Sequence record: ON529860.1
Reading direction: 5' to 3' (one strand)
DNA: 64,000 nt
Shown: piece by piece, positions 1-64,000 of the stretch
Position numbering within the stretch: the stretch's first letter is position 1
How the letters are laid out: each line of letters begins with the position of its first letter
Program-made: the position numbers and the translations under genes
The notes under the pieces: generated by a model
Databases searched by the model: none
The model's input: the letters and a program-made list of their open reading frames with translations, nothing else
Told to the model about the DNA's origin: nothing

Positions 1-118
1 CGAACGCGACTTGGAAGGTGGCGGGGGCGTCGCCCACGTAGAGGGTCGCGCCGTCCGGCTTGACGCAGACGGCGGCCCCCTCGCGGACCTGAACGGTTCC
101 GATCAGGCGGCGGGCCAT
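1..118 (-). CDS. hypothetical protein (3' end outside window)
   Basis: ATG at 118 overlaps stop of next ORF (ATGA coupling); frame open to window edge. Confidence 0.55.
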   Translation of the reverse strand, partial: MARRLIGTVQVREGAAVCVKPDGATLYVGDAPATFQVAF

Positions 119-417
119 CAGGCGGCGGCCTTCTTGGCGGCGGGCTTATAGCCCTCGACGCGGCCTTCCAGCAGGGCGGACCCGTCCAGCGGACCCTCGA
201 ACGAGTCCACGTCGTCCATGGCCGCCATCGTCACGGCGCGGAAGGCCTTTTTGCGGACGACGGAATTCACCGCCCCGTCGTTGGCGCGGCTGACGGCGCG
301 GTAGCAGGCTTCGGGGTGAGATTGAGCGCGGACGGTCTGCTTATAGACGCCCATGTCGTCGCCCATCCAGAACAGGACGACGAACTCTTGGCGTTCGGGG
401 CGGATCGGGTGTTGCAT
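118..417 (-). CDS. hypothetical protein, 99 aa
   Basis: ORF downstream of CtrA-type promoter at 469; start set at MQHPIRPE. Confidence 0.7.
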   Translation of the reverse strand: MQHPIRPERQEFVVLFWMGDDMGVYKQTVRAQSHPEACYRAVSRANDGAVNSVVRKKAFRAVTMAAMDDVDSFEGPLDGSALLEGRVEGYKPAAKKAAA

Positions 418-545
418 CGCGGGTGGTCCCTTGCGGTGGTTTGTTCCCTTATACATAGGGGACAGAAGTTAACAAGAGGTTAAGACGCGAAAGTTTTTTG
501 GGCGGGGCAGGCGGGCGTTAACCTTAACGACGGGTTAATGGATCA

Positions 546-563
546 GCGGCCCCGAAGGGCCGC
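546..563 (-). terminator. GC hairpin with UUCG loop (example of the cassette terminators)
   Basis: GCGGCCC-TTCG-GGGCCGC just after stop at 569. Related hairpins recur near 10850,11720,14130,18620,20370,21900 (CGCCC(C)GGC-TTCG-GCCGG(G)GCG family) and 9355,16383,19227 (CCGGGTTGTCTCCCCCGG family). Confidence 0.7.
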
Positions 564-568
564 CCCTG

Positions 569-988
569 TCAGGCCGCGACCGGCTGGCGCAACAGGGTCC
601 ACAGGCGGTCCATCGCCTTGTTGACGACGTGGGGCGACCCGACGCCGAACGGCGTGACGTTGACCACGTCGGCGGACTTCCAGACATAGGCCCGGATCGT
701 CGCGACGCGGGGTCCGTGCGGCGGCTGTTCGGTGGTGACGAACAGGGTCACGCCCAAGCCGTGGAAGTCGTAGAAGCCGCCGGGGAACTTCGTGCCGAAG
801 CCCTTCATGGCGCCTTTGTCGAACCAATGGCCGCGACGGCGGCGGTCGTAATCGCGCTCGATGTTGGCGAGGCAATTGCTCGATCCCTCGAAGGCCGGGC
901 CTTCGTGCGGCGCGGGGGCGGCGGCGGCCAGCAAGCCCGGCAGGGCGGCGGCGGCGGCGAGGGCGATGCGTTCGGCTTGGGTGGTCAT
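569..988 (-). CDS. hypothetical protein, 139 aa
   Basis: ORF with GGAGA RBS, promoter at 1030, hairpin after stop. Confidence 0.8.
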   Translation of the reverse strand: MTTQAERIALAAAAALPGLLAAAAPAPHEGPAFEGSSNCLANIERDYDRRRRGHWFDKGAMKGFGTKFPGGFYDFHGLGVTLFVTTEQPPHGPRVATIRAYVWKSADVVNVTPFGVGSPHVVNKAMDRLWTLLRQPVAA

Positions 989-1135
989 GGTCGTCTCCGG
1001 TTTGATAGGTCCAACCTACAGGGGAGAAGTTAACAAAGCGTTAACGGCCGTCAAGGCCTTTCTGGCCGCGCGTTAAGGTTAACGGCGGGCGGGCGACAGG
1101 GATGCGCCCCGGCGCGAGGCCGGGGCGATCCTGGG

Positions 1136-1456
1136 TCAGCCGATCAGGCGCGTCTTGAGCGTCGCCCGGCCTTCCGGCGTCAGCTTGGCGCGTTGGGCGC
1201 GGAGGAAGTCAAGCCCCTTTTGATAGGAGTCGATCCTGCCGCCGTATTGGCGCTCCAACCACTTCAACGGCTCCGGGTAATGCGAGGCGTAGAAGGCCAC
1301 GCGACCCGGCCTGATGCGGGGGAACAGCTTGGCGCGGGCCTCTTTGATCGAGGTCGCGCCGGGGACGGGCAGTTCCGCGACCACGCGCCCCTTGCGGAGG
1401 ATATGGGCCGTGTTCAGTTCCGGCGCGTAGGCGTGGCGTTCGAGGATCAGTTTCAT
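1136..1456 (-). CDS. hypothetical protein, 106 aa
   Basis: RBS, promoter at 1499, hairpin after stop. Confidence 0.8.
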   Translation of the reverse strand: MKLILERHAYAPELNTAHILRKGRVVAELPVPGATSIKEARAKLFPRIRPGRVAFYASHYPEPLKWLERQYGGRIDSYQKGLDFLRAQRAKLTPEGRATLKTRLIG

Positions 1457-1509
1457 CGGTCGTCTCCGTTTCGATCCTTAGACCATAGGCGACAGAAGTT
1501 AACAAGAGG

Positions 1510-2151
1510 TTAAGAGGTGAAGTTTTCCAGATAGCGGCGGCGCATCCCCGCAACCGTCGTCGGCGTGACCCGGACAATGTCGGCGTTTTTGCGCATCATG
1601 TCCGCCCGCATGAACGACGTCGTCGCCAATTGCAGGGTGTGATTCACGCAGGAATGATAGCCGTCTTTCAGGCGTTCAATCGGCCACGTCGCCGGATGCA
1701 GCTTGGCGCGTTCCAAGGTCTCCAACGGGATAGGCACGGCGAGGTCGTCGCGATGCTGATCGGACTCCGTCCGCTCATAGGTCGCGCCGCGCGGATAGAC
1801 GCCCAAGATCAAATCCCCGTTGTTCAGCCGGAACCACGTCAGGCCGGAACGCCCGTCGTCGTCAACCGCTTGCGCCAGCACGTAGCGGGCCACGGCGGCG
1901 TCCGCCGGGACGGCCCACGCCACAACCGAATCGAGCATATTGCCGTCTTCGTCATGGGCGAAGATCGCGGACGGGGGGCCAGGTTCCTCCACGACGCCGG
2001 ACGGGTCTAGGCCATAGCGCCCTTCGAGCCAGACGGCGCGGGCCATGGTCAGGCCGTCGCGATAGGCGTCGCGTTCGGCCTCCGTCTCAAAGGGGCCGTG
2101 CAGGACGTTCGCCGGGCAACGCATGTAAAAGCCAACCGCTGAATCGGTCAT
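1510..2151 (-). CDS. hypothetical protein, 213 aa
   Basis: RBS, promoter at 2194; TAA stop lies inside the next CtrA box. Confidence 0.8.
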   Translation of the reverse strand: MTDSAVGFYMRCPANVLHGPFETEAERDAYRDGLTMARAVWLEGRYGLDPSGVVEEPGPPSAIFAHDEDGNMLDSVVAWAVPADAAVARYVLAQAVDDDGRSGLTWFRLNNGDLILGVYPRGATYERTESDQHRDDLAVPIPLETLERAKLHPATWPIERLKDGYHSCVNHTLQLATTSFMRADMMRKNADIVRVTPTTVAGMRRRYLENFTS

Positions 2152-2258
2152 CGGGGTCTCCCTTGATTGAGCCTCCTGTCTAGCACTGATTCGTTAACAA
2201 GAGGTTAACGTCGCGGAACGGACGGGCGTTAACCTTAACGGGCGGTAAGGGTAGAACG

Positions 2259-2489
2259 TCACCGGACAGGCCGGTAACGCTCCACGGGATAAGAGCCCGC
2301 TTTGGTGTAGATGGCGTAGGCGCCGTCGGCGTCGGGACCCAGGCAGGCAAAGGCGCCGCGCGAGGCATTGCGATTGCGCCGGTAGAACAGGGCGAGGAAT
2401 CCTGCGGGCGTTTTGGCTGCGGTCTCTTCAAGGTCCGGCAAGTCGCGGGAGCGACCATCCTCATAGTCGGTGACACTGTAGCGTTTCAA
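2259..2489 (-). CDS. hypothetical protein, about 76 aa (TTG start)
   Basis: GGAGG upstream of TTG, promoter at 2533. Confidence 0.65.
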   Translation of the reverse strand: MKRYSVTDYEDGRSRDLPDLEETAAKTPAGFLALFYRRNRNASRGAFACLGPDADGAYAIYTKAGSYPVERYRPVR

Positions 2490-2597
2490 GGGGCTTCCTC
2501 CATTGCTGCCCCATTCTTGTAGCACTGATTCGTTAACAAGAGGTTAACGCGTTTCGGCGGTGGGCGTTAACCTTAACGGGCGTTAGGAAAGCCAGGG

Positions 2598-3008
2598 TCA
2601 CAGGCCCCGGCAGGTGGGACCGAACCCGGACTCGATCGACACGGGATCGGTCAGGGGCAGGGCGCAGCGCCCGCAGCGGCCCTCATGATAGACCTTGAGG
2701 GCGGGCGGGATGCGCCCGGCGGCGAGGTGGGGCCACGCCCACGCGAAGGCGCGCGCGGACGGGGCGTCGGCGCCGATGGGGGCGCGGCGGCCATGCCGGA
2801 ACGAATCATCAGCGAAGATCGTGCCGAGGAAGGTGTAGTCGGCTTCGTTGTCCGCGCCGGTCAGGACCGACACGAACCAGACGCTATCCTTGGCGCCCAC
2901 GCGATAGGTGTAGCGGGCGCCGGTGGCCTCGCTGACCAGCGTGACGCGGGCGCGACCGGCGAGCATGAAGCGGCGGACGTTCTCGGCGGACATTTCAGCG
3001 GCGGACAT
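2598..3008 (-). CDS. DUF6011-like protein (C-terminal Cys motif)
   Basis: C-terminus CGRCALPLTDPVSIESGFGPTC resembles the DUF6011 signature. Confidence 0.7.
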   Translation of the reverse strand: MSAAEMSAENVRRFMLAGRARVTLVSEATGARYTYRVGAKDSVWFVSVLTGADNEADYTFLGTIFADDSFRHGRRAPIGADAPSARAFAWAWPHLAAGRIPPALKVYHEGRCGRCALPLTDPVSIESGFGPTCRGL

Positions 3009-3148
3009 GGGGTCGGCTCCGGGCGGGTGATCCTGTCACCCTAGAGCCGATTCGTTAACAAAAGGTTAAAGACAGATCGACGCCGGGACGCGTTAAGGTT
3101 AACGGCGGGCGGGCGCGGGAAGCCGCCCGGCGAACCGGGCGGCGGGGG

Positions 3149-3658
3149 TCACGGGGCCAGAGGATCGGGAGCCGGGATGATCTCGACGTGTCGCCTGCCC
3201 TGCTTGACGCGCCCGACCTTGATTCGCTTCTCGGCGGCGGCGCGCGCCCATTCGGTGCGCGTGGTCTCGGCGGCGTGGCGGCCCGTCTCATCAACGGCGC
3301 TATAGATGGAATAGAGCAGGCCGAACAACGCGACCTCCGGCATGGCCTTGATCGCCTCCAGCATTTCGCCGTTGTCATAGGCCCCGGACACTTCCACGAC
3401 GCGGGTGCCGGCGCCGTGGTGCATCAGGATATAGAAGGTCGATTTGCGGTCGCGGCGGCGCTCGCTTTCGCCGGTGCGGCGGACGGCCAGCTTGACGTCA
3501 TAGGCGCGGTAACAGACGCCGGTCCCCGGCTTGCCGTTGTCGCTTCCCAGGATGCGCATTTCGCGTTCCGGCAGGGGATGACGCAGGACCTCGAAGGGCT
3601 CGAAAGTCGTGTCGTCGGCGTAGCCCGATCCACGGGCGATGATGGCGCTTTTCAGCAT
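3149..3658 (-). CDS. hypothetical protein, 169 aa
   Basis: GGAGA RBS, hairpin after stop. Confidence 0.8.
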   Translation of the reverse strand: MLKSAIIARGSGYADDTTFEPFEVLRHPLPEREMRILGSDNGKPGTGVCYRAYDVKLAVRRTGESERRRDRKSTFYILMHHGAGTRVVEVSGAYDNGEMLEAIKAMPEVALFGLLYSIYSAVDETGRHAAETTRTEWARAAAEKRIKVGRVKQGRRHVEIIPAPDPLAP

Positions 3659-3712
3659 GAGGGGTCTCCGGTTGCGGGCCTGTTGAGAGACAGGCCCGGC
3701 GTGAATAGGGGC

Positions 3713-4150
3713 TTAACCCGTGATGTCTTCGGTGCGGTCGCGCAGGGCCTCGGCGTAGGTGTCGAAGGGCGCCGATTCGGCCTCTTGTTCTGCGTCATAC
3801 CAATGGAACCGCTTGACCGGGGCGGCGTCTTCCGTCGCGCCGGGGTAGGTGCGCTGAAAGACTTCCAAGTCGTCCAGATCGCCGTCTTCCGGGTCCAGTT
3901 GCAGGTTGAGGGGCGCGGGCGCCTCTGGAACCTTGCCGCTCGAATAGACGTCCACACAGACGCCCATGAAGGTCGCGATTTCGGTCGCCTGCGTCAGAAA
4001 CTGGCGTTGATACGAATCGGGCAGGGCTTGAGCCACGGCCACGGCGAAGGCGTCCGAGGCGAGGCACCAGACCAGTTCCGTAAAGGTCTCGACGCCGTCG
4101 TCCATGTCGGCGTAACCGATGACGGTGTAAAAGGCGGGGCGTTCAGCCAT
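3713..4150 (-). CDS. hypothetical acidic protein, 145 aa
   Basis: RBS, promoter at 4193. Confidence 0.8.
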   Translation of the reverse strand: MAERPAFYTVIGYADMDDGVETFTELVWCLASDAFAVAVAQALPDSYQRQFLTQATEIATFMGVCVDVYSSGKVPEAPAPLNLQLDPEDGDLDDLEVFQRTYPGATEDAAPVKRFHWYDAEQEAESAPFDTYAEALRDRTEDITG

Positions 4151-4340
4151 GGGGCTCTCCTGTTGCGTTGGGGATACCCTAGTCCGCAGAAGTTAACAAT
4201 AGGTTAAGATGCTGAAGATTTCCCGGCGGGCGGGGCGGGCGTTAACCTTAACGCGCCGTTAACCTTAACGGCGGACGGGCAGGGGCGGCCCCGGCCTAGA
4301 GCCGGGGCGCCGGGGCGGCGTCGTTCCGCCCCGTTCCCTG

Positions 4341-4538
4341 TCAGTCTTCGTCCGGGCGATAATCCGGGGCGGGATCGAAGCGACCGCAGAAGGTGCGGCC
4401 CTCCGATTCCATGCCGGGCTCAAAATCCCGGATGACGTAGAGCGCCCGGCCCACGGTGTTGAGGTTGAGCACCGCCACCGGGGCGCCCTTCCGGTTTGCG
4501 GTGCGTTGCGCGTCGCGCTTGACCTGATCGAGGCCCAT
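4341..4538 (-). CDS. hypothetical protein, 65 aa
   Basis: 3 nt after upstream stop; hairpin after stop. Confidence 0.7.
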   Translation of the reverse strand: MGLDQVKRDAQRTANRKGAPVAVLNLNTVGRALYVIRDFEPGMESEGRTFCGRFDPAPDYRPDED

Positions 4539-4541
4539 GGG

Positions 4542-4910
4542 TCAGCCCTCGTAACGGTCGTGAACCGAAACCGGGCCGCCGAAGCGGGGACCGCCGAGGC
4601 GTTCCACGGCTTCGTTGAAACGGCTGTCCGTCGTTCCGGCGTAGTTGCCGCCCGCCATCAGCCAGCGCGTGTCCATCTCGCCGGTGTCCGTCGCCGGGAC
4701 GATCTTGACCGCGCCGGGGACGTTGCCCTTGACCAGATAGGCGGCGGGGCGCGCCGGGTTGGGATCGAACGGGCCATCGACGTTGACCAAGGTCAGTTGC
4801 GCGACCTTGGACGACACGCCGCCGTTGGTGCAATCCACCGAGTCCAGCTTGATGATGTCGCCGGGGTGGTCGGCGGCGGCGCGGCGGTAGATGGAAACGA
4901 TCAGGCCCAT
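4542..4910 (-). CDS. conserved phage hypothetical protein (DCTNGGVS...GGNYAGTTDSRF motif)
   Basis: Motif pattern familiar from phage early-region proteins; AGGAG RBS; promoter at 4955. Confidence 0.75.
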   Translation of the reverse strand: MGLIVSIYRRAAADHPGDIIKLDSVDCTNGGVSSKVAQLTLVNVDGPFDPNPARPAAYLVKGNVPGAVKIVPATDTGEMDTRWLMAGGNYAGTTDSRFNEAVERLGGPRFGGPVSVHDRYEG

Positions 4911-4984
4911 GGGGCTCTCCTTTGTTTTGACCTTCACACCATAGCGCGAAGGTCTTAACAAGAGGTTAACGCCGGAAAGATTTT

Positions 4985-5152
4985 TCAGGCGGCGGAAAAC
5001 AGCGCGGCGGTCGAGACGCCGCCCAGCAGGGCGCGGCGGAACGGGTCGAGCGCGAGCGCCGGGGCGGCCTTGGCCTTGCGGGCGCGCGGCTTGGGGGCGG
5101 CCTTCGCGGCGGCGGGCTTGCGGGCGCGGGTCGTCTTCGGGGCGTCGGTCAT
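4985..5152 (-). CDS. 55-aa Lys/Ala-rich peptide ending in a Tat-signal-like segment
   Basis: Own degenerate promoter at 5209; basic N-part followed by FRRALLGGVSTAALFSAA. Confidence 0.65.
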   Translation of the reverse strand: MTDAPKTTRARKPAAAKAAPKPRARKAKAAPALALDPFRRALLGGVSTAALFSAA

Positions 5153-5310
5153 GGCGGGGCCTTTCAGCAGGGGTTGAAGTCCAGAGCCCCCAGCCTCGCA
5201 CTGATTCCTTACCAAAGGATTAACGGGCCAGGCCGCGCCGGGCGGGCGTTAACCTTAACGGCGCGGGCGGGACCGTTAACCACGGCGGAGGGGTCCGCCG
5301 TGGTCGTGGG

Positions 5311-5649
5311 TCACTTCACCCCGGCGATGATCGAGCAATCGCCGTAAAACTTGCCTTGGAACGGCAGGCAGTCGCCTTGCGGGGTGATGTGGTGCTCAAT
5401 CCAGAACCGGTCGTCGCCCTCGACCTTGGAGCCGTGCGCGTTGCTGTAGCCCTTGGCTTCCCACTCGGCGATGACTTCGGGGAAGGCGGCGCGGAAGGCC
5501 TCGCGCTCCATGGCGAACTTGAGTTCGCTCATGTAGGTGATCTGGATATAGCGGAAGGGGCCGATGGTCGGGCCTTCGAATCCCCAGTCTTCCATGTTTT
5601 GATCGGCGTCATCGCGGCCATGGAACAGGCGCAGGTGAACGTCGGACAT
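5311..5649 (-). CDS. hypothetical protein, 112 aa
   Basis: AGGAG RBS, promoter at 5694. Confidence 0.8.
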   Translation of the reverse strand: MSDVHLRLFHGRDDADQNMEDWGFEGPTIGPFRYIQITYMSELKFAMEREAFRAAFPEVIAEWEAKGYSNAHGSKVEGDDRFWIEHHITPQGDCLPFQGKFYGDCSIIAGVK

Positions 5650-5826
5650 TGGTCGTCTCCTCTTTCGATACAGACCACTATAGAGGCGATTCGTTAACAA
5701 GGGGTTAACGCCGGGACGATTTTTCGGGGGCGCGGGCGGGCGTTAACCTTAACAGCGCGTTAACCTTAACGACCGGTTTACGCCCCCGTTAACCATGGCG
5801 GGGGCGCCGCCATGGTCGGGGTCCGA

Positions 5827-6078
5827 TCAGGCCGCCGGGGGCGGCGGGATCGGGTGGCGCGCGGCGAGGCTCTTGGCGGTCCACGCGTCGGGGGTCGAGA
5901 GGTCGTAGGCCTCGGCGAACAGGCGGGCGCAGTCCTGCACCGTCTCGCCCGTCAGGTGGTCTTCATACCAGCTACGCAGTTGGTCTTCATCGGCCCCGGC
6001 GTCGCGGTAGTCGATGCCGTAGCCCGCCAGCAGGGCGGCGTTGGCGGCGGCGAGCCAGAGTTCAAACGTGGGATACAT
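5827..6078 (-). CDS. hypothetical protein, 83 aa
   Basis: RBS, promoter at 6125. Confidence 0.75.
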   Translation of the reverse strand: MYPTFELWLAAANAALLAGYGIDYRDAGADEDQLRSWYEDHLTGETVQDCARLFAEAYDLSTPDAWTAKSLAARHPIPPPPAA

Positions 6079-6266
6079 CGGGCGTCTCTCCTTGTTCCGA
6101 TGCTTAGACCATATCCGGCAGAAGTTAACAAGAGGTTAAGACCGGAAAGATTTTTCAGGGGTCGTCCGGGGCGGCGTTAACCTTAACAGGCCTTAAGGTT
6201 TTGTTAAGGTTAACGGGCGGGGCCTGGAAATGGTTAACGGCCGTTAACCACTCCCCTTAACCGTCC

Positions 6267-6551
6267 CTAGTTGGGACGGTCGTCGACGAACTCGATTTTC
6301 TGTTCCGTCGTGGCGATCAGGGCCGTGACGTCGGCGATGGCGTCGTCCAGTTTGGCGGCGCCCTTGTAGGTCTTGCCGGTCCAGCCGCCGACCATCGCCA
6401 GCAGGTTCTTGGCGGTGTAGGCCCGGTTGACCTTCATGCCGATCTTGAGGGCGCGCAGGCCTTGGCGAACAACGATCATCTGGTAGCGGGTGATGGCCGC
6501 GCCGGTGTGGGTGACGGCGCCGTGTTCGGAGATGTGGACTAGATCGGTCAT
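6267..6551 (-). CDS. hypothetical protein, 94 aa
   Basis: Promoter at 6596, plausible composition. Confidence 0.75.
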   Translation of the reverse strand: MTDLVHISEHGAVTHTGAAITRYQMIVVRQGLRALKIGMKVNRAYTAKNLLAMVGGWTGKTYKGAAKLDDAIADVTALIATTEQKIEFVDDRPN

Positions 6552-6747
6552 GTCTGTGTTCCCTTGTTGGTGAGATCACTATAGCGACCCAGTTCTTAAC
6601 AACAAGTTAAAATCGAAATAGATCGTGCTTAACGGGAATGGTTAATTTTTCGGGGCTGGGCGTTAACCTTAACAAGAGGTTAACGGCTGTTAAGGTTAAC
6701 GCCGGAGGGTCAGGCGAGACCGCCCCGGCGAACCGGGGCGGCGGGGA

Positions 6748-7371
6748 TCAGCCCAGTTGAATCGTGCCGTCGTCGGCGGTGTAGAGATAGACTTCTTCGG
6801 GGTATTTTTGCGCGGCTTCCGTCAGGGCCTCGCCCTCCGCTTCGGGCCAGTCGCCGTCTTCCCAGAACCCGACGCCGTTACGGGTCCGGGTCATGTAGAA
6901 GTCATATCCGGCCTGCTCTTGCACCGAACAATTGACCGCGCGGACCTCGCCCGACGCATAGGCCGCTTCCAAGGTGGCGGCGTTCTCGCGTTGGAAGCGT
7001 TCGCAGTCCGCGACCATTTCGCGCAAGCCGTCCGGGTGAATCTCTTCCGGGCAAATGGTGTTGTCACGGTCCGAATCGGCGGCGGGGTGTCCGGTCGGAT
7101 ACTCGGCGCCGTTCGAGGCGGCGGCGCCGATGTAGCCCCGCGTGAACGGATCGCACGGCGTCAGGACGGCCCAGGCATCGGCTTCATAGGCGGCGCGCGC
7201 CTTGGCGTTGGCCTCTTCGAGGGCGTCCACAACCGCGCGGGCTTCCGCGACCAGAGCGGCGGGTTCGGTGTGCGGAAATTGCATCACCGTCAGGGCGGCG
7301 ATCTGTTGCGCCGTCAGGGGGCTGTAGTCGGGGACCGTGGTTTCGGCGGTCAGCTTGGCGAGGGTCGTCAT
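6748..7371 (-). CDS. conserved phage hypothetical protein (AGYDFYMTRxRNGVGFW motif)
   Basis: Resembles the common phage motif GHDFWLTRNGHGAGFWD; promoter at 7416. Confidence 0.75.
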   Translation of the reverse strand: MTTLAKLTAETTVPDYSPLTAQQIAALTVMQFPHTEPAALVAEARAVVDALEEANAKARAAYEADAWAVLTPCDPFTRGYIGAAASNGAEYPTGHPAADSDRDNTICPEEIHPDGLREMVADCERFQRENAATLEAAYASGEVRAVNCSVQEQAGYDFYMTRTRNGVGFWEDGDWPEAEGEALTEAAQKYPEEVYLYTADDGTIQLG

Positions 7372-7738
7372 GGGGTTGCTCCCGTTGATGTGCGGGCATA
7401 TTGCACGCCAAGGTCTTAACAACAAGTTAACGCCGCGTAGATTTTTCAGGGCGGGCGGTCGTTAAGGTTAATGCGAAAGACTCGCACAGGGCGGCGTTAA
7501 CCTTAACGGAATCGTCCGAAAAATTAACCATGCCCGTTGACGCTTTCTTAACGACTCGGCGCTAGGCTCAAGGGTTCCATAGCCACGCCTCGCGCCGGGT
7601 CCGACCCCCCGCGCGCGGTGTCACGCGCTCGCCTCATCCGGGGCGGGGCGCCCGGCCACGCGCCCCGACATCAGGAGGCGCGAGCCCGCCCGGCTGGGCG
7701 GTCGATCGGTCATGCCGGCGACCGCCAGGGCGGGGGTG

Positions 7739-7918
7739 CGTCGAATCGAAACGGCGTCAGGTCAAGTCGGCCGGCGTCGAAACGAAACGGCGTCAGGTCA
7801 AGTGCGTGCGCGTCGAATCGAAATGGCGTCAAGTCAAGTTCGCTTGCGTCAAATCGAAATGGCGTCAGGTCAAGTGCGCTTGCATCAAATCGAAACGGCG
7901 TCAGGTCAAGTGCGCGGG
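7739..7918. repeat. 5 x 36-bp tandem repeat (CGTCRAATCGAAAYGGCGTCARGTCAAGT...)
   Basis: Units start at 7739,7775,7811,7847,7883; no spacers. Confidence 0.95.
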
Positions 7919-8007
7919 CGTCAAGTTCGCCTGGGCGGGACGCGCCGACGCCCGGCGGGCGAATGCCGACCGGGCGTCTTTTGATCAGGCGGGAGCCCGA
8001 TGAATTC

Positions 8008-8214
8008 GAGTCACGGAACCTAAAAACAGAGTCCGATGAGCACGAGGGCGAAAACCATCTTCGACGCGCTACAGAGTTTATCGAGCATATTCAGGGGCTT
8101 CCTTCTACTACGGAGTCACGTCTGGTGGAAAACGTGACAGGGAACCGCCGGAGTCATCGTTGGGGGCTAAACTGACTCCGAATTGGAGTCACGTCTGGTG
8201 GAAAACGTGACTCC
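8008..8214. repeat. GAGTCACG motif cluster with GAGTCAC-N14-GTGACTC palindromes
   Basis: Copies at 8008,8113,8151,8186; perfect 10-bp inverted repeat at 8185-8214; 27-bp direct repeat at 8112/8185. Confidence 0.9.
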
Positions 8215-8226
8215 GGGGTTTCGGTT

Positions 8227-9210
8227 TCAGGCCTCGGCTTGGAGGACGACCGTGGCGGCGGTCGTGCGGCTGGCGAACTGCTCGCTCGCGATGTCCCCCT
8301 TCAGACCCTCAAAAGCCATGATGCTCGCCCGCAGGTCCGGGGCGATGTAGTCGGTCCCCTCAGCGGTCGCGTCCGCCTGAAACAGGTCCAGCAGGCGCGC
8401 CCGCACCCCGGCGGCGTCGTCCGCATAGAGGATCGGCGCACCCTCTTGCTCGGGCTCGATCCGATACGGGCGGCGCTCCAGCCTAAGGTCGAAGGGTCCG
8501 CTCCACGTCTTGACTTCGGGCGGCGCCAGAGCGGCGTCGATCAGGGAGTCGCAGAGGTCCTTCGACAGGTCAGCGCAGGCGTCGGCCTCATTCTGCGAGA
8601 CGTAGAAGGTGTGACGGGCCTCATCGACCGCCAAGGCGTGATCGGCCACCCAGGCCTGGCCTTGGAAGGTCGCGCGGTAGGGCAGGGTCTCGGGCGCCGG
8701 CTGGGCGGGCGCCGGGGGATCGCGGTCCAGCCAGTAGCGGTAGAGGGCAGCCCACGCCCGCGCGCGCTGACGGTCGCCCGTCGTGGGCAGGTAGGCGTCG
8801 TGCAGGGCCTCGGCGGCGGCGGTGCGATCCGGCGTGTCCGGATCGGCCTGATCCGCATCAAAGGCGTCGAAGGTCAGCAGGACGGCCTGCGTATGGCGGG
8901 CGGTCCACTCACCGGCAGGACCTGCCGCCAGAACCTCGCGCACCTCGGGGAGCGTCAGGTGGGAAAACCGGGCAGGGTCCCCGGCGATAAATTCCGAAGG
9001 GTCCCCGACCTGCGATTCGGCAGGGTCCCCGGTGATGAATTGCGCAGGGTCCCCGGCGATGGATTCGGCAGGGTCCCCCCGCTCGATTCCGTCCGCGATG
9101 ACGTAGAGCCGGCCGATCAGGCCTTGGGCGGCCTCCGGCGTGGGGTTGTGGCGCAGCGCCAGCACTTGGGCGGCGGCGGCGCGGATCAGGGCGGGATAGG
9201 TGGTGCTCAT
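8227..9210 (-). CDS. hypothetical protein, 327 aa, with 5 x 8-aa GDPxxxxx repeat
   Basis: AGGAG RBS, promoter at 9263; repeat encoded by 24-bp GGGTCCC units at 8975-9077. Confidence 0.75.
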   Translation of the reverse strand: MSTTYPALIRAAAAQVLALRHNPTPEAAQGLIGRLYVIADGIERGDPAESIAGDPAQFITGDPAESQVGDPSEFIAGDPARFSHLTLPEVREVLAAGPAGEWTARHTQAVLLTFDAFDADQADPDTPDRTAAAEALHDAYLPTTGDRQRARAWAALYRYWLDRDPPAPAQPAPETLPYRATFQGQAWVADHALAVDEARHTFYVSQNEADACADLSKDLCDSLIDAALAPPEVKTWSGPFDLRLERRPYRIEPEQEGAPILYADDAAGVRARLLDLFQADATAEGTDYIAPDLRASIMAFEGLKGDIASEQFASRTTAATVVLQAEA

Positions 9211-9396
9211 AGGGGCTCCTCTTGGAGGGAGATGGTCAGAGGTCCTGTCTAGCGGCCAATCGTTAACATCCGGTTAACAGGCCGCATTCGGGGCCGGCGC
9301 CGGCGTTCACCCGGCGTTAAGGTTAACGGCGGCCGGGCGACCCGAAAGCGCCCGCCGGGGGAGACAACCCGGCGGGCGCGGACCTGACGGTGGGCG

Positions 9397-9876
9397 TCAG
9401 GCGGTCGGGGACAGTTCGTCCTCGAAGGCGTCGTATTCGGCCCCGTCGTCGGTGCGGACCTGATACATGGGGCCGACCTCCGCGTCGGCTTCGTCCTCGG
9501 TCAGGGCGCGCACGACCTCGGCGGGCGTATCGGGCGGCGTCGTCGCGTCCGAACAGGTCGAGGTGAACAGGACGCGGGCGCCGGGCTCGAACGCAGGGGC
9601 CTGGGGTTCGGCGGCGTCGTCGTCGTTCGACGCCTGGAACTCCGCCGACGACCCGTCGATCGAGGTGCCGGGCCAGGACGCGCCGGGATCGGCCAGCATC
9701 GTCAGACAGCCGCTGATGTCGGGCTGGGCGCGGGTGCCGATATAATCGCGATAGGCGTCCGGTTCGCCGACCGGGGTTCCGGGGTTCTCGGCGTGGAAGC
9801 GTTGCAGGGCCGCGTCGAACAGTTGGCGGGGGTCGGTCACGTCGAGGGTGATGGTGATCTGGTAGGCGTCGCGCAT
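9397..9876 (-). CDS. hypothetical protein, 159 aa
   Basis: RBS, promoter at 9926. Confidence 0.8.
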   Translation of the reverse strand: MRDAYQITITLDVTDPRQLFDAALQRFHAENPGTPVGEPDAYRDYIGTRAQPDISGCLTMLADPGASWPGTSIDGSSAEFQASNDDDAAEPQAPAFEPGARVLFTSTCSDATTPPDTPAEVVRALTEDEADAEVGPMYQVRTDDGAEYDAFEDELSPTA

Positions 9877-9945
9877 GGGGCTCTCCCGGCTGGGGTGTCG
9901 ATGATCTGACCCTAGAGGACAGAAGTTAACAGGCGGTTAACGCGC

Positions 9946-10719
9946 TCAGGTATTGAGCGCGGGGACCGGGGCGAGGAGGCCGAACAGCGTGTTATAGTCG
10001 TCGCCCTCGGGTGCCTTCTCGGCCGCGTTCATCTTGGCGTCATAGTCCTGCATCGCCTCAGCGGTGCGGTCGTAGGCGTCCGCCTTGGCCTTGAGCGCGG
10101 CGAGGGCGGTGTTCCCCGTCGAGGCGAGCAGGGCGGCGCGGGCGGCGTCGGGCAGGGCGTCCCACGCCTGTTCATCCAGACCAAAGGCCCGCATGGCGCG
10201 GCTGGCGTCGTCGCGCTCGGCCTCGTCCAGTTCATCCACGCGGGCCTTCAACAGGTCGCGCTGTTCGGCGTCGGCCAGATTGGCGAGGATGAAGCGCAGG
10301 TCCTCATCCGAAATCCCGTTGCCGCGCAGGTAGGCGACGACGCGATCCCAGGCGGCGACCTCGGCCACCGCGTCGCGCGGTTGCAGGTCGAACAGGCGGG
10401 CGGCGTGGTTGTCGCTGGCCTCGGACAGCATGGCGATCAGGTCTTCCGCCGTGACGTCATTCAGCAGGGCGGTGGGGCGGGGCAGGGTCCGACCGTCCGT
10501 CACCTGGGTATCCCAGTTGATGGTCGGCGTTATCGTCAGTTCCGACATGGCGGTCCAGCCGTCTTGCAGGTCGGAGTCGCCTCTGAGGGCGGCCACGGCC
10601 TGTTGAACCGCCTCCTGCGGGGTCTCCGCTGTGACGGCGACCGTCTTGTGGGCGAAGAGGGTGGCGTAGGCCGTGACCAGATAGTTGGTCTGGACCGAAG
10701 ATCGGACGGGGCTGGACAT
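9946..10719 (-). CDS. hypothetical protein, 257 aa
   Basis: AGGAG RBS, promoter at 10764. Confidence 0.8.
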   Translation of the reverse strand: MSSPVRSSVQTNYLVTAYATLFAHKTVAVTAETPQEAVQQAVAALRGDSDLQDGWTAMSELTITPTINWDTQVTDGRTLPRPTALLNDVTAEDLIAMLSEASDNHAARLFDLQPRDAVAEVAAWDRVVAYLRGNGISDEDLRFILANLADAEQRDLLKARVDELDEAERDDASRAMRAFGLDEQAWDALPDAARAALLASTGNTALAALKAKADAYDRTAEAMQDYDAKMNAAEKAPEGDDYNTLFGLLAPVPALNT

Positions 10720-10864
10720 GGTGTCTCCTGTCGTTGCGTTGAGGCTGTTCTAGCGCCAATCTCTTAACAAAAAGTTAACGCCGGTCAACTCTTTTCGACG
10801 GCCCAGGTCCGTTAACCTTAATGCGCGTTGCTCGCAAAACGCCCGGCCGAAGCCGGGCGCTGCG

Positions 10865-11611
10865 TCACTTGACCGGGGGCAGGTTGCGCAGATCGACGGT
10901 CGGCGGGGCGCCGTCCTTGGCGACCTTGGCGGCTTGGAGGATCGACTCCATCAGGGTCTTGGTCGCCGTGCCGGCGCGCAGACGGGCCGCCGCATCGGTC
11001 GATTCGACGTCATCAGGGATGATGGTCGGCGCCGCCTTCAACGCCTCCAGACAGGCCTTCATCGCGGCTTTCGCGCCGAGGGTGGCTTGCGCCGCCGCCG
11101 TGCGAAGGGCGGCGGCGTAATCGCCCTGCTCTTCGTCCGCCATCTGCAAGAGACGGTCCTGCTCCTTCAGCAACCGCGCCGCCTCATGGGCGGTGATGGC
11201 GATGGCGTTGGGCAGGGCTTGGGCCTCCTTGGCGTAGAGGGTCAGCAGCCGGGCCGCCTCCTCGGCGTCTTCGGCATAGACGGCGCCGGCGTCCGACCAG
11301 TTGTTGACCAGCACCGCCATGGCGGCCTCGGCGGCATAGTGAGGCAGGGAGGAGCCGCTGCCGATGTCTTCCAGCTTCTGGCACAGGCGCAGGGTCAGGG
11401 GGTCGGTGTTCTGGGCCAGGGCGAGGGTCAGGAACTCAGGCTGGACCTGAAACTCCGTGACGCAACCGGCGTCGTCGTCCGCCGACAGGCCTTCGGCGTC
11501 CCTGTAGTTCTGAATGGCGAACTCCAGCGAGCGTCGCACATGGGCGGGGTCCACCGCGCCGCCTTCGATCTGCAAGCTGACGATGTAGTTGATGTTGACG
11601 GGTGCGGTCAT
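10865..11611 (-). CDS. hypothetical protein, 248 aa
   Basis: AGGAG RBS, promoter at 11657. Confidence 0.8.
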   Translation of the reverse strand: MTAPVNINYIVSLQIEGGAVDPAHVRRSLEFAIQNYRDAEGLSADDDAGCVTEFQVQPEFLTLALAQNTDPLTLRLCQKLEDIGSGSSLPHYAAEAAMAVLVNNWSDAGAVYAEDAEEAARLLTLYAKEAQALPNAIAITAHEAARLLKEQDRLLQMADEEQGDYAAALRTAAAQATLGAKAAMKACLEALKAAPTIIPDDVESTDAAARLRAGTATKTLMESILQAAKVAKDGAPPTVDLRNLPPVK

Positions 11612-11749
11612 CGGTGTCTCCTGATGTGGCGTTGATCCTGTCCTAGCACCGATTCGTTAACAACAAGTTAACGCCACACTGCGAAACGCTCGCGTTAACC
11701 TTAACGGCCGGCGCCCCGAAAACGCCCCGGCCGAAGCCGGGGCGCAGGA

Positions 11750-12070
11750 TCAGCAGACGGTGTTCGCGCCGACCGTTTCGGAGACGTGGGTGGGCTCCTC
11801 GTCTTCTTCGTCTTCATCGTCCGCCTCGGAAGGCTCCATGTCAGGATAGGTCGCGACCATTTCGCTGGCCCATTCGTCCACGGCGCCCACGGCGGCGGCC
11901 AGGTTGCCTTGCTCCCAGTTGTCCCGAACGGCGGTCGCCAGCAACACGCCCTCGGCGGCGTCCTGATAGAGGCTCAGCAGCAGGGCCGTGGACAGGGTGA
12001 CGGTCTTTTCGCCCGCCGCCATGGCGGCGTCGAGGACGGAGTCGATGGTCGGTTCAGCGGCGTCGGTCAT
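11750..12070 (-). CDS. hypothetical acidic protein, 106 aa
   Basis: RBS, promoter at 12115. Confidence 0.8.
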   Translation of the reverse strand: MTDAAEPTIDSVLDAAMAAGEKTVTLSTALLLSLYQDAAEGVLLATAVRDNWEQGNLAAAVGAVDEWASEMVATYPDMEPSEADDEDEEDEEPTHVSETVGANTVC

Positions 12071-12125
12071 GGGTGTCTCCCGGTGGTTGATGATCTGACC
12101 CTACAGGCCAGAGGTTAACAAGCGG

Positions 12126-12545
12126 TTAATGGGTGCGAAGTTCGGCGGTCGGCGTTTCGACGCCGTCCCTGTAGGCGATAGAGCCGAGGACGCCGAGGAT
12201 CGGGTTATAGTCGCCGCGCTCTTTCTCGGCGGCGTAGAAGCGTTCGAGAATGGTGGGCTGGGCGGCGAAGCGGTTGTTCCGCCGCAGGGGCGTCAGTTTC
12301 GGCGGCAGGCCGTCGAAGATGAACCAGCCGCGTTCATTCGTCGCGCCGCCCATCCAACGCCGCTTGCGGCTGATGTAGATTTCACGCTCGCCGTTGCCCG
12401 CCAGCAGCCAGACCGTTCGCCCTGGCAGGGCCAGCGACAGGTCGCGCAGGGCGTCGCGCATCATCTGTTCCGACAGGGCGACTAGGCGGATTTCCGCCGC
12501 CTCGACCGCTTCGAGGGCGACGACGAAGGGGTCGCGGCGGCTCAT
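12126..12545 (-). CDS. hypothetical protein, 139 aa
   Basis: ATGA coupling to upstream gene; stop inside CtrA box. Confidence 0.75.
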   Translation of the reverse strand: MSRRDPFVVALEAVEAAEIRLVALSEQMMRDALRDLSLALPGRTVWLLAGNGEREIYISRKRRWMGGATNERGWFIFDGLPPKLTPLRRNNRFAAQPTILERFYAAEKERGDYNPILGVLGSIAYRDGVETPTAELRTH

Positions 12546-13147
12546 GCGGCGACCTTGCGCGGGCGGGTCGCCAGATCGGGCACCGTATCCATGAAATCGA
12601 GATAGGCCAGAGCGCGGTCGGCGTCGGACAGGAATTCGGCGTAAACCTCGGGCTTCTCGCGCGGTGAGAGGATTTCACCCGCGACCAGACGTTGACGGTG
12701 CGCAACCAGCAGCGGGCGCGCCGCGTCCAGTTCAGCGCGCAACGTCGGGGCCTCGCGCAGTCCTGCCCGCACGAAGGCGATGTCGGGTTGATAGCCGGAG
12801 CCCCAGCCCGACCAGATCACGTCCGACCGATAGTCGCTGAACGACGGCGCAGGATCGACCTCGACACAGCGGGTTCCGTCCGGCAGCTTGTCGAGGGCGG
12901 CGCCGGTGAAGTGGTGAATCAGCGGGCCGATCCAGTTTCCCATCATCACGCCGTCGGCGGCGGCGGTTCCCCGGCCGGTCGAGACGGACCCGGCGGGCGT
13001 GACATCGACCCAGTTGGGGGCGTCATAGAGAATCTTGATCCTCAGGGTGTTCGTGGTGTGCTGGATCAGAAAATACTCGGTCCCGTCCGGGCCGACGATC
13101 TTGTGCGTCGGCTTGGACAGCTTGGCGCTCGGGGGCAGGAAGGCCAT
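12542..13147 (-). CDS. hypothetical protein, 201 aa
   Basis: AAGGAG RBS, promoter at 13189. Confidence 0.8.
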   Translation of the reverse strand: MAFLPPSAKLSKPTHKIVGPDGTEYFLIQHTTNTLRIKILYDAPNWVDVTPAGSVSTGRGTAAADGVMMGNWIGPLIHHFTGAALDKLPDGTRCVEVDPAPSFSDYRSDVIWSGWGSGYQPDIAFVRAGLREAPTLRAELDAARPLLVAHRQRLVAGEILSPREKPEVYAEFLSDADRALAYLDFMDTVPDLATRPRKVAA

Positions 13148-13288
13148 GAGGTGTCTCCTTTGTTCCTGATCGTTCTAGCAGGGATTCGTTAACAATAGGT
13201 TAACGCGGTGCGGAAAATGCGTCGGGCCGGCGTTAACCTTAACGCGCGCAGGTCGCAGAAAGGCCGGGGCGAACCCCGGCCTTGCGCG

Positions 13289-13981
13289 TCACTCTTTGGC
13301 GTGGCCCGCGTCGATCTTCACCGCCAGTTCGTCCATCCGGTCGGCCTTGTGGCGCAGCCAGTCGGCGGCGCGCTCGATGACCTCGACCATCGGCAGACGG
13401 TGAACCAGACCGGACGGGAACGACCCCGACAGGTTGTCCAGCAGCTTGATCGGCGGGACGTGACCGCAGGCGATATAGGCCGCTGCAAGGTGGTCGGTCA
13501 GGTTCATGCCGCCGCCGGTCAGGGCGATCTCATAGGTCACGTCGTCGGCGTTCGTGCCGACCTCGATCAGGGAGCAGGCCAGCCCCCAGGCGTCAAAGCG
13601 CGCGGCGATTTCCTTGAGCGCGTCGGAGTCTTCAAAGCGCAGATCGACCGGCCAGCCGAAATTCATCATCGGATCGAAGCTGGCGCGCCACTCGTCACCG
13701 CCGTCCGCCTGCCAAAAGGCCTCGCGCAGGTCTTCGTCCGTCACCGGGGCGTCGCCGTCCACGTCGTAGAGGGCCTTTTCCTTCGGGTAGTCCTCCCACA
13801 GATCGGCGGCGTATTGATCCACGGCCGAACGGCTCACGACCGGCAGCACCGCCTGCCAGCCGGATTCGCCGGTGTCCGCGTTGTAGAACTCCGACCAATC
13901 GCGCTCAATCGAGTCGTTGGTGATCGAGGCCAGCGAGAAGGTCGCGTCGGCGGCGATGGGGCGGGGGAAGGGGTTCGACAT
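13289..13981 (-). CDS. hypothetical protein, 230 aa
   Basis: AGGAGG RBS, promoter at 14034. Confidence 0.8.
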   Translation of the reverse strand: MSNPFPRPIAADATFSLASITNDSIERDWSEFYNADTGESGWQAVLPVVSRSAVDQYAADLWEDYPKEKALYDVDGDAPVTDEDLREAFWQADGGDEWRASFDPMMNFGWPVDLRFEDSDALKEIAARFDAWGLACSLIEVGTNADDVTYEIALTGGGMNLTDHLAAAYIACGHVPPIKLLDNLSGSFPSGLVHRLPMVEVIERAADWLRHKADRMDELAVKIDAGHAKE

Positions 13982-13997
13982 GGTGCCTCCTGATTGG

Positions 13998-14076
13998 CAT
14001 ATGATCATATGCTGAGAATATGCACCTAATGTCTTAACAAGAAGTTAAAATCAAGCAGCATATGGGTCATATGCTG
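13998..14076. promoter_or_regulatory. pair of palindromic operator-like sites (GCATATG-N2/N3-CATATGC) flanking a CtrA box
   Basis: GCATATGATCATATGC near 13998 and GCATATGGGTCATATGC near 14058. Confidence 0.55.
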
Positions 14077-14154
14077 GAGAAAAGTGGTTAACCCCTCGTT
14101 AAGGTTAACGCCCGCTCCGGGCAAAAGAAAACCCGGCCGAAGCCGGGTCTCTCG

Positions 14155-14865
14155 TCAGGGCTGATCTGGTTCGGCCCCATTCATGTGATCGACCGCCCCC
14201 GCCCAGGCCTCTTCCTCGCTGACGGCCCAGACCACTTCATCGCCCTCGGGGTCGATGGCGGTGAAGGGGAGCGGGTCGCCCTCCTTCTCGGAGAAGACGA
14301 CCTGATAGCCCGCCGCCGAGGCGGTGGTCTCGTTGTCGTCCTCGTCGTCTTCGCTGCTGAAGAGGCCGTCGCCCGCCAGCAGGTCGTCAATCGCCTGATT
14401 GCCGCGCTCGGACAGGATGTCTTCGATGCGGCGGGCGTTGTCTCGCAGCCAGCTTTCCGGGTCGTCGCCGCCGTAACGGTCGGTCAGGTCGTCGGTGGTG
14501 AAGACGACCGGCACGGCGCCGGCGGCGCGGATGGCCTCGGTCAGGGTATAGACATCGACCTCGGCCCAGGTCGGGTAGATGTCCGACTGGAAATCCACGC
14601 GGGCCTCGGCCAGCTTCACCGTCTCGTCATCGGTCAGGTCGGCCAGGGTTTCGATCTGGTCAAGCGGCTTGATCGTTTCGATGTCATGGTCGGTCAGGGC
14701 GTCGCGCAGGGATTCCGGGCTGGCGTCCACAGAGCCCAGCCGGTCGGCGGCGGCTTGCACCTGCGCCCGGATGGCGAGGGCTTGCGAGGCGAAGGGCGCG
14801 CCGTCAGGACTGGCGTCACGCGACTGATAGGAAAGCTGGAAAAGCTGGATGCGGGCGGTGGTCAT
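14155..14865 (-). CDS. hypothetical acidic protein, 236 aa
   Basis: RBS, promoter at 14916. Confidence 0.8.
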   Translation of the reverse strand: MTTARIQLFQLSYQSRDASPDGAPFASQALAIRAQVQAAADRLGSVDASPESLRDALTDHDIETIKPLDQIETLADLTDDETVKLAEARVDFQSDIYPTWAEVDVYTLTEAIRAAGAVPVVFTTDDLTDRYGGDDPESWLRDNARRIEDILSERGNQAIDDLLAGDGLFSSEDDEDDNETTASAAGYQVVFSEKEGDPLPFTAIDPEGDEVVWAVSEEEAWAGAVDHMNGAEPDQP

Positions 14866-14902
14866 GACGGGTGTCTCCCGGTGAATGTCGATGGACTGAC
14901 CC

Positions 14903-15034
14903 TAGCGGTCAGAGGTTAACAAGAGGTTAACCGATGGTGTAGCGGCGCCAGATTTGTTGCCCCAGCATGACGGCGAACACCGCCAGCATGACCAGCACGG
15001 TCACGACCAGGGTCCGGGGTCCGGGGCGGGCCAT
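14903..15034 (-). CDS. small single-TM peptide, 43 aa (MARPGPRTLVVTVLVMLAVFAVMLG...)
   Basis: ATG overlaps upstream stop; hydrophobic core; not in ORF track. Confidence 0.45.
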
Positions 15035-15498
15035 CAGTAGGGCCTCGCCGCTTCGGGCTCGTCATACAGGATGTCCAGGTCATCGACCGAAACGACGACA
15101 GAACCGCCGCAGTCCAAAGACACCTCAGCGCGGGCGAATCCATCCGCAAAAGTGTCGGGCAGGATGGTGGTGATCTCGCCCCGGTCGGCGTGGGCCGGCA
15201 CGTCGCAGCGGTCGCCCTGTTCCCATCCCTTCGTCTCGACCTCGTCTTCTTCGGCCTCGTCTTCCTCATCCGTGAAGGCTTCCAGTGCGCGCATGGCGTC
15301 GGCCCAGGCCGTGACCGCCGCGACGTTGTCGCCGAGGATCGGGGTGGTGGAGCCCCATTGTTCATAGGAGCCTTCGTAATAGGAGGCCTTGATGAAGTGC
15401 TCCAGGCCGCCGGGCTCGCGGCGGTGGAACACGACCCAGGCGCCGTCTTCGGCTTCTTGCGCGCTCGGGCCGCGAATTTCGATCAGCTTGGAAGTCAT
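15034..15498 (-). CDS. hypothetical protein, 154 aa
   Basis: AGGAG RBS, promoter at 15549. Confidence 0.8.
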   Translation of the reverse strand: MTSKLIEIRGPSAQEAEDGAWVVFHRREPGGLEHFIKASYYEGSYEQWGSTTPILGDNVAAVTAWADAMRALEAFTDEEDEAEEDEVETKGWEQGDRCDVPAHADRGEITTILPDTFADGFARAEVSLDCGGSVVVSVDDLDILYDEPEAARPY

Positions 15499-15657
15499 GA
15501 CGGGTGTCTCCTGTCGGATGGCGTTGAAGCCTGTCTAGCAGGAAAGTCTTAACAAGAAGTTAACGCCGGGCCAAGGGAAGATTTTAACTTATCGTTAAGG
15601 TTAACGGGCGGCGGTCGGGAAAGAAGCGCCCGGCGGTTAAGCCGGGCGTTCGAAGCG

Positions 15658-16269
15658 TCAGGACAGGTCGCCGGTGACGCCGTCGAAGGGCTGGGCGCCC
15701 GCTGCGACGTCGCGCGCTTGGGCCTCGGTCAGGTTCTTGGCGATGGTGTAGCGTTCGCCGCCTTGCACCTCATCGACATACCAATAGGCGCCGCGTTCGG
15801 AGTATAAGGAGGTGCGCTCGCCTTCGCGGTCCTCCTTGATCGTCAGGATCGGGTCGTCTTCGCCGATGCGGTAGAGATAGACCGACACATCGCGGTCGGG
15901 CTGGGCGAAGCCCTGCTGATTCCAGATCATCCCGGCGAAATGCTCGGCGGCCTCGCGCTCCCGCGTGTCGGCGATCCGGTTGTCCAGCACCGTGTCCGTG
16001 CGGTGGTCGAAGGCGACGACGCGGAAGCCGGGCAGGGCGGTGGGCTGCACCGTGAACTCATAGCGCACGTCTTCTTCGGCGATCCAGTGGCTGATGTCTT
16101 CGATGGTCGGCAGCAGATCGTCCGGGGCGTCGTTGTCGGCTTGCAGTTCGCGCACGACGTCGTTCAGGGCCTCAGCCTCGCTGACATGGATCGAGGCGCC
16201 CAGGCCGCCCGAAGTGGACGTGACCAGAATGACCAGGGCGGGCAGGCCGGAAATGGCGGAAAGCTTCAT
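15658..16269 (-). CDS. hypothetical protein, 203 aa
   Basis: AAGGAG RBS, promoter at 16311. Confidence 0.8.
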   Translation of the reverse strand: MKLSAISGLPALVILVTSTSGGLGASIHVSEAEALNDVVRELQADNDAPDDLLPTIEDISHWIAEEDVRYEFTVQPTALPGFRVVAFDHRTDTVLDNRIADTREREAAEHFAGMIWNQQGFAQPDRDVSVYLYRIGEDDPILTIKEDREGERTSLYSERGAYWYVDEVQGGERYTIAKNLTEAQARDVAAGAQPFDGVTGDLS

Positions 16270-16410
16270 GGGGGTCTCCTTCGTTGAGGCTCCCTTGTCG
16301 CACGGATTCGTTAACAAGAGGTTAACGCGGCGCGTTTATTTTCCGTTAAGGTTAACGGCCGGGCGGGGGCCGAAAAAGCCCGCCGGGGGAGACAACCCGG
16401 CGGGCTCGGT

Positions 16411-16494
16411 TCAGATCAGCGCCAGCAGGCTGAGCGCGATCAGAAGGTTCATGGCGATGACCGGGCGGACGTGCGTCCTCAGGACGGCGGTCAA
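16411..16494 (-). CDS. small single-TM peptide, 27 aa (MTAVLRTHVRPVIAMNLLIALSLLALI)
   Basis: TTG overlaps upstream TGA; followed by hairpin. Confidence 0.5.
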   Translation of the reverse strand: MTAVLRTHVRPVIAMNLLIALSLLALI

Positions 16495-16802
16495 GCGGCG
16501 GTCTCGGGGAAGCGCATGCCGTCGCCGGTCACGACTTCCAGCGCGGTCGCGGCGGGCTTCAGCCCGGACTGTTCCAGATCGACGCCCAGCGAGCGGACGG
16601 CGTCCTTTTCATCCTCGCGCCAGGCCCCGGCGACCGGGATCGCGCGTTCCAGCACCTTCTTGCGGTCGTCCTGATAGGCGCCGAGCGCCCGGAACTGAAC
16701 CGGCGAGGCCTTGGTGCGCTGGCGGCTGAGCATGGTCACGACCAGCCGACGCTGCGGCGAGACGGTGATGCGGAAGGTTCGCGTGACGGTGGGTGACGGC
16801 AT
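16491..16802 (-). CDS. hypothetical protein, 103 aa
   Basis: AGGAGG RBS; adjacent to upstream stop. Confidence 0.75.
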   Translation of the reverse strand: MPSPTVTRTFRITVSPQRRLVVTMLSRQRTKASPVQFRALGAYQDDRKKVLERAIPVAGAWREDEKDAVRSLGVDLEQSGLKPAATALEVVTGDGMRFPETAA

Positions 16803-16967
16803 TCAGGCCTCCTTTCGGGGGAGTTGTTTCAGAGCCCAGCGCCGGGCCGCCCCTCGGGACGGCAGCGGGCTGGACATGGCGATCAGGGTGTCGTCGCCGT
16901 TCCAGGCGGCGCCGTAGTAGGTCCCGTCAGGACAGGCGGCGGTGGTGACGTAGGCGGGGGCGCGCAA
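16803..16967 (-). CDS. hypothetical protein, about 54 aa (TTG start)
   Basis: Fills the gap between two coupled genes; GAGGA upstream. Confidence 0.5.
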   Translation of the reverse strand: MRAPAYVTTAACPDGTYYGAAWNGDDTLIAMSSPLPSRGAARRWALKQLPRKEA

Positions 16968-16969
16968 GG

Positions 16970-17344
16970 TCAGTCCTCATCCCCAAAGGCCAGAGCGAAC
17001 TCGCTGTCGGGGTCGTTGAACTCCAAGGCCGTGGATTCGGCATAGGTGGCGGTGCGCGAGTGGCCGAAGACGCCGGTCGCCTCGTCCTGCGAGACGACCG
17101 TGTAGGTCATGCGGACATCGGTGATGTTGGCGAAGTCGCCGAAGTGCTGATCGCGGCGGATCAGGCCCGAGATCGCGGCAACCTTGGCCGAGGCCAGCAG
17201 TTCGCGGCGAAGCGACTGGACGGCGTCGCGGGCCTCGGCCGAGCCGTTGAACGGCCGAACCAGTTCCAGCGTCTCGATGAGGCTGATCGTCTGGTTCATC
17301 CAGCCGGTCCCGACCAGATAGAGTTTCAAGGCAGCGTGGCTCAT
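16970..17344 (-). CDS. hypothetical protein, 124 aa
   Basis: AAGGAG RBS, promoter at 17394. Confidence 0.8.
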   Translation of the reverse strand: MSHAALKLYLVGTGWMNQTISLIETLELVRPFNGSAEARDAVQSLRRELLASAKVAAISGLIRRDQHFGDFANITDVRMTYTVVSQDEATGVFGHSRTATYAESTALEFNDPDSEFALAFGDED

Positions 17345-17404
17345 GCGGGGTCTCCTTCCCGGTGGTCGATGGGCTGACCCTACAGGCCAGAGGTTAACAA
17401 GAGG

Positions 17405-17941
17405 TTAATCGGCGAAGATTTCCGACAGGGGCGGGATGATTTTGTAGGGGATCGCCTCGACGCTGGCCTTGTTGAAGGCGCCCAGATAGGTCTTGTAGTA
17501 GCGGGCGCGCTTGCCGTCCGTCATCAGCTTCCACTTGGTCGCGTGACCCGGAATCCACTGCTGATTGTCGGCGGCCTCAATCGCGGCGATGAACTGATCG
17601 ACGGTCATCCCGTCGTGGTCCTGCCGGGTCGGGGAGATGCTGTTCAGTTCGTGCCAGGGGTGGTCGTCGGCGTAGTGGGCGCCGCCGCCGTCGCTGGACC
17701 ATGAGGCCGATTCCATCCCCAGCAGGACGGGCAGGAAGTCGTCGCCGTCGCCGGTCAGCAGGGAACAGACCTTGACCGCCTGCTCCATGGTCATCAGGCC
17801 ATCCAGAATGAACTCCAGATGCTCCTTATAGTTGGAGGCGTCGCGATACATATAGGACAGGCGCGTGTTCTGCCCCGGATGGCCCGCCCAGACGGACGGG
17901 TTGATCTGGTGGGGCAGGGCGGCGGGGGTCAGGTCGGTCAT
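17405..17941 (-). CDS. conserved phage hypothetical protein (YMYRDASNYK motif)
   Basis: Motif familiar from phage proteins; RBS; promoter at 17994; stop inside CtrA box. Confidence 0.8.
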   Translation of the reverse strand: MTDLTPAALPHQINPSVWAGHPGQNTRLSYMYRDASNYKEHLEFILDGLMTMEQAVKVCSLLTGDGDDFLPVLLGMESASWSSDGGGAHYADDHPWHELNSISPTRQDHDGMTVDQFIAAIEAADNQQWIPGHATKWKLMTDGKRARYYKTYLGAFNKASVEAIPYKIIPPLSEIFAD

Positions 17942-18004
17942 GGCGTCTCCTCCATGGGGTGATCTCGATTGAGACCACCCTACAGGCAAGAAGTTAACAA
18001 GAGG

Positions 18005-18487
18005 TTAATCGGCGGCGGAGACTTTGAGGTCCACCCCAAAGACGTGAACCAGTTCGCCGCTCGGCTTGCGCACGATCACGCCCAGCCACTGCTCCTCGAC
18101 AAAATAGCCCGTCACCTCGGCTTCGCCGATGCGATTGACGGCGACGCGCACGGTCGCGCCGACCTGGGGCGGTGAGTCCTCGCCGGACCACAGGACCGCG
18201 CCTTCGATGCCCGGCGGAAGCAGGCGGCCGTCTTTCCAGCGCGCCAGTTCATAGGCGGGCAGGTGCGGACGCCACAGGGGCGCATAGACATCCATCAGCC
18301 ACGACGGGCCGTAGGTGTTGCGGATCGCGCGCAGGAGATTGCCCGCGTCCTCCTGCGTGTCGCCGCCGGTGGCCCACAGGACGGTCAGATGCTCTTTCCA
18401 ACCGCCTTCGACCTTGGCGTATTTGTCGGCGAAGTTCAGCAGGGCGGCGGACGCCTCGGGCGTCAGGGCGGGGTAGGTGTCAGGCAT
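18005..18487 (-). CDS. hypothetical protein, 160 aa
   Basis: RBS, promoter at 18531; stop inside CtrA box. Confidence 0.8.
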   Translation of the reverse strand: MPDTYPALTPEASAALLNFADKYAKVEGGWKEHLTVLWATGGDTQEDAGNLLRAIRNTYGPSWLMDVYAPLWRPHLPAYELARWKDGRLLPPGIEGAVLWSGEDSPPQVGATVRVAVNRIGEAEVTGYFVEEQWLGVIVRKPSGELVHVFGVDLKVSAAD

Positions 18488-18641
18488 GGGGCGTCTCCCT
18501 TGTTCGATGATCCCTTGTAGCGGCGATTCCTTAACAAGAGGTTAACGCCGCGACAAGGGCGTGCGGCGTTAACCTTAACGCGGTGTTTAGGTTAATGCGG
18601 TCAGATCGCAGGAAGGTCCCCGGCCGAAGCCGGGGACGGGA

Positions 18642-19106
18642 TCAGGCGGCGTCCTTGTATTTGGGGAACTTGGCGATCAGGGCGGCGACCGTCTCCTCGA
18701 CCGACTTCATGTTGGGGAAGTAGTGGTCGGCCGGATCGGCGAAGTCCAAAGCGAAGTCGCAGATGAAGGGAATCGCGTCCCACTGCCAGCAGCGGCAGCA
18801 GTCGAACCAGTCCCGCCCGTCTTGATTGTAGGCGGTCCAGACCGCCTCGAAATAGGGGCCGAGGCGCATCATCACGTCGCGCATCTCGGCGGAGCCGTAG
18901 CCGTCGATGGCGTCGTCCCAGCGGGCGAAGGCCGCACGCAGCGGCTTGTCTTTGGTGCGGGCGTTGCGCGGGTCGAGGGCGTGACAGACATACTCCCACG
19001 CCGCCATGGACGCGTGGATCGCGCCGGGCGGATAGCTGGCTCGCATCTTGCAATACTTCTTGGCCGTGGGCGTGGGTTTGAACGTGCTGCGGTGCTTATA
19101 GGGCAT
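18642..19106 (-). CDS. hypothetical protein, 154 aa
   Basis: GGAGG RBS, promoter at 19153. Confidence 0.8.
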   Translation of the reverse strand: MPYKHRSTFKPTPTAKKYCKMRASYPPGAIHASMAAWEYVCHALDPRNARTKDKPLRAAFARWDDAIDGYGSAEMRDVMMRLGPYFEAVWTAYNQDGRDWFDCCRCWQWDAIPFICDFALDFADPADHYFPNMKSVEETVAALIAKFPKYKDAA

Positions 19107-19264
19107 GGGGCGTCTCCTCCCGGTTGATCCTAGCGACCATAGGGCCGAATCGTTAACAATAGGTTAACGCCGCGCGACTTAATTCGCTGTTAAGGTTAAC
19201 GGCCGGCGCTAGGGAAAGGCGCGCCACCGGGGGAGACAACCCGGCGGCGCGACAGGCGGCGGCC

Positions 19265-19825
19265 TCAGACGTCGAAGTCGCCGTATTGCGTCCCGCACTG
19301 GACGATTTCGCCGGTGGCGTCATCCCAGTGGATGCGGTTCAGGCGCAGCTTGTTGCCGGTGCGGGCGTGGGTCCATTCCACCTGACAGGTGATCATGTCG
19401 TCGAAGATCGCCGAGGGCTCGCCGTATTGCGACCAGTCCACGCCGCCCCGGTCGTCAACCTGCTGCTTGGCGTCGGACAGGATGCGGGCCAGCACCTCGG
19501 GCATCAGGCGGCCGGGCGCCTTCTTGAGGCCGTAGGCGCCGCGTCCGTTGTTCGCCATATTGCTGAAGTTGCTGAAGTCCTGCGTGTAGTTCTCGACCTC
19601 GACCGACCCCGGCTGGGGCAGGTCATACATGAGGTCCGACAGCATGTCGCCGACCGTATAGGTCTCGGTGGCGGCGTCCAGCTTGTCGGCCAATTCGGCG
19701 CCCTCGTCGCCCGGCTGGACATAGAGTTCGGCGCCGTCAGCGCGGCGCGCCAGGACGCCGCCCATCGAATCACGCCACGCCTTGAACGCGCCGTCATCGC
19801 TTTCCCAGGTGGGGGCCTTGCTCAT
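19265..19825 (-). CDS. hypothetical protein, 186 aa
   Basis: ATGA coupling, GAGGAGG RBS. Confidence 0.8.
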   Translation of the reverse strand: MSKAPTWESDDGAFKAWRDSMGGVLARRADGAELYVQPGDEGAELADKLDAATETYTVGDMLSDLMYDLPQPGSVEVENYTQDFSNFSNMANNGRGAYGLKKAPGRLMPEVLARILSDAKQQVDDRGGVDWSQYGEPSAIFDDMITCQVEWTHARTGNKLRLNRIHWDDATGEIVQCGTQYGDFDV

Positions 19826-20238
19826 GCCTCGGCCTCCTCTTCGACTTCGGCATAGGCGCTGGGGATGCGCTTGTTCGTGTGGTCGCAGAACAGATCAGGG
19901 TCCTCATAGTTGATCTGGACGCTGTCGAGGCGCCAGCCGGTCGAGGCGTCGTGCAGGTGGTCGTCACAGACCAGCGTGAAGTTCGCCTGCACCGCGTCGA
20001 ACGACAGGGCGACGCCGTCGCGGGTGGCGAAATAGAGCGGATAGCCGCCGAGGTCCGTGTAAGGCCCGGCGCGCAGCGCGGCCTTGACCTGCTGAAGCGC
20101 CTTGACCGGATCGGCGTCGAAGCGGGCGGCCGAACCCTTATAGGCGGCGCGCAGCGGCTTGGCGGTTCCCCAGCCGGGCTGGCGGGTGTCGTAGAGGGCG
20201 CCATCGGACGAGGCGAAAAGGTGGGCGGGCAATGTCAT
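19822..20238 (-). CDS. conserved phage hypothetical protein, 138 aa (GGYPLYF...DLFCDHT motif)
   Basis: RBS, promoter at 20284. Confidence 0.8.
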   Translation of the reverse strand: MTLPAHLFASSDGALYDTRQPGWGTAKPLRAAYKGSAARFDADPVKALQQVKAALRAGPYTDLGGYPLYFATRDGVALSFDAVQANFTLVCDDHLHDASTGWRLDSVQINYEDPDLFCDHTNKRIPSAYAEVEEEAEA

Positions 20239-20401
20239 GGGGTCTCCTCCCGTTGCTGACCCTCCCTGTATCGCATGAAGTTCTTAACAACAAGTTAACG
20301 CCGCGTTTTATTTCCGGCGGCGGGCGTTAACCTTAACGCGCTGTTAAGGTTAACGCGAGCCGGTCGCAGGAAAACGCCCGGCCGAAGCCGGGCGCTTGTG
20401 T

Positions 20402-20812
20402 TCAGCCCTCGCCCGCTTCCCAGAGCGCGACGCCGCAGCCGTAGCCCAGGGCGTAGGCCGCGTAACGGGCCGTGCCGGATTCGTATTTCGGTCGGCCGAA
20501 CCAGTCGTTATGTCGCGCCATGTCTTTAGGCGCGGCATGGGAGGCGTCCCGCCCTTCACCGAAAATCATCGCCAGCAGGTAATAGTCGTCGTCGGGGGTC
20601 GTCGCGCAGGCGGCGACGATCAGGTCGTAGAACTTGCGGGACAGACCTTTCATCAGGGGGAACTCAGGGATCAGCGCGACGGTGGTCGTGCGGTAGCGGG
20701 TGTGACCCTGGTCCCAGCGGTAGGCCTCGGCCGATCCGCTTTCGTAGGGGTTGTCCCACCAGTTGACGCCTGCACGGGCGGCGGCGAGGCCTTCGCGCCA
20801 GATCGGGTCCAT
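20402..20812 (-). CDS. hypothetical protein, 136 aa
   Basis: Coupled ORF, hairpin after stop. Confidence 0.75.
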   Translation of the reverse strand: MDPIWREGLAAARAGVNWWDNPYESGSAEAYRWDQGHTRYRTTTVALIPEFPLMKGLSRKFYDLIVAACATTPDDDYYLLAMIFGEGRDASHAAPKDMARHNDWFGRPKYESGTARYAAYALGYGCGVALWEAGEG

Positions 20813-21057
20813 CAGGCGCCGATCCGGTGGGCCGGGCAGAAGCCCGTCACGACCTTGACGCGACCGCGCTTGAAGCCGGGGCGCAGGGCGCGCGCCGAGC
20901 GTTCGGCGTCGGCGGTCTTCATGTGACCGCAGGCGCAGGACGCGCCGGGGTCGCGGGTCTGGGCCTCGCGCACCTTGTCGGCGCCGGCCTGTGTGCCGAG
21001 CCAGCCGCAGAAGGGCTCGCCGCCGACCGTGATGTGAGCGGGTTGGGTGTTCGTCAT
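20812..21057 (-). CDS. hypothetical Cys-containing protein, 81 aa
   Basis: AGGAGG RBS. Confidence 0.7.
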   Translation of the reverse strand: MTNTQPAHITVGGEPFCGWLGTQAGADKVREAQTRDPGASCACGHMKTADAERSARALRPGFKRGRVKVVTGFCPAHRIGA

Positions 21058-21066
21058 CGGGGCCTC

Positions 21067-21264
21067 CTATAGGTTCAGGGCGGCGTCGAACGCCTGGGAT
21101 TGCAGTTTCTTGGCGGCTTCGGCCTCGGCGGGGTAGAGCCGGGCCAGGCCGTCAAAGCGTTCTTTCTGATGCGAGCGCTCGCCCTCGGCGGCGGTCATAT
21201 GCATGACCTCGCCCCACAGGTGGGCCATTTCGAGGATCAGGACAGAGCGGCGGGAAGCGTTCAT
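21067..21264 (-). CDS. hypothetical protein, 65 aa
   Basis: AAGGAG RBS, promoter at 21306. Confidence 0.7.
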   Translation of the reverse strand: MNASRRSVLILEMAHLWGEVMHMTAAEGERSHQKERFDGLARLYPAEAEAAKKLQSQAFDAALNL

Positions 21265-21316
21265 GGCGGTCTCCTTGTTGACCTCGCCACCCTAGCAGAG
21301 AGGTCTTAACAAGAGG

Positions 21317-21793
21317 TTAACAGCGGCGAAGCATTTCGCGCATCAGGGCTTCCTCGTTGCGGGCGATGTCCAGCGCGGCGCGGTCGTGGCCTTGCTCATG
21401 CGCCTGCTTGGCCTGCTGTCGGCAGATGTCCTGGCGCTTGCGGATGTCGGCCTCCGACAGGGTGCGGAACAGGGCGTCGGCCTCCTGATCGACCTTGACG
21501 GTCCAGTGCTGCTGCGATTCGTCGTCGGCGCGGAGATGGGCGGGGAAGTAGAGGTCCGCCACGTCCTGTGCGAAGAACGACCCGTCGTTGCCGATCTTGA
21601 GCAGTTCGGCCTCGACCTCGACCGGCGCGATCTCTTCGGCGGCGACGACCGTATAGGCGCCGATCCCGTCGCCGTCGGTGATGAAGTGGGCGATGTCCGC
21701 CAGCGTCATGTCCGCGACCAGCCGCTCGGCGGCGGCGGTGTCGGCGGCGTGATACACGACCAGGGAGAGTGTCGTCTTGATGATCTTGGGCAT
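21317..21793 (-). CDS. hypothetical protein, 158 aa
   Basis: AAGGAG RBS, promoter at 21835; stop inside CtrA box. Confidence 0.8.
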   Translation of the reverse strand: MPKIIKTTLSLVVYHAADTAAAERLVADMTLADIAHFITDGDGIGAYTVVAAEEIAPVEVEAELLKIGNDGSFFAQDVADLYFPAHLRADDESQQHWTVKVDQEADALFRTLSEADIRKRQDICRQQAKQAHEQGHDRAALDIARNEEALMREMLRRC

Positions 21794-21927
21794 GGGGTCT
21801 CCTTTGCGACTGATCCTGTTCTAGCAGTGATTCGTTAACAAGAGGTTAACGCGGCGCGCGGTAGTCCGGGGCGTTAACCTTAACAGGGTCAGGCCGGAAA
21901 ACGCCCCGGCCGAAGCCGGGGCGCGGT

Positions 21928-22818
21928 TCAGCCGATCCGCTCCTTCTTGAGGTGGTAGGACCGTCCGTGGGTCATCAGGGTGCGGAACCCGCCCAACCGG
22001 GTCTCGCCCGGCGCTGGGCTGACGACATAGACCGGATCAAGGAAGTCGTCGTTCCAGCGGATCACGTCGTCGAACGACTGGGGCGTATGCAGCACGACCT
22101 TATAGGGTTCGCCCTCGGGCGCGACCAGATCGGTGGTGTGGTCCTCGTCGCCCCTGTAACCGAACACCGACAGGACCGCGACCGGCAGGCCGTCGTCAAG
22201 CGTCGTGAGGTCTTGCAGGGCGCGGGCCTCGGCCAGCCGCTGATGCGGTTCATAGAGGGCGCAGTCGCGCTTGAGCAGATCGGCGCGCAAGGCGACGACG
22301 CGCTGGGGCGTCAGGTCCAGAGCCGCGCAGGCCCCGATGACGACGCCGTAGATGAAGCCGAGTTCGTGCTGCGTGAGTGACACCATGCCGTCCATTCCCG
22401 CCGTCGCGACCTCCTGATTTTTCAGGCCGAACGCCGCCAGGGCGCCGGCGACGTCGCGGCACTCCTGCCGGGTCGGGGCGGTCTTGGACTCGATGTGAAG
22501 GCGCAGGGTTTCGCGGGCCTTCATCAGGTCCACAATCGCCAGCGACAGGCCGGTGTAGCGGCCGTCTTCGACCGGGGCGGGCTTGGGCTTCGGGGCCGGG
22601 TAGGTCTCGACGCACAGCAGGCGGGCGCGGGTTTCCTCGACCGTATAGACCTCGACCTGATAGGTCATGCCAAGCGCCGCGCGTAGTTCGTTGCGGATCG
22701 CCAGACCGGCTTCGGGGTCGGTGGTGGTCAGGCGCAGTTCGCCGATCCGGCGGTCCTCGCCCTTGGCGGGGTGGCGGCGCGACAGTTCAAGGCGCAGGTC
22801 GTAGGGGGCGTCTGTCAT
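21928..22818 (-). CDS. hypothetical protein, 296 aa
   Basis: RBS, promoter at 22861. Confidence 0.8.
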   Translation of the reverse strand: MTDAPYDLRLELSRRHPAKGEDRRIGELRLTTTDPEAGLAIRNELRAALGMTYQVEVYTVEETRARLLCVETYPAPKPKPAPVEDGRYTGLSLAIVDLMKARETLRLHIESKTAPTRQECRDVAGALAAFGLKNQEVATAGMDGMVSLTQHELGFIYGVVIGACAALDLTPQRVVALRADLLKRDCALYEPHQRLAEARALQDLTTLDDGLPVAVLSVFGYRGDEDHTTDLVAPEGEPYKVVLHTPQSFDDVIRWNDDFLDPVYVVSPAPGETRLGGFRTLMTHGRSYHLKKERIG

Positions 22819-22871
22819 CGGTGTCTCCCGTGGTTGAGCGTCTGGTGTAGCCGAGATTCGTTAACAAGAGG

Positions 22872-23063
22872 TTAACGCGGCGTGTTTTTCTCGATCCAGG
22901 TTTCGGCGGCGCGGCGCGTCTGGCGCATGGCGGCGAAGGTGTGGCGCACCTTCCCGTCCGGTCCCGGCGGCGGCACGAACTCGCCCGCGCTGACGATGGC
23001 GTAGTAGGGGCCGTGACCGGAGAAGAAGTCGTAGTATTCGACGACGCGGTGCGGGGGTTCCAT
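22872..23063 (-). CDS. hypothetical protein, 63 aa
   Basis: AAGGAGG RBS; stop inside CtrA box. Confidence 0.7.
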   Translation of the reverse strand: MEPPHRVVEYYDFFSGHGPYYAIVSAGEFVPPPGPDGKVRHTFAAMRQTRRAAETWIEKNTPR

Positions 23064-23098
23064 CGGGCCTCCTTGGCAGGGGTTGTGTCGGGCTGGGC

Positions 23099-23458
23099 TC
23101 AGCTTAGGCGGGCGAGGATTTCGTCGTTCGTCATGGTGTCCATCAGGGCCTGGACCCGCTGGGCCTTTTCATCCTCGACCGCCTGGGCCGCCGTCTTGGC
23201 GCGGCGATGCTCGGCCAGCGCCGCCTTGCCGGCCTCGGTGGTCTCCGGGTCGATGGTCATGTAAAGGCTGACCTCGCGGCCCTGACGGTCCACGAAGGTC
23301 AGGCTTCCAGACGGCCGCACCTTGACGGTGAAGTGATGCTTGACCAGACGCTCGGCGGTCTCCTGACCGAAGTCGCCGCCGAAGCAGCCGCCCGCCGCCT
23401 TGACGGTGTTGTCGCTCTTGAGCCGGGTGTGATAGCCGATGTTCTTATGGGCGTGCAT
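23099..23458 (-). CDS. hypothetical protein, 119 aa
   Basis: AAGGAG RBS before MHAHKNIG. Confidence 0.75.
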   Translation of the reverse strand: MHAHKNIGYHTRLKSDNTVKAAGGCFGGDFGQETAERLVKHHFTVKVRPSGSLTFVDRQGREVSLYMTIDPETTEAGKAALAEHRRAKTAAQAVEDEKAQRVQALMDTMTNDEILARLS

Positions 23459-23468
23459 GGGGCGCTCC

Positions 23469-23807
23469 TTAGAAGGGAATGTCGTCGTCGAACGACGGGG
23501 GCGGGGCGTAGGTCTGGGCGGCGCGCGCGCGGCGGGCGGCGTCCATCTCGGCGCGCTCCTCGTCCGTCGCGCTCCAATACTCGTCGTCTTCCGGGTGGGC
23601 GCCGGGCTCGCCGCGATAGTGCGGGTTCTTGACCCACGCATCCAGCGGATGCAGCAGCCATTCCTGATCCGGGACCTCGCGGCCTTCCGTGTGCGCGAAG
23701 CCCGACACGGCCAGGCTCATGTATTCGCCCTGGCTCAGCGACTCCATCGCCAGAGCGTCTTCCTTTTCGCGGCGGGCCTCTTCGGCCATTTCGATCACAT
23801 CGCGCAT
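23469..23807 (-). CDS. hypothetical acidic protein, 112 aa
   Basis: AAGGAG RBS, promoter at 23849. Confidence 0.75.
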   Translation of the reverse strand: MRDVIEMAEEARREKEDALAMESLSQGEYMSLAVSGFAHTEGREVPDQEWLLHPLDAWVKNPHYRGEPGAHPEDDEYWSATDEERAEMDAARRARAAQTYAPPPSFDDDIPF

Positions 23808-23983
23808 CGGCGTCTCTCCTTGTGAGCCCCCTTTATGCCAGACAGAAGTTAACAACAAGTTAACGCCGACGCTTTTCTGCATTTTCTTCGGGCGGCGGCT
23901 GCGGGCGTTAACCTTAACGGCGTGTTAAGGTTAACGGTCGGGGTCCAGCCTGGGAAACGGCGTCCCGGAACGGGACGCCTCTC

Positions 23984-24052
23984 CTAGAAGGTGAGCAGGA
24001 TGACCAGCAGGGCCAGAAAGAGGCGGGAGGCGCCGGCCAGCTTGTCGATCAA
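23984..24052 (-). CDS. small single-TM peptide, 22 aa (MIDKLAGASRLFLALLVILLTF)
   Basis: TTG overlaps upstream TGA; hairpin follows. Confidence 0.5.
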   Translation of the reverse strand: MIDKLAGASRLFLALLVILLTF

Positions 24053-24519
24053 GTCGCGTTGTCCGCCTTCATCGCCGCGCACAGGGTCTCGACCAGCCGC
24101 TTGTGGCGCGCCAGAGCGGCGGGGTCCGTGCGGTCGCCTTGGAAGGGGACCAGCACCAGAGGTGTGGCCGAGGGGTCCAGCGCCCAGAAGATTTCCGTCT
24201 CGCCGTCCGTCATCTGGTAGGTGAAGACGTTCAGGTCGGCTGGGGCGTGGTCGAGGAAATAGACGCGTCCGTTGAACCGGGCGTTGAAGGGCTGTTCCGG
24301 CGTCGCCAAGTCGATCTCAGCCAGCACGGCGTCGCGCACGGCGTCAATCGGGTGGACGCCGTCTTCGCTGGTTTCATCAGGACGGGATTCGGCCTCGGCC
24401 TCCGCGTCGCGCTTGATGTCCTCGACCACGGCGGCGCGCGCCTCCTCCCAAGTCGCGCTGGCGCTGGGCTCCTCGTCGGGCATGAAGCCCGAGACGTTCG
24501 ATCCGGTCACATAAGGCAT
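24049..24519 (-). CDS. hypothetical protein, 156 aa
   Basis: RBS, promoter at 24567. Confidence 0.75.
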   Translation of the reverse strand: MPYVTGSNVSGFMPDEEPSASATWEEARAAVVEDIKRDAEAEAESRPDETSEDGVHPIDAVRDAVLAEIDLATPEQPFNARFNGRVYFLDHAPADLNVFTYQMTDGETEIFWALDPSATPLVLVPFQGDRTDPAALARHKRLVETLCAAMKADNAT

Positions 24520-24671
24520 CGGGGTCTCCCTTGTTGATGCGAGGCTGCAATCTACCCGACGAGGTCTTAACAAAAAGTTAACAGCGACGCAATCGCTTTT
24601 CTTCGCGGCGTTAACCTCTTGTTAACTTCTTCGTGGGATAAGGGACAGGTCAACAACACAGGAGATCGCCG

Positions 24672-24917
24672 ATGGGCGAAGTCATCCCGCACCGCGTCTG
24701 GCGCAACACCCGGACCGAACGCACCGCTGGCGTGTTCGGCGCCGTGCCTTGGGTCTCGGACGCGGAGAAGCATGAATGGGAACTGGTCACGGTCGGCTGG
24801 ACCGTCCGCCACCCGGACGGCACGACCGGGGTCGGCCGCTTCGCCTTCCAGACGAAGGACGAGGCGCAGGCTTGGGTCGATAAGAATCCCAACTTCCCCG
24901 GCATGAGCCAAGGCTAG
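24672..24917 (+). CDS. hypothetical protein, 81 aa
   Basis: AGGAG RBS; inverted copy of the CtrA promoter at 24611; hairpin after stop. Confidence 0.8.
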   Translation: MGEVIPHRVWRNTRTERTAGVFGAVPWVSDAEKHEWELVTVGWTVRHPDGTTGVGRFAFQTKDEAQAWVDKNPNFPGMSQG

Positions 24918-25167
24918 TCACAGGGGCGTCGGTCGCAAGGCCGGCGCCCTTCGTTGTTGCGACCCGCTCGCGTTAACCTTAACAGAGCGTTAACCTTAAT
25001 GCCCCTGCCCGCTCTAGGGGTATGACCGGGTATGACCAGGTCATACCGGGGCGGATTCCCGCTGAAAATCACCCGAATTTGCCGAATTGCGCTCGAAATC
25101 GCCGGATTTTGACCCTAAATCACTGTTTTTACTAGATTTTTCGGGTTTTCTGGCGGTCCAGAGGCCG

Positions 25168-25320
25168 TTAACCTTAACGGGGCGTTAACCTTAACGCGGT
25201 TTTGGTTAACGGGGCATTAACCTTAACGCCTGGATGGTTAACGAGGCGTTAACCTTAACGCGGTGATGGTTAACGGGCCGTTTACCTTGACGGCGGGAGG
25301 GTTAACGGCCCCAGGGTTAA
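25168..25320. repeat. dense TTAA half-site array, 32-bp period (TTAA-N7-TTAA-N2-TTAA-N11)
   Basis: N7 pairs start at 25174,25206,25238,25270. Confidence 0.9.
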
Positions 25321-25329
25321 TCGGGGCGG

Positions 25330-25533
25330 CGTCAAATCGCGCTCCCGTCAAATTCGGCCGGCGTCAAATCGAAACGGCGTCAAGTCAAATCTGTCGCGTT
25401 GAAGCGCGCTCGCGTCAAATCGGCCGATCGTCAAATCGCGCTCGCGTCAAATCCAGATCGCGTCAAATTCGCGGGGCGTCAAATCGCGCTCCCGTCAAAT
25501 CGATCGCGCGTCAAATCGGCGAGGCGTCAAGTC
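25330..25533. repeat. 16-bp-period CGTCAAAT array (about 13 units)
   Basis: GTCAA(A/G)T at 25331,25347,25363,25379 then 25414,25430,25446,25462,25478,25494,25510,25526; includes one copy of the 36-bp unit from 7.7 kb. Confidence 0.95.
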
Positions 25534-25766
25534 GACCGGGCGGCCTGAAGCGGGCCGGCGTCCAGTCGGGCTGCCAGGGCGCGCCCGAGCGGGCTTGCGC
25601 GGCGCTCCGCCTCCCAGGGAGGACACCTGGAAGAAACGGCCTGAAGCGCGCCCTGGCGCCTCTTTCTAACCTGAGCCGGGGCAGGGTCAAGCCGAACAGG
25701 GTCGAGAAGGCCGTTTTCCGGGCCGTGGAGCGCCCTGGCGCGGGCGGGGCGACCGCAGGGCCGCTG

Positions 25767-26216
25767 GAGTCACGAAACCCATCCACGGGCCGGAAAACCA
25801 GCCAGGACGGGCGATTGTCAGTCACGATACCCACCATCTGTGACTCTGCCGGGATTTTTGTCAGTCACGAAACCCGGAGGCGGGCTTCGCCGGCGATCCT
25901 GGCGCCCAGGCGGATCAGTGTCAGCGGTTGTGTCAATGCGGGACACAATAAGGCGGGATTAGGGCGAAATGGGATTTCAGGGCGGAGTCACGTTTGCCGA
26001 AACGGGCGCTCGGGACTTCTGTTGATTTCATTGAGGTTTTTCGCCGGAGCCGGGCGTTTTGGAGTCACGATTGCCGTTGTGCGGTGCAGCAATGCGCCGG
26101 ATTTGAGCGGGTCCAGGCGGGGCGAAACAGAGTCACGTTTTCCTAAGCTGTTGGGTTCATTACGCTTTTTAGGGTGGGCCAGCACCTGAGTCACGTTTGA
26201 CACGAACGATGACTCC
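25767..26216. repeat. GAGTCACGWWWNCC motif cluster
   Basis: Copies near 25767,25820,25863,25985,26062,26130,26188; two form N14 palindromes. Confidence 0.85.
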
Positions 26217-26295
26217 GTCAGCCGAGGCGCAAAAACAGGCAAAATCACAGTAAAATCAGTGATTTAGGGGCGTTTTTCGGGATTTAGGGGTGAAA

Positions 26296-26478
26296 TTAGC
26301 GGCGATTCCGGTGAAATCGGTCGATGGCGGTGTCGTGAGGGGCTTGCCGCCCGTCAAAACGCCCTGCACGCTCCCGATGACGCCGTTTGCGCTCCCAGGG
26401 ACCGGGCCAGATGATCTGGACGGTCCAGACCAGCAGCAGGAGGAACACAAAGGCCCCCATGACGATCGCTACCCACAT
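26296..26478 (-). CDS. small membrane protein, 60 aa
   Basis: GGAGAG RBS; N-terminal TM helix, basic tail. Confidence 0.55.
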   Translation of the reverse strand: MWVAIVMGAFVFLLLLVWTVQIIWPGPWERKRRHRERAGRFDGRQAPHDTAIDRFHRNRR

Positions 26479-26509
26479 CGCGCGCTCTCCGTGACCTGGT
26501 GAATGACCA

Positions 26510-26714
26510 GGGTCCCCGCCGGATGAATCTGGAGGGTCCCCCGACCGAAAATTCGCCAGGGTCCCTGGACGAAAAATTCCAAAGGGTCCCCGGCCGTTAA
26601 TTCAGCAGGGTCCCCCGGTCGAAAAATCCCGAGGGGTCCCCGCGTTGAATTCGCCAGGGTCCCTGGGCGATGAATCCAGACGGGTCCCCGGTCCAGAAAA
26701 TCCGGAAGGGTCCC
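26510..26714. repeat. 9 x about 25-bp AATT/AATC...AGGGTCCC array
   Basis: GGGTCCC at 26510,26534,26559,26584,26608,26634,26657,26682,26708. Confidence 0.95.
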
Positions 26715-27020
26715 CGCAGGCTATCACGGTCGGGCCGGCGCCGCCATGGGCGCGCGGCGTTAACCTTAATGGCGCGTTAACCATGCCTGTTAAGGTTAAC
26801 GCGGGGCCGGCCGCCGTTAACCCTCTGATCGTTAAGGTTAATGCCGCCGGGTGGCTGGCGCGAGATCGTTGACAGGGGACTCAGTTGGTCTGTCGCACTT
26901 ATGACACAGTCCGAGGGCGCCGTTGTCTGTCAACAAATCGCGTCTGGAATGCGCTTCCAGCGGAGCCCCGATTTTGAACCCTCTCCTATTCTTTCATGGA
27001 TCATATCCCAACATCCAAAG

Positions 27021-27046
27021 AAAAAGGCCGGTGCAGCGCACCGACC
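27021..27046 (-). terminator. intrinsic terminator after terL
   Basis: GGTCGGTGC-GCT-GCACCGGCC followed by TTTTT on minus strand. Confidence 0.8.
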
Positions 27047-27075
27047 CCTTTCGAGTCAGATTGTGGAGAGGCTGA

Positions 27076-29799
27076 TCAGCCGAACGAGCCGATCTTGCGG
27101 GAGCCGAAGCGGGTCCGGGACCCCTTCATCCACTGGAGGGCCTGGGTCATGGCGTCCACCTGGTCGTCGTGTGCGCCTTCGGGGAACTGCCCGACTTCCT
27201 TGGTGAAGGCGTCCATCCATTCGGCCTTCTTGGGCAGGAAGACGTCGCCGGCCGTGATCAGCGGACTGACCTCGTCGAAGCGGAATTCCTTGGACTGGCC
27301 CTTGGGGTCGATGCCGACGATGGGGGCCGGCGCCAGGCGGCGGTGACTGGTCGTCTGCCCCCGGTTCTGGATGTAGGCGGTGCCCTGGCCCTTGTCTTCG
27401 ACCAGGATCACATCGACGCCGTCCTTGACCGCCTGCTGTTCGATCATCTCGATCATGGCGTCGAACTCGACCTTCTTGCGGGTCTGGCGCAGCAGGTAAT
27501 ACTGCCGGTCGTTGGTCTCGCCCCAGGTCTGCACGACCGTGTAGTCGGCCCGCTGATTGACCTTGGCGGCGCAGTCGACCGACAGGACGATGCGGCGGAA
27601 GTGGGCGCGCTTGTTCGGGATCGCCTTGCCGTGCTCGTCGACATGGCCCTCGGCGCGCTGCTTCTTCAGCGCCTCCTCGGTCAGGTGCGGGGGCCGCTCG
27701 TAATACTGGAAGCGGCCGGCGATCGAGTCGTCGGAGGTCGCGGTGGCGTTCTGCTGGTAGACCAGGGCGAAACGCTGGTAGGACCATTCGGTCTTCTTCG
27801 TCTTGAAGAAGGACAGATCGTAGTAGTCCCACAGGACGTCGCCCAGCTTGCGCCCGAGCACGTCGGTGTCCTCGTCGATGCACAGCGCCGGCGCCTCGAC
27901 CTGGGTCCACTGGGCGTAGGCCGGCAGGCGCGGGTTCATCTCCATCAGGTGGCCCGTCAGGTCGTGCTCGTGGAAGCGCGTCATGATCAGGAACATCTTG
28001 CCGAAGGGCAGCATCCGCGAACCGATGTCGCCGACGAACCAGGTGTTGACCTTCTCGCGGGCGGCGGCGGATTCCGCCTCCTCGATCTTGGCGTAGGGGT
28101 CATCGACGCAGGCGAAGTTGGCGCGGAAACCGTGGACGGCCTGCCCGGTGCCCTTGGCGACATACTGTCCGCCGTAGCCGGCGATGGCCCACTGGTCGGC
28201 GGCGCGGGTGGCGTAGTCGACCACCACCTCGGGGAAGACCCGACGGAACTCCTGACCGCCGACCAGGGAGCGAATCTTCTTGGAGAACTCGTTCTCGACG
28301 AAGCGCTGGCTGTGGCCGCCGCCGATGATCTTCAGCTTGGGATTGCGGCCCAGACGCCAGGCGACGAACAGGCGCGAGGCGTAGGTCGAGTTGTGCACCA
28401 CGACGCCGTCGGCGGTGAAGGTGTGGTCGCCGAACACGGTCAGGCAGCGGCACTCGCCGGAGCCGGCCGCCTCGACCATCAGCACCTTGTCCGTCACCTT
28501 CGAGCCGTAGGGCAGACGCTTGGCGACGAAGTCCGGTTCGTGGCGGCCGTGGAAGCTGATGCCGGAATCGAGCAGGCGTTCGATCGCCGGACCCTTGACG
28601 ATGAGCGCGGCGCGACGGTTCGGCTGCGGGTGATCGACCACGGCGTCGACGTCGTAGCGCGCCAGCAGCTTTTGCAGGTCCTGGGCGAAGCCGACCGACT
28701 TGATCCAAGCGATCAACGTGGCCTGGCTATACTTCTTCGGCGTCTCGCCGCGCAGGCGGAAGTAGGTCGTCAGGAAGTGCTTGATCTTCTCGTCGTCGCC
28801 CCGGAACACGAACTCGGGCACGCGGCGTTCGCCGGCGCGCTTGGTCATACCGAGTAGTTCCTGGTAGGGCCGGGTCGTCTTCGAGCGCAGACGGATCAGG
28901 TGGCGCTTGTTCGCCGGGACCCAGCGGCGGGCGTAGCGGATGCCCAGAGCGTCCAGCACGCCTTCAGCCTCCTCGACATGGGCCAGGGAGGAGAACCACA
29001 TCTGGAGGTTCTGGTAGGGCGTGCCGTTCGGGGCCGTCGCGTCGGTGAAGGAGCCGAAGGCGGCGACGAAGGCCGCCAGCGCGAAGACATCCTTGGTATG
29101 ACCGGAGGTGTCCTCGGGTTTTTCCGGGGTATGGCTGGTCATACCGACCACGCTCAGGTTCATGCGCGGGCGCAGGTTCTGGGCTTCGATCCAGTCGCCG
29201 TCGACCAGGAAGGGATGGTCCGGGGCCGACAGGATCGTGCGACCCTTTTCGGTCGTGATCTTCAGCAGCGGCAGTTCGCCCTGGACGTGAACCGCCTCGA
29301 CCTTGCGGCGGCGGCCGGCGTGGGTGACGACCTCCTCGCCGACTTCGATGTCGCCCAGGGCCTTGTAGGCGCCCGACCCCATCAGGACCGGGGTGGAGAC
29401 GTGCAGCGGCTTGGCGTGGCCGGGCGGGCAGTTCAGGATGAAGCGATCCAGTTCGGGATCGTTCTCGATCTTCTGGAGCAGTTCGGTCAGGTAGATGTGC
29501 CACTTCGATTCCGGCGGCTCATCGGGCGAGACGTATTCGCAGAAGGCGTTGAAGTCGTCGCGGGCCAGCGGCAGCAGCCGCTCCAGGTGACGCTTTTGCA
29601 GTTCGTCGCTCAGCCCCATCAGGGCGTCGATCTGCTGGTTGGTCTCGTGCACCCCGGTGATCTTGATGATCCCCTGGCGGGTGTTGTCGGGCAGGATCAG
29701 GCCGCGTTCCGCCGAACGCTTGGCTTCGGCCGCGAGGCTCTGGAGTTGGTTGACGGCCTGGCGCGCTTTGATGCGGTCGGCGATGATGTAGTCGGACAT
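27076..29799 (-). CDS. terL: terminase large subunit with intein (907-aa precursor)
   Basis: Walker A NCPPGHAK|STY split by intein, Walker B-like CVDDP, nuclease motifs SVDCA and HDDQVDAMTQAL. Confidence 0.93.
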   Translation of the reverse strand: MSDYIIADRIKARQAVNQLQSLAAEAKRSAERGLILPDNTRQGIIKITGVHETNQQIDALMGLSDELQKRHLERLLPLARDDFNAFCEYVSPDEPPESKWHIYLTELLQKIENDPELDRFILNCPPGHAKPLHVSTPVLMGSGAYKALGDIEVGEEVVTHAGRRRKVEAVHVQGELPLLKITTEKGRTILSAPDHPFLVDGDWIEAQNLRPRMNLSVVGMTSHTPEKPEDTSGHTKDVFALAAFVAAFGSFTDATAPNGTPYQNLQMWFSSLAHVEEAEGVLDALGIRYARRWVPANKRHLIRLRSKTTRPYQELLGMTKRAGERRVPEFVFRGDDEKIKHFLTTYFRLRGETPKKYSQATLIAWIKSVGFAQDLQKLLARYDVDAVVDHPQPNRRAALIVKGPAIERLLDSGISFHGRHEPDFVAKRLPYGSKVTDKVLMVEAAGSGECRCLTVFGDHTFTADGVVVHNSTYASRLFVAWRLGRNPKLKIIGGGHSQRFVENEFSKKIRSLVGGQEFRRVFPEVVVDYATRAADQWAIAGYGGQYVAKGTGQAVHGFRANFACVDDPYAKIEEAESAAAREKVNTWFVGDIGSRMLPFGKMFLIMTRFHEHDLTGHLMEMNPRLPAYAQWTQVEAPALCIDEDTDVLGRKLGDVLWDYYDLSFFKTKKTEWSYQRFALVYQQNATATSDDSIAGRFQYYERPPHLTEEALKKQRAEGHVDEHGKAIPNKRAHFRRIVLSVDCAAKVNQRADYTVVQTWGETNDRQYYLLRQTRKKVEFDAMIEMIEQQAVKDGVDVILVEDKGQGTAYIQNRGQTTSHRRLAPAPIVGIDPKGQSKEFRFDEVSPLITAGDVFLPKKAEWMDAFTKEVGQFPEGAHDDQVDAMTQALQWMKGSRTRFGSRKIGSFG
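28390..29409 (-). mobile_element. intein (340 aa), Pro1 class-3-like, degenerate LAGLIDADG domain
   Basis: Starts PLHVSTPV; block B DHPF..W; block F CRCLTV; ends VVHN followed by Ser; in-frame in Walker A. Confidence 0.88.
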
Positions 29800-29803
29800 G
29801 CTG

Positions 29804-30040
29804 TCAGTGGGTCTCGTGAGTGTCGAGCGCAACGGCCGCCAGCAGGTCGTCGACATGGTAGATGAGGTCCGCATCGCCGAGATGGCGCGTCAGGTGACGA
29901 ATGGTGCGGAGGGTGTTTTCAAGCCGCAGGATGCGGCGGCGAAGGCGCGAGGCGCGGAGCATCAGCCCCGCCACCCCGATCAGGTAGACCGCGCTCATCG
30001 TGAGCATGGCCCACAGGAAGATCGGCGGCAGTTCAGGCAT
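29804..30040 (-). CDS. small membrane protein, 78 aa
   Basis: N-terminal TM segment; coupled to terS stop. Confidence 0.7.
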   Translation of the reverse strand: MPELPPIFLWAMLTMSAVYLIGVAGLMLRASRLRRRILRLENTLRTIRHLTRHLGDADLIYHVDDLLAAVALDTHETH

Positions 30041-30729
30041 CAGGAGAAGTCCGGCTCATCGAAGGCTTCGAGCGGCTCCAGGGCGTCCAGCTTGCCCATC
30101 ACGTCGGCGGCGCGCGCGTCGTCCATCAGGGCGACGTCGGTCTCCGATCCGGTCGTCAGCTTGCGATCCTTGGGATCGATCCGCTCCTTCTTGACGTGGC
30201 CCTGGATCAACTCCATCGCCGTGTCGTGACCGAACTCACGGCTCAGTTCCGCCTCGGACTTCTCCGACTGCGGCAGGGCGCCGATGGCGTCGCCCAGAAC
30301 CGCATCCAGTTTGTCCAGGTCGAAGGATTGCGGCACGCTCGACCCGGTGTCGTCGCCCTGACCGCCCGAGAACATGCCCAGGTCCTTGCCGATCAGTTCC
30401 AGGGCCGCGTTGGATTCCTTGAACTGCCCGTCGGCGGCGGCGTTCTGCGCGTTCTCGGCCAGCTTCTGGATGACGAAGGCGCGGCTGACGCCGGTCATCT
30501 GTCCGACGACCTTGGCGGCCTCGACGGCGGCGAGCCGCTGGGCCTCGCGCTGGGCCTTCTGGTCCTCGTAAAGTTCTTCGATCCGGGCGATGACGTCCGG
30601 GTCGGTCTCCAGGTGCTGGGTGGAGGAGCCCGGCGCGTAACCGGCCGCCATGGCGGCCTTGGCGGCGTTCATTCCCTTGGCGCGGTGGCGCGCGTAGAGT
30701 TCGTTGCGTTCGTTGGCGAGTCTTGCCAC
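30040..30729 (-). CDS. terS: terminase small subunit
   Basis: N-terminal AAKAAMAAGY...L..DPDV..RIEEL pattern typical of TerS; position upstream of terL. Confidence 0.75.
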   Translation of the reverse strand: MARLANERNELYARHRAKGMNAAKAAMAAGYAPGSSTQHLETDPDVIARIEELYEDQKAQREAQRLAAVEAAKVVGQMTGVSRAFVIQKLAENAQNAAADGQFKESNAALELIGKDLGMFSGGQGDDTGSSVPQSFDLDKLDAVLGDAIGALPQSEKSEAELSREFGHDTAMELIQGHVKKERIDPKDRKLTTGSETDVALMDDARAADVMGKLDALEPLEAFDEPDFS

Positions 30730-30738
30730 TGTGGTTTA

Positions 30739-30990
30739 CTACTTCGAAAGGTCAGCCAGCATTCGGGTCAGCTTGCCAATACGGATGTTGATGTCGAGGA
30801 AGGCTTCGTAATAGAAGGTCGCCTTGTCGCGGTTCTCTTCGATCACTTCATCGGTCACATCCTGGAACACCAGGGACACGACCGAAGACTGGAATGAGGT
30901 GAAGGCGTCGGCCGTCAGTTCAGCCCGATCCTGAAGCGCCTTGATCTCCTTGCGGAGCCGCTGGCGTTCGGAGCGGACCGCGTCAGGCAT
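30739..30990 (-). CDS. hypothetical protein, 83 aa
   Basis: Coupled ORF in packaging operon. Confidence 0.7.
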   Translation of the reverse strand: MPDAVRSERQRLRKEIKALQDRAELTADAFTSFQSSVVSLVFQDVTDEVIEENRDKATFYYEAFLDINIRIGKLTRMLADLSK

Positions 30991-31477
30991 CGGCCCCGAC
31001 CTCGACTTCGCCGGCGTCGACAAAATCGACGTCGACGTTGACGCGGATGCCCTGGGCGCCCAGGGCCGAGAGCACCTCGGACAGGTTGACGGTCGAACCG
31101 TCCTCATCGTCGTCGTCATCGGCCTCGGGCGGGACGTGGTCGACGCCGGCGCCGATGTCGGAGATCGACAGCATGTCCTCGGGGATGATCGCCTCGACCT
31201 CTTCGGGCTCCTGGTTCTCCCACACCTTGTGGAAGCCCATCGGCACCTTGATCGGGATGCGCACGCGCACCAGCATCATGCCGCGATGGTCGAGCACGCC
31301 GACCGGGGTGATGATCGGTTCGCGCGGATCGTCGACCAGGTGATCGGCGGTCCAGGAGATCGAGCCGTCGTCGGACGGGATCGGTCCGGCCGTCTGGCGC
31401 TCGGCCAGGTAGCGCCGCAGCGGCTTGCCCGAGAACTCACGCAGGGCGGCGCGGATGGTGGTGGTGTAATCGGTCAC
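30983..31477 (-). CDS. hypothetical acidic protein, 164 aa (GTG start)
   Basis: GTGA overlap with upstream stop. Confidence 0.7.
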   Translation of the reverse strand: MTDYTTTIRAALREFSGKPLRRYLAERQTAGPIPSDDGSISWTADHLVDDPREPIITPVGVLDHRGMMLVRVRIPIKVPMGFHKVWENQEPEEVEAIIPEDMLSISDIGAGVDHVPPEADDDDDEDGSTVNLSEVLSALGAQGIRVNVDVDFVDAGEVEVGADA

Positions 31478-31986
31478 AGGCTCGGGAACTCTGCCAGGGT
31501 GAGGGGTTGCGGCGGCGCGGTCCGCAGAACTTGCAGCACGGCGTAGAAGGCGATCATCGCTGCTTCGGCCCGGCCGTCGTCCTTGACGCGGGAGAACAGA
31601 TCGTAGGCGCAGGGGAAGACCTGCATGGCGCGGCGGCGCGCTTCGTTCTTGTCCTTGGGCGTCTTGGTCAGGGTCTTCCACTCCTGCGGACGCACCTTGG
31701 TCAGCATCGCCCGGCTGGCGGACGCGCCTTCCAGGATGCCGAGGTTGCGGCCGAAGTTGAACGCCGAGACGACGCCCATCTGCGGGCTGGACCAGACGTC
31801 TTCGATGTAGACGTGATCGGGCGCGGTCGCGTCGAACAGGCGCGCGACGCCGGCCGGAGACACCGCCTCCTTGCCGCCCTTGCCCGGCTCCTTGGGCATG
31901 TCGGTGATGGCGACGGTCCAGACCTCGGTGTCGATCAGGGCCAAGGCCCCGTTCTTGCCGGGGTCAATTCCGATAATGCGGCTCAT
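31474..31986 (-). CDS. RuvC-like Holliday junction resolvase
   Basis: IGIDPG, YIEDV, SAFNFG, V.PQEWK, DDGRAEA motifs. Confidence 0.9.
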   Translation of the reverse strand: MSRIIGIDPGKNGALALIDTEVWTVAITDMPKEPGKGGKEAVSPAGVARLFDATAPDHVYIEDVWSSPQMGVVSAFNFGRNLGILEGASASRAMLTKVRPQEWKTLTKTPKDKNEARRRAMQVFPCAYDLFSRVKDDGRAEAAMIAFYAVLQVLRTAPPQPLTLAEFPSL

Positions 31987-32336
31987 GCGTCGTTCAGCAG
32001 TTCAGGGTGGGCGGCCGCCATGCGGTCGGCGGCGCGGCGGATGATCTCCATCGCGTTGGAGTCGTCGGCGGCCTGGGCGGCGAAGGGCGGCGCGTCGCGC
32101 AGATGCGGCCCCAGGGCGAAATCGCCGCGTCGGACCTGGCTTTGCTTGATCATCTGCCAGGCGAGGTCTTCCGCGTAGCGGTGGATGGTCTCGTGGAAGA
32201 CCGTCAGGTCGTCCTGGCGCAGGCTCGACAGATCGACGCCGTCGGGCATCTCGACCGCCACGGTGAAGCCGCGATCATGCGTGGCGATGGTGTAGTGGCT
32301 GCCGGGCGTCGAGCAGGGCGTCTTCAGGCGGCTCAC
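31983..32336 (-). CDS. hypothetical protein, 117 aa
   Basis: Coupled ORF, GTG start. Confidence 0.65.
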   Translation of the reverse strand: MSRLKTPCSTPGSHYTIATHDRGFTVAVEMPDGVDLSSLRQDDLTVFHETIHRYAEDLAWQMIKQSQVRRGDFALGPHLRDAPPFAAQAADDSNAMEIIRRAADRMAAAHPELLNDA

Positions 32337-32467
32337 AGGCTTTCCGCCTTTTCTTCGAGCGCCGCCAGCGCGGCTTCCAGGGCGGCGATCTCGACGCGGT
32401 TCATGTGTTGCTCCGCCAAGGCCTGTCGCCAGATGCGCAGCACGCGGATGGCGTTGGCGGGGGTCAT
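32333..32467 (-). CDS. hypothetical protein, 44 aa
   Basis: Overlaps both neighbours by 4 nt. Confidence 0.55.
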   Translation of the reverse strand: MTPANAIRVLRIWRQALAEQHMNRVEIAALEAALAALEEKAESL

Positions 32468-32682
32468 GAGGGGCGGAATCCCTGCTCGGCGAACTTGCGC
32501 TCGACAATGGCGTGCAGGTTCGCCGCCACGGCGCGACTGCGTGCATCAGCGAGGTTCAGCAGGTCGTAGGCGGTGCGCAGCGCAAACGCGGCGTCAACCA
32601 CGACAGCGACCTGCGCCGGGGTCAGGGTGGCGTCGGCCGCCATGGCGTCGACCCGAACCATGAGACGGTCAAAGGCGGTCAA
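32464..32682 (-). CDS. hypothetical protein, 72 aa
   Basis: Coupled ORF. Confidence 0.65.
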   Translation of the reverse strand: MTAFDRLMVRVDAMAADATLTPAQVAVVVDAAFALRTAYDLLNLADARSRAVAANLHAIVERKFAEQGFRPS

Positions 32683-32903
32683 GCGAAATCCTGCCCGAAA
32701 CGCAACGACAGTCGATCGCTCTCGGCGTTGTCGTCCTGGCGCTGCTGCATGCGCAGGAACGACGCCTCGAAGGCGAGGCGCTGCATCTCGGCCAGATAGT
32801 CGCGCAGCACCTGGGCGTCAGGCGAACCGGCGGCCTCCAGCGTCTCGACGTGTTGTTCGATCAGGGTCCGGCCGGCGGAACGGATGGCGGCGCTGTCGGT
32901 CAC
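32679..32903 (-). CDS. hypothetical protein, 74 aa
   Basis: Coupled ORF with RBS. Confidence 0.65.
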   Translation of the reverse strand: MTDSAAIRSAGRTLIEQHVETLEAAGSPDAQVLRDYLAEMQRLAFEASFLRMQQRQDDNAESDRLSLRFGQDFA

Positions 32904-33061
32904 CAGGCGCTCTCCTCGGCGCGGACCTTGTGCGCGATTTCGGCGTAGTCGTCCGTGGGGTCGTAGTCGGAATCGAACTCATCGAAGGCGCGGTGCAGGA
33001 CGCGTTGCGGCGGCGGGGTCTGCGGGGCCGGCGCGCGGCGGTTAACCTTAACGTCGGTCAC
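32900..33061 (-). CDS. hypothetical protein, 53 aa
   Basis: GTGA coupling, AAGGGA RBS. Confidence 0.6.
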   Translation of the reverse strand: MTDVKVNRRAPAPQTPPPQRVLHRAFDEFDSDYDPTDDYAEIAHKVRAEESAW

Positions 33062-33663
33062 GCGGCGGTTCCCTTGCGGTCGGGCAGGGTCGAGACGCCG
33101 TGTTCGTCGGTGGTGATGTTGGAGACGACGCGTTCGGCCAGCACGCGGCGCGGTTCGCCCGCCTTGACCAGGCCCTCGAAGCCCTGCACCAGGGCCGAGG
33201 CGTAGCAGTTGTCCACCGCCACGATGGTGCCCGAGCGCAGCTTGTCGTTGTGATCCGCCCAGACGATCTGCTGGTTCGATTTCCCAGGGAAACGGAAGCC
33301 GGTGCGCATGGCCCATTCGGAGGTCTCGATCCGCAGCGAGAAGGCGAGGCTCTCGGTGACGTCGCGCAGCAGCAGGGCCAGGCCCATGTCGGCGGGCCAG
33401 GAGAACTCGTTCTTCAGAACGACCGCCATCCGAAACCCGTCCGCGCCGGCGGCGCGCAGGGCGGTGGTGACCGCCTTGGCGACTTCGGCGTCATCCAGCG
33501 CAGGGATGCGCGGCTTCAGCCAGGCCTGGAAACCGTCGAGGTGGCGATCGACCGCGCGAGCGATGACGCGATCGGAAAGAGGATCGGGACGGCCGTCGCC
33601 CTGGGGCGGCGTGCGCAAGAAACCGTGAGCCATGAGGCGGAGAACTCGGCAGACCCCGGACAT
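33058..33663 (-). CDS. hypothetical protein, about 190-200 aa (start uncertain)
   Basis: First gene of packaging operon; TTGACA upstream near 33710. Confidence 0.75.
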   Translation of the reverse strand: MSGVCRVLRLMAHGFLRTPPQGDGRPDPLSDRVIARAVDRHLDGFQAWLKPRIPALDDAEVAKAVTTALRAAGADGFRMAVVLKNEFSWPADMGLALLLRDVTESLAFSLRIETSEWAMRTGFRFPGKSNQQIVWADHNDKLRSGTIVAVDNCYASALVQGFEGLVKAGEPRRVLAERVVSNITTDEHGVSTLPDRKGTAA

Positions 33664-33849
33664 GAGGTCTGTTACGAGGCCGATTTCTTACATAAAATCC
33701 GCCATCTGTCAAGATTTACGGCAGACGGAGTCAGCCTTACTGACAATCGAGGGCGGCCGCAAGCCTTTTCCGCCAGGGCCGCCCAACGATCGGCGAGACC
33801 ACCGCGAAGGCGGCGGAAGAGGGTGGAAAGGCGGCGGGGAGGTAATTCT

Positions 33850-34275
33850 GAATTGTTGGCCTCAAGAGAGCAATTACCCTATCTCCTTACCCCCCATACT
33901 GCGAGTTTGGGATATTATAAATGAAAGATAAAGGAAGAGGGCAAGGCCGCCCCGAGGTCATCATTAAATGTCATTAAACGTATCCCAAAATGGTAATAGA
34001 GAGTATAGGGGTGGTGCCCGGTGCCTCAGACGCTTTGTGTGCACTTCCATTAAAAATAGCCCATAACGGCAATAGAGAGTATAGGGTGCCCCGGCCTCGT
34101 GGGTCGGACTTCCGTTATCTTCCTTTAAGCATATCCCATAATGGCGTTGGTGGTGGTGTGGGCTCTGGTCTGCACCTCATTTCCATAACCTTCCATGGCG
34201 GATAACCCAACAATCCCTCCACTCTGTCACTCGGTGGTGTTGTTTTAATCTCCATTAAACATAACCCAACATTTC
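33850..34275. repeat. AT-rich region with five imperfect CCATTAAA-N-TA(T/A)CCCA repeats and duplicated AATAGAGAGTATAGGG
   Basis: Units near 33971,34047,34122,34193,34252; 16-bp duplicate at 33995 and 34071. Confidence 0.75.
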
Positions 34276-34351
34276 AATGGGTGTGGCGGCGCACAGCAAA
34301 AAGCCCCAGGCGGTGAACCTGGGGCTCTGCTCTAACCACCGCCTGGGCGGT

Positions 34352-35602
34352 CTAAGTCATGCGCGCTTCTCGGTAGGCTTCGATCTCCGACATGCGCATC
34401 GCGTCGGGCGTCTCCCGGTTCGGCCGCAACTTCTCACCACGGAAATCGAGCATCATGACGCCCCGGCTCGCCATCACCGGGTCAATCCCCAGTTCGCGCG
34501 CCAGTGTCTCATAGAAGCTGACCGGCGCCCAGCAGTGGATGTTGATGCCGCAGCCGATCTCCGGGCTCTCGAACCGGTCCAGCAGGTCCAGCAGCAACGA
34601 CAGGCCTTCACGGCTGTTTCGGCGGTCCTCCCGGAAGTCCGCCACCTGGTCGGCCGTCGCGCCCTGCTCCAGCATGGCGTCGACCTTGGCCTGGGTCTCG
34701 CCGGCGAACCAGTCGTGGGTCTCGCGCTTGATCGCCTTGTGCTGCATCAGCGCGTAGAGCGCGGCGGCGATCTTCGGCTTGCGCACGAAGTCCTCGCGCT
34801 TGATCCCCATGGAGCGCCGCGCGGCGTTGTAGACCGACCCCACCTGGACGAAGAAGTCGTCGCGCGCCGCCGCCTGCTTCTTCTCGCTGCCGCCCAGTTC
34901 GGCGATGGTCATCTTGATCATCAGCCCGCCGAAATAGCCCCGCAGGGTCATCTGGTTCAGTTCGTCCTGGGGCAGGTTGTAGAGGCCGATGCGCAGCAGG
35001 TCCTGGCGGATCACTTCGCTCTCGCGCAGCAGCTTCTTGATCTGGGCGTAGCCGGTGGTGTCGCGCGGGTCGTAGGCGGTGCGCAGCGCATTATCCTCGG
35101 CGGTGTCGGTGCCGTAGCGCCGCCGCGTCGCCTGCTTGCGCACCTGGGTGAAGTCTTCGCCGGCCGGGCGCAGGCCGTGGTCGTCCATGATCTCGGCGAA
35201 GGTGGCGAAACCACCGCGCTTGCGGATCGAGTCCAGGATCGACTGCTCGATCTGATCTGAGGTCCCCACACCCTTACGGCTGAAACCACCGCTGACGGTG
35301 TAAGTGCCGCGCTGCCCCTCGACGCGATTAAGCACGCCGGACTTCCACATGTTGATCAGGGTCTGCGACACCACCTTACGCCCGGCCGGCGTATCCCATT
35401 CCTCGCCCAGGAACGGCAGCACGTCGAGCGCGCCACCGCCTGCTTCCATACGGCTCAAGGCGTCCGCGATCGCTCGTTTGAAGTTGTTCTGGGTCGCAGG
35501 CTTGCCGTGGAGGGTCTTTTCGAGGTTGTCGGAGCCGGTGGTGCGCATGTAAAAGCCTCTATGAGAAGCCTGCATGTTAATCCCACTGACATTCACTGTC
35601 AA
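34352..35602 (-). CDS. hypothetical protein, up to 416 aa, possible winged-helix DNA-binding segments
   Basis: Long ORF; segment SQTLINMWKSGVLNRVEGQRGTYTV is wHTH-like; start uncertain. Confidence 0.7.
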   Translation of the reverse strand: MTVNVSGINMQASHRGFYMRTTGSDNLEKTLHGKPATQNNFKRAIADALSRMEAGGGALDVLPFLGEEWDTPAGRKVVSQTLINMWKSGVLNRVEGQRGTYTVSGGFSRKGVGTSDQIEQSILDSIRKRGGFATFAEIMDDHGLRPAGEDFTQVRKQATRRRYGTDTAEDNALRTAYDPRDTTGYAQIKKLLRESEVIRQDLLRIGLYNLPQDELNQMTLRGYFGGLMIKMTIAELGGSEKKQAAARDDFFVQVGSVYNAARRSMGIKREDFVRKPKIAAALYALMQHKAIKRETHDWFAGETQAKVDAMLEQGATADQVADFREDRRNSREGLSLLLDLLDRFESPEIGCGINIHCWAPVSFYETLARELGIDPVMASRGVMMLDFRGEKLRPNRETPDAMRMSEIEAYREARMT

Positions 35603-35677
35603 GATTTTGGGATATAAATAATGTCAGTTAATGGAAAAATAGGCGCACGCCGGCAGGACCACCGCCCGAAACGACAT

Positions 35678-35730
35678 CACTCGTGCGCTTCGCGCCCTCG
35701 TGACTGGCTTCGCCAGCCCTCCTTCGGAAC
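35678..35730. repeat. 53-bp triple-hairpin dispersed element, copy 1
   Basis: Homologous to copies at 36503, 44784, 55075 with compensatory stem changes. Confidence 0.8.
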
Positions 35731-35757
35731 TCCCTGCGGTCGCTACTGCGTGAACCT

Positions 35758-36020
35758 GAATCGGTCGTGTCGGTCGAAACGGTCAAGGGTTGGTAGGGCT
35801 GAATCGGTTGTGTCGGTCAAGACGGTCAAGGGTTGGTAGGGCTGGATCGGTCAAGGGTTGGCAGGGCTGGATCGGTCAGGGGTTGGCACGGCTGGATCGG
35901 GCATAAGCGATCAAGGACGGGCATGGCTGGATCGGTCAAGGCCTGGCACTCGAACGTGTTCGAGCCGGCTGGATCGGACATCCTCGTTCAAGGCCTGGCA
36001 CTCGAACGTGGTCGAGCCGG
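35758..36020. repeat. tandem 25-bp units (CGGTCAAGGGTTGGYAGGGCTGGAT) plus 43-bp and about 52-bp duplications
   Basis: Units at 35780,35823,35848,35873; CAAGGCCTGGCACTCGAACGTG twice. Confidence 0.9.
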
Positions 36021-36502
36021 TTGGATCGTAGCCTCGCCCAGCAGCGTTTCAGCACCACCGTCTGGACGGCGTCACAGCACTCGGACCTCCACGACGGGGC
36101 GGCCGAACCGAGTCCAGGGCGACCGGAGGTTGGCTGGCGAAGCCAGTCACGACGGAACGCCGCAGGCGTTCAGGAGTGGAAGCGAGCGATGACATTAGGA
36201 TTTGTCACCGTGCCCTTACAATCTGTCTCTGTCATTTTCCACGGCGGTGGTTGACAGCACCACCGGCAGTCCGTAGACAACCTGGGCCGGGAGCGTTCTG
36301 CTCAGTCCGTGACCGGCTCTGGAAGAGAAGAGCGGCCGGCGCCTCCCGTACAGAGGATGCTGGTCGCTCCGATCTCACCCCTGGCAGGCTCGGACTTTCC
36401 TGAACTTTCCTGAAAACTATCCCAACATTCCGAAGGGTCCCGCAGGACCACCGCCGTGTTGCATGTGGGACCACCGTCCGCATCGCTGCGCCAGGGCGGC
36501 TT

Positions 36503-36555
36503 CACTCGTGGGCTTCGCCCCCTCGTGACCGGCTCCGCCGGCCGCACCTCCGGTC
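36503..36555. repeat. 53-bp triple-hairpin dispersed element, copy 2
   Basis: Alignment with the other three copies. Confidence 0.85.
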
Positions 36556-36736
36556 TCCTGGTTCCGACAAGGCCTGGCACGGCTGAAGCGCAGGACCGGC
36601 CGCTGCGTCAACACGGTGGTCCGTCAAGGCCCGGCACGGCCGTGTATTGCTTAGACTTCCCTGAAAACTATCCCAACAAATCGCAACACCCGAGCCGGTC
36701 AAACCGATTTTCAACCGACTCGGGCTCACGCCGGAC

Positions 36737-37573
36737 CTATCCTGCCTTGGCGCGGGCGATCAGCCGCGAGATGTCCGCCGGCCCCTGCCCCAGGTGCTCG
36801 CCCAGGGCGTCCCGGAAGGCTTCGCGCCAGGAGCGGTTTCGGCGGTATCCGGGGATCGCGTAGAAGGTGCGGATCGCCGTCATGATCGTATGCTCGTCGG
36901 CGTCCTCGGGCAGCCCGTAGACGATCTCGCTGATGATGGCGGGGCTCGGCGCGATGATGATCTCGGGATCGGCGCCCGGCGCGACGTAGCGGTGGTGGAT
37001 GGTGGTGAACTCGCGGTGGTTCGGATGGATCGCGATACGATCGGTCGCCTGCCCGGCCTCGGTGCGTCGCCGGATCACCTCGGCCAGCATCAGCCCGACC
37101 TCGTCCTGGGTGAAGCGGGATTCGCTGCCGCTGGCGCCGTGGTGGTGATGCGGCGTCAGGGGTTTGAAGTGGACGACCTCGTCGTCCTCGTCGAGCCAGT
37201 CCACGCCGAGCAGGTCCGCGCCGGTCGAGCCGGCCCCGCGCACGGTGGTGTGCTGATAGACCGGCCGCAGCCGCAGTTCCGCCCGGACGCTGACGACGTC
37301 TGACAGGTCGAAGCGCCGGAACATCGGGTACTTGCCGCCGGCGTGGTCCTGCTTCTCCATGCGGTCGGCGGTGCGCACGATGGCCTCGCCGATATAGCGG
37401 GCCATCTGGGCGGTGCCCAACGGCAGGCTGATCCGGGCGCCGTGGTCGATCTCCAGCGTATGGAGGGTGGCGTCGGGATCGTAGCCGGGGCGCTTTTCGA
37501 GGATGCGCACGGTCATGCTGGCGCCGTGCGTGCCGGAGAAGTGCATCTCCTCCAGGGTCGTCGTCTTTTTCAT
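36737..37573 (-). CDS. hypothetical protein, 278 aa
   Basis: GAGAG RBS; long ORF. Confidence 0.8.
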   Translation of the reverse strand: MKKTTTLEEMHFSGTHGASMTVRILEKRPGYDPDATLHTLEIDHGARISLPLGTAQMARYIGEAIVRTADRMEKQDHAGGKYPMFRRFDLSDVVSVRAELRLRPVYQHTTVRGAGSTGADLLGVDWLDEDDEVVHFKPLTPHHHHGASGSESRFTQDEVGLMLAEVIRRRTEAGQATDRIAIHPNHREFTTIHHRYVAPGADPEIIIAPSPAIISEIVYGLPEDADEHTIMTAIRTFYAIPGYRRNRSWREAFRDALGEHLGQGPADISRLIARAKAG

Positions 37574-37750
37574 GGTGGTCTCTCATCACAGGCTCTAGGC
37601 CCGAGCCGACCATGAGGGGCGCTGCCGACGCTGTCAATCCGTGTCAGGTTTCCTGAACTTCCCTAAGCCGTATCCCAAATCTCAGGAGAGGCCGGCGCGT
37701 CCAAATCGATTTTCAACCGACTCGGGCTCGCGCCGACCCTTTGTCTCGGG

Positions 37751-38053
37751 TTAAGCCTCGGGCGCTGCCGAGCCTTCGGGGATCGTCGAGCCGCCGTTCA
37801 GGACCGCGTCGAACTGGTCGATCAGGTCCCAGATCGGCTTCATCTCGCCGTCGATCTCGACCTCGTCCAGGTTCCAGTCCGAGGCGATGCGGGCAAGCTG
37901 CCGGGCGACGCGGACCGCTTCGAGCGCGTCGAGCAGACGCTGGTAGTCGTGATCGTCCAGGATCAGGTCCTGGTCGTCGGGGCGGACGCCGATCAGGCGG
38001 GTGCGGATGAAGCCGGCGAGGATGTCGGCCTGGGTCGGGGGTGCTGATGTCAT
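37751..38053 (-). CDS. hypothetical protein, about 100 aa (ORF may extend to 38248)
   Basis: Phage-like composition from MTSAPPTQ. Confidence 0.6.
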   Translation of the reverse strand: MTSAPPTQADILAGFIRTRLIGVRPDDQDLILDDHDYQRLLDALEAVRVARQLARIASDWNLDEVEIDGEMKPIWDLIDQFDAVLNGGSTIPEGSAAPEA

Positions 38054-38369
38054 TGACAATCTATGTCGGGTATCTTGACCTGGGTCAAGAGGATCGCCGC
38101 CCGCCCCGGTGCATCGGGGCGGGCGCGCGGCCTGGTCAACCAGCAAACCCAGGCGGGCGCACCACAGGGGCGCCTCGATCTTGCGCTCACCGAAGAGCGC
38201 CACGGCCGCCGCAGCTAGGAACGGAACTGCGCGGACGGACCTGGACATTGCCGTCGATCCTGACAAAGGTCAAGCGAAATCCCCGCATGTCCACAGGCAC
38301 GTCGCCCAGACCGGTCAAGCGAAATGTCCGTATGTCCACAGGCGCGTGGGCGCGGTGGTCCAGGCAAGC

Positions 38370-38510
38370 AAAAACCCGCCGGCGTGGGGCCGGCGGGTTC
38401 TCAGGAGCGCTTCTGTTCAGGGAAGCCGTGCTCGTGAAGAGCACCGCAGCCGCCTATGCCGGGTATGGGTGCATGGAAGGAGTCGCGGACCCCGGCGCGA
38501 CCGGACCTCG
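38370..38510 (-). ncRNA. candidate sRNA (promoter, hairpins, anti-SD-like CUCCUUCC, terminator)
   Basis: TTGACA at 38533-38; terminator at 38370-38399; no convincing ORF. Confidence 0.4.
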
Positions 38511-38607
38511 ACAATGCCATACTGACAGTGTGTGTCAATGGGGCCGACATAGAAAAAGACCCGCCGGCGAACCGACGGGCCTGGATGCTGTTCGTCTCTG
38601 GGGTGCC

Positions 38608-38637
38608 TTAGCCCCAGGGGAATCCCTCGCGGTACAT
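38608..38637 (-). CDS. 9-aa micro-ORF MYREGFPWG in its own transcription unit
   Basis: GGAGG 5 nt upstream; TGGACA-N17-TAGACT promoter; terminator near 38552-38582. Confidence 0.4.
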   Translation of the reverse strand: MYREGFPWG

Positions 38638-38711
38638 GCGGGCCTCCACTCTGGATAAGTATGACAAAAAGAAGTCTACCACGGCGGCTGCGGTGTGTCC
38701 AGATTCACAGC

Positions 38712-38828
38712 AAAAGGCCCGCCGGCGAACCGACGGGCCTGGATCGATCAAGATGCTGGGACCTGTAAAGGACCACTTGCTCGGAAGCCGAAGCCCCGGA
38801 CGACACAGGATACGCGTGTCTTGATCCC
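38712..38828 (-). ncRNA. candidate structured sRNA closed by GAUCAAGA/UCUUGAUC stem
   Basis: TTGACA-N17-CATAAG promoter; internal hairpins incl. UUCG; terminator at 38712-38740. Confidence 0.45.
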
Positions 38829-38939
38829 CTTATGGGGCGAACCGCTGCGGGTGTCAAGAATCCAGGCAGCCGAGATTCCTCCCGAGGGCGGGCGCCGCGT
38901 CAAAAGACGGGGCAGTCGGCGTTGCGGCTGGTGCGGCCT

Positions 38940-39392
38940 TTAAGGGGTCCCGAGCACGGTAACACGGCGGACGGCGGTCGCATAGTTGTCGAACGCATTG
39001 CCTCGGATGCAGAAGGAGACGATGTCCCCCGGCTTGAACCGGTTGTCAGCCTCGGCGATCCAGGCGTCCCCGTCGACAGGGCCTGTGCGGCGCGCGTAGA
39101 GGCGTCCCGAGGGGTGGGTGCGCACGATCCCCCTGTAGCGGTTGTTCCTCAGCTTACGAACATCAACCGCGTGGACGGCTCCGTCCTCGGTGACCTGGAG
39201 ATCGAACGCCACGCGCTCCCCCGCATACAGGGGTGGGCGGTCGGGGCGGAACGCCTGGTCCGTGAGCAGGGGAACGACCACGTCTCCTGTGGTGGTGTCC
39301 GTGATGATGCTATAGGCCCCATCGCGCCGGTCGAGGTAGCCATCCCTGACGTATTCCTTGCGGAAGGCGTACTCTTGTGGTGTCTCAGTCAT
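38940..39392 (-). CDS. protein with two cold-shock-like OB domains, 150 aa
   Basis: LYAGERVAFDLQVTEDGAVHAVDV and FKPGDIVSF resemble the CSD C-terminal strands. Confidence 0.65.
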   Translation of the reverse strand: MTETPQEYAFRKEYVRDGYLDRRDGAYSIITDTTTGDVVVPLLTDQAFRPDRPPLYAGERVAFDLQVTEDGAVHAVDVRKLRNNRYRGIVRTHPSGRLYARRTGPVDGDAWIAEADNRFKPGDIVSFCIRGNAFDNYATAVRRVTVLGTP

Positions 39393-40105
39393 TAGTCTTC
39401 CCTTCTCTCGGGCACGCCGAACACCGCGTCCGGGTATTGGTCGTGGCTGTAGTCCTCGACCGCGTCGAAGCCTTGCTCCTTGGCGATCTCCAGGGCCTCG
39501 TCGGCGCTGCTGGCGCGGATCGTCCACTGGTCGCGGTTGGTCCAGGTCACGTCGATGTCGTAGAGGCCTTCGCCTTCCGGCTCAGGTTCCGGCGTCGGGT
39601 CGGGCACGGTGATCGTTATGGCGGTGGTCTCGGCCGCCTGGCCCTGGACCGTTTCCCGAAGGGTGACGACACCTTCGTTGGTCGCCGAGAGGACTTCGAC
39701 ACGGTGACCCTGGAGCGCGCTCAGGCGCCCTTCTTCTCTGGCCGCCGCGATGACCCGATTGAGGTAGTAGCGCGACACCCCGTCCATGAAGACCTTGAAC
39801 TCGGGCTCCAGCAGCACGCGGCGGATGAAGGCTTCGTCGGTCACATAGGCGCCGATGTTCGACCGCAGGAAGCGGTGGCGGTAGTCCGGCAGCGTCTCGG
39901 GCGCGACCGCGATCAGATCATGCGCGACCAACTCGGACCCCTCGCCCCGCAGGGCGAACTCGACCTGGGCGTTGCGAGGCAGATCGGTCAGGCCCTGCTG
40001 AGCGCCGTCGGCGACGCGCACCGTTCTTACTGTGGGTTCGCGCTGTGCGATGAACCAGCGGTTGTTGAACTGGAAGAGTCCACCGCTATTAGGGCGTTCG
40101 GTCAT
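39392..40105 (-). CDS. protein with N-terminal cold-shock-like domain, 237 aa
   Basis: LPRNAQVEFALRGEGSELVAHDL segment. Confidence 0.6.
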   Translation of the reverse strand: MTERPNSGGLFQFNNRWFIAQREPTVRTVRVADGAQQGLTDLPRNAQVEFALRGEGSELVAHDLIAVAPETLPDYRHRFLRSNIGAYVTDEAFIRRVLLEPEFKVFMDGVSRYYLNRVIAAAREEGRLSALQGHRVEVLSATNEGVVTLRETVQGQAAETTAITITVPDPTPEPEPEGEGLYDIDVTWTNRDQWTIRASSADEALEIAKEQGFDAVEDYSHDQYPDAVFGVPERRED

Positions 40106-40160
40106 GGGGTTTCCTTGGTGATCAGATCGGCGTTGAAGTGGACGCGGCCCCACCGATCGA

Positions 40161-40367
40161 TCATGGGTAGACCTGCTTGACGTCGGCTGCTCGGTCGCCG
40201 CCCTCGCACACAGTCGCCAGGCGATAGGAGACAATGTCGCCGGGCGCGAAGACCTTGTCGTCCACGCCGCCTTCAATGGGAAGCCAATCCTCATAGCCCG
40301 ACACCTGGGTGGTCAGGAAGGCGTTCGGACCTGCGCGGTGCAGGATTCCTTGAAGACGTTCGGTCAT
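40161..40367 (-). CDS. single cold-shock-like domain protein, 68 aa
   Basis: LQGIL...AFLTT...FAPGDIVSYRL...GGDRAADV; CSD length. Confidence 0.65.
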   Translation of the reverse strand: MTERLQGILHRAGPNAFLTTQVSGYEDWLPIEGGVDDKVFAPGDIVSYRLATVCEGGDRAADVKQVYP

Positions 40368-41440
40368 GCGGCGGCCTCGATCTCGACCGCGAAGAGGTGA
40401 CCGTCCGTCGCACGCTCCAGGCGATAGGTGACCGCACCCATGGTATCAGGGTAGAAGCCGCCTGCCACGGCGATCCAGTTCTGGTAGTTGGACTCCTGGG
40501 TCATCACGAAGACCTGTCCGGCAGAGCGGATCAGGATGCCGCGCTTGCGCTCCAGGATCGACGTCTCGACCGGGTCACGCGGCTGCACGGTGACGACCCG
40601 CTCACACCCATAGACGAGGCGCGTGCTGAACCGCACCCGCGTGCCGTTCGGGAATTCGGTCGTGGCCGATTGGATCGGGATCAACCGCGCCGTGCCTTCA
40701 ATCGTAGCGACGAACCGCCGGTCCCCCACATGCATGTAGAAGCCGTTCTCCATCTCAGGCGCAGCGCCGTCGGCCTGGCCGCAGGCGTCATAGGTGCTGT
40801 CCGGCAGGGGCTTCCTCGGGGCGCAGGGTCGGAGGGCGGTCGCGTAGCGCTGCCCGGAATTCCCTTCAATCACCGCGTAGGAGACGCGTTCGTGCCGGCG
40901 CAAACCGAGTTCCTGGCCTGCGCTCAGCCTGATCGCGTCGCTGCCGTCCTCGGGGTAGATCACGGCCCAGGCGTGCGTCATGCCCGGCGTGTCCGAGGGT
41001 TCCCGCTGCATTCCGATGATGCCGGTGAACCGGGCGGGCTCCCGCACCGTCTCGGGCGTCACGCCCTGAATGAAGAACTCGCCGCGTTCCTGCACCTCGA
41101 ACAGGTAATCTAGGCGCTTGCGCTCGTCGGGCGACCCATAGGAACGCCCCTGACTGCACCAAGAGATCATGCCGGCCCACTCGATGAAGTTGACCACAGC
41201 CTGGGTGCGCGGCGTGCCGTTGTTCATCCGGGCGCCCAAAGCGAGCCCCATCAGTTCACGCACCGCCAGTTGACAGAGCGCGCCGCGAGTCTGGCATCCC
41301 TTCAGACCCAACTCCAACGCGCGTTCGATGCCGGCGCGCACCGACAGCGAAGCGCGCGCCTTGAAGTAGTCGGCCTTCATCATGTCGTCGTGCAGATACT
41401 GGATCAGGGCGGCGTGCTGCTCGCGCGTCTTCTCGGTCAT
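40364..41440 (-). CDS. 358-aa protein with three C-terminal cold-shock-like repeats
   Basis: RFTGII..WAVIYPEDGSDAI..LRRHERVSYAVIEGNSGQRYAT plus two further similar units. Confidence 0.7.
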   Translation of the reverse strand: MTEKTREQHAALIQYLHDDMMKADYFKARASLSVRAGIERALELGLKGCQTRGALCQLAVRELMGLALGARMNNGTPRTQAVVNFIEWAGMISWCSQGRSYGSPDERKRLDYLFEVQERGEFFIQGVTPETVREPARFTGIIGMQREPSDTPGMTHAWAVIYPEDGSDAIRLSAGQELGLRRHERVSYAVIEGNSGQRYATALRPCAPRKPLPDSTYDACGQADGAAPEMENGFYMHVGDRRFVATIEGTARLIPIQSATTEFPNGTRVRFSTRLVYGCERVVTVQPRDPVETSILERKRGILIRSAGQVFVMTQESNYQNWIAVAGGFYPDTMGAVTYRLERATDGHLFAVEIEAAA

Positions 41441-41451
41441 CGGGGCTCCTC

Positions 41452-42276
41452 TTGTCTGTCAACGAACGACGTAGCAGCCGCCGTCAGGATATGCAACAGC
41501 GATTGACAGGATCGGCGGCACACGCTTATGGTCGCGCCATGATCCTGACCGACCTCGCCCAGCATAACCAGAAGCGGCTGAAGAAGCACGACGTCATGTC
41601 GATCGCCCGCTCGGTGAAGAAGCACCTCTCGCGCCTGACCTCCATGGGCTACACCGCCGGCGCCGTCTCTGAAGGCGAGCGCGGCATCGTCAAGGTGACC
41701 ACGCCGCAGGGCCGGCGCTTCGAAATCGCCGTGCGCGAGATTTCCTGCGACGAGGAGATCATGCAGGCCCAGGCCTATTGCGCCGCGCTTGACGACCTCG
41801 ATCCTAAGAATCTGCCGCCGGTCTCCGGGCCTGCCCCCGAGGGCGTCATCCAGACGCTCGCCGCCGAAGCGCGCGGCTGCCCGATCAAGACCTGGGTCTC
41901 CGAACCTCAGCCTGCGGTGATCACCGGCAAGGCGACGCGCGTCCTGGAGCGCCGAAGCAGCCTGGCTGGGCTCAACATCGACGGCGAGTACGTCTATCGC
42001 AACTACGCGGTCAACTATGACGGCCGGACCTGGGACGACCTGTCGCCGAGCGAACGCCTGTCGTGGGATGATCAGGCGGCGCTGCTCGTCGGCCGCCTCG
42101 CCCGGAAGAAGGCCCCGGAGCCCGTCGCGGCGGTCAAGACGCCCGAGCCGGTCACCGGCCGCGACCTCTACATGACGATGATCGACAACTCCGGCGTCCA
42201 CTGCAACCGCTTCCCCGCCTGGAATGAACTGGACGAGGCTGCCCAGGCGGACTGGAATCGAAAGGCGCAGAACTGA
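41452..42276 (+). CDS. hypothetical protein, 274 aa (start uncertain)
   Basis: Long ORF coupled to next gene. Confidence 0.7.
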   Translation: MSVNERRSSRRQDMQQRLTGSAAHAYGRAMILTDLAQHNQKRLKKHDVMSIARSVKKHLSRLTSMGYTAGAVSEGERGIVKVTTPQGRRFEIAVREISCDEEIMQAQAYCAALDDLDPKNLPPVSGPAPEGVIQTLAAEARGCPIKTWVSEPQPAVITGKATRVLERRSSLAGLNIDGEYVYRNYAVNYDGRTWDDLSPSERLSWDDQAALLVGRLARKKAPEPVAAVKTPEPVTGRDLYMTMIDNSGVHCNRFPAWNELDEAAQADWNRKAQN

Positions 42277-43076
42277 TGCACTGGGTCCTGCAAGAGAACA
42301 TGTTCGGCGAACTCGCCTACGCTGAGTTCTGCCGCACGCTGGGCCGGCTCGGGCTGCCCTATTCGGTCCACCGGGTCGTCCCCTTCATCGGGACCTTCCT
42401 GGAAGAACCACAGATCGAAACGAACAACGCCATCTGCATGGGCTCCTACTCGATGCGCTACAAGGCCGCCGAGATGGGGTGGAACCCTGGCGTGTTCGAT
42501 CTGGAGCCGTTCGACTTCCCCGTCCAGCACGCCCACTGGGGCGCCAACATGCTGAACGCGGCGTCTCGCGTCCTGCCGCTGCGCGAGGTCGACCTGGGCG
42601 AGGCGCGCGCCTTCATCCGCCCGAGCCGCGACACCAAGGCCTTCCCGGCGAAGGTCTATGACCCGTTCGAGTTCCGCGACTGGCAGGCCAAGGTCGAGAA
42701 GCTGGGCGACATGCCTCTGGCACTGCTGGACCGGAACACCCTGGTCCAGGTCAGTCCCGTGCGGGAAATCTATGAGGAATACCGCTTCTGGGTGATCCGG
42801 GGCGAGATCGTCTGCGCCTCGCTCTACAAGCGCGGCGATCGGGCGCTCCATGACGCCGACGTGCCGCTGGCCTACCACGAGTACGTCCGCGCCATGATCG
42901 ACATCTGGCAGCCGCAGGAGGCCTTCGTGATCGACGTGGCGAACGTGCCCGACGACGGCGACGGCTGGCGCGGGATCAAGATCATCGAGATCAACTCGAT
43001 CAACTCGGCGGGCTTCTATGCGGCGAACCTGCCGAAGCTGGCGATGGCGTTCGAAGACGCCTTCAACGAGGACTGA
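42276..43076 (+). CDS. ATP-grasp domain protein, R2K/DUF4343-like
   Basis: FIRPSRDTKAF, EEYRFWVI, FVIDVA, KIIEINSINSAGFY motifs. Confidence 0.85.
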   Translation: MHWVLQENMFGELAYAEFCRTLGRLGLPYSVHRVVPFIGTFLEEPQIETNNAICMGSYSMRYKAAEMGWNPGVFDLEPFDFPVQHAHWGANMLNAASRVLPLREVDLGEARAFIRPSRDTKAFPAKVYDPFEFRDWQAKVEKLGDMPLALLDRNTLVQVSPVREIYEEYRFWVIRGEIVCASLYKRGDRALHDADVPLAYHEYVRAMIDIWQPQEAFVIDVANVPDDGDGWRGIKIIEINSINSAGFYAANLPKLAMAFEDAFNED

Positions 43077-43077
43077 C

Positions 43078-43230
43078 ATGGTCCCTTCCCTGCCCCCTCA
43101 CCTACCGGCGCCGAAGCCACACTGTGCCTATGTGATCAACCATGATGGAGTTTGGTGGCTTCACTCAGGGTATGGGACGGCGCGCCCCTTGACGCTGGCC
43201 GAGATCGCGGCTGGTGGCCTGAAATGCTGA
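43078..43230 (+). CDS. hypothetical protein, 50 aa
   Basis: GAGGA RBS. Confidence 0.5.
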   Translation: MVPSLPPHLPAPKPHCAYVINHDGVWWLHSGYGTARPLTLAEIAAGGLKC

Positions 43231-43574
43231 AGCTGTTCCGCCGTCCCAAACCGCCGGCGCCGCCGGCCTTTCAACCACCGCTGCCGGTCGAGATCGTCGA
43301 GACCTATGACGGCTACCTGATCCGCAAGACGGGGACCGACCTCTACGCCTGGTTCGCCTCCTCGGACACGCCGCACTGGCGCCCGCGCGACTGGCGCAAT
43401 CATGACCAGCCGTTCGGTTACGCCTACTCGCTCTACCGCACCAAAGACCTCGAACTCGCCCGCACCGCCTGCGCCCAGGTCGAGACCTACATGGGACGGG
43501 AGGCGGAGCGCGCACACAGCGCGGCCGTGGAGGCCTTCGAGCGCGCCAACTACGCCGAGCGGGTGATCGCGTGA
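43224..43574 (+). CDS. hypothetical protein, 116 aa
   Basis: Coupled ORF from MLKLFRRP. Confidence 0.7.
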   Translation: MLKLFRRPKPPAPPAFQPPLPVEIVETYDGYLIRKTGTDLYAWFASSDTPHWRPRDWRNHDQPFGYAYSLYRTKDLELARTACAQVETYMGREAERAHSAAVEAFERANYAERVIA

Positions 43575-43738
43575 CGTTCGGCGCCAGACCGCCCATCCCT
43601 GGTGACGTGATTCGCCACATCCGCAGCACCGCGACCGCCGGCAAGACCCTGTGCGGGCGCACCATAAGCCGGGTCTACACGGAGCGGTCCGGCTCCCCCG
43701 CCACCTGCGTCAAGTGCATCGGTCTCAGAGACGCATGA
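43571..43738 (+). CDS. small Zn-binding protein, 55 aa
   Basis: H...TLCG...TCVKC; 4-nt overlaps on both sides. Confidence 0.55.
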   Translation: MTFGARPPIPGDVIRHIRSTATAGKTLCGRTISRVYTERSGSPATCVKCIGLRDA

Positions 43739-43986
43739 CCACCGAAACCTACATCTGCCTCAACTGCCGGAAGGACTTCACGGCCCGCACCGCCGACCGA
43801 CTGCGCGGTTGGGCCAGGTACTGCTGCAAGTCCTGCAAGGCCAAGCAAATGAAGCCGGGCATCCGAGGCCGCCGCATCACCCACGTCGTCGTTGACGAAT
43901 ACGCCCTGGGCGGCTCGGTCGCCAACGGCGCCTATCACGACTTCGACGACACCCACCCCTTCTCGGGCGACGCCTTGGAGCCATAG
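43735..43986 (+). CDS. small Zn-binding protein, 83 aa
   Basis: CLNCRKDF...RGWARYCCKSC motif. Confidence 0.7.
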   Translation: MTTETYICLNCRKDFTARTADRLRGWARYCCKSCKAKQMKPGIRGRRITHVVVDEYALGGSVANGAYHDFDDTHPFSGDALEP

Positions 43987-43988
43987 CG

Positions 43989-44363
43989 ATGCAGATCAAG
44001 ATGAACGGACGGGTGGTCTATAACGGCAGGCCCCTGGCGATTGACGGCTTCACTGTCTCCAATCCGCTGGACCCGTCGCCGCCGACCGAAATCCCCGAGA
44101 CCCTCACCTTAACCGGTGAACTGGTCATGACGGAGACGCAACGCGCCCGTTTCGAGGCCTGGGCCGAGGAGATGCGGGCGAAGGAACTGGCGCGGGTCAA
44201 GCTGTTCGCGGCGACGACCGGGCTTCCCGTGGTCTATGACACCACCATGTTCGGCATGGCGTGGTCGCCCCGTTATGGCGCCGGCGGCGCCGTACTGGGC
44301 TGGAGCCACAACACCACCCATGACTACCGCACCGGCCCTGACTATCCTGGAGACGACGCGTGA
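43989..44363 (+). CDS. hypothetical protein, 124 aa
   Basis: Adjacent ORF in operon. Confidence 0.7.
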   Translation: MQIKMNGRVVYNGRPLAIDGFTVSNPLDPSPPTEIPETLTLTGELVMTETQRARFEAWAEEMRAKELARVKLFAATTGLPVVYDTTMFGMAWSPRYGAGGAVLGWSHNTTHDYRTGPDYPGDDA

Positions 44364-44470
44364 CCATCGCCCTCGTGATCCTCATTCCGCTGGCTGTTTC
44401 CGTCCTGCTTGAACTCATGTGCTGTGTGTCAGCGCCGAACCCTGTCCTCCCTGGAGACGAACGCCCGTGA
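44360..44470 (+). CDS. small membrane peptide, 36 aa
   Basis: GTGA overlaps on both sides; hydrophobic N-half. Confidence 0.45.
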   Translation: MTIALVILIPLAVSVLLELMCCVSAPNPVLPGDERP

Positions 44471-44763
44471 CCCGACGCAAGCGCTTCGACGCTTTGAAGC
44501 ACGGCGATCTCTTCTGGCTGGACCTGGACAAAAGCGTCGTCGCGCAGGCGTATGGCGTCACCGCGTTGACCGCGCCTGACTGGGTTCAGGTTCATTACGT
44601 CCTGCCCGGCGACCCGGTCCCCTATCGACGCACGGTCCTGGCGGCGCACCAGGTCTTCATCCTGTCGAAACCACCGAAGGGCGAAATCAAGGAACTGAAG
44701 GCGTTGAACGGATTGCACGGGACCGCTCTGCCCGACGACACCGCCCTGGTGTTCGGCCAGTAA
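44467..44763 (+). CDS. hypothetical protein, 98 aa
   Basis: GGAGA RBS, GTG start. Confidence 0.7.
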   Translation: MTRRKRFDALKHGDLFWLDLDKSVVAQAYGVTALTAPDWVQVHYVLPGDPVPYRRTVLAAHQVFILSKPPKGEIKELKALNGLHGTALPDDTALVFGQ

Positions 44764-44783
44764 GACCACCGCCAAGGCGACTT

Positions 44784-44836
44784 CACTCCTGCGCTTCGCG
44801 CCGTCGTGCCCGGCTCCGCCGGCCGCACCTCCGGTC
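44784..44836. repeat. 53-bp triple-hairpin dispersed element, copy 3
   Basis: At a convergent operon junction. Confidence 0.85.
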
Positions 44837-44956
44837 GCCTGAAGTAGACGACGTGGTTGACTCAGGCGATACGCCGATGCGGCTCACGCCCGGCACCGCC
44901 TCTCAGGATCGCCGGCTGAAACGTCGAACCGCCGCAGGGCTAGGCCCGGCACGCCA

Positions 44957-45424
44957 TCACGGCTTTAGTCCCACGTATGGGTTGGGGCGTCCAGTCTTCG
45001 CGGCTTTGGCGATCTCCCTGTCCAGGAAGTACCGGCGGCGAAGACCGTGGACAGCGCCCTCCTGGTAACCCTTCCCGAGCCCCTCATGGACGACGCACGG
45101 CTGATCTTTCTTGGCGCGACATTGCGGACAGGGCACTGAAAAGGCTTCACGCGGACCATTCCGCACCGTCCGCGACCGATATTCGTCCTCAGTGTAGGGT
45201 TCGATGGGGACATCTCGCGTCGAAATGACCAACCGCTTGATTTTGAAAGGGAGCCCCACCCCCTCCCCGTAACCTCTGTCAGAGGCGAGGAACGCGGCCT
45301 CTCGCGGATCGGCGTTACTCCACGCCGCCTCGGGATCGGAAGTCCAAAAATGAGGACCGCCGACGCCGCCAAACCGACGCAGGAACATCCCCGTTGCGGG
45401 GTCTTCGATCAGAAATTTCGCCAT
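44957..45424 (-). CDS. hypothetical protein with C-terminal CPQC..PC Zn finger, 155 aa
   Basis: GAGGGG RBS before MAKFLIED. Confidence 0.7.
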   Translation of the reverse strand: MAKFLIEDPATGMFLRRFGGVGGPHFWTSDPEAAWSNADPREAAFLASDRGYGEGVGLPFKIKRLVISTRDVPIEPYTEDEYRSRTVRNGPREAFSVPCPQCRAKKDQPCVVHEGLGKGYQEGAVHGLRRRYFLDREIAKAAKTGRPNPYVGLKP

Positions 45425-45551
45425 GATAGCCCCTCTCGTTATGGGTTCCGCTGAACCTGTCCTCGGTCCCAGGACACAGGACACCAGGCCCGGCACAGCG
45501 ACTGCGTCACCGTGGCGGCGCAGCACTCGAACGCAGTTCGAGCGGCACGCC

Positions 45552-45827
45552 CTATTCGGCAGCCTCGACCGGATCGCCTTCCCCGTTCAGGCCCGGCACG
45601 ACCGTAACGACCTCTCGGCCGGACCGCCTGCACGTCTCCAGCAGCGTCTCCTCCAGTCGACCGGCCCGGTTCCTGAACCGCCACACGATGTCGACCTGGC
45701 GGATGAAGGGCTGGTTGTTCAAGATGCGGTCAGCGCGTGCGCGGGCCGAGTCCATGTCGAACGCCTCCGACAGCGGCTCCAGCCGCTTGACGTAATGCTG
45801 TTCGTGATGACGACGGGTCCCGATCAT
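45552..45827 (-). CDS. hypothetical protein, 91 aa
   Basis: ATGA coupling. Confidence 0.65.
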   Translation of the reverse strand: MIGTRRHHEQHYVKRLEPLSEAFDMDSARARADRILNNQPFIRQVDIVWRFRNRAGRLEETLLETCRRSGREVVTVVPGLNGEGDPVEAAE

Positions 45828-45991
45828 CGGCCCATCGCCCAGACGGCAAGCAGGAAGGTGGCGGTGGCGAGGTTGAGCGGGTTGAAGTCGAACGGTCCGA
45901 CTCCGAAGCCCATCAGGTAGCCACCGATGACCAACACGGCGACACCGACGTCGACGCCGTAGCGGATGACGCGGTCGACATCCATCTTCAT
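45824..45991 (-). CDS. small two-TM membrane protein, 55 aa
   Basis: GGGAG RBS; hydrophobic segments. Confidence 0.65.
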   Translation of the reverse strand: MKMDVDRVIRYGVDVGVAVLVIGGYLMGFGVGPFDFNPLNLATATFLLAVWAMGR

Positions 45992-46008
45992 GTTGTTCTC
46001 CCTGGTGA

Positions 46009-46749
46009 TCATTCGACGATCAGGCCGTGCTTCAAGGCCTCCTCGCGGGTCAGGTTCTGCTGCTCGTCCAGGATCAACACCGGTTCGGCTTTCGCCGCGA
46101 TCGGATACCGGCACTGGATCGAGATACGGTGCCCGTGGTTGTAGGCCCAGAAGTGGCCGCGCCCATACTGGGCGTCCAGCGCCGCTTGCAGGTCCGTGCG
46201 GATGTCGTTGATGTGGCGGCCGTCACGGGGCGTGTCGTTACAGATCAACCACTGCATCGGCGCCAGCGGCGCGGCGTCCAGAAGCATGCGATCGAAGTCA
46301 GCGAACTGCGACGGCTTCTTGTCCCAGTTCGGCCGGCGCGCCGGAGGCTGATTGTCGGTCATGTTCCAGGGCCGATCGGGCGCCTTGAACGGCACGGCCT
46401 CGATCCAGTAGGTCTGGAGCGACGTGCTCCAACGTAGGCGCTGCTCCAACCCGGACGCGTCTTCCAACGCCTTCAGCCGCTCCAGGGCGGCGGCGCGGGC
46501 GAGGTCGCGTGCATCGCTCCCCGCCCGGACGGCTTCGTCGGCGAAGTCGGCGCACATGAACACGTCGGGTCCTCGGGTCAGGATCGGCTCGACGATATAG
46601 GCTTCCTGGTCAGGGTCCCACCGCCGGCGAAACTGGGTTGATCCCGTTCGCTCCAGAGCCTTGATGCGGTCGGCGGCCGCCATCGCGGCCTGCGCCATAC
46701 CATCATCGGCGCCCTTCTGGGGATAGTCGGCTGCGCGGTAGATGGGCAT
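46009..46749 (-). CDS. hypothetical protein, 246 aa
   Basis: GAGGAG RBS; promoter at 46780-46806. Confidence 0.8.
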   Translation of the reverse strand: MPIYRAADYPQKGADDGMAQAAMAAADRIKALERTGSTQFRRRWDPDQEAYIVEPILTRGPDVFMCADFADEAVRAGSDARDLARAAALERLKALEDASGLEQRLRWSTSLQTYWIEAVPFKAPDRPWNMTDNQPPARRPNWDKKPSQFADFDRMLLDAAPLAPMQWLICNDTPRDGRHINDIRTDLQAALDAQYGRGHFWAYNHGHRISIQCRYPIAAKAEPVLILDEQQNLTREEALKHGLIVE

Positions 46750-46810
46750 CTGGGCGTCTCCTCTTCAGTTGAGGCGACCTGTAAAGGAATGTTTTGAGGC
46801 CGTCAAGCCG

Positions 46811-47026
46811 TCAATCGGTGGTCTCGGCCGGGACGAAACAGACCCAGGCGAACGCCATGCTGAGCAAGGCGCACGGCATCAGGGCGAGCCCCGCCGGCCC
46901 GCACGTCACGGTGAGGAAGACGCTCGTCAGCGACACGAGGACGGCGATAACCACGAAAGCGATGCAGGGGACGTTCGCCACCGCACTGAGGGGTCGGCGC
47001 TCGCCCTTATAGTCACGGGTGTCCAT
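46811..47026 (-). CDS. small membrane protein, 71 aa
   Basis: AGGAGG RBS; two TM segments. Confidence 0.65.
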   Translation of the reverse strand: MDTRDYKGERRPLSAVANVPCIAFVVIAVLVSLTSVFLTVTCGPAGLALMPCALLSMAFAWVCFVPAETTD

Positions 47027-47034
47027 TGGCCCTC

Positions 47035-47127
47035 CTAGTTGATCGACAGGATTTCCCTGATCAGCATGAAGAGGATGATCAGGTAGATGATGATGACGAC
47101 GCCCAGGGTTACGTAGAGGCCGGACAT
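47035..47127 (-). CDS. small membrane peptide, 30 aa
   Basis: AAGGA RBS; MSGLYVTLGVVIIIYLIILFMLIREILSIN. Confidence 0.55.
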   Translation of the reverse strand: MSGLYVTLGVVIIIYLIILFMLIREILSIN

Positions 47128-47238
47128 GGTCTGTCCTTCTTGTCCGAAGCGGCCATCAGCCGCTTGAAGAAGTCGTCCGGCGCCGGACGTAGCGCCGGCA
47201 TGAGATAGTAGGGATCGCCGTCGCGGGTCCAGTAGGGT

Positions 47239-47538
47239 TCAGTCGGCATCGGCGACCGCCAGTCGTTTGTCGCGGGCGTCCATCGTCGCCAGCATCATGG
47301 ACAGACTGCCAATGCACGCAAACGCCCTGGGGTAGCTGTTCGGCTCCGCCTCGGCGTCCCTACAAACCGCCTTCACGCCCGCCGCCATGTCTTTGACCGC
47401 CAGCGTGCGCTCGGCGGCCAATCGCTCGTTGGCGCGCTCCTGCATGACGTGATGCGTCACGAGGAAGGTGATGGAGATCGCGAACGCCATGGCGATCCCG
47501 ACCAGCGCCCACAGGGCGGCCTTGTCATTCTTCGACAC
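47239..47538 (-). CDS. membrane-anchored hypothetical protein, 99 aa
   Basis: N-terminal TM segment. Confidence 0.7.
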   Translation of the reverse strand: MSKNDKAALWALVGIAMAFAISITFLVTHHVMQERANERLAAERTLAVKDMAAGVKAVCRDAEAEPNSYPRAFACIGSLSMMLATMDARDKRLAVADAD

Positions 47539-47833
47539 TGGCGCGGAACTCCTCTTTCAAACTGTAGAGGCGCAGCACGCGATTACGCCCCAGGCTGTCG
47601 CAGGCGTGGAACCGCCCGATCTCGAAGCGCTCGTCCCGGCCGAGCCAGGACGCCGCGACCTGCGCGCGGTTCATCGGGTGCGGGCTCATGCCCTTCCACA
47701 GCTTGGGCTCAGGCACGGCGTCGCAGAAGGCTGAATTCATCCACCCGTCCATGATACAGACGCTCCAGACGACGCCGCCCCCTTCGCGGCGCATCAGGGC
47801 GACCATGGCGTCGCCTACCGGATTGGTCTTCAT
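47525..47833 (-). CDS. hypothetical protein, 102 aa
   Basis: ATGA coupling. Confidence 0.7.
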   Translation of the reverse strand: MKTNPVGDAMVALMRREGGGVVWSVCIMDGWMNSAFCDAVPEPKLWKGMSPHPMNRAQVAASWLGRDERFEIGRFHACDSLGRNRVLRLYSLKEEFRASVEE

Positions 47834-48114
47834 GCCGACACCTGCGCGCGGTTCTTGCCGATGTGGTAGCCGTCGCAGAACGCGCACTTGTAGGGGCGAA
47901 ACTCGCCACCGTGCTTGCGCTGCATGGAATCGGCAGCCTTCTGGGCGCTCTCGGGCGAACCGTACATCACCTTGGGCTTGCCCGACCCCTGGGCGATGTG
48001 GGAGTGGCGGCTGAACAGCCCCCAGGCGTTGCCGGTGATGAAGAAGTTGCGCAGCAGACGCTTGAGCGGCAACTGGCTCTTGAGCGCCAGGAAGAGGTTG
48101 CGCGGTCGGATCAT
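47830..48114 (-). CDS. hypothetical protein with C-terminal YKCAFCDGYH Zn-ribbon, 94 aa
   Basis: ATGA coupling; Cys/His motif. Confidence 0.7.
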   Translation of the reverse strand: MIRPRNLFLALKSQLPLKRLLRNFFITGNAWGLFSRHSHIAQGSGKPKVMYGSPESAQKAADSMQRKHGGEFRPYKCAFCDGYHIGKNRAQVSA

Positions 48115-48485
48115 GCCGTAATCCCCATGCGGCGCATCAGGCCGCTGATGTAGCGGGCGCCGAAGGTGTGGTAGACGAAGAAGAGCGACGGGTGTCCGAA
48201 GCAGTCGTCGTTGCGGCCGACCTCGTTGCGGGCGGCGCGCTCGCGGGCGTCGCTCGGCACGATGCAGCCGTTGGCGGCCGTGTGCAGGGCGCCGACGCAG
48301 TAGGCGGTCTCGGGGTTCTCCGGGCCATGGTCGCGCAGATGGCAGGACGGAACCTGGTTCTCCTGCACCACGTCGGCATACCATTGCGCCTCGTGCCCGC
48401 CCAGGTAGCCCTGGAGGGCGTCCTTGCGCCACGGGCACTCGTTGCAGGGGGACTTGTGGATCAGGCGGCGGTTGTCGGTGGTCAC
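48111..48485 (-). CDS. DUF6283-like Cys-rich protein, 124 aa
   Basis: PCNECPWRKD...PSCH...CVGAL pattern. Confidence 0.6.
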   Translation of the reverse strand: MTTDNRRLIHKSPCNECPWRKDALQGYLGGHEAQWYADVVQENQVPSCHLRDHGPENPETAYCVGALHTAANGCIVPSDARERAARNEVGRNDDCFGHPSLFFVYHTFGARYISGLMRRMGITA

Positions 48486-48760
48486 GAAGGCTCCTGGATT
48501 TCGCGGTGGCTCAAGCGCGCCCAGACGAAGGCACGCATCCGTCCGGCGCCGACGCATTGTTCGCGCGAGGCGTTCGGGGCGGGCTCGGTGCAGATCATCT
48601 GCTCGGCGTCCGCGAGGTCCTTGAGCACGGCGCGGCGTTCGTCGACCTCTCCCTGCTGGGTCTGGCTGGAGACCCCGGCGGCGAGGCCGACCACGAAGAT
48701 GATGGCGGCGGCGAGAAACGCCACCACCGTCACCAAGGGGGTAGTCCGGCTGTCGCCCAT
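48482..48760 (-). CDS. membrane-anchored hypothetical protein, 92 aa
   Basis: N-terminal TM segment. Confidence 0.7.
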   Translation of the reverse strand: MGDSRTTPLVTVVAFLAAAIIFVVGLAAGVSSQTQQGEVDERRAVLKDLADAEQMICTEPAPNASREQCVGAGRMRAFVWARLSHREIQEPS

Positions 48761-49368
48761 CAGATCGTCTCCAGCTTCTTGCCCGTCAGGGCTTCCAGCG
48801 CGGCGGCGGCCGCGCGATAGTTTTCCAGTCGGAACACCGACGTGGCGGGTCCGCCGACGAAGCCGTGGTCGGTCCAGATTTCATGGCTGCCGTCTTCGGC
48901 CGCGTCGTAGCTGCGCACGACGGCCGCGAACGGGGCCAGCGCCGCGATCGCCTGTTCGAGCGTTTCCACCGAAGGGGTGGGCGGCGGCGTGTAGGGGCGG
49001 ATGTAGGAGATGATGCACTGCCAGGCGACGTCGGGGAAATCGCAGGCGCGGCCGCGCATCACCGCCCCCGTCACCAGCCAGGCCTCGATCACCGTCTCGC
49101 CGACGGGGTTGACGCCGCCTGTGAACTTCAACCAGCCGTCCCGACGGGGCCGCCCGATGAAGGTGTAGTAGGTCAGCGGTCCCGCCATCCCGCCGATGCC
49201 GATGGCGCCGCCCTTCGCGGCGCTGGGGTCCCGCTCAAGGGTTCGGATCGCACCGAAGCACGGACGGCCGCGATGCGTCGCCCATACAAAATCGCCCACC
49301 TGGATATGAGCCGAGTTCTGGATCGTCAGGCGCTCGCCGAGCGCGGGGAGGGTCATGGTGTCGGTCAT
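48760..49368 (-). CDS. hypothetical protein, 202 aa
   Basis: Coupled ORF. Confidence 0.75.
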   Translation of the reverse strand: MTDTMTLPALGERLTIQNSAHIQVGDFVWATHRGRPCFGAIRTLERDPSAAKGGAIGIGGMAGPLTYYTFIGRPRRDGWLKFTGGVNPVGETVIEAWLVTGAVMRGRACDFPDVAWQCIISYIRPYTPPPTPSVETLEQAIAALAPFAAVVRSYDAAEDGSHEIWTDHGFVGGPATSVFRLENYRAAAAALEALTGKKLETI

Positions 49369-49733
49369 GCTTTAAAGCCTGCGTTTCCAATGGACAGGCC
49401 CACGGCGGCGGCCATGCGGTCGCTGATCTCGCGCAGCGTGGTGGTTTCGCCGGCGATGAAGGTGTTGCGCTCGGCGACCCATTCCCGGACCAGAGCCTCC
49501 AGGTCCGGCGCGTTGTGCGGACGGATCACGAAGGGCTCGTCGCAGGGGTCCTCGAAAATCGAGTCCTTGGCCTTGGCGTACCACTGGTAGAGGTCGGTCC
49601 CGTCGTAGCGGAACAGGCGCGGGTCGCGGACGCCGACCTTCGGCATCTGGTTGTAGGCGAAGGATTCCATGTCGGGGACGTGGGTCCGGTCCGCCGAAGC
49701 CGGGAAATCATGCGTCAGGTGCGTGTCGCTCAT
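49365..49733 (-). CDS. hypothetical protein, 122 aa
   Basis: GGAGGA RBS; promoter at 49761. Confidence 0.75.
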   Translation of the reverse strand: MSDTHLTHDFPASADRTHVPDMESFAYNQMPKVGVRDPRLFRYDGTDLYQWYAKAKDSIFEDPCDEPFVIRPHNAPDLEALVREWVAERNTFIAGETTTLREISDRMAAAVGLSIGNAGFKA

Positions 49734-49783
49734 GCGGTCCTCCTTCGTGGTCCGGGGGTGTGTAAAGGAATGATTTGCGGCTG

Positions 49784-51373
49784 TCAACTCTTTGCGGCTG
49801 CCTGATCGTGCTTCACAAGCGACTCGATGAAATCCGCCCACAGCCCCTCGTTGACGATGTAGTCGTCTCGCCGCCGCAGCAGGTCCGACCACTCGGCCAT
49901 AGACCGCCACGGGTTTTCCTCGTCCTCCGGCTTGATCTTCAGTTCGTCCAGCACGATGCGGGCATGGGCGTGCGCCTGGCGGGCTCCGGCTTCGGCCTGT
50001 TTCCAGGCGTTGGTGTCCAGATGGCGCTGGCCGGGATCGTAGAAGGCCAGGACGAAGTTGAGCGCGCCCCAGCACTTCTCCAGCGCCTCGCTCGCGGCCT
50101 TGTAGGCGTCCGACCGAACGACGCGCCCTGCTTCCAGAATCTCTTCGACCACAGCCTCGAATTCCCGCTGGGCGATGGGGTCTCCGGGCGTCCGGTATCC
50201 CGCACGGTCCTCCAACCCCAGGGCCTTCCACCACCCGTAGCGGCGCCCGATGCGGTACAGGGCTTCGGCGGCGACCTCGACAGCCGGCACGTCTTCCGAC
50301 AGCACCAGAGTCGCCTCGGTCTCCAGTTCCTGCGCCGACGCGTCCAGACCGGCGTTGTAGTCCGCCGCGCCGCGTTTCAGGTAATCCGTCCAGTCGGTTT
50401 CGATGCAGCGCTCGAAGTAGGCGGGATCATCCGCCGGCAGGGCGGCGTTCGTGCGCCAGCCGGCCCGGAACGCCGCGAACTGATCAGACGCCGCTTGCAG
50501 GCCGATCATCGTCCACAGGTCATCCGTCAGCAGGCGGATGGCGCCCACGGGCGCCGACTTGTGCGGATGGTCGAACAGGCCGCCCGCGATCAGGTCGAAC
50601 AGGTGATCGGCAGACCGCAGGCCTTCCTTCGGCCCCGCCGTCGCCTGCGCCAGGATGTCGCCGATCCAGGCGTTCATCTTCTTGCCGCTGGCGAGCGCCG
50701 CCGCCTGGGTCGGGTCGACGGCGTTGCGCAGCAGCGGCCACAGGGCGTTCGCCACGTCGTCCGCCATCAGGTCGTAGTCGCCGGCGCGGCGGTGCGTGAT
50801 CAGGTCCTTCACCGTCGCTTTCAGCGCCGCCTCATCCTTGAACGCCGGGGTATGCGGCGCCGCCTTCAAGGCCTCGGACGCCATGTCGCAGGCGCGCAAG
50901 GCGGCGGCCCGGAACTTCTCGTCGCCGCTATCGCAGCGGGCGATCCACAGCTTGTCCTGGCACTCGCGCAGAGCGCCGCACAAGCGTTCCACGGTGAGCG
51001 GGGCGGACAGCGCGTGCGCCCACTTCCGAAACTCCGTCGCTGTTTTTCGGCACTGCGCCGCGACCGAGCGGCTGTTGTCCGCCCGCTTGGCCTTGAAGGG
51101 GTCAGGGTTCTGCGCCCAGTCAGCCGCATCCTCGTCGTAGCGGACGGCGGCGTCGTCATTCGATTCCGCCTGACGCAGGCAGAAAGCGTGCAGGGCGGCG
51201 ATGCTGGGATCGGCGGAGAGTTCGGCCGCGACAGCGTCGGCCTGGGCCTGTGCAGGCTCGCCATAGATGGCGAAGCCTTCGCCGGGCTCCCAGTGGACGG
51301 GGTAGTCGGCGCCCCACCAGGTGACTTCGCGGTCGTTGCGGACCCAGCCGAGCGGCGTGCGGGTGTTGGTCAT
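49784..51373 (-). CDS. hypothetical protein, 529 aa (probably multi-domain)
   Basis: AAGGAG RBS; long ORF. Confidence 0.8.
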   Translation of the reverse strand: MTNTRTPLGWVRNDREVTWWGADYPVHWEPGEGFAIYGEPAQAQADAVAAELSADPSIAALHAFCLRQAESNDDAAVRYDEDAADWAQNPDPFKAKRADNSRSVAAQCRKTATEFRKWAHALSAPLTVERLCGALRECQDKLWIARCDSGDEKFRAAALRACDMASEALKAAPHTPAFKDEAALKATVKDLITHRRAGDYDLMADDVANALWPLLRNAVDPTQAAALASGKKMNAWIGDILAQATAGPKEGLRSADHLFDLIAGGLFDHPHKSAPVGAIRLLTDDLWTMIGLQAASDQFAAFRAGWRTNAALPADDPAYFERCIETDWTDYLKRGAADYNAGLDASAQELETEATLVLSEDVPAVEVAAEALYRIGRRYGWWKALGLEDRAGYRTPGDPIAQREFEAVVEEILEAGRVVRSDAYKAASEALEKCWGALNFVLAFYDPGQRHLDTNAWKQAEAGARQAHAHARIVLDELKIKPEDEENPWRSMAEWSDLLRRRDDYIVNEGLWADFIESLVKHDQAAAKS

Positions 51374-51384
51374 CAGGGGCTCCT

Positions 51385-51933
51385 TCAGATCATGTCCATT
51401 GCGCGCAGACGCGCGGCGGCGCCGTAGACCCGGACGGTCTCACGGGTGATTCGGGGGTCGCTCAGGCTGCTGGTCACCAGAGGCGCATGGCATTCGTCGG
51501 TCGGCTCGAACACGCCCAGCGACATGGCGCGCCCGGTGTAGATTTGCTGGAAGGACAGCGGGAACGGGTAGGGGTAGTGCCCCTCCGGCCTGTCGCCGGC
51601 GCAGAACATGCGCAGATAGCCGAGGGGCTCGGGGTCGCGCACGTCATCGACGCCGGTCTCCTCGCGCAGTTCTCGCAGCGCGGCGTCCAGCATTCCTTCG
51701 CCGGCCTCGATATGACCGCCCGCCATCTCGATTCCGCGCCGGGTGTTATGCGCCAGGACCACCGCCCAGGTGTCCAGATAGGGGACCATGAAGGCGGTCC
51801 GGGTCAGGTCTTCAGGGGCCTCGTCGTCCGACAGGATCAGATCAACCCGGTTCGGGCGCGGCAGCCAGTCGACGTCAAACTCGGTGCGTGCGATCACGGC
51901 GCCGGGCGGCAAGGTGGTCTTGGGGGTGGGCAT
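51385..51933 (-). CDS. Nudix hydrolase
   Basis: Nudix box GGHIEAGEGMLDAALRELREETGV. Confidence 0.9.
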   Translation of the reverse strand: MPTPKTTLPPGAVIARTEFDVDWLPRPNRVDLILSDDEAPEDLTRTAFMVPYLDTWAVVLAHNTRRGIEMAGGHIEAGEGMLDAALRELREETGVDDVRDPEPLGYLRMFCAGDRPEGHYPYPFPLSFQQIYTGRAMSLGVFEPTDECHAPLVTSSLSDPRITRETVRVYGAAARLRAMDMI

Positions 51934-52099
51934 CGGCGCTCCTTCAACGGTTCCTTCGCCGTGTAAAGGAACGGTGTGAGGAATACAAGCAGAACTTCTT
52001 GCCGCCTGACAAGATTCATGTCACTCAGGATTTACCGTCAGGGATGACCCCTGCCGGCGCCAGGCGGCTGCGGCCGTCGATCGAAAGGACCACCGCCCC

Positions 52100-53284
52100 A
52101 TGAGCGGCACTGACCTGCGCGTCCGCGCGCACATCACCTATTCCGTCGCGTCCTACCGAGATACGGGCAAGACCGGCACGAGCCGGGAAGTAGGCTCTGG
52201 TTTCACGGCCGACGTCGCAAACGAAATCGCTAAGGCCGTGCATGCCGTCGCCGACGCCCCGCGCGACCTGACCCTGGTCAACGTCACCGACGCCACTTAT
52301 GAAATCGCGAAGGCTGCGCATCACGTCAGTCAGATCGTCGATGCCCCTGAAGGGACAGCCTACCTCATTGAGCGCCTGTCCCCGCGCCAAGTCCGCCTGA
52401 CCGAAGTCACGCCGCAAACGCAGCGCTACACGCTCGACGCCACGGTCTTTGACCTGAAGAGCAGCCTGGGTAACCTCCAGACCGTCGCCGATACGGTCAA
52501 GGATTCCGTCATGCGTGAGATCAGCCGCATCAACCTGCCCGAGCGGTGGGATGACCTGTCGAGCGAGACCACCCGGCGTGGGCTGGAGGCCTTCATGGCG
52601 GTCCAGACGGTGGGCAAAGATGCCTGGCGGGATCATGAGATCGAGGGGATGGTGAATCGCATCGCTCAGCGCACCGGCAAGGCCAAGATCGACCTGCGGC
52701 GTATGTTTGAGAACGCCCAGGAGCGGGTGATGGAAGCCAAACGCATCCTGGCGGACGCCGTACCCACCTCGGCGCCCCTGACCGCGCGTGAAGAACACTA
52801 CTGCAAGAACCGCGCGAAGGGCTGCACGCCCCACGACGCCGCGCGCTATGCGGGGTTCCTCAACGATCCGACGTCGCCGTTCAATACCGCCCTGCTGGAA
52901 AACTCACCCCCGATCCAGGCGCGGATCGCGGAACTGATCACCGCCCAGGCGCCAGCCGACGCCTCAACCACGATCAAGACGCCGTCGGCAGACGCCTTCC
53001 GTAAAGGCGTCGTCCAGAAGACTGCTGAGGCGGAGTTTGCGGTGGGGGCCGCCGTCTGGGAAGTTCCGGCCGATCAGGTGCCGCCCAACGGCTCCTACCG
53101 CCTGGACAACGCCACGCAGGAGTTCTTCGCCATGAACATCGGCTTCTACGGCATGACGGTCGAAGCGGCCGCCAAGCAGATGAGCCTGCCGCTGGAAACA
53201 GCGGACGGTCTGATGCAGATGCCGTCGGTGAAGGCGCGGATCAAGTTCTTCCAGCGCTGCGCCGCCTGGGGCGAACGCGGATGA
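52100..53284 (+). CDS. hypothetical protein, 394 aa
   Basis: AAGGA RBS; long ORF. Confidence 0.8.
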   Translation: MSGTDLRVRAHITYSVASYRDTGKTGTSREVGSGFTADVANEIAKAVHAVADAPRDLTLVNVTDATYEIAKAAHHVSQIVDAPEGTAYLIERLSPRQVRLTEVTPQTQRYTLDATVFDLKSSLGNLQTVADTVKDSVMREISRINLPERWDDLSSETTRRGLEAFMAVQTVGKDAWRDHEIEGMVNRIAQRTGKAKIDLRRMFENAQERVMEAKRILADAVPTSAPLTAREEHYCKNRAKGCTPHDAARYAGFLNDPTSPFNTALLENSPPIQARIAELITAQAPADASTTIKTPSADAFRKGVVQKTAEAEFAVGAAVWEVPADQVPPNGSYRLDNATQEFFAMNIGFYGMTVEAAAKQMSLPLETADGLMQMPSVKARIKFFQRCAAWGERG

Positions 53285-53628
53285 AGCGCGTCTTCGACGA
53301 CCATGGGCTCTGGAACCCGGAGGCTCACGCCGCCGGGCTCCGGGTGTCTCCTCTGGTGAAACAGGCGTTCGAACTACTGCTGAACGAAGGCTACAATCCT
53401 CGCGAGGCGCAGGCCCTGATCACCGTCACCGTTGATGAAGAGACCCTGGACCGCGTCCTCGCTGTCAAGCATCGGCTGCGCCTAAAACAGGCGGGCCACG
53501 CCGAGGCGGAGCGTGTCGGCAACCTGCGCCGGCATGTGCCGTTCCCGCCGGCCGACCACCCCGTCTTCACGCCCGAGCATAAGGCGAAGGCCTTCGACCT
53601 GGTGCGGCCTGAGGGAGAATCGACGTGA
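53281..53628 (+). CDS. hypothetical protein, 115 aa
   Basis: ATGA coupling. Confidence 0.75.
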   Translation: MKRVFDDHGLWNPEAHAAGLRVSPLVKQAFELLLNEGYNPREAQALITVTVDEETLDRVLAVKHRLRLKQAGHAEAERVGNLRRHVPFPPADHPVFTPEHKAKAFDLVRPEGEST

Positions 53629-53903
53629 GCCCTGGGTACAAGGCGGTGGCCGTCCAGGACGGCGTCCTTCGAAACCGCTACGGATACGAGCAACGTGTCG
53701 CGCCGGGCTGCTTCACCATTGCGGACGAGCACGACAACCCGATCCGCACCCATGACGGCTTCGCGGTCTTTGCCAGCCTCAAGGAGGCGGCCTGGTGCGC
53801 CGAGTTGATGCAAAGTGCCTATTTCGAGGGCGAGGCCAGCGTCAAGGCGGCCATGCGGAACCTGCTCGACATCCCTGAACCACCGGACGACGAAGACGGC
53901 TGA
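53625..53903 (+). CDS. hypothetical protein, 92 aa
   Basis: GTGA coupling, GAGGGAG RBS. Confidence 0.75.
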   Translation: MSPGYKAVAVQDGVLRNRYGYEQRVAPGCFTIADEHDNPIRTHDGFAVFASLKEAAWCAELMQSAYFEGEASVKAAMRNLLDIPEPPDDEDG

Positions 53904-53907
53904 AGGC

Positions 53908-53936
53908 TTGACGGTATGGAGGCGGCCGTGCTAAAC
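53908..53936 (+). promoter_or_regulatory. sigma70-type promoter TTGACG-N16-GCTAAAC
   Basis: Matches the Caulobacter housekeeping consensus TTGACG...GCTANAWC. Confidence 0.75.
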
Positions 53937-53944
53937 AACGCCCC

Positions 53945-53977
53945 ATGCTGACCGCCCTGAGACTCAGGACTGCCTAA
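53945..53977 (+). CDS. leader micro-ORF MLTALRLRTA (AGA and AGG codons)
   Basis: ATG at the expected start site (leaderless); stop overlaps terminator. Confidence 0.5.
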   Translation: MLTALRLRTA

Positions 53978-54003
53978 GCGCCCCAGACCACCGGGGCGCT
54001 TTT
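53976..54003 (+). terminator. intrinsic terminator directly before the tRNA
   Basis: AAGCGCCCC-N8-GGGGCGCTT followed by TT. Confidence 0.75.
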
Positions 54004-54005
54004 CG

Positions 54006-54080
54006 GCGTCTATGGTGTAGCGGACAGCACATCGATCTTCTAAATCGAGAGCCCTGGTTCGAATCCAGGTAGACGCGCCA
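54006..54080 (+). tRNA. tRNA-Arg (UCU)
   Basis: Acceptor GCGTCTA/TAGACGC, D stem GTGT/GCAC with A20, anticodon loop CTTCTAA, T loop TTCGAAT, encoded CCA. Confidence 0.95.
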
Positions 54081-54134
54081 CTGTTCAGTCGTCAGTCATA
54101 TTGACAATGACTGTCTGGATGGTAATCAACCGAC

Positions 54135-55100
54135 ATGGCTAAGTTGACTGGGCGTGAGGAAGAAGTCGTTCGGCGCGTGCGCGCCGGCGAACGGCAGACG
54201 GAAATCGCACGCGATCTTGGGGTGACGATCTCGTCGATCAGTCTCTGTGTTCGTCGCCATGCCCCTGAACTCAGTCGAACGAACCCGACCCCCGCTCAAC
54301 GCGCCGTCATCATCAAGGCAATCAAGGCGGGCATGCCCGTGGCGGAAGCGGCGCTGAAATACGGCTATGCCGCCCATACGTTGTCGTTGTGGCTCAAGCG
54401 CGGTGTGGGCACCCGCGAGCCCGTCGACGCCGCCTACATCGTCCAACTCTACGAGACCGGCGACTACACCATGACGGCGTTGGGGGCGGCCTACGGCGTC
54501 TCGCGTGAACGCGTCCGCCAGATCATAGCGGCGGCGAACCTCTCCAAGTCCCGGCGAGAGATACAAATTCAACGTGTGGCTTCCCAAGCCGCCGACATTC
54601 GCCAGCGCTACCTCGCGGGCGAGGAGCCCGCTGACCTGGCGCTGGCGTTGGATGTGGATCGGCCGGTCATCGAGTTTTACGTCGAAGGGTGCTCCAGGCA
54701 GGCGGCGGCGCGCATGTTCAACTATGAGGACATGATCGCCGACTATCGTTCTGGGACTTACACCACCACCGCCCTGGCTGAAAAATACAACACCAGCCAG
54801 ACCAACATCAGCGCAGTGCTCCAGCGCCACGGGGTGGACACCAAAGAGGCGCGCTGCGCCGAGAAACGCCGGCATATCCCAGAGCGCTTCCGCGCCAAGT
54901 GCAGCAGCCTGCGCCAACTTCTCGACACCACCGCCGTCGTGACGTGGTTCCAGGAGGATGAGAGCCGCACGGCGCTCGACCTCGCAGAACTCTGCGGAGT
55001 GACCCCGGCGACGATCTTGCGCATCACCACCACCGCCGGAGTAAAGACGGGGCGCAAGCGCCGACGTCGAAAGCCACTCCTGCGCTGCGCGCCGTCGTGA
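54135..55100 (+). CDS. protein with six tandem helix-turn-helix motifs, 321 aa
   Basis: QTEIARDLGVTISSIS, VAEAALKYGYAAHTLS, MTALGAAYGVSRERVRQ, PADLALALDVDRPVI, TTALAEKYNTSQTNIS, ALDLAELCGVTPATIL. Confidence 0.85.
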   Translation: MAKLTGREEEVVRRVRAGERQTEIARDLGVTISSISLCVRRHAPELSRTNPTPAQRAVIIKAIKAGMPVAEAALKYGYAAHTLSLWLKRGVGTREPVDAAYIVQLYETGDYTMTALGAAYGVSRERVRQIIAAANLSKSRREIQIQRVASQAADIRQRYLAGEEPADLALALDVDRPVIEFYVEGCSRQAAARMFNYEDMIADYRSGTYTTTALAEKYNTSQTNISAVLQRHGVDTKEARCAEKRRHIPERFRAKCSSLRQLLDTTAVVTWFQEDESRTALDLAELCGVTPATILRITTTAGVKTGRKRRRRKPLLRCAPS

Positions 55101-55127
55101 CCGGCTCCGCCGGCCGCACCTTCGGTC
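55075..55127. repeat. 53-bp triple-hairpin dispersed element, copy 4
   Basis: Overlaps last codons of the HTH gene at a convergent junction. Confidence 0.85.
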
Positions 55128-55236
55128 GACCCCACGCTCAGAATGACCACGCCCGGCACAGCCCTTTCGGCTGTTCCCGTTCGGGATCATCTCGCCCTAA
55201 AAGATAACGCCCGGCACGATCTGCTCCCGAACGGGA

Positions 55237-55662
55237 TCAGACCGCTTGCGGTCGAACCGGCGCCACGTCCGTCTCGTGGCGACGCACCAACGGCGTGTCG
55301 ACGAAACGCTCGTCGGCGAACATCACCCCGACCAGCGCATAGAGGTCGGGATCAGCGGCGAATTCTTCCACCACGTCCATGACGAACATCTCGGCCGTCC
55401 AGCCCCAGCCGTTCGCCTGAACGATGGCCTGGTTCAGATCAAGCAGGCGCTGCACGGCTCGCTCGTCCCACACATAGAGGGCGCCGCCGAAGACGTTGCT
55501 TTCGGCTTCCGTGAAGACACGGTGCTTGAGATCGGTGGTCTGGAGCCAGGCCAGAGCCCGCTCCAGGGTCCACCCCGCCATAACGATGGTGCCCAGCGGC
55601 AGATACCCCATGGGCTTGTCGCGACCGACCCGCAGGAGATCGTTCATATAGGCTTCGGACAT
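55237..55662 (-). CDS. hypothetical protein, 141 aa
   Basis: AGGAGGA RBS. Confidence 0.8.
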   Translation of the reverse strand: MSEAYMNDLLRVGRDKPMGYLPLGTIVMAGWTLERALAWLQTTDLKHRVFTEAESNVFGGALYVWDERAVQRLLDLNQAIVQANGWGWTAEMFVMDVVEEFAADPDLYALVGVMFADERFVDTPLVRRHETDVAPVRPQAV

Positions 55663-55747
55663 GGGTCCTCCTGGTTCAGATATGACGCGTTCGGCCGCGC
55701 AAGGCGTCAGATATGACGCAGACGGGCAAGGTCACGCGGTTGTTGGG

Positions 55748-56089
55748 TCAAGCCGCGAGCGCGGCGATGGTCAGGGAGACCGCCGCCATAAGGACCATCT
55801 TGTGGGCGCCGCCGATCAGGCTGTCGCCGTAGGAGAGCGAGGCCGGGTCGCCCCAACTCCGGCGCTCCCGCCCCGCCAGCGTCAACATGCCCGCGAACAG
55901 GACGAGGAAGCCGGCGGTCGCCAGGAAGGTCAGGACGACCCAGCCCGCCGACAGTGGGAAGAAGGCGAACATGCCCCAGACCAGAAACAGGCCCAGGCTG
56001 AACCCGCCTTCGATGTCGCGGTGCAGGGGTTCGTAGTCGGCGGCCGCCATGCGGGCCGAGGCGAGACGCAGGTGAGTTTCACGATCCAT
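55748..56089 (-). CDS. membrane protein, 113 aa
   Basis: Three hydrophobic segments. Confidence 0.75.
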   Translation of the reverse strand: MDRETHLRLASARMAAADYEPLHRDIEGGFSLGLFLVWGMFAFFPLSAGWVVLTFLATAGFLVLFAGMLTLAGRERRSWGDPASLSYGDSLIGGAHKMVLMAAVSLTIAALAA

Positions 56090-56612
56090 GCAGGGGTCCT
56101 TTCAAGGCGTTGAGCACCGCCGCGACCGCGACGGGGTTCATGGTGAGCGGCTCGCCCTCGCCGCGCAGGCGGGCGGTCCAGTAGGCGTCCTGTTCCCGAA
56201 CATGGGCGCCCCAGTCCCGGACGTGCTGATCGGGTTGAGCCGGCAGTTCGGCGGTTCCGGCGCGGATGTCGCAGATCACGCCGAACTGCTCCAGGCAGAA
56301 GGTCTCGGCCATCTGGATGGCTTGATCCGTCGCGGGGCCTGGGGCGGCCTCGTAGAGGATCATGGCGTGCCACAGGGTCTCCTGCCCGACGGCGAAGGTC
56401 TGGCGGACATCTTCGCTGATCTCGGCCCCGACGATCTGCAACACGCCTGCGTGGAACCCTTGCAGGAAGTCGAAGGCGGCCCGACGCCCGTCATCATCGG
56501 CCGCATCCGCCACCGCGTAGATGCGCTCCAGCGCGTCCAGCACCAAGGCGTCTTCAGTCCCCCGCTGGCAGGCGTAGGCGAACGTCGCGAGGTCGTCAGC
56601 GCGATGGGTCAT
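56079..56612 (-). CDS. hypothetical protein, 177 aa
   Basis: ATGA coupling. Confidence 0.75.
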   Translation of the reverse strand: MTHRADDLATFAYACQRGTEDALVLDALERIYAVADAADDDGRRAAFDFLQGFHAGVLQIVGAEISEDVRQTFAVGQETLWHAMILYEAAPGPATDQAIQMAETFCLEQFGVICDIRAGTAELPAQPDQHVRDWGAHVREQDAYWTARLRGEGEPLTMNPVAVAAVLNALKGPLHGS

Positions 56613-56917
56613 CCCTGAGGCATGTCCATGGCGGGGCTGTCGCGCAAAATGCCGAAGGCCTCGGCGTCCGACAGGTTGCTGTCGAGTAGCTGTTGGGCCA
56701 TCCAGTGGCGGGTGGCGGAGATCGGGTGCGGTCCATCGGCGGCGCGGTTCAACGACAGGACCTTGACGGCCTCTTCGATCGTCAGGGCGTCCACCAGAGC
56801 CGCCGACGGCGTCGGCCCGCCGATGGTGGTCTGGAACAGCCTCTGGTCAACCACACGCAGGGTCGAGGCCATGGCGCGCAGGCGGTCCAGCAGGGAGGAG
56901 GCTTGGTCGTGGGTCAT
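56609..56917 (-). CDS. hypothetical protein, 102 aa
   Basis: Coupled ORF. Confidence 0.7.
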   Translation of the reverse strand: MTHDQASSLLDRLRAMASTLRVVDQRLFQTTIGGPTPSAALVDALTIEEAVKVLSLNRAADGPHPISATRHWMAQQLLDSNLSDAEAFGILRDSPAMDMPQG

Positions 56918-57327
56918 CAGGTCTCTTTCAGTTCGGGCGGAAGTTCAAACAGGCGGCGCTCGCCGGCCCGGTCGCGCCAGGCGTTGATCATCGCGACGGA
57001 CGCCGCGTAGCCGGTGATCTCGGCGTTCATCGTCGGGGTCAGCTTGAAGGCGGCGCGCAGGGCCTTCGCCCTGGGGTCTTCCCGCATCTGGACCAGATGC
57101 TCCGAAAGGGCCTTCATCGGGTGCGGACGGAACAGCAGGATGTCGAGGATGATCGACAGGTGCGACTGACCTGCCTGGTTCATGACCGCCTCGTGGATGG
57201 CGGTGTTCGCGGCCGAGGCGCCCATCCCAGGCTTGACGCCGAAGGCCCGGCACACGGGCGCCGCGATCTCGGGGTTCGCCCGAAGGTAACGCACGAAGAC
57301 GTCCACCGCGTCAGGACGTCCGCTCAT
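56917..57327 (-). CDS. hypothetical protein, 136 aa
   Basis: ATGA coupling. Confidence 0.75.
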   Translation of the reverse strand: MSGRPDAVDVFVRYLRANPEIAAPVCRAFGVKPGMGASAANTAIHEAVMNQAGQSHLSIILDILLFRPHPMKALSEHLVQMREDPRAKALRAAFKLTPTMNAEITGYAASVAMINAWRDRAGERRLFELPPELKET

Positions 57328-57629
57328 GCGCCGACCTCTTCAACGGGGTCCTGGCGCACACGGAAGACGCCGGGCGCGATCCGTTCGAAATGCGGACTGT
57401 TGGCGAGATGGTATCCGAACGGTTGGCCGGCGTCGGCCAGCTTGAAGGCGCCCGGCTGACCCTTGACCTCCTCCGCCAGTTCACATTCCACAAGCACACG
57501 CATCGAGCGCTTGTCGTAGCCGGTCGGGACGACCGCCTTGTGTGGGGCCGCGCGGCGTAGCCTAGCGAACAGCAGAGCCTGGCGATGGCTCAGGCCATAG
57601 GATCGGACGATGTTGTTGACGCTCGCCAT
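57324..57629 (-). CDS. hypothetical protein, 101 aa
   Basis: TGATG coupling from MASVNNIV. Confidence 0.7.
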   Translation of the reverse strand: MASVNNIVRSYGLSHRQALLFARLRRAAPHKAVVPTGYDKRSMRVLVECELAEEVKGQPGAFKLADAGQPFGYHLANSPHFERIAPGVFRVRQDPVEEVGA

Positions 57630-57961
57630 CACGCGTCGCCCTGGTAGGCCGCGAAGAGGCGCTGCGCTTCGGCGGCGCGCTTCAGCCGCCCGGCGATGCC
57701 GTCCTGGATGACCTGCTCGCAGTAGGCCTTGGCGGCGTCCGCCGACTCGAAGCCCAGCTTGCCGCTGTTGTTGACCACCGCGCCCCATTTATACTTGTAG
57801 AAGTCGAAGCCGATGTTCACACGGGCCTCGTAGTCGCCATGGATCAGCTTCCAGACGGGCTCGCCGTTGTTCTCTCCGGCGTTGCGCCACGTCATGGTGC
57901 GGTCGCCGACCGGCTCGGGGGTGAAGCGCTCCTGGGCCAGCGGATTAGGGGCGTCGGTCAT
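57629..57961 (-). CDS. hypothetical protein, 110 aa
   Basis: GAGGAG RBS. Confidence 0.75.
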   Translation of the reverse strand: MTDAPNPLAQERFTPEPVGDRTMTWRNAGENNGEPVWKLIHGDYEARVNIGFDFYKYKWGAVVNNSGKLGFESADAAKAYCEQVIQDGIAGRLKRAAEAQRLFAAYQGDA

Positions 57962-58203
57962 GCGATCTCCTCGAAGTTGATGCGGGCGATGAAGTAGCGC
58001 TGAGGGACCCGATCCCAGGCATCCTTGGTGGTCTTCAGGCGTTCGGTGCGGCGATCGTTCGCGCTCCTCAGAAATGCCTGGGCCTCGGCGAGGTCCATAG
58101 GGACCGAAACGCTCCAGACCTTTCCACTCCTCTCGATACGGACGACGTAAATCTTGTCCTGCTCAACAGGGGCGGGCGAAACAGATACTGATACAGCAGT
58201 CAT
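57958..58203 (-). CDS. hypothetical protein, 81 aa
   Basis: AAGGGA RBS; promoter at 58230. Confidence 0.7.
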   Translation of the reverse strand: MTAVSVSVSPAPVEQDKIYVVRIERSGKVWSVSVPMDLAEAQAFLRSANDRRTERLKTTKDAWDRVPQRYFIARINFEEIA

Positions 58204-58318
58204 GGGGTCCCTTCGGTTGATGCGGTCGGTGTAAAGGAACGATTTGCAGATGTCAATCGGAATATCACACAATGTCAGCCCGAGAGAGTTGACAGACGTC
58301 AATCACCCCGCTAGGAGT

Positions 58319-58478
58319 GCCGTCGTTGGTGGCGCTCCCACCCTCTCCCGAGGCGACGGCCAGACGGATCAAGAGGGTGACGTGGTAGGAGCCATGATTT
58401 TGATGAGGCCCGCCGGATCGCCGGCGTGAACGCGGGCCAGTCCGAGACATGCGGGTTCGACTCCCGGCCGCCGACCCA
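58319..58478 (+). ncRNA. candidate tRNA-like structured RNA (about 155 nt)
   Basis: TTGACA-N17-TAGGAG promoter; 3' T arm GGGTTCGACTCCC, CCGCCGA-C-CCA end pairing with TTGGTGG at 58326; extra long arms. Confidence 0.5.
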
Positions 58479-58496
58479 AATTCACTGGAGGGCCGC

Positions 58497-58943
58497 ATGA
58501 CCACGATCGCCGAACTGCTGGAGCAGACCCCTGCTCGCATTGACACCGGCATCGAGAAGCTGGTCGCCTCACGCTACAACCACGTCTCGGAGGTCGAGGA
58601 TCACCACCTCTACGGCGTGATCTACCGCGACGACTTCTGCCCTCTGATCGAGCAGCACATCTTCCACGAGGCGGTGTACGACTACCGCCGGGCCTGGGTG
58701 CTGTTCGGCGTGCGCTTCAACGGCGCCTGGGTCATGCTGTGCTCGAATGCCGGCCGTGAACTGGACGACTACGCCCAACGTCAGGTCCTGGACGCCGAGG
58801 CCTATGTCGCCATGATCGCCTACATTCGGTCCGAACTCGTGCGGCATGGCGAGACGCCGCTGCCCGAGGTCACGCCGCTGGACACCGAAGTCCAATTCAC
58901 CTTCTACGGGCATGACGTCCGTGAGCCGCACTACCACTTCTAG
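58497..58943 (+). CDS. hypothetical protein, 148 aa
   Basis: GGAGG RBS. Confidence 0.8.
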   Translation: MTTIAELLEQTPARIDTGIEKLVASRYNHVSEVEDHHLYGVIYRDDFCPLIEQHIFHEAVYDYRRAWVLFGVRFNGAWVMLCSNAGRELDDYAQRQVLDAEAYVAMIAYIRSELVRHGETPLPEVTPLDTEVQFTFYGHDVREPHYHF

Positions 58944-58950
58944 GAGCCCC

Positions 58951-59457
58951 ATGAACTTCGCCGACCTCAAGAACCTGCTGGCCCGACACGGCTTCGGCAA
59001 CATCACCGCGATCAACCATGTCGCGGGATCGCTGCGCGAGGCTGGGCTGATCCAGGCCGGCACGAAGACGCCCATGACGGCCGAGGACGCCGTGGCGATG
59101 ATCCTGGGTATGTCGTGCCGGGGGACGGTGCGCGAGAAGTTCCACAACGTCGAGGCGCTGCTGGCGATGCGCGGGATTAGCTACGGGCACGCGTGGACGG
59201 ATGAAAACCGCACTTTCGGCGCGTTGTTCGCCCACTTGCTTCGGGCCTATCAGCCGGACCAACGCCGCCACAGCCTGTCGATTTCGCCCGATCGCCCTGT
59301 GGCGACCTACACCTGCCATGACACCTATACAGCGGATTCCTCGGGGATCGCCTACGGCAAAGGGGTGAGTGCGACCGCGCCCCTGGCGCCGGTGATCTGG
59401 ACCGTGTCGATCAGTCACGACGTCCTGCATGACGTCGCCCTGTCTCTGCGCGCCTAA
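58951..59457 (+). CDS. hypothetical protein, 168 aa
   Basis: AGGAG RBS. Confidence 0.75.
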   Translation: MNFADLKNLLARHGFGNITAINHVAGSLREAGLIQAGTKTPMTAEDAVAMILGMSCRGTVREKFHNVEALLAMRGISYGHAWTDENRTFGALFAHLLRAYQPDQRRHSLSISPDRPVATYTCHDTYTADSSGIAYGKGVSATAPLAPVIWTVSISHDVLHDVALSLRA

Positions 59458-59475
59458 TCCCTCAAGACGCCCAAC

Positions 59476-59512
59476 AAAAAGGCCCTGCCCGTTCCCAGGT
59501 CAGGGCCTTTAT
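59476..59512. terminator. bidirectional intrinsic terminator
   Basis: AAAAAGGCCCTG...CAGGGCCTTT between convergent genes. Confidence 0.75.
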
Positions 59513-59532
59513 TAGCAGTCGAGCCGCCTATA

Positions 59533-60156
59533 TTAGACGCCGTAGCCCGGCTCAAGCGCGCGCCGCATGTTCTGGCGCGCCTGCACTTCCAGCGGCTTGA
59601 ACTGCTCGGTGAAGAAGATCGACGGCTGCTCCAGGGTGTGCTGGAGAAAGGCGCGACGCCCCTTCTCATAGGCGTCGGGGTCCAGCCCGCCCGACAGGAA
59701 CTCCAGCTTCAGGTTCTCGCTGTTGCGGTCGTATTCGTCAGGGTCGGCCGCCAGCGGCGCCATGTCCAGGTCGACCATGTGGCGGATCATGTGGCGCACC
59801 GACGGGTCGTCATGCTGGAACTCGTCCGGATTGTGATTGATCGTCACCAGGATCAGCGCCTCGGCGATCTCCGGCCGAACGAACAGGCCCTTCGCGCGCC
59901 ACGCCTCCAGGCTCTGGCGCTCGTTCCACCCCTTCTCGCGTCCGATCTGGTAGACGCAGTCGTGCGCGGCCACGGCGGTGCGGAAGATCACCTCCAGGTA
60001 GGCCGGGAAGTAGGGCTTGCGGTAGCCGAGGACGCGCAGACCGCGCGTGGCGCCGCTGTCGTGCATTTCCAGCATCTCCAGGACGTGGAAGACGCTGTGG
60101 TAGCGGCGGTGCGGCTCGTCGTAGAGGCGCAGGAGTTCGAGTTGGGTGAGGTTCAT
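59533..60156 (-). CDS. HD-superfamily metal-dependent phosphohydrolase (COG4339-like)
   Basis: YDEPHRRYHSVFH, AAHDCVY, NERQS, DLDMAPLA motifs. Confidence 0.85.
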   Translation of the reverse strand: MNLTQLELLRLYDEPHRRYHSVFHVLEMLEMHDSGATRGLRVLGYRKPYFPAYLEVIFRTAVAAHDCVYQIGREKGWNERQSLEAWRAKGLFVRPEIAEALILVTINHNPDEFQHDDPSVRHMIRHMVDLDMAPLAADPDEYDRNSENLKLEFLSGGLDPDAYEKGRRAFLQHTLEQPSIFFTEQFKPLEVQARQNMRRALEPGYGV

Positions 60157-60168
60157 GTGGGCCTGCGG

Positions 60169-60402
60169 TTACCGGTTGAGCGAGAGGCGTCCCGCATGGA
60201 ACGCCCGGATCGGGTTGAGCCCGTCGTCCAGTGGCTGGAACGCCTTCCACAGGTCTGTGCGCCAGGGCTTGGTCAGGGCGAGGATGCGGTCGCGTTCGGC
60301 GCCCTCCAGCACTTCGCCGGTGTCGGGATCGACGACATAGAAGTCGTGCGTCATCAGCCGGCGGAAGGCGTCGCACATCTGTTCGGAGGGGTTTGTCCGC
60401 AT
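60169..60402 (-). CDS. hypothetical protein, 77 aa
   Basis: AAGGTG RBS; TTGACA upstream. Confidence 0.7.
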   Translation of the reverse strand: MRTNPSEQMCDAFRRLMTHDFYVVDPDTGEVLEGAERDRILALTKPWRTDLWKAFQPLDDGLNPIRAFHAGRLSLNR

Positions 60403-60450
60403 AGCTTCACCTTGCGCATGCCGCCGCGAATGTCAAGGATACCGACAATG

Positions 60451-60655
60451 CAAAACGCCCCCGGCGAACCGGAGGCGTCAGGGTGGCGTAGAACAAACGA
60501 CACGATCCGAAAAGGGTCCGGGCTCCACTCCCCCGTTAGCTGTTCGGCCGGCTCACCGTAAGGCCCGACGGTGATCGTCGCCGGGTTGCAGTCCTACCCC
60601 CGGCTGGCTTGGCTTAATCCAGGGACTCAAGGTCCCCAGTTGCTGCGCCGCTATG
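60451..60655 (-). ncRNA. candidate stand-alone structured RNA (about 200 nt with terminator)
   Basis: TTGACT at 60685-90; several hairpins; terminator GACGCCTCCGG-TTCG-CCGGGGCGTTTT at 60451-80; no ORF. Confidence 0.45.
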
Positions 60656-60686
60656 CCTGTATATGGTGCCTGAATAGGCGTAAAAG

Positions 60687-60896
60687 TCAAGCTTTCAGCG
60701 CCGCCTTGCGCATCCGGGCCGCCAGAGGATCGTCGGCGCCGCGAGGCTCGACGCCGTCCGGCAGCACGCTATAGGCGACGAACGGATTGCGCCGGTGCGC
60801 CCCGACCTTGATCATCGACAGCACGGTCTTCTCGCGCAGGACCAGGTAGCAGGGTTCGTCCCGAAACCAGACCTCATAGCGCCGACGTTTCGACAT
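60687..60896 (-). CDS. hypothetical protein, 69 aa
   Basis: Coupled ORF. Confidence 0.65.
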   Translation of the reverse strand: MSKRRRYEVWFRDEPCYLVLREKTVLSMIKVGAHRRNPFVAYSVLPDGVEPRGADDPLAARMRKAALKA

Positions 60897-61081
60897 CAGC
60901 CGGGAAACATCGCCGAGCGCTGTTCCGGCGTCAGGCGCGGACTCGGCAGGCGTGTCCGTAGACGTGTGGCGATCCGCCGGGCCAGGTCATAGTCGGCCTC
61001 CTCCAGGAACTCGGGGGTCACGTCTTCCAGCGCGTTGAACCACTGGCGCAGCAGGTCGATCTCTTCATCGCTGAAAATCAC
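60896..61081 (-). CDS. hypothetical protein, 61 aa
   Basis: Coupled ORF. Confidence 0.65.
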   Translation of the reverse strand: MIFSDEEIDLLRQWFNALEDVTPEFLEEADYDLARRIATRLRTRLPSPRLTPEQRSAMFPG

Positions 61082-61602
61082 AGCTTCACAATCCCCTCGC
61101 AGGTGCGGGTGTAATAGAGCGCGCCCTGGACGGCCGGGTGCTGGTAGTAGGAGAAGCCGCAGCGGCAGACGACGTCGCCGCCGGCGCGTGGCACGCCGAC
61201 CTCGTCGATGTAGTGACGATCGGCCTCGGCCAGCAGGTGCGGCGCGTTGCCGTTCTGGTCATAGCCCAGGCTCTCGCGCATGGTGTCGGGGATGCCGAAC
61301 AGGCGCTTGTCGCGCCGGGCCTCGATCTCCTTGCACAGGTCGCTGTAGGCTTTGATGATCCACAGCGACGCGTCGCGTTGGGCGCTCGGGTCGCCCTCGT
61401 AGTAGGCGATGACTGGGTTCATCTCGTTGAGGTAGACAGTCCACCCCGGCCCTTTCGCCTTGGTCCCCTCTACCTGGACGCCGTAGATGTCCCCTTGATA
61501 CCGGCGCAGCACGGTCCTCAACAGGTCCCCGCCGGACCCAGGCTCCATCTCCACCACGCCTTCCGGCAGGAACTTCGCCCGCCGCTCGCGCACTGTCGTC
61601 AT
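61078..61602 (-). CDS. hypothetical protein with C-terminal CRCG..HP..C motif, 174 aa
   Basis: ATGA coupling. Confidence 0.75.
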   Translation of the reverse strand: MTTVRERRAKFLPEGVVEMEPGSGGDLLRTVLRRYQGDIYGVQVEGTKAKGPGWTVYLNEMNPVIAYYEGDPSAQRDASLWIIKAYSDLCKEIEARRDKRLFGIPDTMRESLGYDQNGNAPHLLAEADRHYIDEVGVPRAGGDVVCRCGFSYYQHPAVQGALYYTRTCEGIVKL

Positions 61603-61796
61603 CCGTATCGTCCTTCATCTTCACGCCGACGCGGCATGTCATGATCTTCGCGGCGGTCCTCGAAGACCTCGATCGCCCGCGTCAGGCGCTCTCGCACATG
61701 CTGCCGCCGCGCGTCTTTCCTGATCTTCGGCAGTTCATCTAGCGCCAGGCGCAGGGCGTCCTCGATCATGTCGCCGTAGTCGTCGTCGATGATCAC
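61599..61796 (-). CDS. hypothetical protein, 65 aa
   Basis: GTGA coupling. Confidence 0.65.
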   Translation of the reverse strand: MIIDDDYGDMIEDALRLALDELPKIRKDARRQHVRERLTRAIEVFEDRREDHDMPRRREDEGRYG

Positions 61797-62044
61797 GCGG
61801 GGTCCGCCTTCGGCAGCGAATCCACGATGACGTGCCCCGCGACGTCGAGCCGCAGGCCTTGACCGTCCCCCGCGAACTCGCCCGCCAACTGCTGGGCCGC
61901 GCCGGACGGATCAGGCTTGTGCCAGACCTGCCAGCCGCCGGCGCGGGTGCAGGTGATCTCGACATTGTAGGGCAGGTCGAAGATCGACGTGCGCTCCATG
62001 TCCTCGGTCGTCAGGTGCAGGTCGTGATATGAGGGCGCGGTCAC
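61793..62044 (-). CDS. hypothetical protein, 83 aa
   Basis: GTGA coupling from MTAPSYHD. Confidence 0.65.
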   Translation of the reverse strand: MTAPSYHDLHLTTEDMERTSIFDLPYNVEITCTRAGGWQVWHKPDPSGAAQQLAGEFAGDGQGLRLDVAGHVIVDSLPKADPA

Positions 62045-62343
62045 CGCTTGACCTCGAAGGTCGTGCCGTTGGGGCTCTGGAGGATTTCGCCGTAGAGCGG
62101 CACGACGTCGAACACCTCGGTCGAGCCGTCGGCCCAGCCCTTCGCCCCGCGCAGGTCCCGCGTTTGCAGCAGGCGCAGGTGCGCTTCGCCGATGTCGAAG
62201 TCGTGGAAGATCGTGCCGTGGTGGGGCGCTCGGGTCCAAGTCGACGGCGTCATGTAATAACGGACCTGGACGGCGCCGTCGGGCGCAGTCTTGGTCGAGC
62301 GCAGGACGTAGCAGTTCTCTTCCAGCAGGGTGATCTTGCTCAC
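62041..62343 (-). CDS. hypothetical protein, 100 aa
   Basis: Coupled ORF. Confidence 0.7.
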   Translation of the reverse strand: MSKITLLEENCYVLRSTKTAPDGAVQVRYYMTPSTWTRAPHHGTIFHDFDIGEAHLRLLQTRDLRGAKGWADGSTEVFDVVPLYGEILQSPNGTTFEVKR

Positions 62344-62651
62344 AGTCCGGCCGCCTGGCGCGCCGCCTTGATGTCGCCGATGCGCACCGAGACCTGATTG
62401 AGCATGACCCGGTCATTGTCCTTCAGCCCGTGCCAATCCCCGTCGCTCGGCCCGCCGTAATACCCGGCAGCGGTCTTGGCGACCTGATCCAAGGCGCCAA
62501 GACGCACGAACGCCGCGCTCAACAGATCACGGGCGTGCCCGCCTAGTCCGTGCGGCACCAGGGCGTCGGCCTCGTCCAGGGCCAGTACGGCGCCGATGCT
62601 GCCCAGGAGGTTGGCGTTGTCGCCCCGGAAGGTGTCGGTGATTTCGGTCAT
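62340..62651 (-). CDS. hypothetical protein, 103 aa
   Basis: Coupled ORF. Confidence 0.7.
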   Translation of the reverse strand: MTEITDTFRGDNANLLGSIGAVLALDEADALVPHGLGGHARDLLSAAFVRLGALDQVAKTAAGYYGGPSDGDWHGLKDNDRVMLNQVSVRIGDIKAARQAAGL

Positions 62652-62654
62652 GGC

Positions 62655-63092
62655 TTATCCAATACGGAAGACGATGCGTTCGACGCCGAGCGCCCGCATC
62701 TGGTGAAGGTCAGAGAAGTAGGCCTCGCCCAGGTGTTCGCGCACCGACATGGACACGCCGGCGTCAGGCGGCCGCTGATTGACGAAGGTCTGATCGTAGT
62801 CGAACGCCAGCATCTCCTCCAGCGTCAGCCAGGACTTGACCCCGTCCCCGAGATCGTAGGCGTCGGCCCAGGCGGTCCAGCGGGCGAACCCGCCCATCTC
62901 GTAGGGCGGTTCGTCGGGCCAGTCGGCGGGCAGGTGCCGGGGTTCTGCGATGCTGGGCGCGGCCGCGTAGTTGCGTTGGTTCGCCAGGACGCCGAAGATG
63001 TCATAGGCGCCCCATTCCGGATCGAACGCGATCGGCTCCCAGACCCCGGCGCCGTTACGGCGTTGTGCGACCAGTTTGAGAGAGGCGCTCAC
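62655..63092 (-). CDS. conserved phage hypothetical protein, 145 aa (YDIFGVLANQRN...KSWLTLEEML)
   Basis: Motif pattern familiar from phage proteins; coupled. Confidence 0.75.
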   Translation of the reverse strand: MSASLKLVAQRRNGAGVWEPIAFDPEWGAYDIFGVLANQRNYAAAPSIAEPRHLPADWPDEPPYEMGGFARWTAWADAYDLGDGVKSWLTLEEMLAFDYDQTFVNQRPPDAGVSMSVREHLGEAYFSDLHQMRALGVERIVFRIG

Positions 63093-63412
63093 GACACCAT
63101 ATCCGCAAGCACCGTCTGCGCTTTCCTGTATTCGATCTCCAGGAGCCCGGCGATGTGGGCCTCAGGATCGTATTGAAGGGCGAAGTCCGGGTGGAACCAG
63201 AACCGGGCATGGTTGGAAATCCCGTCCGGCTCGCGGTAGGTCCAGAGCCCGCCATGGCCCTGCATCAGTCCTTCCGACAGGCTGTAGCCGGGGCGCCGCG
63301 TGATGCCGTCGAAATGCCCGCCGTCGATGTAGCCGGGTGTCGCCGCCCCGCCGAACGCCGCGTAGATGGCCTGGAACATGAGACGTTCCTTTTCCGTGGC
63401 GTAGCGGATCAT
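63089..63412 (-). CDS. hypothetical protein, 107 aa
   Basis: GGGAGG RBS, ATGA coupling. Confidence 0.7.
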   Translation of the reverse strand: MIRYATEKERLMFQAIYAAFGGAATPGYIDGGHFDGITRRPGYSLSEGLMQGHGGLWTYREPDGISNHARFWFHPDFALQYDPEAHIAGLLEIEYRKAQTVLADMVS

Positions 63413-63696
63413 GCGGCGGCCTCCCGCGCCAGGAACCGCCGCCTCGCCTCGCGCGCCTTCATCCCGCACTCGGTCGTGATGGAGCCGAACGGCTCACCGA
63501 CGCCCTCCAGGCAGGCGTCCTCGTCGTTGGCGTAGCGCGCCAGCGCTTCATCGACCAGGGCCAGTTCGGCCTCCAGAGCCGCGATATGTTGGGCGGCGTC
63601 CTTGACCACGGCCGGTCCGCGCCAGTTATCGCAGCCCAGCTTGCCCGACTTGTCGAGGAAGTAGGCGGCGCGGGGTTTGATCAGATCAGGACCCAT
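63409..63696 (-). CDS. hypothetical protein, 95 aa
   Basis: GGGGA RBS before MGPDLIKP. Confidence 0.65.
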   Translation of the reverse strand: MGPDLIKPRAAYFLDKSGKLGCDNWRGPAVVKDAAQHIAALEAELALVDEALARYANDEDACLEGVGEPFGSITTECGMKAREARRRFLAREAAA

Positions 63697-64000
63697 AGTC
63701 GTCCCCCAGCTTGATTTCCAGGTTGGCGTACAGGTCCTCGGCGGCGGCCTTGAACCATTCATGTCCGGGCCGGAAGGCGTTGAAGTCGATCTCCGACCCG
63801 GTCTCGCGAGGCTGTAGCGCGGCGTTGTGCCAGTTGTTCGGATCGATGCCGGCCTTGCGCGCCAGGGCGAAAGAGATTTGCCGGATGGCGCCGGGGCGTT
63901 TGACCATGGAGCCGTGCTCCAGCGCCGACACCATCACCTCGACCAGATCGACCAGAGCCATGACCACCGAAGGATCGGCCTCGGCGGCGAAGGCGTTCTC
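63686..64000 (-). CDS. hypothetical protein (5' end outside window)
   Basis: Frame open to window edge. Confidence 0.6.
   Translation of the reverse strand, partial: ENAFAAEADPSVVMALVDLVEVMVSALEHGSMVKRPGAIRQISFALARKAGIDPNNWHNAALQPRETGSEIDFNAFRPGHEWFKAAAEDLYANLEIKLGDDYGS

Follow-up and report, generated by a model that had tools for sequence, protein, structure and literature searches.

The terminase-proximal region of the Brevundimonas phage vB_BpoS-Papperlapapp carries an array of near-identical promoters that are probably activated by CtrA, and that would link each gene cassette of a large module to the host cell cycle. The window analysed here is a stretch of 64,000 nucleotides of its genome (ON529860.1, bases 62001-126000). 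It contains 48 TTAA-N7-TTAA boxes at positions 469-26780, against an expectation of 0 from dinucleotide shuffles of the window; the array predicted from the letters is therefore real and, as also predicted, the motif scan gave zero copies between 27 and 64 kb. Likewise, when up to 2 mismatches are allowed, the consensus TTAACNTNTTGTTAA has 44 matches in the window vs 0.05 expected. Across the whole genome, 67 of the 68 boxes fall inside one 37-kb stretch (record 51.8-88.8 kb) beside the large terminase gene. The limits originally given to the feature, 469-24625, were too short, as 18 further promoters of the type called class A below lie upstream of the window (record 51829-61593). The claim that TTGACA-type promoters are used at 27-64 kb proved weak, with just four TTGACA-N15-19-TAnnnn sites found there. 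The two main landmarks are:

118-24917, minus strand: portion of the module inside the window, with 45 small annotated genes, each 'hypothetical' (43 of them scanned)
27076-29799, minus strand: large terminase gene

The 48 window boxes were sorted into two classes, A and B. Class A, with the sequence TTAA-N5-TGTTAA (in fuller form TTAAC-yTnTTG-TTAAs), comprises the promoters. Perfect copies in the window number 33, of which 32 are on the minus strand and 1 is on the plus strand (at 24611), and there is a single degenerate one (TTAATCCTTTGGTAAG at 5208-5223), in exact agreement with the original count. The class A total comes to 51 promoters serving 49 of the 69 genes of the module, and all copies with an annotated gene behind them (49/51) point towards that gene. 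To say that the box drives almost every gene is somewhat generous, given that 33 of the 45 annotated genes of the region have their own box; in the window part of the module, genes without one are second or third in short operons. The class A promoters of the window are listed below with their extent, strand, box and target genes.

452-483, minus: promoter, box 469-483 (TTAACCTCTTGTTAAC), -10 TATGTA; gene 118-417
1013-1044, minus: promoter, box 1030-1044, -10 TAGGTT; gene 569-988
1482-1513, minus: promoter, box 1499-1513 (its 5' TTAA holds the TAA stop of gene 1510-2151), -10 TATGGT; gene 1136-1456
2177-2208, minus: promoter, box 2194-2208, then GANTC (CGAATC); gene 1510-2151
2516-2547, minus: promoter with GANTC, box 2533-2547; gene 2259-2489
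3038-3069, minus: promoter with GANTC, box 3055-3069; gene 2598-3008
4176-4207, minus: promoter, box 4193-4207; genes 3713-4150 and 3149-3658
4938-4969, minus: promoter, box 4955-4969; genes 4542-4910 and 4341-4538
5191-5223, minus: degenerate promoter, box 5208-5223 (TTAATCCTTTGGTAAG), then GAATC; upstream of gene 4985-5152
5677-5708, minus: promoter with GANTC, box 5694-5708; gene 5311-5649
6108-6139, minus: promoter, box 6125-6139; gene 5827-6078
6579-6610, minus: promoter, box 6596-6610; gene 6267-6551
6662-6700, minus: class A-type box 6669-6683, fused with class B at 6662 and 6689; no gene directly behind
7399-7430, minus: promoter, box 7416-7430, TA displaced 2 nt; gene 6748-7371
9246-9277, minus: promoter, box 9263-9277; gene 8227-9210
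9909-9940, minus: promoter, box 9926-9940; gene 9397-9876
10747-10778, minus: promoter, box 10764-10778; gene 9946-10719
11640-11671, minus: promoter with GANTC, box 11657-11671; gene 10865-11611
12098-12129, minus: promoter, box 12115-12129 (holds stop of gene 12126-12545); gene 11750-12070
13172-13203, minus: promoter with GANTC, box 13189-13203; genes 12542-13147 and 12126-12545
14017-14048, minus: promoter, box 14034-14048; gene 13289-13981
14899-14930, minus: promoter, box 14916-14930 (holds stop of gene 14927-15034); gene 14155-14865
15532-15563, minus: promoter, box 15549-15563; genes 15034-15498 and 14927-15034
16294-16325, minus: promoter with GANTC, box 16311-16325; gene 15658-16269
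17377-17408, minus: promoter, box 17394-17408 (holds stop of gene 17405-17941); genes 16970-17344 and 16491-16802
17977-18008, minus: promoter, box 17994-18008 (holds stop of gene 18005-18487); gene 17405-17941
18514-18545, minus: promoter with GANTC (GGAATC), box 18531-18545; gene 18005-18487
19136-19167, minus: promoter with GANTC (CGATTC), box 19153-19167; gene 18642-19106
20267-20298, minus: promoter, box 20284-20298; genes 19822-20238 and 19265-19825
21289-21320, minus: promoter, box 21306-21320 (holds stop of gene 21317-21793); genes 21067-21264, 20812-21057 and 20402-20812
21818-21849, minus: promoter with GANTC, box 21835-21849; gene 21317-21793
22844-22875, minus: promoter with GANTC, box 22861-22875 (holds stop of gene 22872-23063); gene 21928-22818
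23832-23863, minus: promoter, box 23849-23863; genes 23469-23807, 23099-23458 and 22872-23063
24550-24581, minus: promoter, box 24567-24581, left member of a divergent, back-to-back pair; gene 24049-24519
24611-24642, plus: promoter, box 24611-24625, sole plus-strand copy of the window; gene 24672-24917

Reading from 5' to 3', the promoter opens with an A-rich tract some 8-16 nt ahead of the box TTAAC-yTnTTG-TTAA(C/G). A spacer of 10 nt, which begins after the C/G and includes an almost invariant T, leads to a TAnnnT -10 element; about 25 nt of leader, the SD and the ATG follow. Over the 51 class A copies, the half-sites are conserved at 100% and the T at position 19 at 98%; in the -10 region, the T at position 26 reaches 71% and the A at position 27 88%. 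The -10 is weak, and roughly one copy in four has it displaced by 1-2 nt. The TA first described as lying precisely 11 nt past the box does so in 25 of the 33 window promoters (as a -10-like TAnnnT) and in 36 of 51 overall, and the remainder have it at 12-13 nt. The predicted SD is present, as is the ATG, which is annotated 41-52 nt from the box end in the window and 41-74 nt in 49 of the 51 copies overall. A -35 hexamer is absent and the box takes its place (about -39 to -24). Since the -10 lies at offset 26-31, transcription would start at offset 38-39, which would put the 5' end of the box at -38/-39. A fixed GANTC site is found in 14 class A promoters. Finally, the box spacer (CyTnTTG) is conserved beyond known CtrA binding needs; therefore, it may have a second reader besides CtrA, or recombination may be what keeps the copies similar.

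The boxes outside class A are by-products of tandem or neighbouring copies of a 12-mer, the class B element GTTAAGGTTAAC (complement GTTAACCTTAAC), the tandem copies creating the extra TTAA-N7-TTAA matches. This element is co-distributed with the class A boxes: 28 of the 51 have it 18-83 nt upstream, both orientations occurring.

517-26800, either orientation: 33 class B copies, starting at 517, 1072, 2228, 2566, 3092, 4241, 4258, 5248, 5742, 5759, 6176, 6203, 6662, 6689, 7496, 9316, 11694, 13232, 14098, 15594, 16345, 18568, 19189, 20326, 20343, 21873, 23907, 23924, 24972, 25167, 25184, 25248 and 26789
24960-25300: array made up of class B elements and half-sites of the TTAACCAT type, on the module edge nearest the terminase, driving no gene

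The location of the box at a probable -38/-39 is that seen in mapped Caulobacter CtrA-activated promoters. Dataset S5 of Zhou 2015 contains 52 mapped CtrA 'full motif' promoters, and in 35 of them the motif lies at -38 to -40. In the Caulobacter ctrA P2 promoter it lies at -39, the activating position, in contrast to repressing sites near -10. The same box and spacing recur in the phiCbK gp005, gp018 and gp020 promoters (-10 CTAGGGT/CTATGGT), and the gp004 promoter has a degenerate copy. Of these, gp005 and gp018 promoters bind CtrA-P in EMSA, and the activity of their reporters in a ctrA(ts) host drops 29-fold and 5-fold, respectively (Mascolo 2022). These matches bear out the predicted architecture of a CtrA-activated promoter over the -35 region. 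CtrA wiring of this kind is already published for the phage subfamily, of which Papperlapapp is a large new example. As for the host (B. pondensis LVF1), CtrA at the level of the genus Brevundimonas is 88% identical to Caulobacter CtrA, with an almost unchanged DNA-binding domain. A tblastn search of the phage genome found no CtrA homologue and no CtrA/OmpR-type regulator.

Comparison with phage Marchewka reveals 0 changes in either TTAA or in the TTG across 43 orthologous promoters. Divergence between the two phages at these promoters amounts to 2.6% within the box, as against 11.5% for the upstream flank and 13% for the spacer. Because the half-sites are invariant while their flanks diverge, they are probably under purifying selection. 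Marchewka lacks the Papperlapapp cassette 2259-2489, an indel that has the repeats at 2194 and 2533 as its boundaries. Unlike Papperlapapp, its sister phage Gurke, which infects the same host strain, has a single class A-like box in the homologous module, alongside 47 TTGACA-N17-TAGAAG promoters; the two phages share 35 of the 69 module genes and have the same -10-to-ATG distance. Since the homologous Gurke cassettes have promoters of this form, the box replaces the -35 element. This swap, the CtrA-dependence of the phiCbK promoters, the invariant half-sites and the lack of a phage CtrA all support the tie to the host cell-cycle regulator, gene by gene, that had been proposed.

We propose that a dimer of phosphorylated host CtrA would bind the two direct TTAA half-sites, one helical turn apart, and would recruit sigma-70 RNA polymerase to the class A promoter, in the manner of Caulobacter full-motif CtrA promoters and of PhoB at pho boxes. 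Each cassette would be transcribed only while active CtrA is present, so that expression of the module would track the host cell cycle, the 'lytic deferment' idea of Mascolo 2022. We infer both CtrA binding in Brevundimonas and the timing of module expression; the label 'early' for the module is an assumption. In Caulobacter, CtrA promoters with the full motif show almost no activity in swarmer cells and reach their maximum in predivisional cells; therefore, deferral would be more likely than firing in the piliated swarmer. The phage array shows no enrichment of the SciP motifs found with many CtrA promoters of the host, and Caulobacter timing rules may thus not transfer.

Conservation of the box spacer and of the T at offset 19 past known CtrA needs would also suit a DNA-binding factor encoded by the phage or delivered by the virion, the likeness to CtrA sites being mimicry or coincidence. 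Candidate readers would be a multi-HTH protein (window 54135-55100; 321 aa, about five HTH or sigma-70 region-4-like domains) or an unrecognised sigma-like factor; the phage also encodes a GcrA homologue and further HTH proteins, and about 84% of its proteins are without known function. Nevertheless, such a reader is very unlikely: the half-sites are direct repeats 11 bp apart, at -39, exactly like those of host CtrA promoters, and the phage encodes no CtrA-like protein. Moreover, phiCbK promoters of like architecture are active in uninfected Caulobacter and depend on CtrA, and the plain sigma-70 promoters of the homologous Gurke cassettes point to host polymerase without a phage factor.

The 69 genes have no paralogues yet share near-identical promoters, as might be expected if the promoter and class B units were primarily recombination sites shuffling cassettes, much like the promoter-stem-loop cassettes of T4-type phages, and owed their uniformity to copying more than to CtrA selection. 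Between Papperlapapp and Marchewka, several cassettes have indeed been gained or lost with breakpoints that fall in these repeats (promoter or class B) and alignments that overlap (for instance 2244/2520, 11599-11745, 17357-17415 and 22880), and orthologous promoters exchange whole spacers as blocks. Recombination would account for the spread and likeness of the copies, but not for a perfect CtrA site at -39 or for invariant half-sites amid drifting neighbour bases; as the primary explanation it is improbable, and it is compatible with CtrA activation rather than a true alternative. More doubtful than either of these is a role of CtrA as a repressor, or of the array as a sink pulling CtrA-P from host promoters and the host origin. 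The phage has 68 perfect boxes vs three distinct perfect ones among the 52 Caulobacter full-motif promoters, and the class B arrays at 24960-25300 drive no gene. However, the promoters lack a -35 and so would be inactive if the activator were missing, host sites at -39 activate whereas repressing ones lie near -10, and the phiCbK homologues are activated, not repressed. A sink effect could coexist with activation by CtrA.

The module as a whole measures about 35 kb; the window covers its terminase-proximal two-thirds, and the remainder, upstream of the window, reaches record 51.5 kb. Its 69 small genes are mutually unrelated, and almost no family matches were obtained for the 43 scanned of the 45 in the window. 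The module directly follows the large terminase gene, at the position of the phiCbK terminal repeat; in both phiCbK and Colossus, the terminal repeat starts at or just past the end of that gene. Three module proteins match phiCbK repeat genes, and we infer that the Papperlapapp box region is the terminal repeat. Papperlapapp is a giant phiCbK-like phage, and its host is B. pondensis.

The sequence is identical to bases 62001-126000 of ON529860.1, the genome of Brevundimonas phage vB_BpoS-Papperlapapp (356,874 bp, circular as deposited), a giant, very long-headed siphophage whose isolation host is B. pondensis LVF1. The record assigns Papperlapapp to the Dolichocephalovirinae (phiCbK-like phages), and its terminase region shares 73–79% nucleotide identity with members of this group. 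The paper describing the phage contains no mention of CtrA, promoters or terminal repeats in its text.

A scan for the TTAA-N7-TTAA box returned 48 matches in the window, all within positions 469-26780, and none in shuffled sequence; the clustering is therefore real and strongly non-random. Thirty-three matches are perfect copies of the promoter-type box (class A), of which the one at 24611 is on the plus strand and the other 32 are on the minus strand, in agreement with the original count of 33 perfect boxes and one degenerate. The other matches come from copies of a second short repeated element, class B (GTTAAGGTTAAC or its complement), standing in tandem. Two class A copies are listed separately:

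window 5208-5223, degenerate class A copy
window 6669, class A copy fused to another element

The array is present where it had been placed, but it extends beyond the left edge of the window: 19 further boxes, 18 of them class A, lie in the 50 kb upstream of the window (record 51829-61593). Genome-wide, 67 of the 68 boxes fall within 37 kb, about one tenth of the 357-kb genome. The class A boxes amount to 51 promoters and provide 49 of the 69 genes of the module, the region of small genes bounded by the portal gene and the large terminase gene, with a promoter of their own. The statement that almost every gene has a box holds for 33 of the 45 genes in the array part of the window, while the other 12 are second or third in short operons. 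Nearly all class A boxes (49/51) are positioned 41–74 nt upstream of an annotated start codon, the distance from box end to start codon being 41–52 nt in the window. Two plus-strand class A boxes (record 55301 and 56253) have no annotated gene ahead of them; each stands back to back with a minus-strand promoter at a distance of 45 nt, an arrangement resembling the 24567/24611 pair, and they may serve small genes or RNAs that have escaped annotation. A single CtrA-type site lies outside the module:

record ~247640, before a flotillin-like gene

Here the order of elements is TTAACCAT, TTAA-N7-TTAA and class B. As the site ends about 25 nt before the start codon, its position would suggest repression rather than activation.

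The anatomy of the promoter was derived from an alignment of the 51 class A copies in the window and the upstream part. On the coding strand the box reads TTAAC-(C/T)-T-n-T-T-G-TTAA-(C/G), and both TTAA half-sites, together with the TTG preceding the second, are invariant. The half-sites are direct repeats separated by 7 nt, as in the full CtrA motif, in all 33 perfect window copies and in all 51 copies of the module. Conservation extends beyond the box (offsets counted along the promoter) to T19 (98%), T26 (71%), A27 (88%) and T31 (49%), and an A-rich stretch is found 8–16 nt 5′ of the box. The TA said to follow exactly 11 nt after the box occupies this position in 25 of the 33 window promoters and is 1–2 nt farther in the remainder. 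With a TAnnnT-like −10 element at offsets 26–31, the conserved TA at 26–27 predicts a transcription start at offset 38–39, so that the 5′ base of the box would be at −38/−39 and the box would span from about −39 to −24. We found no −35-like hexamer 16–18 nt upstream of the −10 in the 51 copies, and the TTG of the box was rejected as a −35 element because merely 12 nt separate it from the −10. A comparable layout is known from the pho boxes of E. coli, where a dimer of PhoB, a winged-helix response regulator, binds direct repeats 11 bp apart that take the place of the −35, their downstream end about 10 bp short of the −10; the analogy is one of mechanism only, since regulator, signal and sequence all differ.

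Genes and promoters overlap in nine cassettes, where the last three bases of the first TTAA double as the TAA stop codon of the gene upstream; two of these cases are upstream of the window and seven within it:

window 1510-1513, stop codon inside the next box
window 12126-12129, stop codon inside the next box
window 14927-14930, stop codon inside the next box
window 17405-17408, stop codon inside the next box
window 18005-18008, stop codon inside the next box
window 21317-21320, stop codon inside the next box
window 22872-22875, stop codon inside the next box

The same overlap occurs in Bajun, a phage of B. goettingensis, but with the first half-site weakened to GTAA (box variant GTAA-N7-TTAAG). 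A simple terminator scan gave no excess (19 versus 16.4 expected), the visible intergenic GC-rich hairpins with short T-tails being below its threshold. The exact 16-mer had nine single matches in IMG/VR, two of them in one phiCbK-like contig.

These promoters can be compared with those of Caulobacter, in which 52 of the mapped cell-cycle-regulated starts have a full CtrA motif (Zhou et al., 2015; PMC4287350). In 35 of the 52, among them ctrA P2, fliQ, ccrM, divK and ftsQ, the 5′ base of the motif is at −38, −39 or −40, and a TG precedes the second half-site in many (PMC4287350). The phage promoters have in common with them the box over the −35 position (predicted for the phage, whose starts are deduced from the −10, whereas those of Caulobacter are mapped), the TG before the second half-site and one site per promoter. 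However, the Caulobacter sites are mostly imperfect, a perfect pair of TTAA half-sites being found in only three distinct full-motif sites (PMC4287350), whereas all phage class A copies are perfect. Furthermore, many Caulobacter CtrA promoters carry SciP motifs at −60 to −90, while the full motif GCGNC-N5-GNCGC is absent from this interval in the 51 phage promoters, and the half motif GCGAC is not enriched upstream of the boxes (4/51 promoters versus 10/51 in a control zone). Judged from this comparison, the phage promoters would represent an idealised version of host CtrA promoters, with the box at the matching predicted position. In Caulobacter, the activity of full-motif promoters is close to zero at 0–40 min (swarmer to early stalked) and peaks at 80–120 min, in the predivisional cell (PMC4287350).

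A suitable regulator is present in the host genus. In the Brevundimonas loci compared, a set from which B. pondensis LVF1 is absent, CtrA is 84–90% identical to that of Caulobacter and its DNA-binding domain is nearly unchanged; the B. poindexterae protein is 88% identical, with residues 146–202 the same. The ctrA promoters of Brevundimonas, whose starts are unmapped, have a TTAA-N6-TTAA site and a P1 carrying GANTC. A phage-encoded CtrA was rejected by tblastn against the whole phage genome (best E = 3.8) with a Caulobacter CtrA query confirmed at 97–98% identity to Caulobacter genomes.

Selection on the box can be followed in Marchewka, a phage about 90% identical to Papperlapapp whose homologous region contains 56 class A promoters and 70 boxes. 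Across 43 aligned promoter pairs there are no changes at either TTAA or at the TTG, and 0–1 changes at the −10 TA; divergence is 2.6% in the 16-nt box, whereas the spacer differs by 13% and the 40 nt 5′ of the box by 11.5%. A different picture emerges with Gurke, a phage infecting the same host strain, which has the same portal-to-terminase module of single-gene cassettes and homologues for 35 of the 69 Papperlapapp module proteins, with the order mostly kept:

ON529850.1 271001-321000, stretch carrying the Gurke module, cassettes at 6-42 kb of the stretch

In these cassettes only one class A-like box was found, and 47 promoters have the form AAAAAG-n-GG-TTGACA-N17-TAGAAG; many carry a TTAACC(A/C)T half-site 26–35 nt upstream, and 39 are accompanied by a class B element. 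The distance from −10 to ATG is the same in both phages (31–35 nt in Gurke, 30–36 nt in Papperlapapp), and when the promoters are anchored on the −10 the Gurke TTGACA falls within the spacer of the Papperlapapp box, which indicates that the box occupies the −35 position; the remainder of the Papperlapapp promoter is readable by the host sigma-70 polymerase. Largely the same module would be run in two modes, from some 50 perfect CtrA boxes in Papperlapapp and Marchewka and from some 47 consensus sigma-70 promoters in Gurke. As CtrA-type boxes are shared by phiCbK, Bajun and the Papperlapapp group, we infer that they are the older state and would have been lost in the Gurke lineage.

The closest characterized relative in terms of regulation is phiCbK. 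Its 10.3-kb terminal repeat contains three perfect boxes (gp005, gp018 and gp020) and a degenerate one before gp004, all four with class A-like spacing to CTAGGGT, CTATGGT or CCAGGGT. CtrA-P, the phosphorylated form, retards both the gp005 and the gp018 probe unless the site is mutated, and in a ctrA(ts) strain transcription drops 29-fold at gp005 and 5-fold at gp018 (Mascolo 2022; PMC9437464). As the promoter assays were done in uninfected cells, no phage factor was present (PMC9437464). CtrA sites cluster in the terminal repeats of phiCbK-like phages, for which "lytic deferment" was proposed (PMC9437464); the larger Caulobacter relatives have 20–62 sites predicted with a looser matrix, and the repeat of CcrSC is 23.9 kb long (PMC9437464 supplement).

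The Papperlapapp module starts at the same place relative to the large terminase gene as the repeats of phiCbK (inside the end of this gene) and Colossus (just past it). Three module proteins match genes of the phiCbK repeat, and the short repeats in the non-coding zone between module and terminase are of the kinds found where the phiCbK repeat begins. From this position, the common proteins and the common non-coding repeats, the module would appear to be the counterpart of the phiCbK terminal repeat region. The two phages, both Dolichocephalovirinae, share the location directly after the large terminase, the box, its spacing to a CTAGGGT/CTATGGT −10 and genes without assigned function behind the promoters; as in phiCbK-like phages generally, the sites are concentrated in one region and placed before genes. 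They differ in scale (in Papperlapapp 37 kb with 51 promoters and 68 perfect boxes, in the phiCbK repeat three perfect boxes), in host (Brevundimonas versus Caulobacter), in CtrA dependence, demonstrated for phiCbK and predicted for Papperlapapp, and in the repeat itself, which is defined in phiCbK and putative, on synteny, in the circular Papperlapapp record.

Activation by host CtrA, as proposed in the original prediction, is the best reading of the array. That a phage factor reads the box in its place might be entertained given that the phage encodes a GcrA homologue and a multi-HTH protein; however, the phiCbK promoters are active without infection, the Papperlapapp genome has no CtrA-like protein, and the homologous Gurke cassettes are read by the host polymerase alone, which together make this unlikely. 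With these two proteins encoded, an extra phage-borne layer of control on the promoters is nevertheless possible. The multi-HTH product (window 54135-55100, plus strand), whose annotation as "RNA polymerase" we rejected, is 321 aa long and consists of some five helix-turn-helix or sigma-70 region-4-like domains in tandem; no solved relative was found by sequence, and it may be a DNA-binding factor of the phage. "Histidine kinase" and "MotA" annotations given to other genes were likewise rejected, as Pfam lends them no support. Repression of the array by CtrA is also unlikely, since no promoter remains once the box is removed.

Recombination between repeats, by contrast, is a real process but one complementary to CtrA control. 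Among the 43 module proteins scanned, the matches were two domains of unknown function and eleven PHROGs, most of them unnamed, and duplication was rejected as the origin of the promoter copies, as only one weak paralogue pair exists among the 69 proteins. Compared with Marchewka, Papperlapapp shows several cassette insertions or deletions whose ends fall in promoter or class B repeats:

window 2244/2520, indel ending in a repeat
window 11599-11745, indel ending in a repeat
window 17357-17415, indel ending in a repeat
window 22880, indel ending in a repeat

About half of some 12 breakpoints, five to six of them clear, lie in these repeats, a figure from one pairwise comparison with no statistical control; at several breakpoints the alignments overlap, and whole spacers have been exchanged between orthologous promoters. 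Breakpoints inside repeats would be the expected product of recombination between them. T4-type phages are reported (Arbiol et al. 2010) to have similar promoter-early stem-loop (PeSL) cassettes. In both systems many small unrelated genes each have a near-identical promoter plus a structured element, and cassettes are gained or lost at the repeats (in Papperlapapp, as suggested by the single pairwise comparison). The sequences are unrelated, however, and the PeSL promoter is a plain early sigma-70 promoter, whereas that of Papperlapapp is predicted to depend on a host response regulator.

A subset of the promoters carries a further signal. GANTC, the target of the host methylase CcrM, is located at exactly offset 16, between box and −10, in 14 of the 51 promoters and at any other offset in at most one; 10 of 12 are kept in Marchewka. 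GANTC between −35 and −10 marks a distinct temporal class in Caulobacter, and on sequence grounds these 14 promoters have the layout of GcrA/CcrM promoters. Ten of the 51 fit YGAKTCK, reportedly the extended form of such promoters (Haakonsen 2015). The phage encodes a GcrA homologue (PF07750, E = 9e-11, record 202739-203287), an MT-A70 adenine methylase and a C5 cytosine methylase, while no CcrM-type methylase was recognised in its genome.

Sites for host master regulators are known to time phage development, as with Spo0A on phi29 and LexA on some temperate phages (PMC9437464). There, a few repressing sites act at key promoters, whereas Papperlapapp would have some fifty sites that activate, each serving its own gene. 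This kind of wiring has been in the literature on the phage subfamily since 2022, so that Papperlapapp is a new, unusually large case of something known. The new points are how exactly the promoter is laid out, how many of its sites are perfect, the class B element, a promoter subclass with GANTC at a fixed offset, and a sister phage on the same host that has sigma-70 promoters; promoter geometry, class B element and the contrast with Gurke are absent from PMC9437464. For phages that enter by pili or flagella, infection is limited to one stage of the dimorphic host, which raises the question of how the phage programme is timed to the cell cycle. The published basis for lytic deferment via CtrA is a small number of promoters from phiCbK and two further phages, and Papperlapapp, with about fifty single-gene units behind perfect CtrA sites, is the most extreme case so far. 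The sigma-70 sister phage makes the deferment hypothesis directly testable: the Papperlapapp/Gurke pair can relate CtrA wiring to latent period, burst and cell-stage dependence.

The promoter model is usable for annotating a poorly annotated phage group, and it draws attention to the second conserved element GTTAAGGTTAAC. A more ambitious reading, which we consider rather improbable as a whole, is that CtrA control is optional and swappable, that the array acts as a CtrA-P sink, and that GANTC and GcrA form a second tier. If true, the Papperlapapp/Gurke pair would be a natural promoter-swap experiment for the unproven deferment; the array, whose perfect sites far outnumber those of the mapped host regulon, might once replicated sequester CtrA-P and disturb the host cell cycle; and a methylation-dependent second level of control would arise from the fixed GANTC of 14 promoters and the GcrA homologue of the phage.

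The class B element is nearly confined to the module region, with 45 of its 46 copies in record 53.0–88.8 kb and the last at a gene junction in the terminase-side operon (window 33041-33052, record 95.0 kb). It stands 18–83 nt upstream of 28 promoters, in both orientations, and is present in 46 copies in Marchewka, 41 in Gurke and 2 in the phiCbK repeat. Read in one orientation it is TTAACCTT, which resembles the TTAACCAT half-site motif, but the half-sites are 6 bp apart, differing from the CtrA geometry. A literature search for GTTAAGGTTAAC found nothing relevant.

Finally, three composite repeat zones, all in one orientation, were observed:

window 25331-26708, composite repeat zone
window 7761-9071, composite repeat zone
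record 56980-58241 (upstream of the window), composite repeat zone

In each, GTCAAATC iterons are combined with repeats of AGTCACG and of GGGTCCC. Zone 1 has 12 GTCAAATC iterons with a 16-nt period, 7 AGTCACG and 9 GGGTCCC with a period of about 25 nt; zone 2 has 4 GTCAAAT iterons, 3 AGTCACG and 5 GGGTCCC. All three are also found in Marchewka and Gurke, and a single one stands at the start of the terminal repeat of phiCbK; such zones may serve as origin, packaging or partition sites. The "hypothetical protein" gene annotated at window 25266-26189 (plus strand) lies wholly over iterons and AGTCACG repeats, has no family match and is probably not a gene.

Follow-up and report, generated by a model that had tools for sequence, protein, structure and literature searches.

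TTAA motifs across the early region

The window, a stretch of 64,000 nucleotides from record ON529860.1, comes from Brevundimonas phage vB_BpoS-Papperlapapp, a phiCbK-like jumbo phage. The genes at 118-24519 lie on the minus strand; beyond them a gene-poor leader extends to the large terminase gene (terL; 27076-29799, minus strand). TTAA tetramers are concentrated in this part of the window, with 171 observed against 25 expected at 1-27.1 kb and 16 against 33 expected elsewhere. In a canonical CtrA site a single dimer binds a pair of TTAA half-sites at a distance of 11 bp (usually N7, sometimes N6). Perfect TTAA-N7-TTAA sites number exactly 48, as the original prediction had estimated by hand; all fall within 469-26780, none arose in 100 dinucleotide shuffles, and 43 are in promoter regions while five are gene-free. 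The 12-mer GTTAACCTTAAC, with a chance expectation of 0, occurs 34 times in the window, 33 of them at 517-26800. The TTAA-rich block continues leftward for ~10 kb beyond the window, up to record position ~51.8 kb, and the early block in total holds 67 perfect full N7 sites and 51 of the doublets described below. All 67 of the N7 sites found in the 114 kb of the record that were scanned lie at record ~51.8-88.8 kb. Within this 114 kb the sites thus occupy one segment and are nearly all intergenic, as in the low-positional-entropy phages (LPEG) of Mascolo et al., whose predicted CtrA sites are concentrated in the DTR or gap and are mostly intergenic.

Thirty-three early promoters at 469-24625 (32 on the minus strand and one, at 24611-24625, on the plus strand) carry a predicted CtrA box over the -35 position, with consensus gcgTTAACCTCTTGTTAAC and, after ~9-10 nt, gCTAnnn. 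The boxes match gcgTTAAC(C/T)T(C/G)TTGTTAA(C/G) and take the form TTAACCTCTTGTTAAC ahead of the gCTAnnn -10 element, with a start codon 41-52 nt beyond each. This is the layout of a CtrA class II promoter, where TTAA-N7-TTAA(C) overlies the -35 of a sigma-73-type promoter (sigma-73 consensus TTGACGS-N10-14-GCTANAWC). Relative to Bambus, the TTAA halves of the boxes are 100% conserved and the N7 spacers 92.6%. The same type of box is found in the phiCbK gp005 and gp018 promoters, for which CtrA~P binding and CtrA-dependent activation have been shown (Mascolo 2022, PMC9437464).

The other 15 N7 sites of the window, exactly the extra pairs previously listed, arise where a second element, the TTAA-(GG/CC)-TTAA or N2 block, has a neighbouring TTAA at N7. 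There are 40 such blocks in the window, 30 in promoter regions and nine in the leader. The promoter blocks (517-23935, in either orientation, consensus CGTTAA(GG/CC)TTAACGC) lie between the terminator of the preceding gene, 11-20 nt away, and an A-rich stretch upstream of the CtrA box. Their distance to the box is ~28-54 nt and not strictly phased (Rayleigh p 0.06-0.11); their position is tighter relative to the terminator than to the box. A block is present in 22 of 23 long promoter regions (at least 107 bp) and in none of the nine short ones, and in ten of the 30 a nearby TTAA or another block completes an additional N7 pair. The original prediction had described the blocks as not tied to genes, a description for the most part contradicted by the fixed place of these 30 between terminator and promoter. 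Its statement that the motif stands upstream of most promoters is correct in minus orientation and not otherwise, given the strand of the genes.

At the sequence level each block is GTTAACC overlapping TTAAC (consensus CGTTAAGGTTAACGC), and its half-site with flanks (CGTTAAC) is that of the promoter CtrA boxes. Measured outward from a doublet TTAA, a further TTAA lies at 11 bp (exact N7) in 22 cases and at 21 bp (two turns) in 12, with two cases each at 10 and 13 bp. As read from these distances, the 11/21-bp spacing is the CtrA register, and would set half-sites on a common helix face. Within the doublet itself the half-sites are 6 bp apart, on nearly opposite faces, and a single CtrA dimer would therefore be unable to use both. 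Since a lone block thus lacks the 11-bp spacing of the canonical site, we class it as a CtrA-type half-site doublet and not as a canonical CtrA box. The zero chance expectation, the shared half-site and flanks, and the preferred registers bear out the earlier view that the blocks are a non-random excess.

The leader and its repeats

The nine leader blocks form two inverted clusters flanking a repeat-rich leader of ~2 kb that adjoins terL. At its inner edge two N2 blocks stand in N7 register to each other (24972-24999), after which comes a palindrome, GGTATGACC.../...GGTCATACC (25019-25047). Cluster 2 (25166-25320) is a TTAA array with the unit TTAA-N7-TTAA-N2-TTAA-N11 and a 32-bp period, in which Tandem Repeats Finder agrees with the original prediction (25174-25308, period 32, 4.2 copies, 82% matches). 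Read on the minus strand its units have GTTAACCAT or GTTAACCA at the 3' end, and its substitutions relative to Bambus are confined to spacers. Abutting the array are ~12 GCGTCAAATCG iterons with a 16-bp period (25319-25542), whose counterpart in phiCbK, Bajun and Gurke is a TTTGACG array. There follow seven dispersed GAGTCACG / CAGTCACG repeats, some with a GANTC site (25770-26200), a small minus-strand ORF of 60 aa with one hydrophobic helix, matching phiCbK gp001 in position (26296-26478), and nine copies of GGGTCCCC with a ~25-bp period (26480-26720), an array kept beside terL in all relatives examined. Cluster 1 (26755-26845), which adjoins terL, comprises three N2 blocks and GTTAACCAT. 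It lies 1.5 kb from cluster 2 and repeats the 32-nt unit of that array in inverted orientation, with 81-86% complementarity. The annotated plus-strand ORF across the arrays (25266-26189) translates repeats and is probably spurious.

By homology with phiCbK, whose terminus falls in codon 652, the left physical end of the phage is predicted at ~27849, in which case the window to the left of ~27849 would be the start of the terminal-repeat/early region. No DnaA box with up to one mismatch was found in the leader, whose GC falls no lower than 0.46-0.49 per 100 nt and gives no strong AT-rich unwinding element, and no initiator gene was identified. The leader so does not resemble a Cori-like origin, where initiator boxes and such an element lie by CtrA sites. 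Its lowest-GC islands lie on either side of the arrays. The leader does contain iterons.

Conservation and distribution

All 36 evaluable blocks are identical in Bambus, a relative at 89% identity, against 87.9% identity for other intergenic DNA; judged by this comparison, the blocks are under purifying selection. Gene content in the early region varies between relatives. The order of the five repeat families downstream of terL is kept across phiCbK, CcrPW, CcrSC, Bajun and Gurke, all of which have the doublet motif at the homologous DTR leader, as does Colossus in the form GTTAGGGTTAAC. TTAA arrays homologous to cluster 2 occupy the same location in other Dolichocephalovirinae. The 32-bp period is restricted to the Papperlapapp/Bambus group, and in phiCbK, Bajun, Gurke and CcrSC the corresponding arrays are irregularly spaced; recent tandem duplication therefore accounts equally well for the period, and the notion of three helical turns as a design principle is not upheld.

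The doublet is also present in Delta-like phages, treated as an independent lineage by Mascolo et al. (PMC9437464), in Erythrobacter XM05 and Sphingobium Lacusarx (Sphingomonadales phages) and in IMG/VR contigs, and all named hosts of doublet-bearing phages are Alphaproteobacteria. Some IMG/VR lineages are rich in doublets and poor in N7 boxes (L093, 12 versus 0; L101, 17 versus 1), which suggests that the doublet is able to work without a canonical CtrA site. The gap regions of Delta and Fanboy hold like arrays beside iterons and a very AT-rich stretch. An 81-bp Delta probe is shifted by CtrA~P (Mascolo 2022, PMC9437464). DELTA_120 corresponds to L009 97-303, so that the shifted probe is made up of three doublets, all of them in N7 register; the shift is thus binding of CtrA~P to the doublet plus N7 grammar, not to the doublet alone.

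Comparison with known CtrA-dependent systems

Alphaproteobacterial phages that depend on pili or flagella have clusters of CtrA sites in their terminal repeats or gap regions, and these clusters have been interpreted as a means of 'lytic deferment' (Mascolo 2022, PMC9437464), in a data set that is without Papperlapapp. Papperlapapp belongs to the same phiCbK-like subfamily as phages in that study, has its sites in a DTR/early region of small genes without assigned function, and carries TTAA-N7-TTAA boxes at its promoters. Delta likewise has a TTAA excess, only 12 of the 30 TTAAs in its gap region forming N7 sites (PMC9437464). The study scored full N7 sites and treated the remainder as 'half-sites'; in those parts of the account available to us, the 6-bp doublet does not figure as a discrete 15-bp motif, nor do its place after terminators, its presence in the leader of every Dolichocephalovirinae genus checked, or the inverted bracketing clusters appear (PMC9437464). 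The recurrence of the block grammar in alphaproteobacterial phages with demonstrated CtrA~P binding supports the link to CtrA that was originally drawn.

At the Caulobacter pilA promoter, a CtrA site over the -35 drives transcription, and upstream CtrA sites ~31 bp away have higher affinity for CtrA~P and alter level, timing and sensitivity to CtrA dose, with their spacing being important (Rijal, Johnson and Curtis 2024, PMC11264516). The Papperlapapp promoters similarly have a box over the -35 and putative further CtrA sites upstream, though these are 6-bp doublets, where those of pilA are degenerate N6 full sites (PMC11264516). By this analogy, the earlier suggestion of a cooperative platform that raises local CtrA occupancy has a plausible precedent (Rijal 2024, PMC11264516). 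The net effect of the pilA upstream sites is repression and delay (PMC11264516), and the likeness we draw is one of architecture, not of sign. Unlike the single case of pilA, the architecture recurs in Papperlapapp, at more than 20 promoters. The Caulobacter origin (Cori) likewise clusters CtrA sites in a non-coding control region, where CtrA~P binds cooperatively. Several putative CtrA sites are clustered in the Papperlapapp leader too, but Cori has five separate full sites, whereas the array units are doublet-plus-N7 triples with no DnaA boxes found. A further likeness, of sequence only, is to the SciP/extended CtrA half-site motif (G/A)TTAACCAT(A/G) (Fumeaux et al. 2014, PMC4083442), which has GTTAACC in common with the doublet; GTTAACC(T)TAAC departs from it at position 8.

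Possible roles of the doublets

The interpretation we favour, and to which we give an even chance of being correct, is that the N2 blocks serve as accessory CtrA half-site doublets, which tune early promoters that depend on CtrA and, in the leader, build a terminal CtrA platform. A long early-promoter region reads, from the terminator, ~15 nt, one or two doublets, the A-rich stretch, the CtrA box/-35 and the -10. Doublets at roughly -65 to -100 would supply added binding capacity for CtrA~P, setting the CtrA~P requirement and firing time in the manner of the upstream sites of host pilA. The two inverted leader clusters, ~1-2.5 kb from the predicted genome end, would build a multi-site CtrA~P platform, which we infer may sense this same host state on the DNA that first enters a swarmer cell. 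Occupancy of the doublet itself by CtrA, and tuning of promoters through it, are likewise inferred. Counting against this interpretation are the nearly opposite helix faces of the two half-sites in a doublet, a central dinucleotide that is nearly always GG/CC, which pure TTAA recognition would not need, the loose phasing of block to box beside the tighter spacing to the terminator, and the IMG/VR lineages with doublets but few or no N7 boxes.

Several of these observations would suit another reader of TTAA-SS-TTAA, be it SciP, an HTH protein of the host that would act with or against CtrA, a different factor of the Alphaproteobacteria or an early phage protein not recognised as such, for which the doublet would be an operator that shuts off or insulates early units and is occupied in the leader arrays. 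The strict centre, the symmetric flanks (CG...CG) with both orientations in use (GG:CC 20:8) and the constant distance to the terminator are what such an operator might show; the doublet fits nine of the ten positions of the SciP ChIP motif (PMC4083442), the arrays contain exact GTTAACCAT, which related IMG/VR phages have at a fixed N17 from the doublet, and some lineages nearly devoid of N7 boxes show a fixed N17 spacing of the doublet to TTAACCAT. Two GC-rich alphaproteobacterial MAGs that lack N7 sites also have paired doublets ahead of chromosomal genes. Against this, the strong 11-bp register with neighbouring TTAAs is a CtrA signature, Mascolo et al. (PMC9437464) report no positional signal of SciP sites in these phages, and a phage-specific protein is hard to square with a motif that spans several phage lineages and host orders. 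The small divergent ORF by the array is missing in phiCbK and Delta-like phages, and the 45 ORFs of the early region and leader gave no match to a DNA-binding domain of Pfam, which we count in favour of CtrA. We consider another reader rather unlikely. We think it distinctly unlikely that the arrays instead belong, as its CtrA-controlled portion, to a terminal control region that serves as an origin, a site of packaging or a checkpoint on DNA entry. CtrA~P would in that case silence or license the leader as at the host origin, so that phage DNA metabolism would follow the swarmer-to-stalked transition, and the promoter blocks would be a secondary spread of the array unit. The conserved order of repeat families across genera, the inverted clusters enclosing iteron arrays, the proximity to a terminus predicted from homology, the like arrays beside iterons and a very AT-rich stretch in Delta and Fanboy and the flanking low-GC islands all fit such a region, but DnaA boxes, a strong unwinding element and an initiator gene were not found in it, and it is the promoters that hold three quarters of the blocks.

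A CtrA sponge, in which excess sites titrate CtrA~P off host targets as phage DNA replicates, was one of the proposals of the original prediction. The sites of the early block are of the same order as the roughly 100 CtrA-activated genes of the host, and replication, with the possible duplication of the early block in the terminal repeat, would multiply them, so that titration is arithmetically possible. Yet the sites are not separable from promoters, only five of 48 full sites and nine of 40 blocks being gene-free, and it is thus chiefly the promoters that would account for any titration. A fixed block place in promoter architecture is nothing that a sponge requires, CtrA depletion would harm early promoters that rely on CtrA too, and titration could be a by-product and not a selected function; with no specific support for it, we regard a sponge as very improbable. 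We give still less credence to passive cassette-boundary repeats, left by duplication and recombination among small early-gene cassettes and devoid of binding function. The exact placement of blocks at the junction of terminator and next promoter, the differing gene content of relatives and the 32-bp regularity, which resembles recent tandem duplication, could be so explained, but not readily the unchanged state of 36 of 36 blocks beside ~12% divergence of flanking intergenic DNA, the constraint on TTAA positions with spacers free, the preferred 11 and 21 bp registers, or the recurrence of the 10-15-mer in unrelated phage lineages.

It is also possible, though we hold it to be unlikely, that the 6-bp doublet by itself forms a recognition element, which either CtrA would read in a non-canonical way (as monomers, or as two dimers that sit on opposing helix faces) or some TTAA-reading factor yet to be described. 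With the conserved iterons it would form a terminal nucleoprotein control region, whose inverted clusters would enclose the leader or draw it into a loop, and so link the host cell cycle with DNA entry, replication or packaging of the phage; if so, the arrangement would be common to phiCbK-like, Delta-like and Sphingomonadales phages. Under the interpretation we favour, that of accessory CtrA half-site doublets, the doublet looks like a cis-element conserved among those alphaproteobacterial phages that make use of CtrA, the cell-cycle response regulator of the host, and the Papperlapapp arrangement looks like a variant of an already described phage strategy, not a free-standing sponge.

Distribution of TTAA half-sites

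The sequence is 100% identical to positions 62001-126000 of ON529860.1, the record of vB_BpoS-Papperlapapp, a 357-kb phage of the Dolichocephalovirinae (phiCbK-like) with B. pondensis as host. All annotated genes between 118 and 24519 are on the minus strand, so this region has to be read from right to left, and immediately to the right of the TTAA-rich region comes the end of the large terminase gene (terL; 27076-29799, minus strand). Its 907-aa product aligns end to end with intein-containing terminases of phiCbK-like phages, and the translation includes a junction-like ...VVHNS.

The excess of TTAA half-sites that was read from the sequence alone is real. Exactly 48 perfect TTAA-N7-TTAA sites, which have the canonical CtrA spacing, occur in the window, all within 469-26780, as do 34 copies of the 12-mer GTTAACCTTAAC, 33 of them within 517-26800; shuffled sequences contain none of either. 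Across 1-27.1 kb there are 171 TTAA tetramers where 25 would be expected, a 6.8-fold excess, and in the remaining 37 kb a deficit, 16 against an expected 33. The TTAA-rich region runs on for about 10 kb beyond the left edge of the window, with a further 19 N7 sites and 11 doublets (TTAA-(GG/CC)-TTAA, two half-sites 6 bp apart), and in total it covers about 37 kb, starting just past the genes for portal and peptidase and reaching that for the terminase, each copy holding 67 full sites and 51 doublets.

Promoter boxes

A single promoter pattern in minus orientation fits 33 of the 48 N7 sites: gcgTTAAC(C/T)T(C/G)TTGTTAA(C/G), then about 9-10 nt, gCTAnnn, a ribosome-binding site and a start codon, the last of these 41-52 nt away from the box. 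The other 15 are exactly those that the original prediction had listed as additional pairs. TTGTTAA followed by GCTAnnnn is a match to the Caulobacter sigma-73 consensus, and the CtrA box thus overlaps the -35 element, as in CtrA-activated host promoters. A generic promoter and terminator scan returned nothing above shuffles, because it relied on the E. coli consensus and required a strict T-run.

About half of the early promoters (2194-22875) fall into spacer classes. In one, TTGTTAAC-GAATC..., a GANTC (CcrM methylation) site directly follows the -35 element (complement YGATTCG); the others are TTGTTAAC-TTCTG... and TTGTTAAG-ACCT.... As phiCbK-like phages encode a GcrA homologue, input from methylation and GcrA on the GANTC class is conceivable. 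An AT-richer stretch at 33960-34300 contains several similar units (e.g. ...TTAAACGTATCCCAAAATGGTAATAGAGAGTATAGGGG...), candidates for small RNA genes or a further class of promoter.

A conserved doublet between terminator and promoter

The logo over the 51 doublets is CGTTAAGGTTAACGC, with a sharp drop in information outside these 15 bp. The same 8 nt, GTTAACCT, open both this motif and the promoter box. The centre is GG or CC without exception in Papperlapapp, and CG now and then in other phages. TTAG frequently stands in place of the first TTAA in phiCbK and in genomes of the Colossus type (GTTAGGGTTAAC), so that the best-conserved core is GGTTAAC(GC). This is the extended half-site of CtrA/SciP, GTTAACC, accompanied at 6 bp by a second element resembling TTAA.

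The half-site excess had been described as not tied to genes; this does not hold for the doublets, since 30 of the 40 in the window are in promoter intergenic regions. Nine more are in the leader, a repeat-rich stretch adjoining terL, and a single perfect doublet (GTTAACCTTAACG, 33042-33051), the only one outside the early and leader region, lies in late-operon coding sequence where two small ORFs overlap. One or two doublets are present in 22 of the 23 promoter-box intergenic regions of at least 107 bp, the exception being that upstream of the gene at 24049-24519, where the box of the divergent promoter lies 30 nt upstream instead; none of the nine intergenic regions of 52-74 bp has one. Using a purpose-built hairpin-plus-T-run measure to call terminators, we find the first doublet starting 11-20 nt after the terminator (median 14.5, sd 2.6, n=16 with a recognisable hairpin and T-run), a tighter distance than the 28-54 nt separating the nearest doublet from the box. 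The early transcription unit thus consists of terminator, doublet(s), A-rich stretch, CtrA box/-35, -10 and gene. Orientation is mixed (20 GG, 8 CC). Counting outward from a doublet TTAA, the distance to the next TTAA is 11 bp 22 times and 21 bp 12 times, with just two cases each at 10 and 13 bp; the preferred distances are the canonical CtrA spacing or two helical turns. Helical phasing between doublet and promoter box was considered and dropped, as it is not strict (Rayleigh p 0.06-0.11, 28 promoters).

Comparison with phage Bambus (89% identity over the region) reveals that all 36 evaluable doublets are unchanged. Identity is 97% across doublet 14-mers; coding DNA reaches 89.4% and the rest of the intergenic DNA 87.9%. 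Within promoter boxes, conservation is 100% for the TTAA halves and 92.6% for the spacers; in the 32-bp array of the leader, substitutions are confined to spacers, and two half-sites that are degenerate in Papperlapapp are perfect in Bambus.

The terminal leader

In phiCbK the physical left end is in terL codon 652, where a 10.3-kb terminal repeat begins (Gill 2012, PMC3556154). This codon aligns to residue 651 of Papperlapapp TerL, which would place the Papperlapapp terminus near position 27849. Downstream of terL lies a gene-poor leader of 2.1 kb (24920-27075) with at least five repeat families, whose order is kept in Papperlapapp, phiCbK, CcrPW, CcrSC, Bajun and Gurke, and in part in Colossus. 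From terL onward, the order is a TTAA cluster, a GGGACCC array (GGGTCCCC in Papperlapapp; period about 24-25 bp), a small membrane ORF, CGTGACT/GAGTCACG repeats, TTTGACG(C) iterons (GCGTCAAATCG in Papperlapapp; period 16 bp), a TTAAGGTTAACGC array, a palindrome of the type GGTATGACC / ATACCCGGTA, and the first early promoters. As far as we could find, this conserved leader has no earlier description, the available text of Gill 2012 (PMC3556154) and Mascolo 2022 (PMC9437464) included. An annotated 308-aa 'hypothetical protein' ORF (25266-26189, plus strand) crosses the TTAA, CGTCAAAT and GAGTCACG arrays, and its translation, which reads through the repeats, is itself repetitive; it is probably spurious and no real gene.

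The TTAA clusters at 25166-25320 and 26755-26845 are inverted copies of one unit of about 30 nt, 1.5 kb apart (25203-25276 and 26755-26845 are 81-86% complementary). Together with a nested 21-nt inverted repeat (25113-25133 and 26249-26269, 95% complementary), these repeats, 1.1-1.5 kb apart, flank the iteron core of the leader on both sides, an arrangement that could allow looping or bridging by whatever binds the TTAA unit. The 32-bp array is genuine, with Tandem Repeats Finder reporting 4.2 copies at 25174-25308, but its proposed significance as three helical turns is not sustained: the regularity is found only in the Papperlapapp/Bambus group, and homologous arrays elsewhere are irregularly spaced, so the period is no conserved design.

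Doublets in other phages and in bacteria

Weak chance matches aside, blastn with the array finds alphaproteobacterial phages only, among them the Delta-like Brevundimonas phages Delta, Fanboy, Leszy, BabaJaga and Poludnitsa, Erythrobacter phages XM05 and L02, and Sphingobium phage Lacusarx. Non-coding gap or leader regions in the Delta-like, Erythrobacter and Sphingobium phages carry the same doublets with interleaved N7 pairs and GTTAACCAT. Scanning IMG/VR viral contigs with the doublet 14-mer gave at least about 10 multi-block contigs, and among the matches listed those of 53-59% GC have 12-22 doublets per 10 kb. One uncultured lineage (L101, L073 and L087; 53-56% GC) possesses a rigid early-promoter module with fixed spacing; in L101 and L073 every early promoter has a terminator, GGTAACC-N5-GTTAA(GG/CC)TTAAC, N17, GTTAACCAT, GTGGAAAAAGTGC and TTGACC. 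In this lineage doublets are present and perfect N7 CtrA boxes almost absent.

Bacterial genome contigs were scanned for two doublets within 6-36 nt, and among the matches listed (TTAACC)n microsatellites and AT-rich Bacteroidota dominate. Microsatellites of this hexamer type, (TTAACC)n / (GGTTAA)n, occur commonly in MAGs of diverse bacteria (L158, L184, L200, L219 and others) and swamp doublet searches in genome contigs. Two loci among the matches listed are informative, both in GC-rich alphaproteobacterial MAGs (L131, 720-763; L150, 7159-7399). Here chromosomal genes have paired TTAA(GG/CC)TTAA doublets upstream that lack N7 partners; in one case, a Rhodobacteraceae MAG, the gene encodes a small membrane protein. 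This hints at use of the doublet by hosts as well. A literature search for the motif string returned no relevant paper.

Candidate readers of the doublet

What might bind these sites? Mascolo et al. (PMC9437464) showed that CtrA sites are concentrated in the terminal repeats of phiCbK-like phages, that CtrA~P binds gp005 and gp018 of phiCbK and activates them, and that DELTA_120 is repressed by CtrA~P, which shifts an 81-bp upstream probe with 'three sites and two half-sites'. We located DELTA_120 (68 aa) at 97-303 of Delta comparison sequence L009, and the 81 bp upstream read TTAAggTTAA-N7-TTAAccTTAA-N7-TTAA...TTAAcgTTAA-N7-TTAA. The probe in the published shift thus consisted of three doublets in N7 register, and the result demonstrates binding of CtrA~P to this grammar rather than to a doublet alone. 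The same study counts 30 TTAAs in the Delta gap, 12 of them forming N7 sites, so the 'excess' had already been seen; in the passages covered we found no account of the 6-bp doublet as a motif, of its placement after terminators or of the leader conserved in Dolichocephalovirinae. Promoters with doublet and box have their closest functional precedent in that of pilA, where the driving CtrA site is at -35 and higher-affinity sites 31 bp upstream make expression lower, later and sensitive to CtrA dose, their spacing being important (Rijal et al., PMC11264516).

The reading we favour, to which we would give about even chances, is that doublets are accessory CtrA-type sites: they would tune when the early promoters fire and at what CtrA~P threshold, and would build a multi-site platform in the terminal leader. 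Its main rival, possible though unlikely, is a different reader of TTAA-SS-TTAA, which might be SciP or some other factor of the host, or else a phage protein that has escaped recognition. It is favoured by the strictness of the GG/CC centre, the symmetry of the flanks, the close coupling of doublets to terminators and the existence of lineages with doublets but no N7 boxes, and the doublet matches 9 of 10 positions of the SciP ChIP motif (G/A)TTAACCAT(A/G) of Fumeaux et al. (PMC4083442). Against a phage-specific reader, the motif is spread across phage lineages and orders of hosts, and no DNA-binding domain or family was recognised when the 45 early ORFs were scanned with Pfam and PHROGs. A divergent 81-aa ORF adjoining the array was rejected as a candidate binder, being common to neither phiCbK nor Delta-like phages.

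It is rather improbable that the arrays serve a terminal origin, packaging or entry control; the conserved leader architecture would fit such a role, but any origin hallmark is absent. The leader contains neither a DnaA box nor a known RNA family (Rfam). Titration of CtrA by a sponge, as originally proposed, we consider very unlikely. Though arithmetically possible given the number of sites per copy, it sits poorly with how few of the sites are gene-free, and their fixed place at promoters speaks for a role in cis. The least credible explanation is that of passive cassette repeats, which the pattern of selection contradicts. Of the original interpretation, then, the CtrA-type nature of the sites stands and a cooperative platform is plausible; most sites are tied to genes, and the sponge has no specific support.

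Implications

Research on the Caulobacter cell cycle uses phiCbK-like phages as standard tools, and their use of CtrA was established in 2022. A discrete and strongly conserved accessory motif, found in the terminal leader and at over 20 promoters, provides a mutable, transplantable handle, permitting direct tests of whether these phages copy pilA-type (swarmer/G1) promoter logic and whether CtrA dose sets early-gene timing. The conserved multi-iteron leader, located where phage DNA would first enter the cell, is a candidate control region of phiCbK-like jumbo phages that has yet to be explored. If the doublet does bind CtrA in a new way, or binds another factor, this would also bear on host promoters with 'orphan' half-sites.

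Follow-up and report, generated by a model that had tools for sequence, protein, structure and literature searches.

A repeated hairpin–Box B–Box A module in the probable terminal-repeat/early region of Brevundimonas phage vB_BpoS-Papperlapapp: CtrA-type promoter boxes and cassette exchange among relatives

The exchange of genes by way of combined promoter/stem-loop modules is a concept already published for T4-like phages, in which such promoter-early stem-loop (PeSL) modules are known (Arbiol 2010, PMC2839356; Comeau 2014, PMC4122927). In phiCbK-like phages, clusters of CtrA-binding sites have been described in the terminal repeats (Mascolo 2022, PMC9437464), and phosphorylated CtrA (CtrA~P) binds and activates the gp5 and gp18 promoters of phiCbK (PMC9437464). 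Most CtrA-activated promoters carry a single site at -35 (PMC11264516). The locus described here shares features with both systems and also with integrons and with the morons of lambdoid phages.

The window analysed comprises 64,000 nucleotides and corresponds, by identity match to the record, to bases 62001-126000 of ON529860, the 357-kb genome of Brevundimonas phage vB_BpoS-Papperlapapp, a giant phiCbK-like siphophage of the Dolichocephalovirinae. It contains part of a one-directional array of about 35 kb (Table 1) which is flanked by the terminase (TerL) and portal genes and extends over record positions 51,829-86,625. While the initial annotation let the array begin at position 469, its actual left end is found about 10 kb further, to the left of the window. 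This placement between TerL and portal equals that of the phiCbK terminal repeat plus gp21-41, i.e. of the terminal-repeat/early region. PHROG and Pfam scans of the 43 array proteins within the window assigned no function, the two Pfam matches obtained both concerning domains of unknown function, and no paralogues which would indicate duplication were detected among the cassettes at E < 1e-5. We consider it likely that the region is a terminal early-gene (“ORFan”) block in which one composite regulatory module, containing a CtrA-dependent Box A, precedes almost every group of one to four genes, and that these modules double as recombination homology.

Reading all intergenic spacers on the coding (minus) strand reveals the module to consist, in this order, of a GC hairpin, Box B, a spacer of 11-40 nt, Box A, a GCTA-type -10 element, a GGAGAC ribosome-binding site and the ATG, with one to four ORFs following downstream. 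The spacer-by-spacer reading thus agrees with the initial annotation, which had described a chain of units composed of a box, a Shine-Dalgarno sequence, one to four short ORFs and a hairpin. The promoter-gene-terminator units are autonomous, and each has its own directional Box A, -10 element and ribosome-binding site. For the pattern GTTAAC-N5-GTTAA, 54 strand matches are present in the window where none is expected, and the near-identical junction strings pointed out earlier recur at 2181-2210 and 2520-2549 as well as at 12099-12122 and 17378-17401. Strong GC hairpins are formed by about 24 spacers (dG -18 to -44 kcal/mol, typical z-scores -2 to -3.4) and belong, as had been proposed, to families used repeatedly, namely CCCGGC-TTCG-GCCGGG, the GGGTTGTCTCCCCC loop type and the GGTTCGCC types. 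These values were obtained by folding the spacers since the rules of a generic terminator scanner are unsuited to high-GC hairpins; the scanner found 19 terminators in comparison to 16.4 expected, an absence of enrichment which is due to the short T tails and the high GC content of the array hairpins. The hairpins would insulate the units from one another.

Table 1. Coordinates of the array, its sequence elements and the junctions compared among relatives (window positions).
Feature	Position	Strand	Remarks
Array portion in window	469..24625	-	43 small genes, 31 strict Box A plus 2 variants, 30 Box B, ~24 hairpins
Back-to-back Box A pair at array head	24567..24625	both	sole plus-strand Box A, upstream of divergent gene 24672-24917
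Strict Box A sites (first T)	483, 1044, 1513, 2208, 2547, 3069, 4207, 4969, 5708, 6139, 6610, 6683, 7430, 10778, 11671, 12129, 13203, 14048, 14930, 15563, 16325, 17408, 18008, 18545, 19167, 20298, 21320, 21849, 22875, 23863, 24581	-	
Box A example (TTAACCTCTTGTTAA)	2194..2208	-	CtrA box TTAA-N7-TTAA; TTGTTA 12 nt from TA of -10
Box B example (TTAACCTTAA)	2229..2238	.	core of CGTTAA-SS-TTAACG
Terminator hairpin example, CCCGGC-TTCG-GCCGGG family	11716..11746	-	followed by TTTTC; dG -29.0, z -2.6
Gene with TAA from first TTAA of next Box A	1510..2151	-	last codons cross the promoter's A-rich upstream element
Other genes with Box A-derived TAA	12126-12545, 14927-15034, 17405-17941, 18005-18487, 21317-21793, 22872-23063	-	same arrangement
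Cassette, gene 2259-2489	2181..2586	-	67-nt direct repeats (Box B + Box A); absent in Marchewka and a public-run contig; crossover in repeat
Whole module (hairpin, Box B, Box A, 5'UTR)	11601..11741	-	duplicated around extra 774-804 nt gene in Marchewka, Bambus, Domovoi
Box A promoter	17366..17408	-	duplicated around extra 624-nt gene in Kabachok, Marchewka, Bambus; crossover between Box A and -10
Terminator hairpin	6721..6761	-	duplicated around extra 246-nt gene in Marchewka
Cassette, gene 18642-19106	18574..19177	-	absent in Kabachok, Domovoi; junction inside Box B pair
Ribosome-binding-site/ATG junction, 20 nt	16267..16286	-	duplicated around extra gene in Domovoi
Comparable 14-nt junction	21055-21068	-	like ribosome-binding-site/ATG junction 16267..16286

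Box A (TTAAC-N3-TTG-TTAA; alignment consensus cG-TTAACcTcTTGTTAA-c...T....gcTA) is a canonical CtrA box (TTAA-N7-TTAA) which exactly fits the CtrA consensus. It keeps a fixed distance from the -10 element and the ribosome-binding site and occupies about -38 to -24 of the predicted promoter, numbered from the GCTA -10 element that was assigned from conservation alone. All 46 copies present in the 357-kb genome lie inside the array, 45 of them on the minus strand and co-oriented with the array genes; the single plus-strand copy at the array head is predicted to drive the divergent gene 24672-24917. A generic promoter scan reported two promoter-like sites versus 2.6 expected, hence no enrichment, because its rules do not suit CtrA promoters, and scanning IMG/VR with the Box A consensus yielded single copies only. 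Comparison of the sequences matches Box A to the gp5 and gp18 promoters of phiCbK, where sites of this type are found at 2594 upstream of gp5, at 8835 upstream of gp18 and at 9900 upstream of gp20. The latter two have the downstream -10 region in common, and the one at 9900 also supplies the stop codon of gp019. The phiCbK clusters and the present array hence agree in subfamily, in the position behind TerL, in TTAA-N7-TTAA preceding small genes of unknown function and in a homologous promoter sequence. They differ in number, as phiCbK has three CtrA-site promoters per repeat in contrast to 46 in the Papperlapapp genome, and a regular terminator plus Box B module, indels at module boundaries and a switch of promoter class between sister phages are absent from PMC9437464.

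Judging from the sequence, the Box A promoters probably need the host cell-cycle regulator CtrA. As TTGTTA is only 12 nt away from the -10 element, a -35 element at the proper spacing is missing, and Box A would take its place as a CtrA box. The host's RNA polymerase, carrying the housekeeping sigma factor, would start there only with phosphorylated host CtrA bound, which would couple early phage expression to swarmer or predivisional cells, in which CtrA is abundant. From these features we infer CtrA binding in Papperlapapp as well as the start sites of transcription and its early timing.

Box A also terminates reading frames. The initial annotation had listed six ORFs (1510, 12126, 17405, 18005, 21317 and 22872) which end in the next box, and the TAA is indeed present in each of them; a seventh ORF, 14927, likewise takes its TAA from the following Box A. 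The TTAA providing the stop belongs, however, to the CtrA-type Box A and not to TTAACCTTAA, as had been assumed.

The latter sequence is the core of Box B, CGTTAA-CC/GG-TTAACG (CGTTAA-SS-TTAACG), for which 40 exact matches are present in the window compared to none expected, 30 of them within 469-24625. Genome-wide, 44 of the 46 Box B copies are located within record positions 53,049-88,800. Box B is found in both orientations, as single copies or as pairs at 17-35 nt, always between hairpin and Box A, its distance from the latter varying over the range given above. It is also present in phiCbK, in the sister phage Gurke and in the metagenomic contig L082, and an IMG/VR scan for Box B produced mostly chance singletons together with two contigs which harbour arrays. 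Box B may be a further conserved site at which a protein docks, CtrA or its partner SciP being the most likely candidates and a phage factor the alternative.

The conservation of Box B across promoter types and lineages could also indicate that a DNA-binding protein of the phage, instead of host CtrA, recognises one of the two boxes or both. A candidate would be the multi-HTH protein encoded at 54135-55100; what is annotated as an “RNA polymerase” ORF consists of HTH motifs in series, one of which resembles sigma-70 region 4. Pfam searches of Papperlapapp for Trans_reg_C (OmpR-type wHTH) and Sigma70_r2 (sigma-70 region 2) returned no match, which speaks for the host regulator. We regard the reading by a phage protein as unlikely, since Box A conforms exactly to the CtrA consensus, the homologous phiCbK promoters are CtrA-responsive (PMC9437464) and the genes expressed first of all depend on host factors.

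Five close relatives are strictly colinear in gene order and free of paralogues. Among relatives about 88-98% identical across the array region, the promoter subfamily switches patch-wise. The initial annotation had predicted that breakpoints among relatives fall in the boxes. Accordingly, alignment of the junctions places the crossover of eight out of nine simple cassette indels inside a duplicated module of 14-141 nt (Table 1), and 22 of 28 breakpoints fall either into a spacer or no more than 15 nt from the end of a gene, positions that together account for 27% of the sequence (binomial p = 2e-8). The remaining six lie deep in genes (12862, 15171, 15828, 20687, 21556 and 22614), and several replacements, e.g. 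24054-24516, have their ends precisely at start or stop codons and show no box homology. Further box-located indels are seen in contigs from four public runs, which were compared over window positions 1000-6999 and represent only relatives at about 90% identity. Short-sided joints at boxes (side about 20 nt) in these contigs are likely assembly artefacts and were left out of the counts. A search of public runs for reads of Papperlapapp itself found none, the best run sharing 0.08 of the sampled words.

Nothing more than selection against the disruption of genes would be needed to push surviving breakpoints into spacers. An alternative explanation is that the modules are purely regulatory, that recombination is random and illegitimate, and that breakpoints merely appear to be bound to modules because gene-breaking indels are selected against. 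The six intragenic breakpoints and the replacements lacking box homology are in line with this explanation, which we nevertheless judge quite improbable: the duplicated module situated precisely at the crossover in the simple indels argues against it, as does the comparison with Gurke. Wherever orthologous units can be compared, in 28 of 28 cases, Papperlapapp has a CtrA box and Gurke a TTGAC(A/C) promoter, the Gurke promoter being the canonical TTGACA-N17-TAGAAG, while Box B and the hairpins are retained. Swaps of promoter class in all 28 units, along with the short patch switches among the relatives, require exchange between modules, and replacement of the promoter class with preservation of Box B and hairpins points to conversion at the level of the module.

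We therefore return to modules that are regulatory and at the same time, being about 45 near-identical co-oriented copies within 35 kb, portable homology. Between them, unequal or non-allelic recombination along with short-patch conversion would delete, insert or replace cassettes, and exchange between modules would homogenise the promoters. As to the recombination enzymes which we infer to act on the modules, Pfam searches of Papperlapapp for RecA, YqaJ and RuvC gave no match. The RuvC-like resolvase of the initial annotation is thus not substantiated, and the RNaseH-annotated ORF 31474-31986 has no Pfam match either. That no integrase is involved holds true: the array lacks a recombinase, and a 54-aa ORF annotated as “integrase” (record 52448-52612) is without Pfam match.

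The initial annotation had taken the boxes primarily for recombination sites of an integrase-free, integron-like system which captures and shuffles autonomous genes. Module-bounded cassette indels, stop codons built into the module and a gene order which differs from that of Gurke with orientation maintained conform to this idea, and with integrons the array shares the one-directional row of small variable genes between repeated elements. We consider it very unlikely all the same. Box A is directional, phased with -10 element and ribosome-binding site, and matches proven CtrA-dependent promoters (PMC9437464). Integron cassettes lack promoters of their own, are transcribed from a shared Pc and end in attC, whereas in the array each cassette carries a promoter, attC sites and an adjacent IntI tyrosine recombinase are absent, the hairpins are GC-rich and terminator-like, and the repeats are transcription signals; searches for a recombinase were negative. 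The five close relatives are colinear, and Gurke keeps the same cassettes under a different promoter, which shows Box A to be a regulatory part that can be replaced. Of the plasticity claimed originally, gain, loss and replacement at modules are borne out, whereas shuffling is not seen among these five relatives; the gene order changes only with respect to the more distant Gurke. Since the control region (window 27-64 kb) is also patchy in comparison to Gurke, we do not claim plasticity to be specific for the array. Lambdoid morons resemble the array units as autonomous promoter-gene-terminator units present or absent among relatives, but are isolated insertions expressed from a prophage, whereas the array units form the bulk of the early region, share one repeated module and belong to a phage without a supported integrase gene.

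The array is thus regulatory first and behaves in recombination like the T4 PeSL modules, not like an integron. Both comprise about 50 composite units per genome, made up of early promoter, stem-loop and ribosome-binding site, which are repeated upstream of ORFans and concentrated in hyperplastic regions; in both, upstream stop codons fall within the AT-rich part of the module, and indels and replacements between close relatives are joined inside modules. In the array, however, the hairpin precedes the promoter with an additional Box B in between, the units lie side by side in a single array adjoining the genome terminus, and its phages are siphophages of Alphaproteobacteria (Dolichocephalovirinae) with a promoter predicted from its CtrA box to be activator-dependent, in contrast to the sigma-70 consensus promoter of T4-like myoviruses. 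A further trait of PeSL-type cassettes is the formation of encapsidated mini-circles. The array works like PeSL without being a member of that family.

It is quite possible, though we put it forward tentatively, that two sister lineages converted their whole set of some 45 early promoters between a constitutive (Gurke) and a CtrA-dependent (Papperlapapp group) class by concerted module exchange, with the conserved TTAA-doublet box, which may be a separate docking site, retained throughout. This would constitute a PeSL-like plasticity engine in alphaproteobacterial jumbo phages which also rewires the host-cell-cycle timing of the phage's start. The array would put about 45 early promoters at once under the control of the host cell-cycle state, and Gurke, which shares the genes and the host, B. 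pondensis LVF1, but has constitutive promoters, offers a natural comparison which renders the proposed role of CtrA in “lytic deferment” directly testable. Promoter-terminator-mediated modular exchange, so far the domain of T4-like myoviruses, would be extended to an unrelated phage lineage, and the array would provide an unusually clear case of the concerted evolution of regulatory elements.

The window corresponds, at 100% identity, to record positions 62001-126000 of Brevundimonas phage vB_BpoS-Papperlapapp (ON529860.1), a member of the Dolichocephalovirinae with a genome of 356,874 bp, isolated on B. pondensis LVF1 (PMC10070969). Within 469-24625 every CDS is located on the minus strand and annotated as hypothetical. 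The array to which this stretch belongs is flanked by the large terminase gene (record 89,076-91,799) on one side and by peptidase and portal genes (47.9-51.0 kb) on the other. In phage phiCbK the same terminase-to-portal interval is occupied by a direct terminal repeat of 10.3 kb (gp1-20) and then by gp21-41, for which reason we regard the array as an expanded equivalent of the terminal early region of phiCbK.

Two composite repeat sets, separated by about 17.5 kb, are present in the 7372-9090 region and at 24950-26850. The former includes a gap of 855 nt without genes (7372-8226), in which a 36-bp iteron recurs five to six times (7701-7922), along with inverted repeats of the form GGAGTCACG...CGTGACTCC. 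Repeats of a related 16-bp sequence, CGTCAAATC, occur at 25303-25549, inside the annotated plus-strand CDS 25266-26189, which for this reason looks doubtful. In addition, GGGTCCCC arrays with a 24-nt period are found in CDS 8227-9210 (8971-9090) and in the spacer 26506-26676. These sets may mark the ends of a terminal repeat, or else an origin or a packaging site.

The initial annotation had described the region as a chain of units consisting of box, ribosome-binding site, short ORFs and hairpin, and printing all spacers on the coding strand indeed reveals a recurring module. It starts with a GC-rich hairpin, in many cases with TTTTC behind it, and continues with one or two copies, in either orientation, of CGTTAA(CC|GG)TTAACG (Box B), a spacer of 11-40 nt often containing a GAAAAATC-like A tract, the CtrA-type Box A, a conserved T with a putative GCTA-type -10 element, and a leader of about 25 nt leading to GGAGAC and ATG. 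The window contains 40 exact matches to TTAACCTTAA (Box B) vs 0 in shuffles, and 54 strand matches to GTTAAC-N5-GTTAA (Box A) vs 0. Folding from each stop codon to the first box yields strong hairpins in about 24 spacers, which fall into a few families, each used repeatedly. Seven genes (1510, 12126, 14927, 17405, 18005, 21317 and 22872) take their stop codon from the following Box A, namely from its first TTAA, and their final codons extend through the A-rich upstream element belonging to that promoter (tails such as ...LENFTS* and ...SEIFAD*). Such donated stops had been claimed for six of these genes, all of which end in this way, 14927 being the seventh; the two near-identical junction strings said to recur are likewise both present.

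Box A (TTAAC-N3-TTG-TTAA) matches the CtrA consensus TTAA-N7-TTAA. Of 46 strict copies in the whole 357-kb record, 45 are on the minus strand (record 51,829-86,581), and their alignment gives the consensus cG-TTAACcTcTTGTTAA-c...T....gcTA. The sole plus-strand copy (record 86,611) forms a back-to-back pair with the final site on the minus strand and lies ahead of the only divergent gene, which it is predicted to drive. Since TTGTTA and the TA of the predicted -10 element are only 12 nt apart, there is no -35 hexamer at working distance. Judged by this element, the box would be positioned at about -38 to -24, where class-II activators bind. PhiCbK carries three such sites per terminal repeat, upstream of gp5 (2594), gp18 (8835) and gp20 (9900), the last of which also supplies the gp019 stop; a downstream "cTAkGGTC" region is common to the gp18 and gp20 sites and the Papperlapapp promoters. 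For the gp5 and gp18 promoter regions, Mascolo et al. demonstrated binding of CtrA~P and a loss of activity in a ctrA-ts strain (PMC9437464). In the phage, neither an OmpR-type winged-helix domain nor a sigma-70 region 2 was found, and the annotated "RNA polymerase" (54135-55100, plus strand, 321 aa) had to be rejected as such, as it consists of consecutive HTH motifs (HTH_23, HTH_28, Sigma70_r4-like). Hence, judged by homology to the phiCbK promoters and by the geometry of the box, Box A is most likely read by host CtrA together with the host housekeeping sigma factor. The HTH-chain protein is a candidate phage regulator of the repeated boxes. In about one third of the promoters CGAATC or CGATTC directly follows the CtrA box (e.g. 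2184-2193, 2523-2532, 11647-11656), placing GANTC, the CcrM methylation motif, between activator site and -10 element, so that promoter activity might sense the methylation state.

Box B has 46 copies in the genome, 44 of them within record 53,049-88,800; phiCbK has 2 per terminal repeat, each close relative 45-50 and the locus covering the array of Gurke, a more distant sister phage, 41. In an unrelated-looking metagenomic contig of 56% GC (L082, IMGVR_UViG_3300025845_000015), a stretch of 11.9 kb contains 22 copies. Box B varies in spacing and orientation, which speaks against its being a core promoter element. Between paired copies 17 nt apart a full TTAA-N7-TTAA arises, and GTTAACCAT, the classical CtrA half-site, often follows Box B in Gurke and L082. 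We regard Box B as a putative auxiliary site at which CtrA or SciP, or else a phage protein, would dock.

Protein clustering was used to compare the Papperlapapp array with those of four close relatives, Kabachok, Domovoi, Marchewka and Bambus, whose identity to the window in this region is about 88-98%. It gave 63 families in strictly identical order, with neither rearrangements nor paralogues among the five arrays; the suggested shuffling is thus not borne out among close relatives. About 15 positions differ by presence/absence or replacement. Events were located by BLAST chains and similarity switch points by three-way junction alignments (see table, in which the first nine rows are the simple indels). 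Contigs from four public runs, of phages roughly 90% identical, add further indels at boxes.

Gene gain, loss and replacement in the array (window coordinates)
Position	Event	Phage or source	Junction
2181-2586	gene 2259-2489 lost	Marchewka	67-nt Box B + Box A repeats
11601-11741	extra gene	Marchewka, Bambus, Domovoi	whole module duplicated, 127-141 nt
17366-17408	extra gene	Kabachok, Marchewka, Bambus	crossover between Box A and -10
6721-6761	extra gene	Marchewka	terminator hairpin
18574-19177	gene 18642-19106 lost	Kabachok, Domovoi	within Box B pair
1068/1069	extra cassette	Marchewka	at Box B
16267-16286	extra gene	Domovoi	20-nt ribosome-binding-site/ATG stretch
21055-21068	extra gene	Kabachok, Marchewka, Bambus	14-nt ribosome-binding-site/ATG stretch
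22878-23090	unique gene	Papperlapapp	at Box A; junction homology absent
3012-3091	463 nt extra in between	public-run contig	
5261-5817	gene 5311-5649 swapped for 71 nt	public-run contig	
2210-2629	segment missing	public-run contig	

The expectation that breakpoints fall at the boxes is supported: 22 of 28 lie in spacers or at most 15 nt from a gene end, a zone comprising 27% of the sequence (p = 2e-8), and 6 of 28 deep within genes. Selection against broken genes would likewise enrich breakpoints in spacers, yet it would not account for the homology of duplicated modules that the junctions show. A domain-level indel of different kind is the 309-nt in-frame segment 12554-12862 of gene 12542-13147, present in Papperlapapp and Bambus and missing from Kabachok, Marchewka and Domovoi, which ends not at a box but 12 nt from an overlapping stop/start junction. 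The public contigs stem from unrelated runs (X1-X4, isolate-labelled and metagenome) and carry arrays about 90% identical to window 1000-6999; relatives of Papperlapapp are therefore present in other samples.

Gurke infects the same host, and its nucleotide identity to Papperlapapp is patchy (78-81%). Comparison of the arrays (68 Papperlapapp, 66 Gurke genes) gave 36 reciprocal-best orthologues. When these are followed in Papperlapapp gene order, the Gurke coordinates descend eight times, gene orientation being kept in all cases; in addition, a single divergent gene has moved into the array. Hairpins and Box B are retained in Gurke together with just one strict Box A. Its module comprises Box B, optional GTTAACCAT, TTTTCTGAAAAAGAGG, TTGACAC, a 17-nt spacer, TAGAAG, ribosome-binding site and ATG, in which TTGACAC-17 nt-TAGAAG reads as a canonical -35/-10 promoter. 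In all 28 comparable orthologous units a CtrA box in Papperlapapp stands against TTGAC(A/C) in Gurke, the class being the same in none (0/28). At several orthologous promoters of the close relatives only a short subfamily-specific patch has been exchanged (e.g. CGAATC to CTTCTC or GACCTT), and at some Box A is wholly gained or lost. Point changes arising in parallel dozens of times would be an implausible account of these promoter differences, for which sequence exchange between modules (non-allelic conversion) offers the economical explanation. Gurke-type modules (Box B, GTTAACCAT, A tract, TTGACC, CTAGAA) also form dense Box B arrays in L082 and L044, metagenomic viral contigs of about 55% GC, so that the module family extends beyond Brevundimonas isolates.

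Of the integrase-free cassette array with integron-like plasticity originally proposed, the lack of an integrase and the gain, loss and replacement at modules hold, while the likeness to an integron has to be abandoned, as integrase and attC sites are absent and every cassette has its own promoter. A 54-aa ORF annotated as "integrase" within the array (L007:8449-8613, i.e. record 52448-52612; Gurke counterpart 56% identical in amino acids) has no match in Pfam. Judged from its sequence, the array would foremost be a battery of activator-dependent early promoters with insulating terminators which, being repetitive, is a substrate for homology-driven cassette gain, loss and replacement and for promoter homogenisation. 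By analogy, its behaviour would functionally correspond to the promoter-early stem-loop (PeSL) phenomenon known from T4-like phages (PMC2839356; PMC4122927), albeit with a different promoter logic, an extra conserved box and in another phage lineage.
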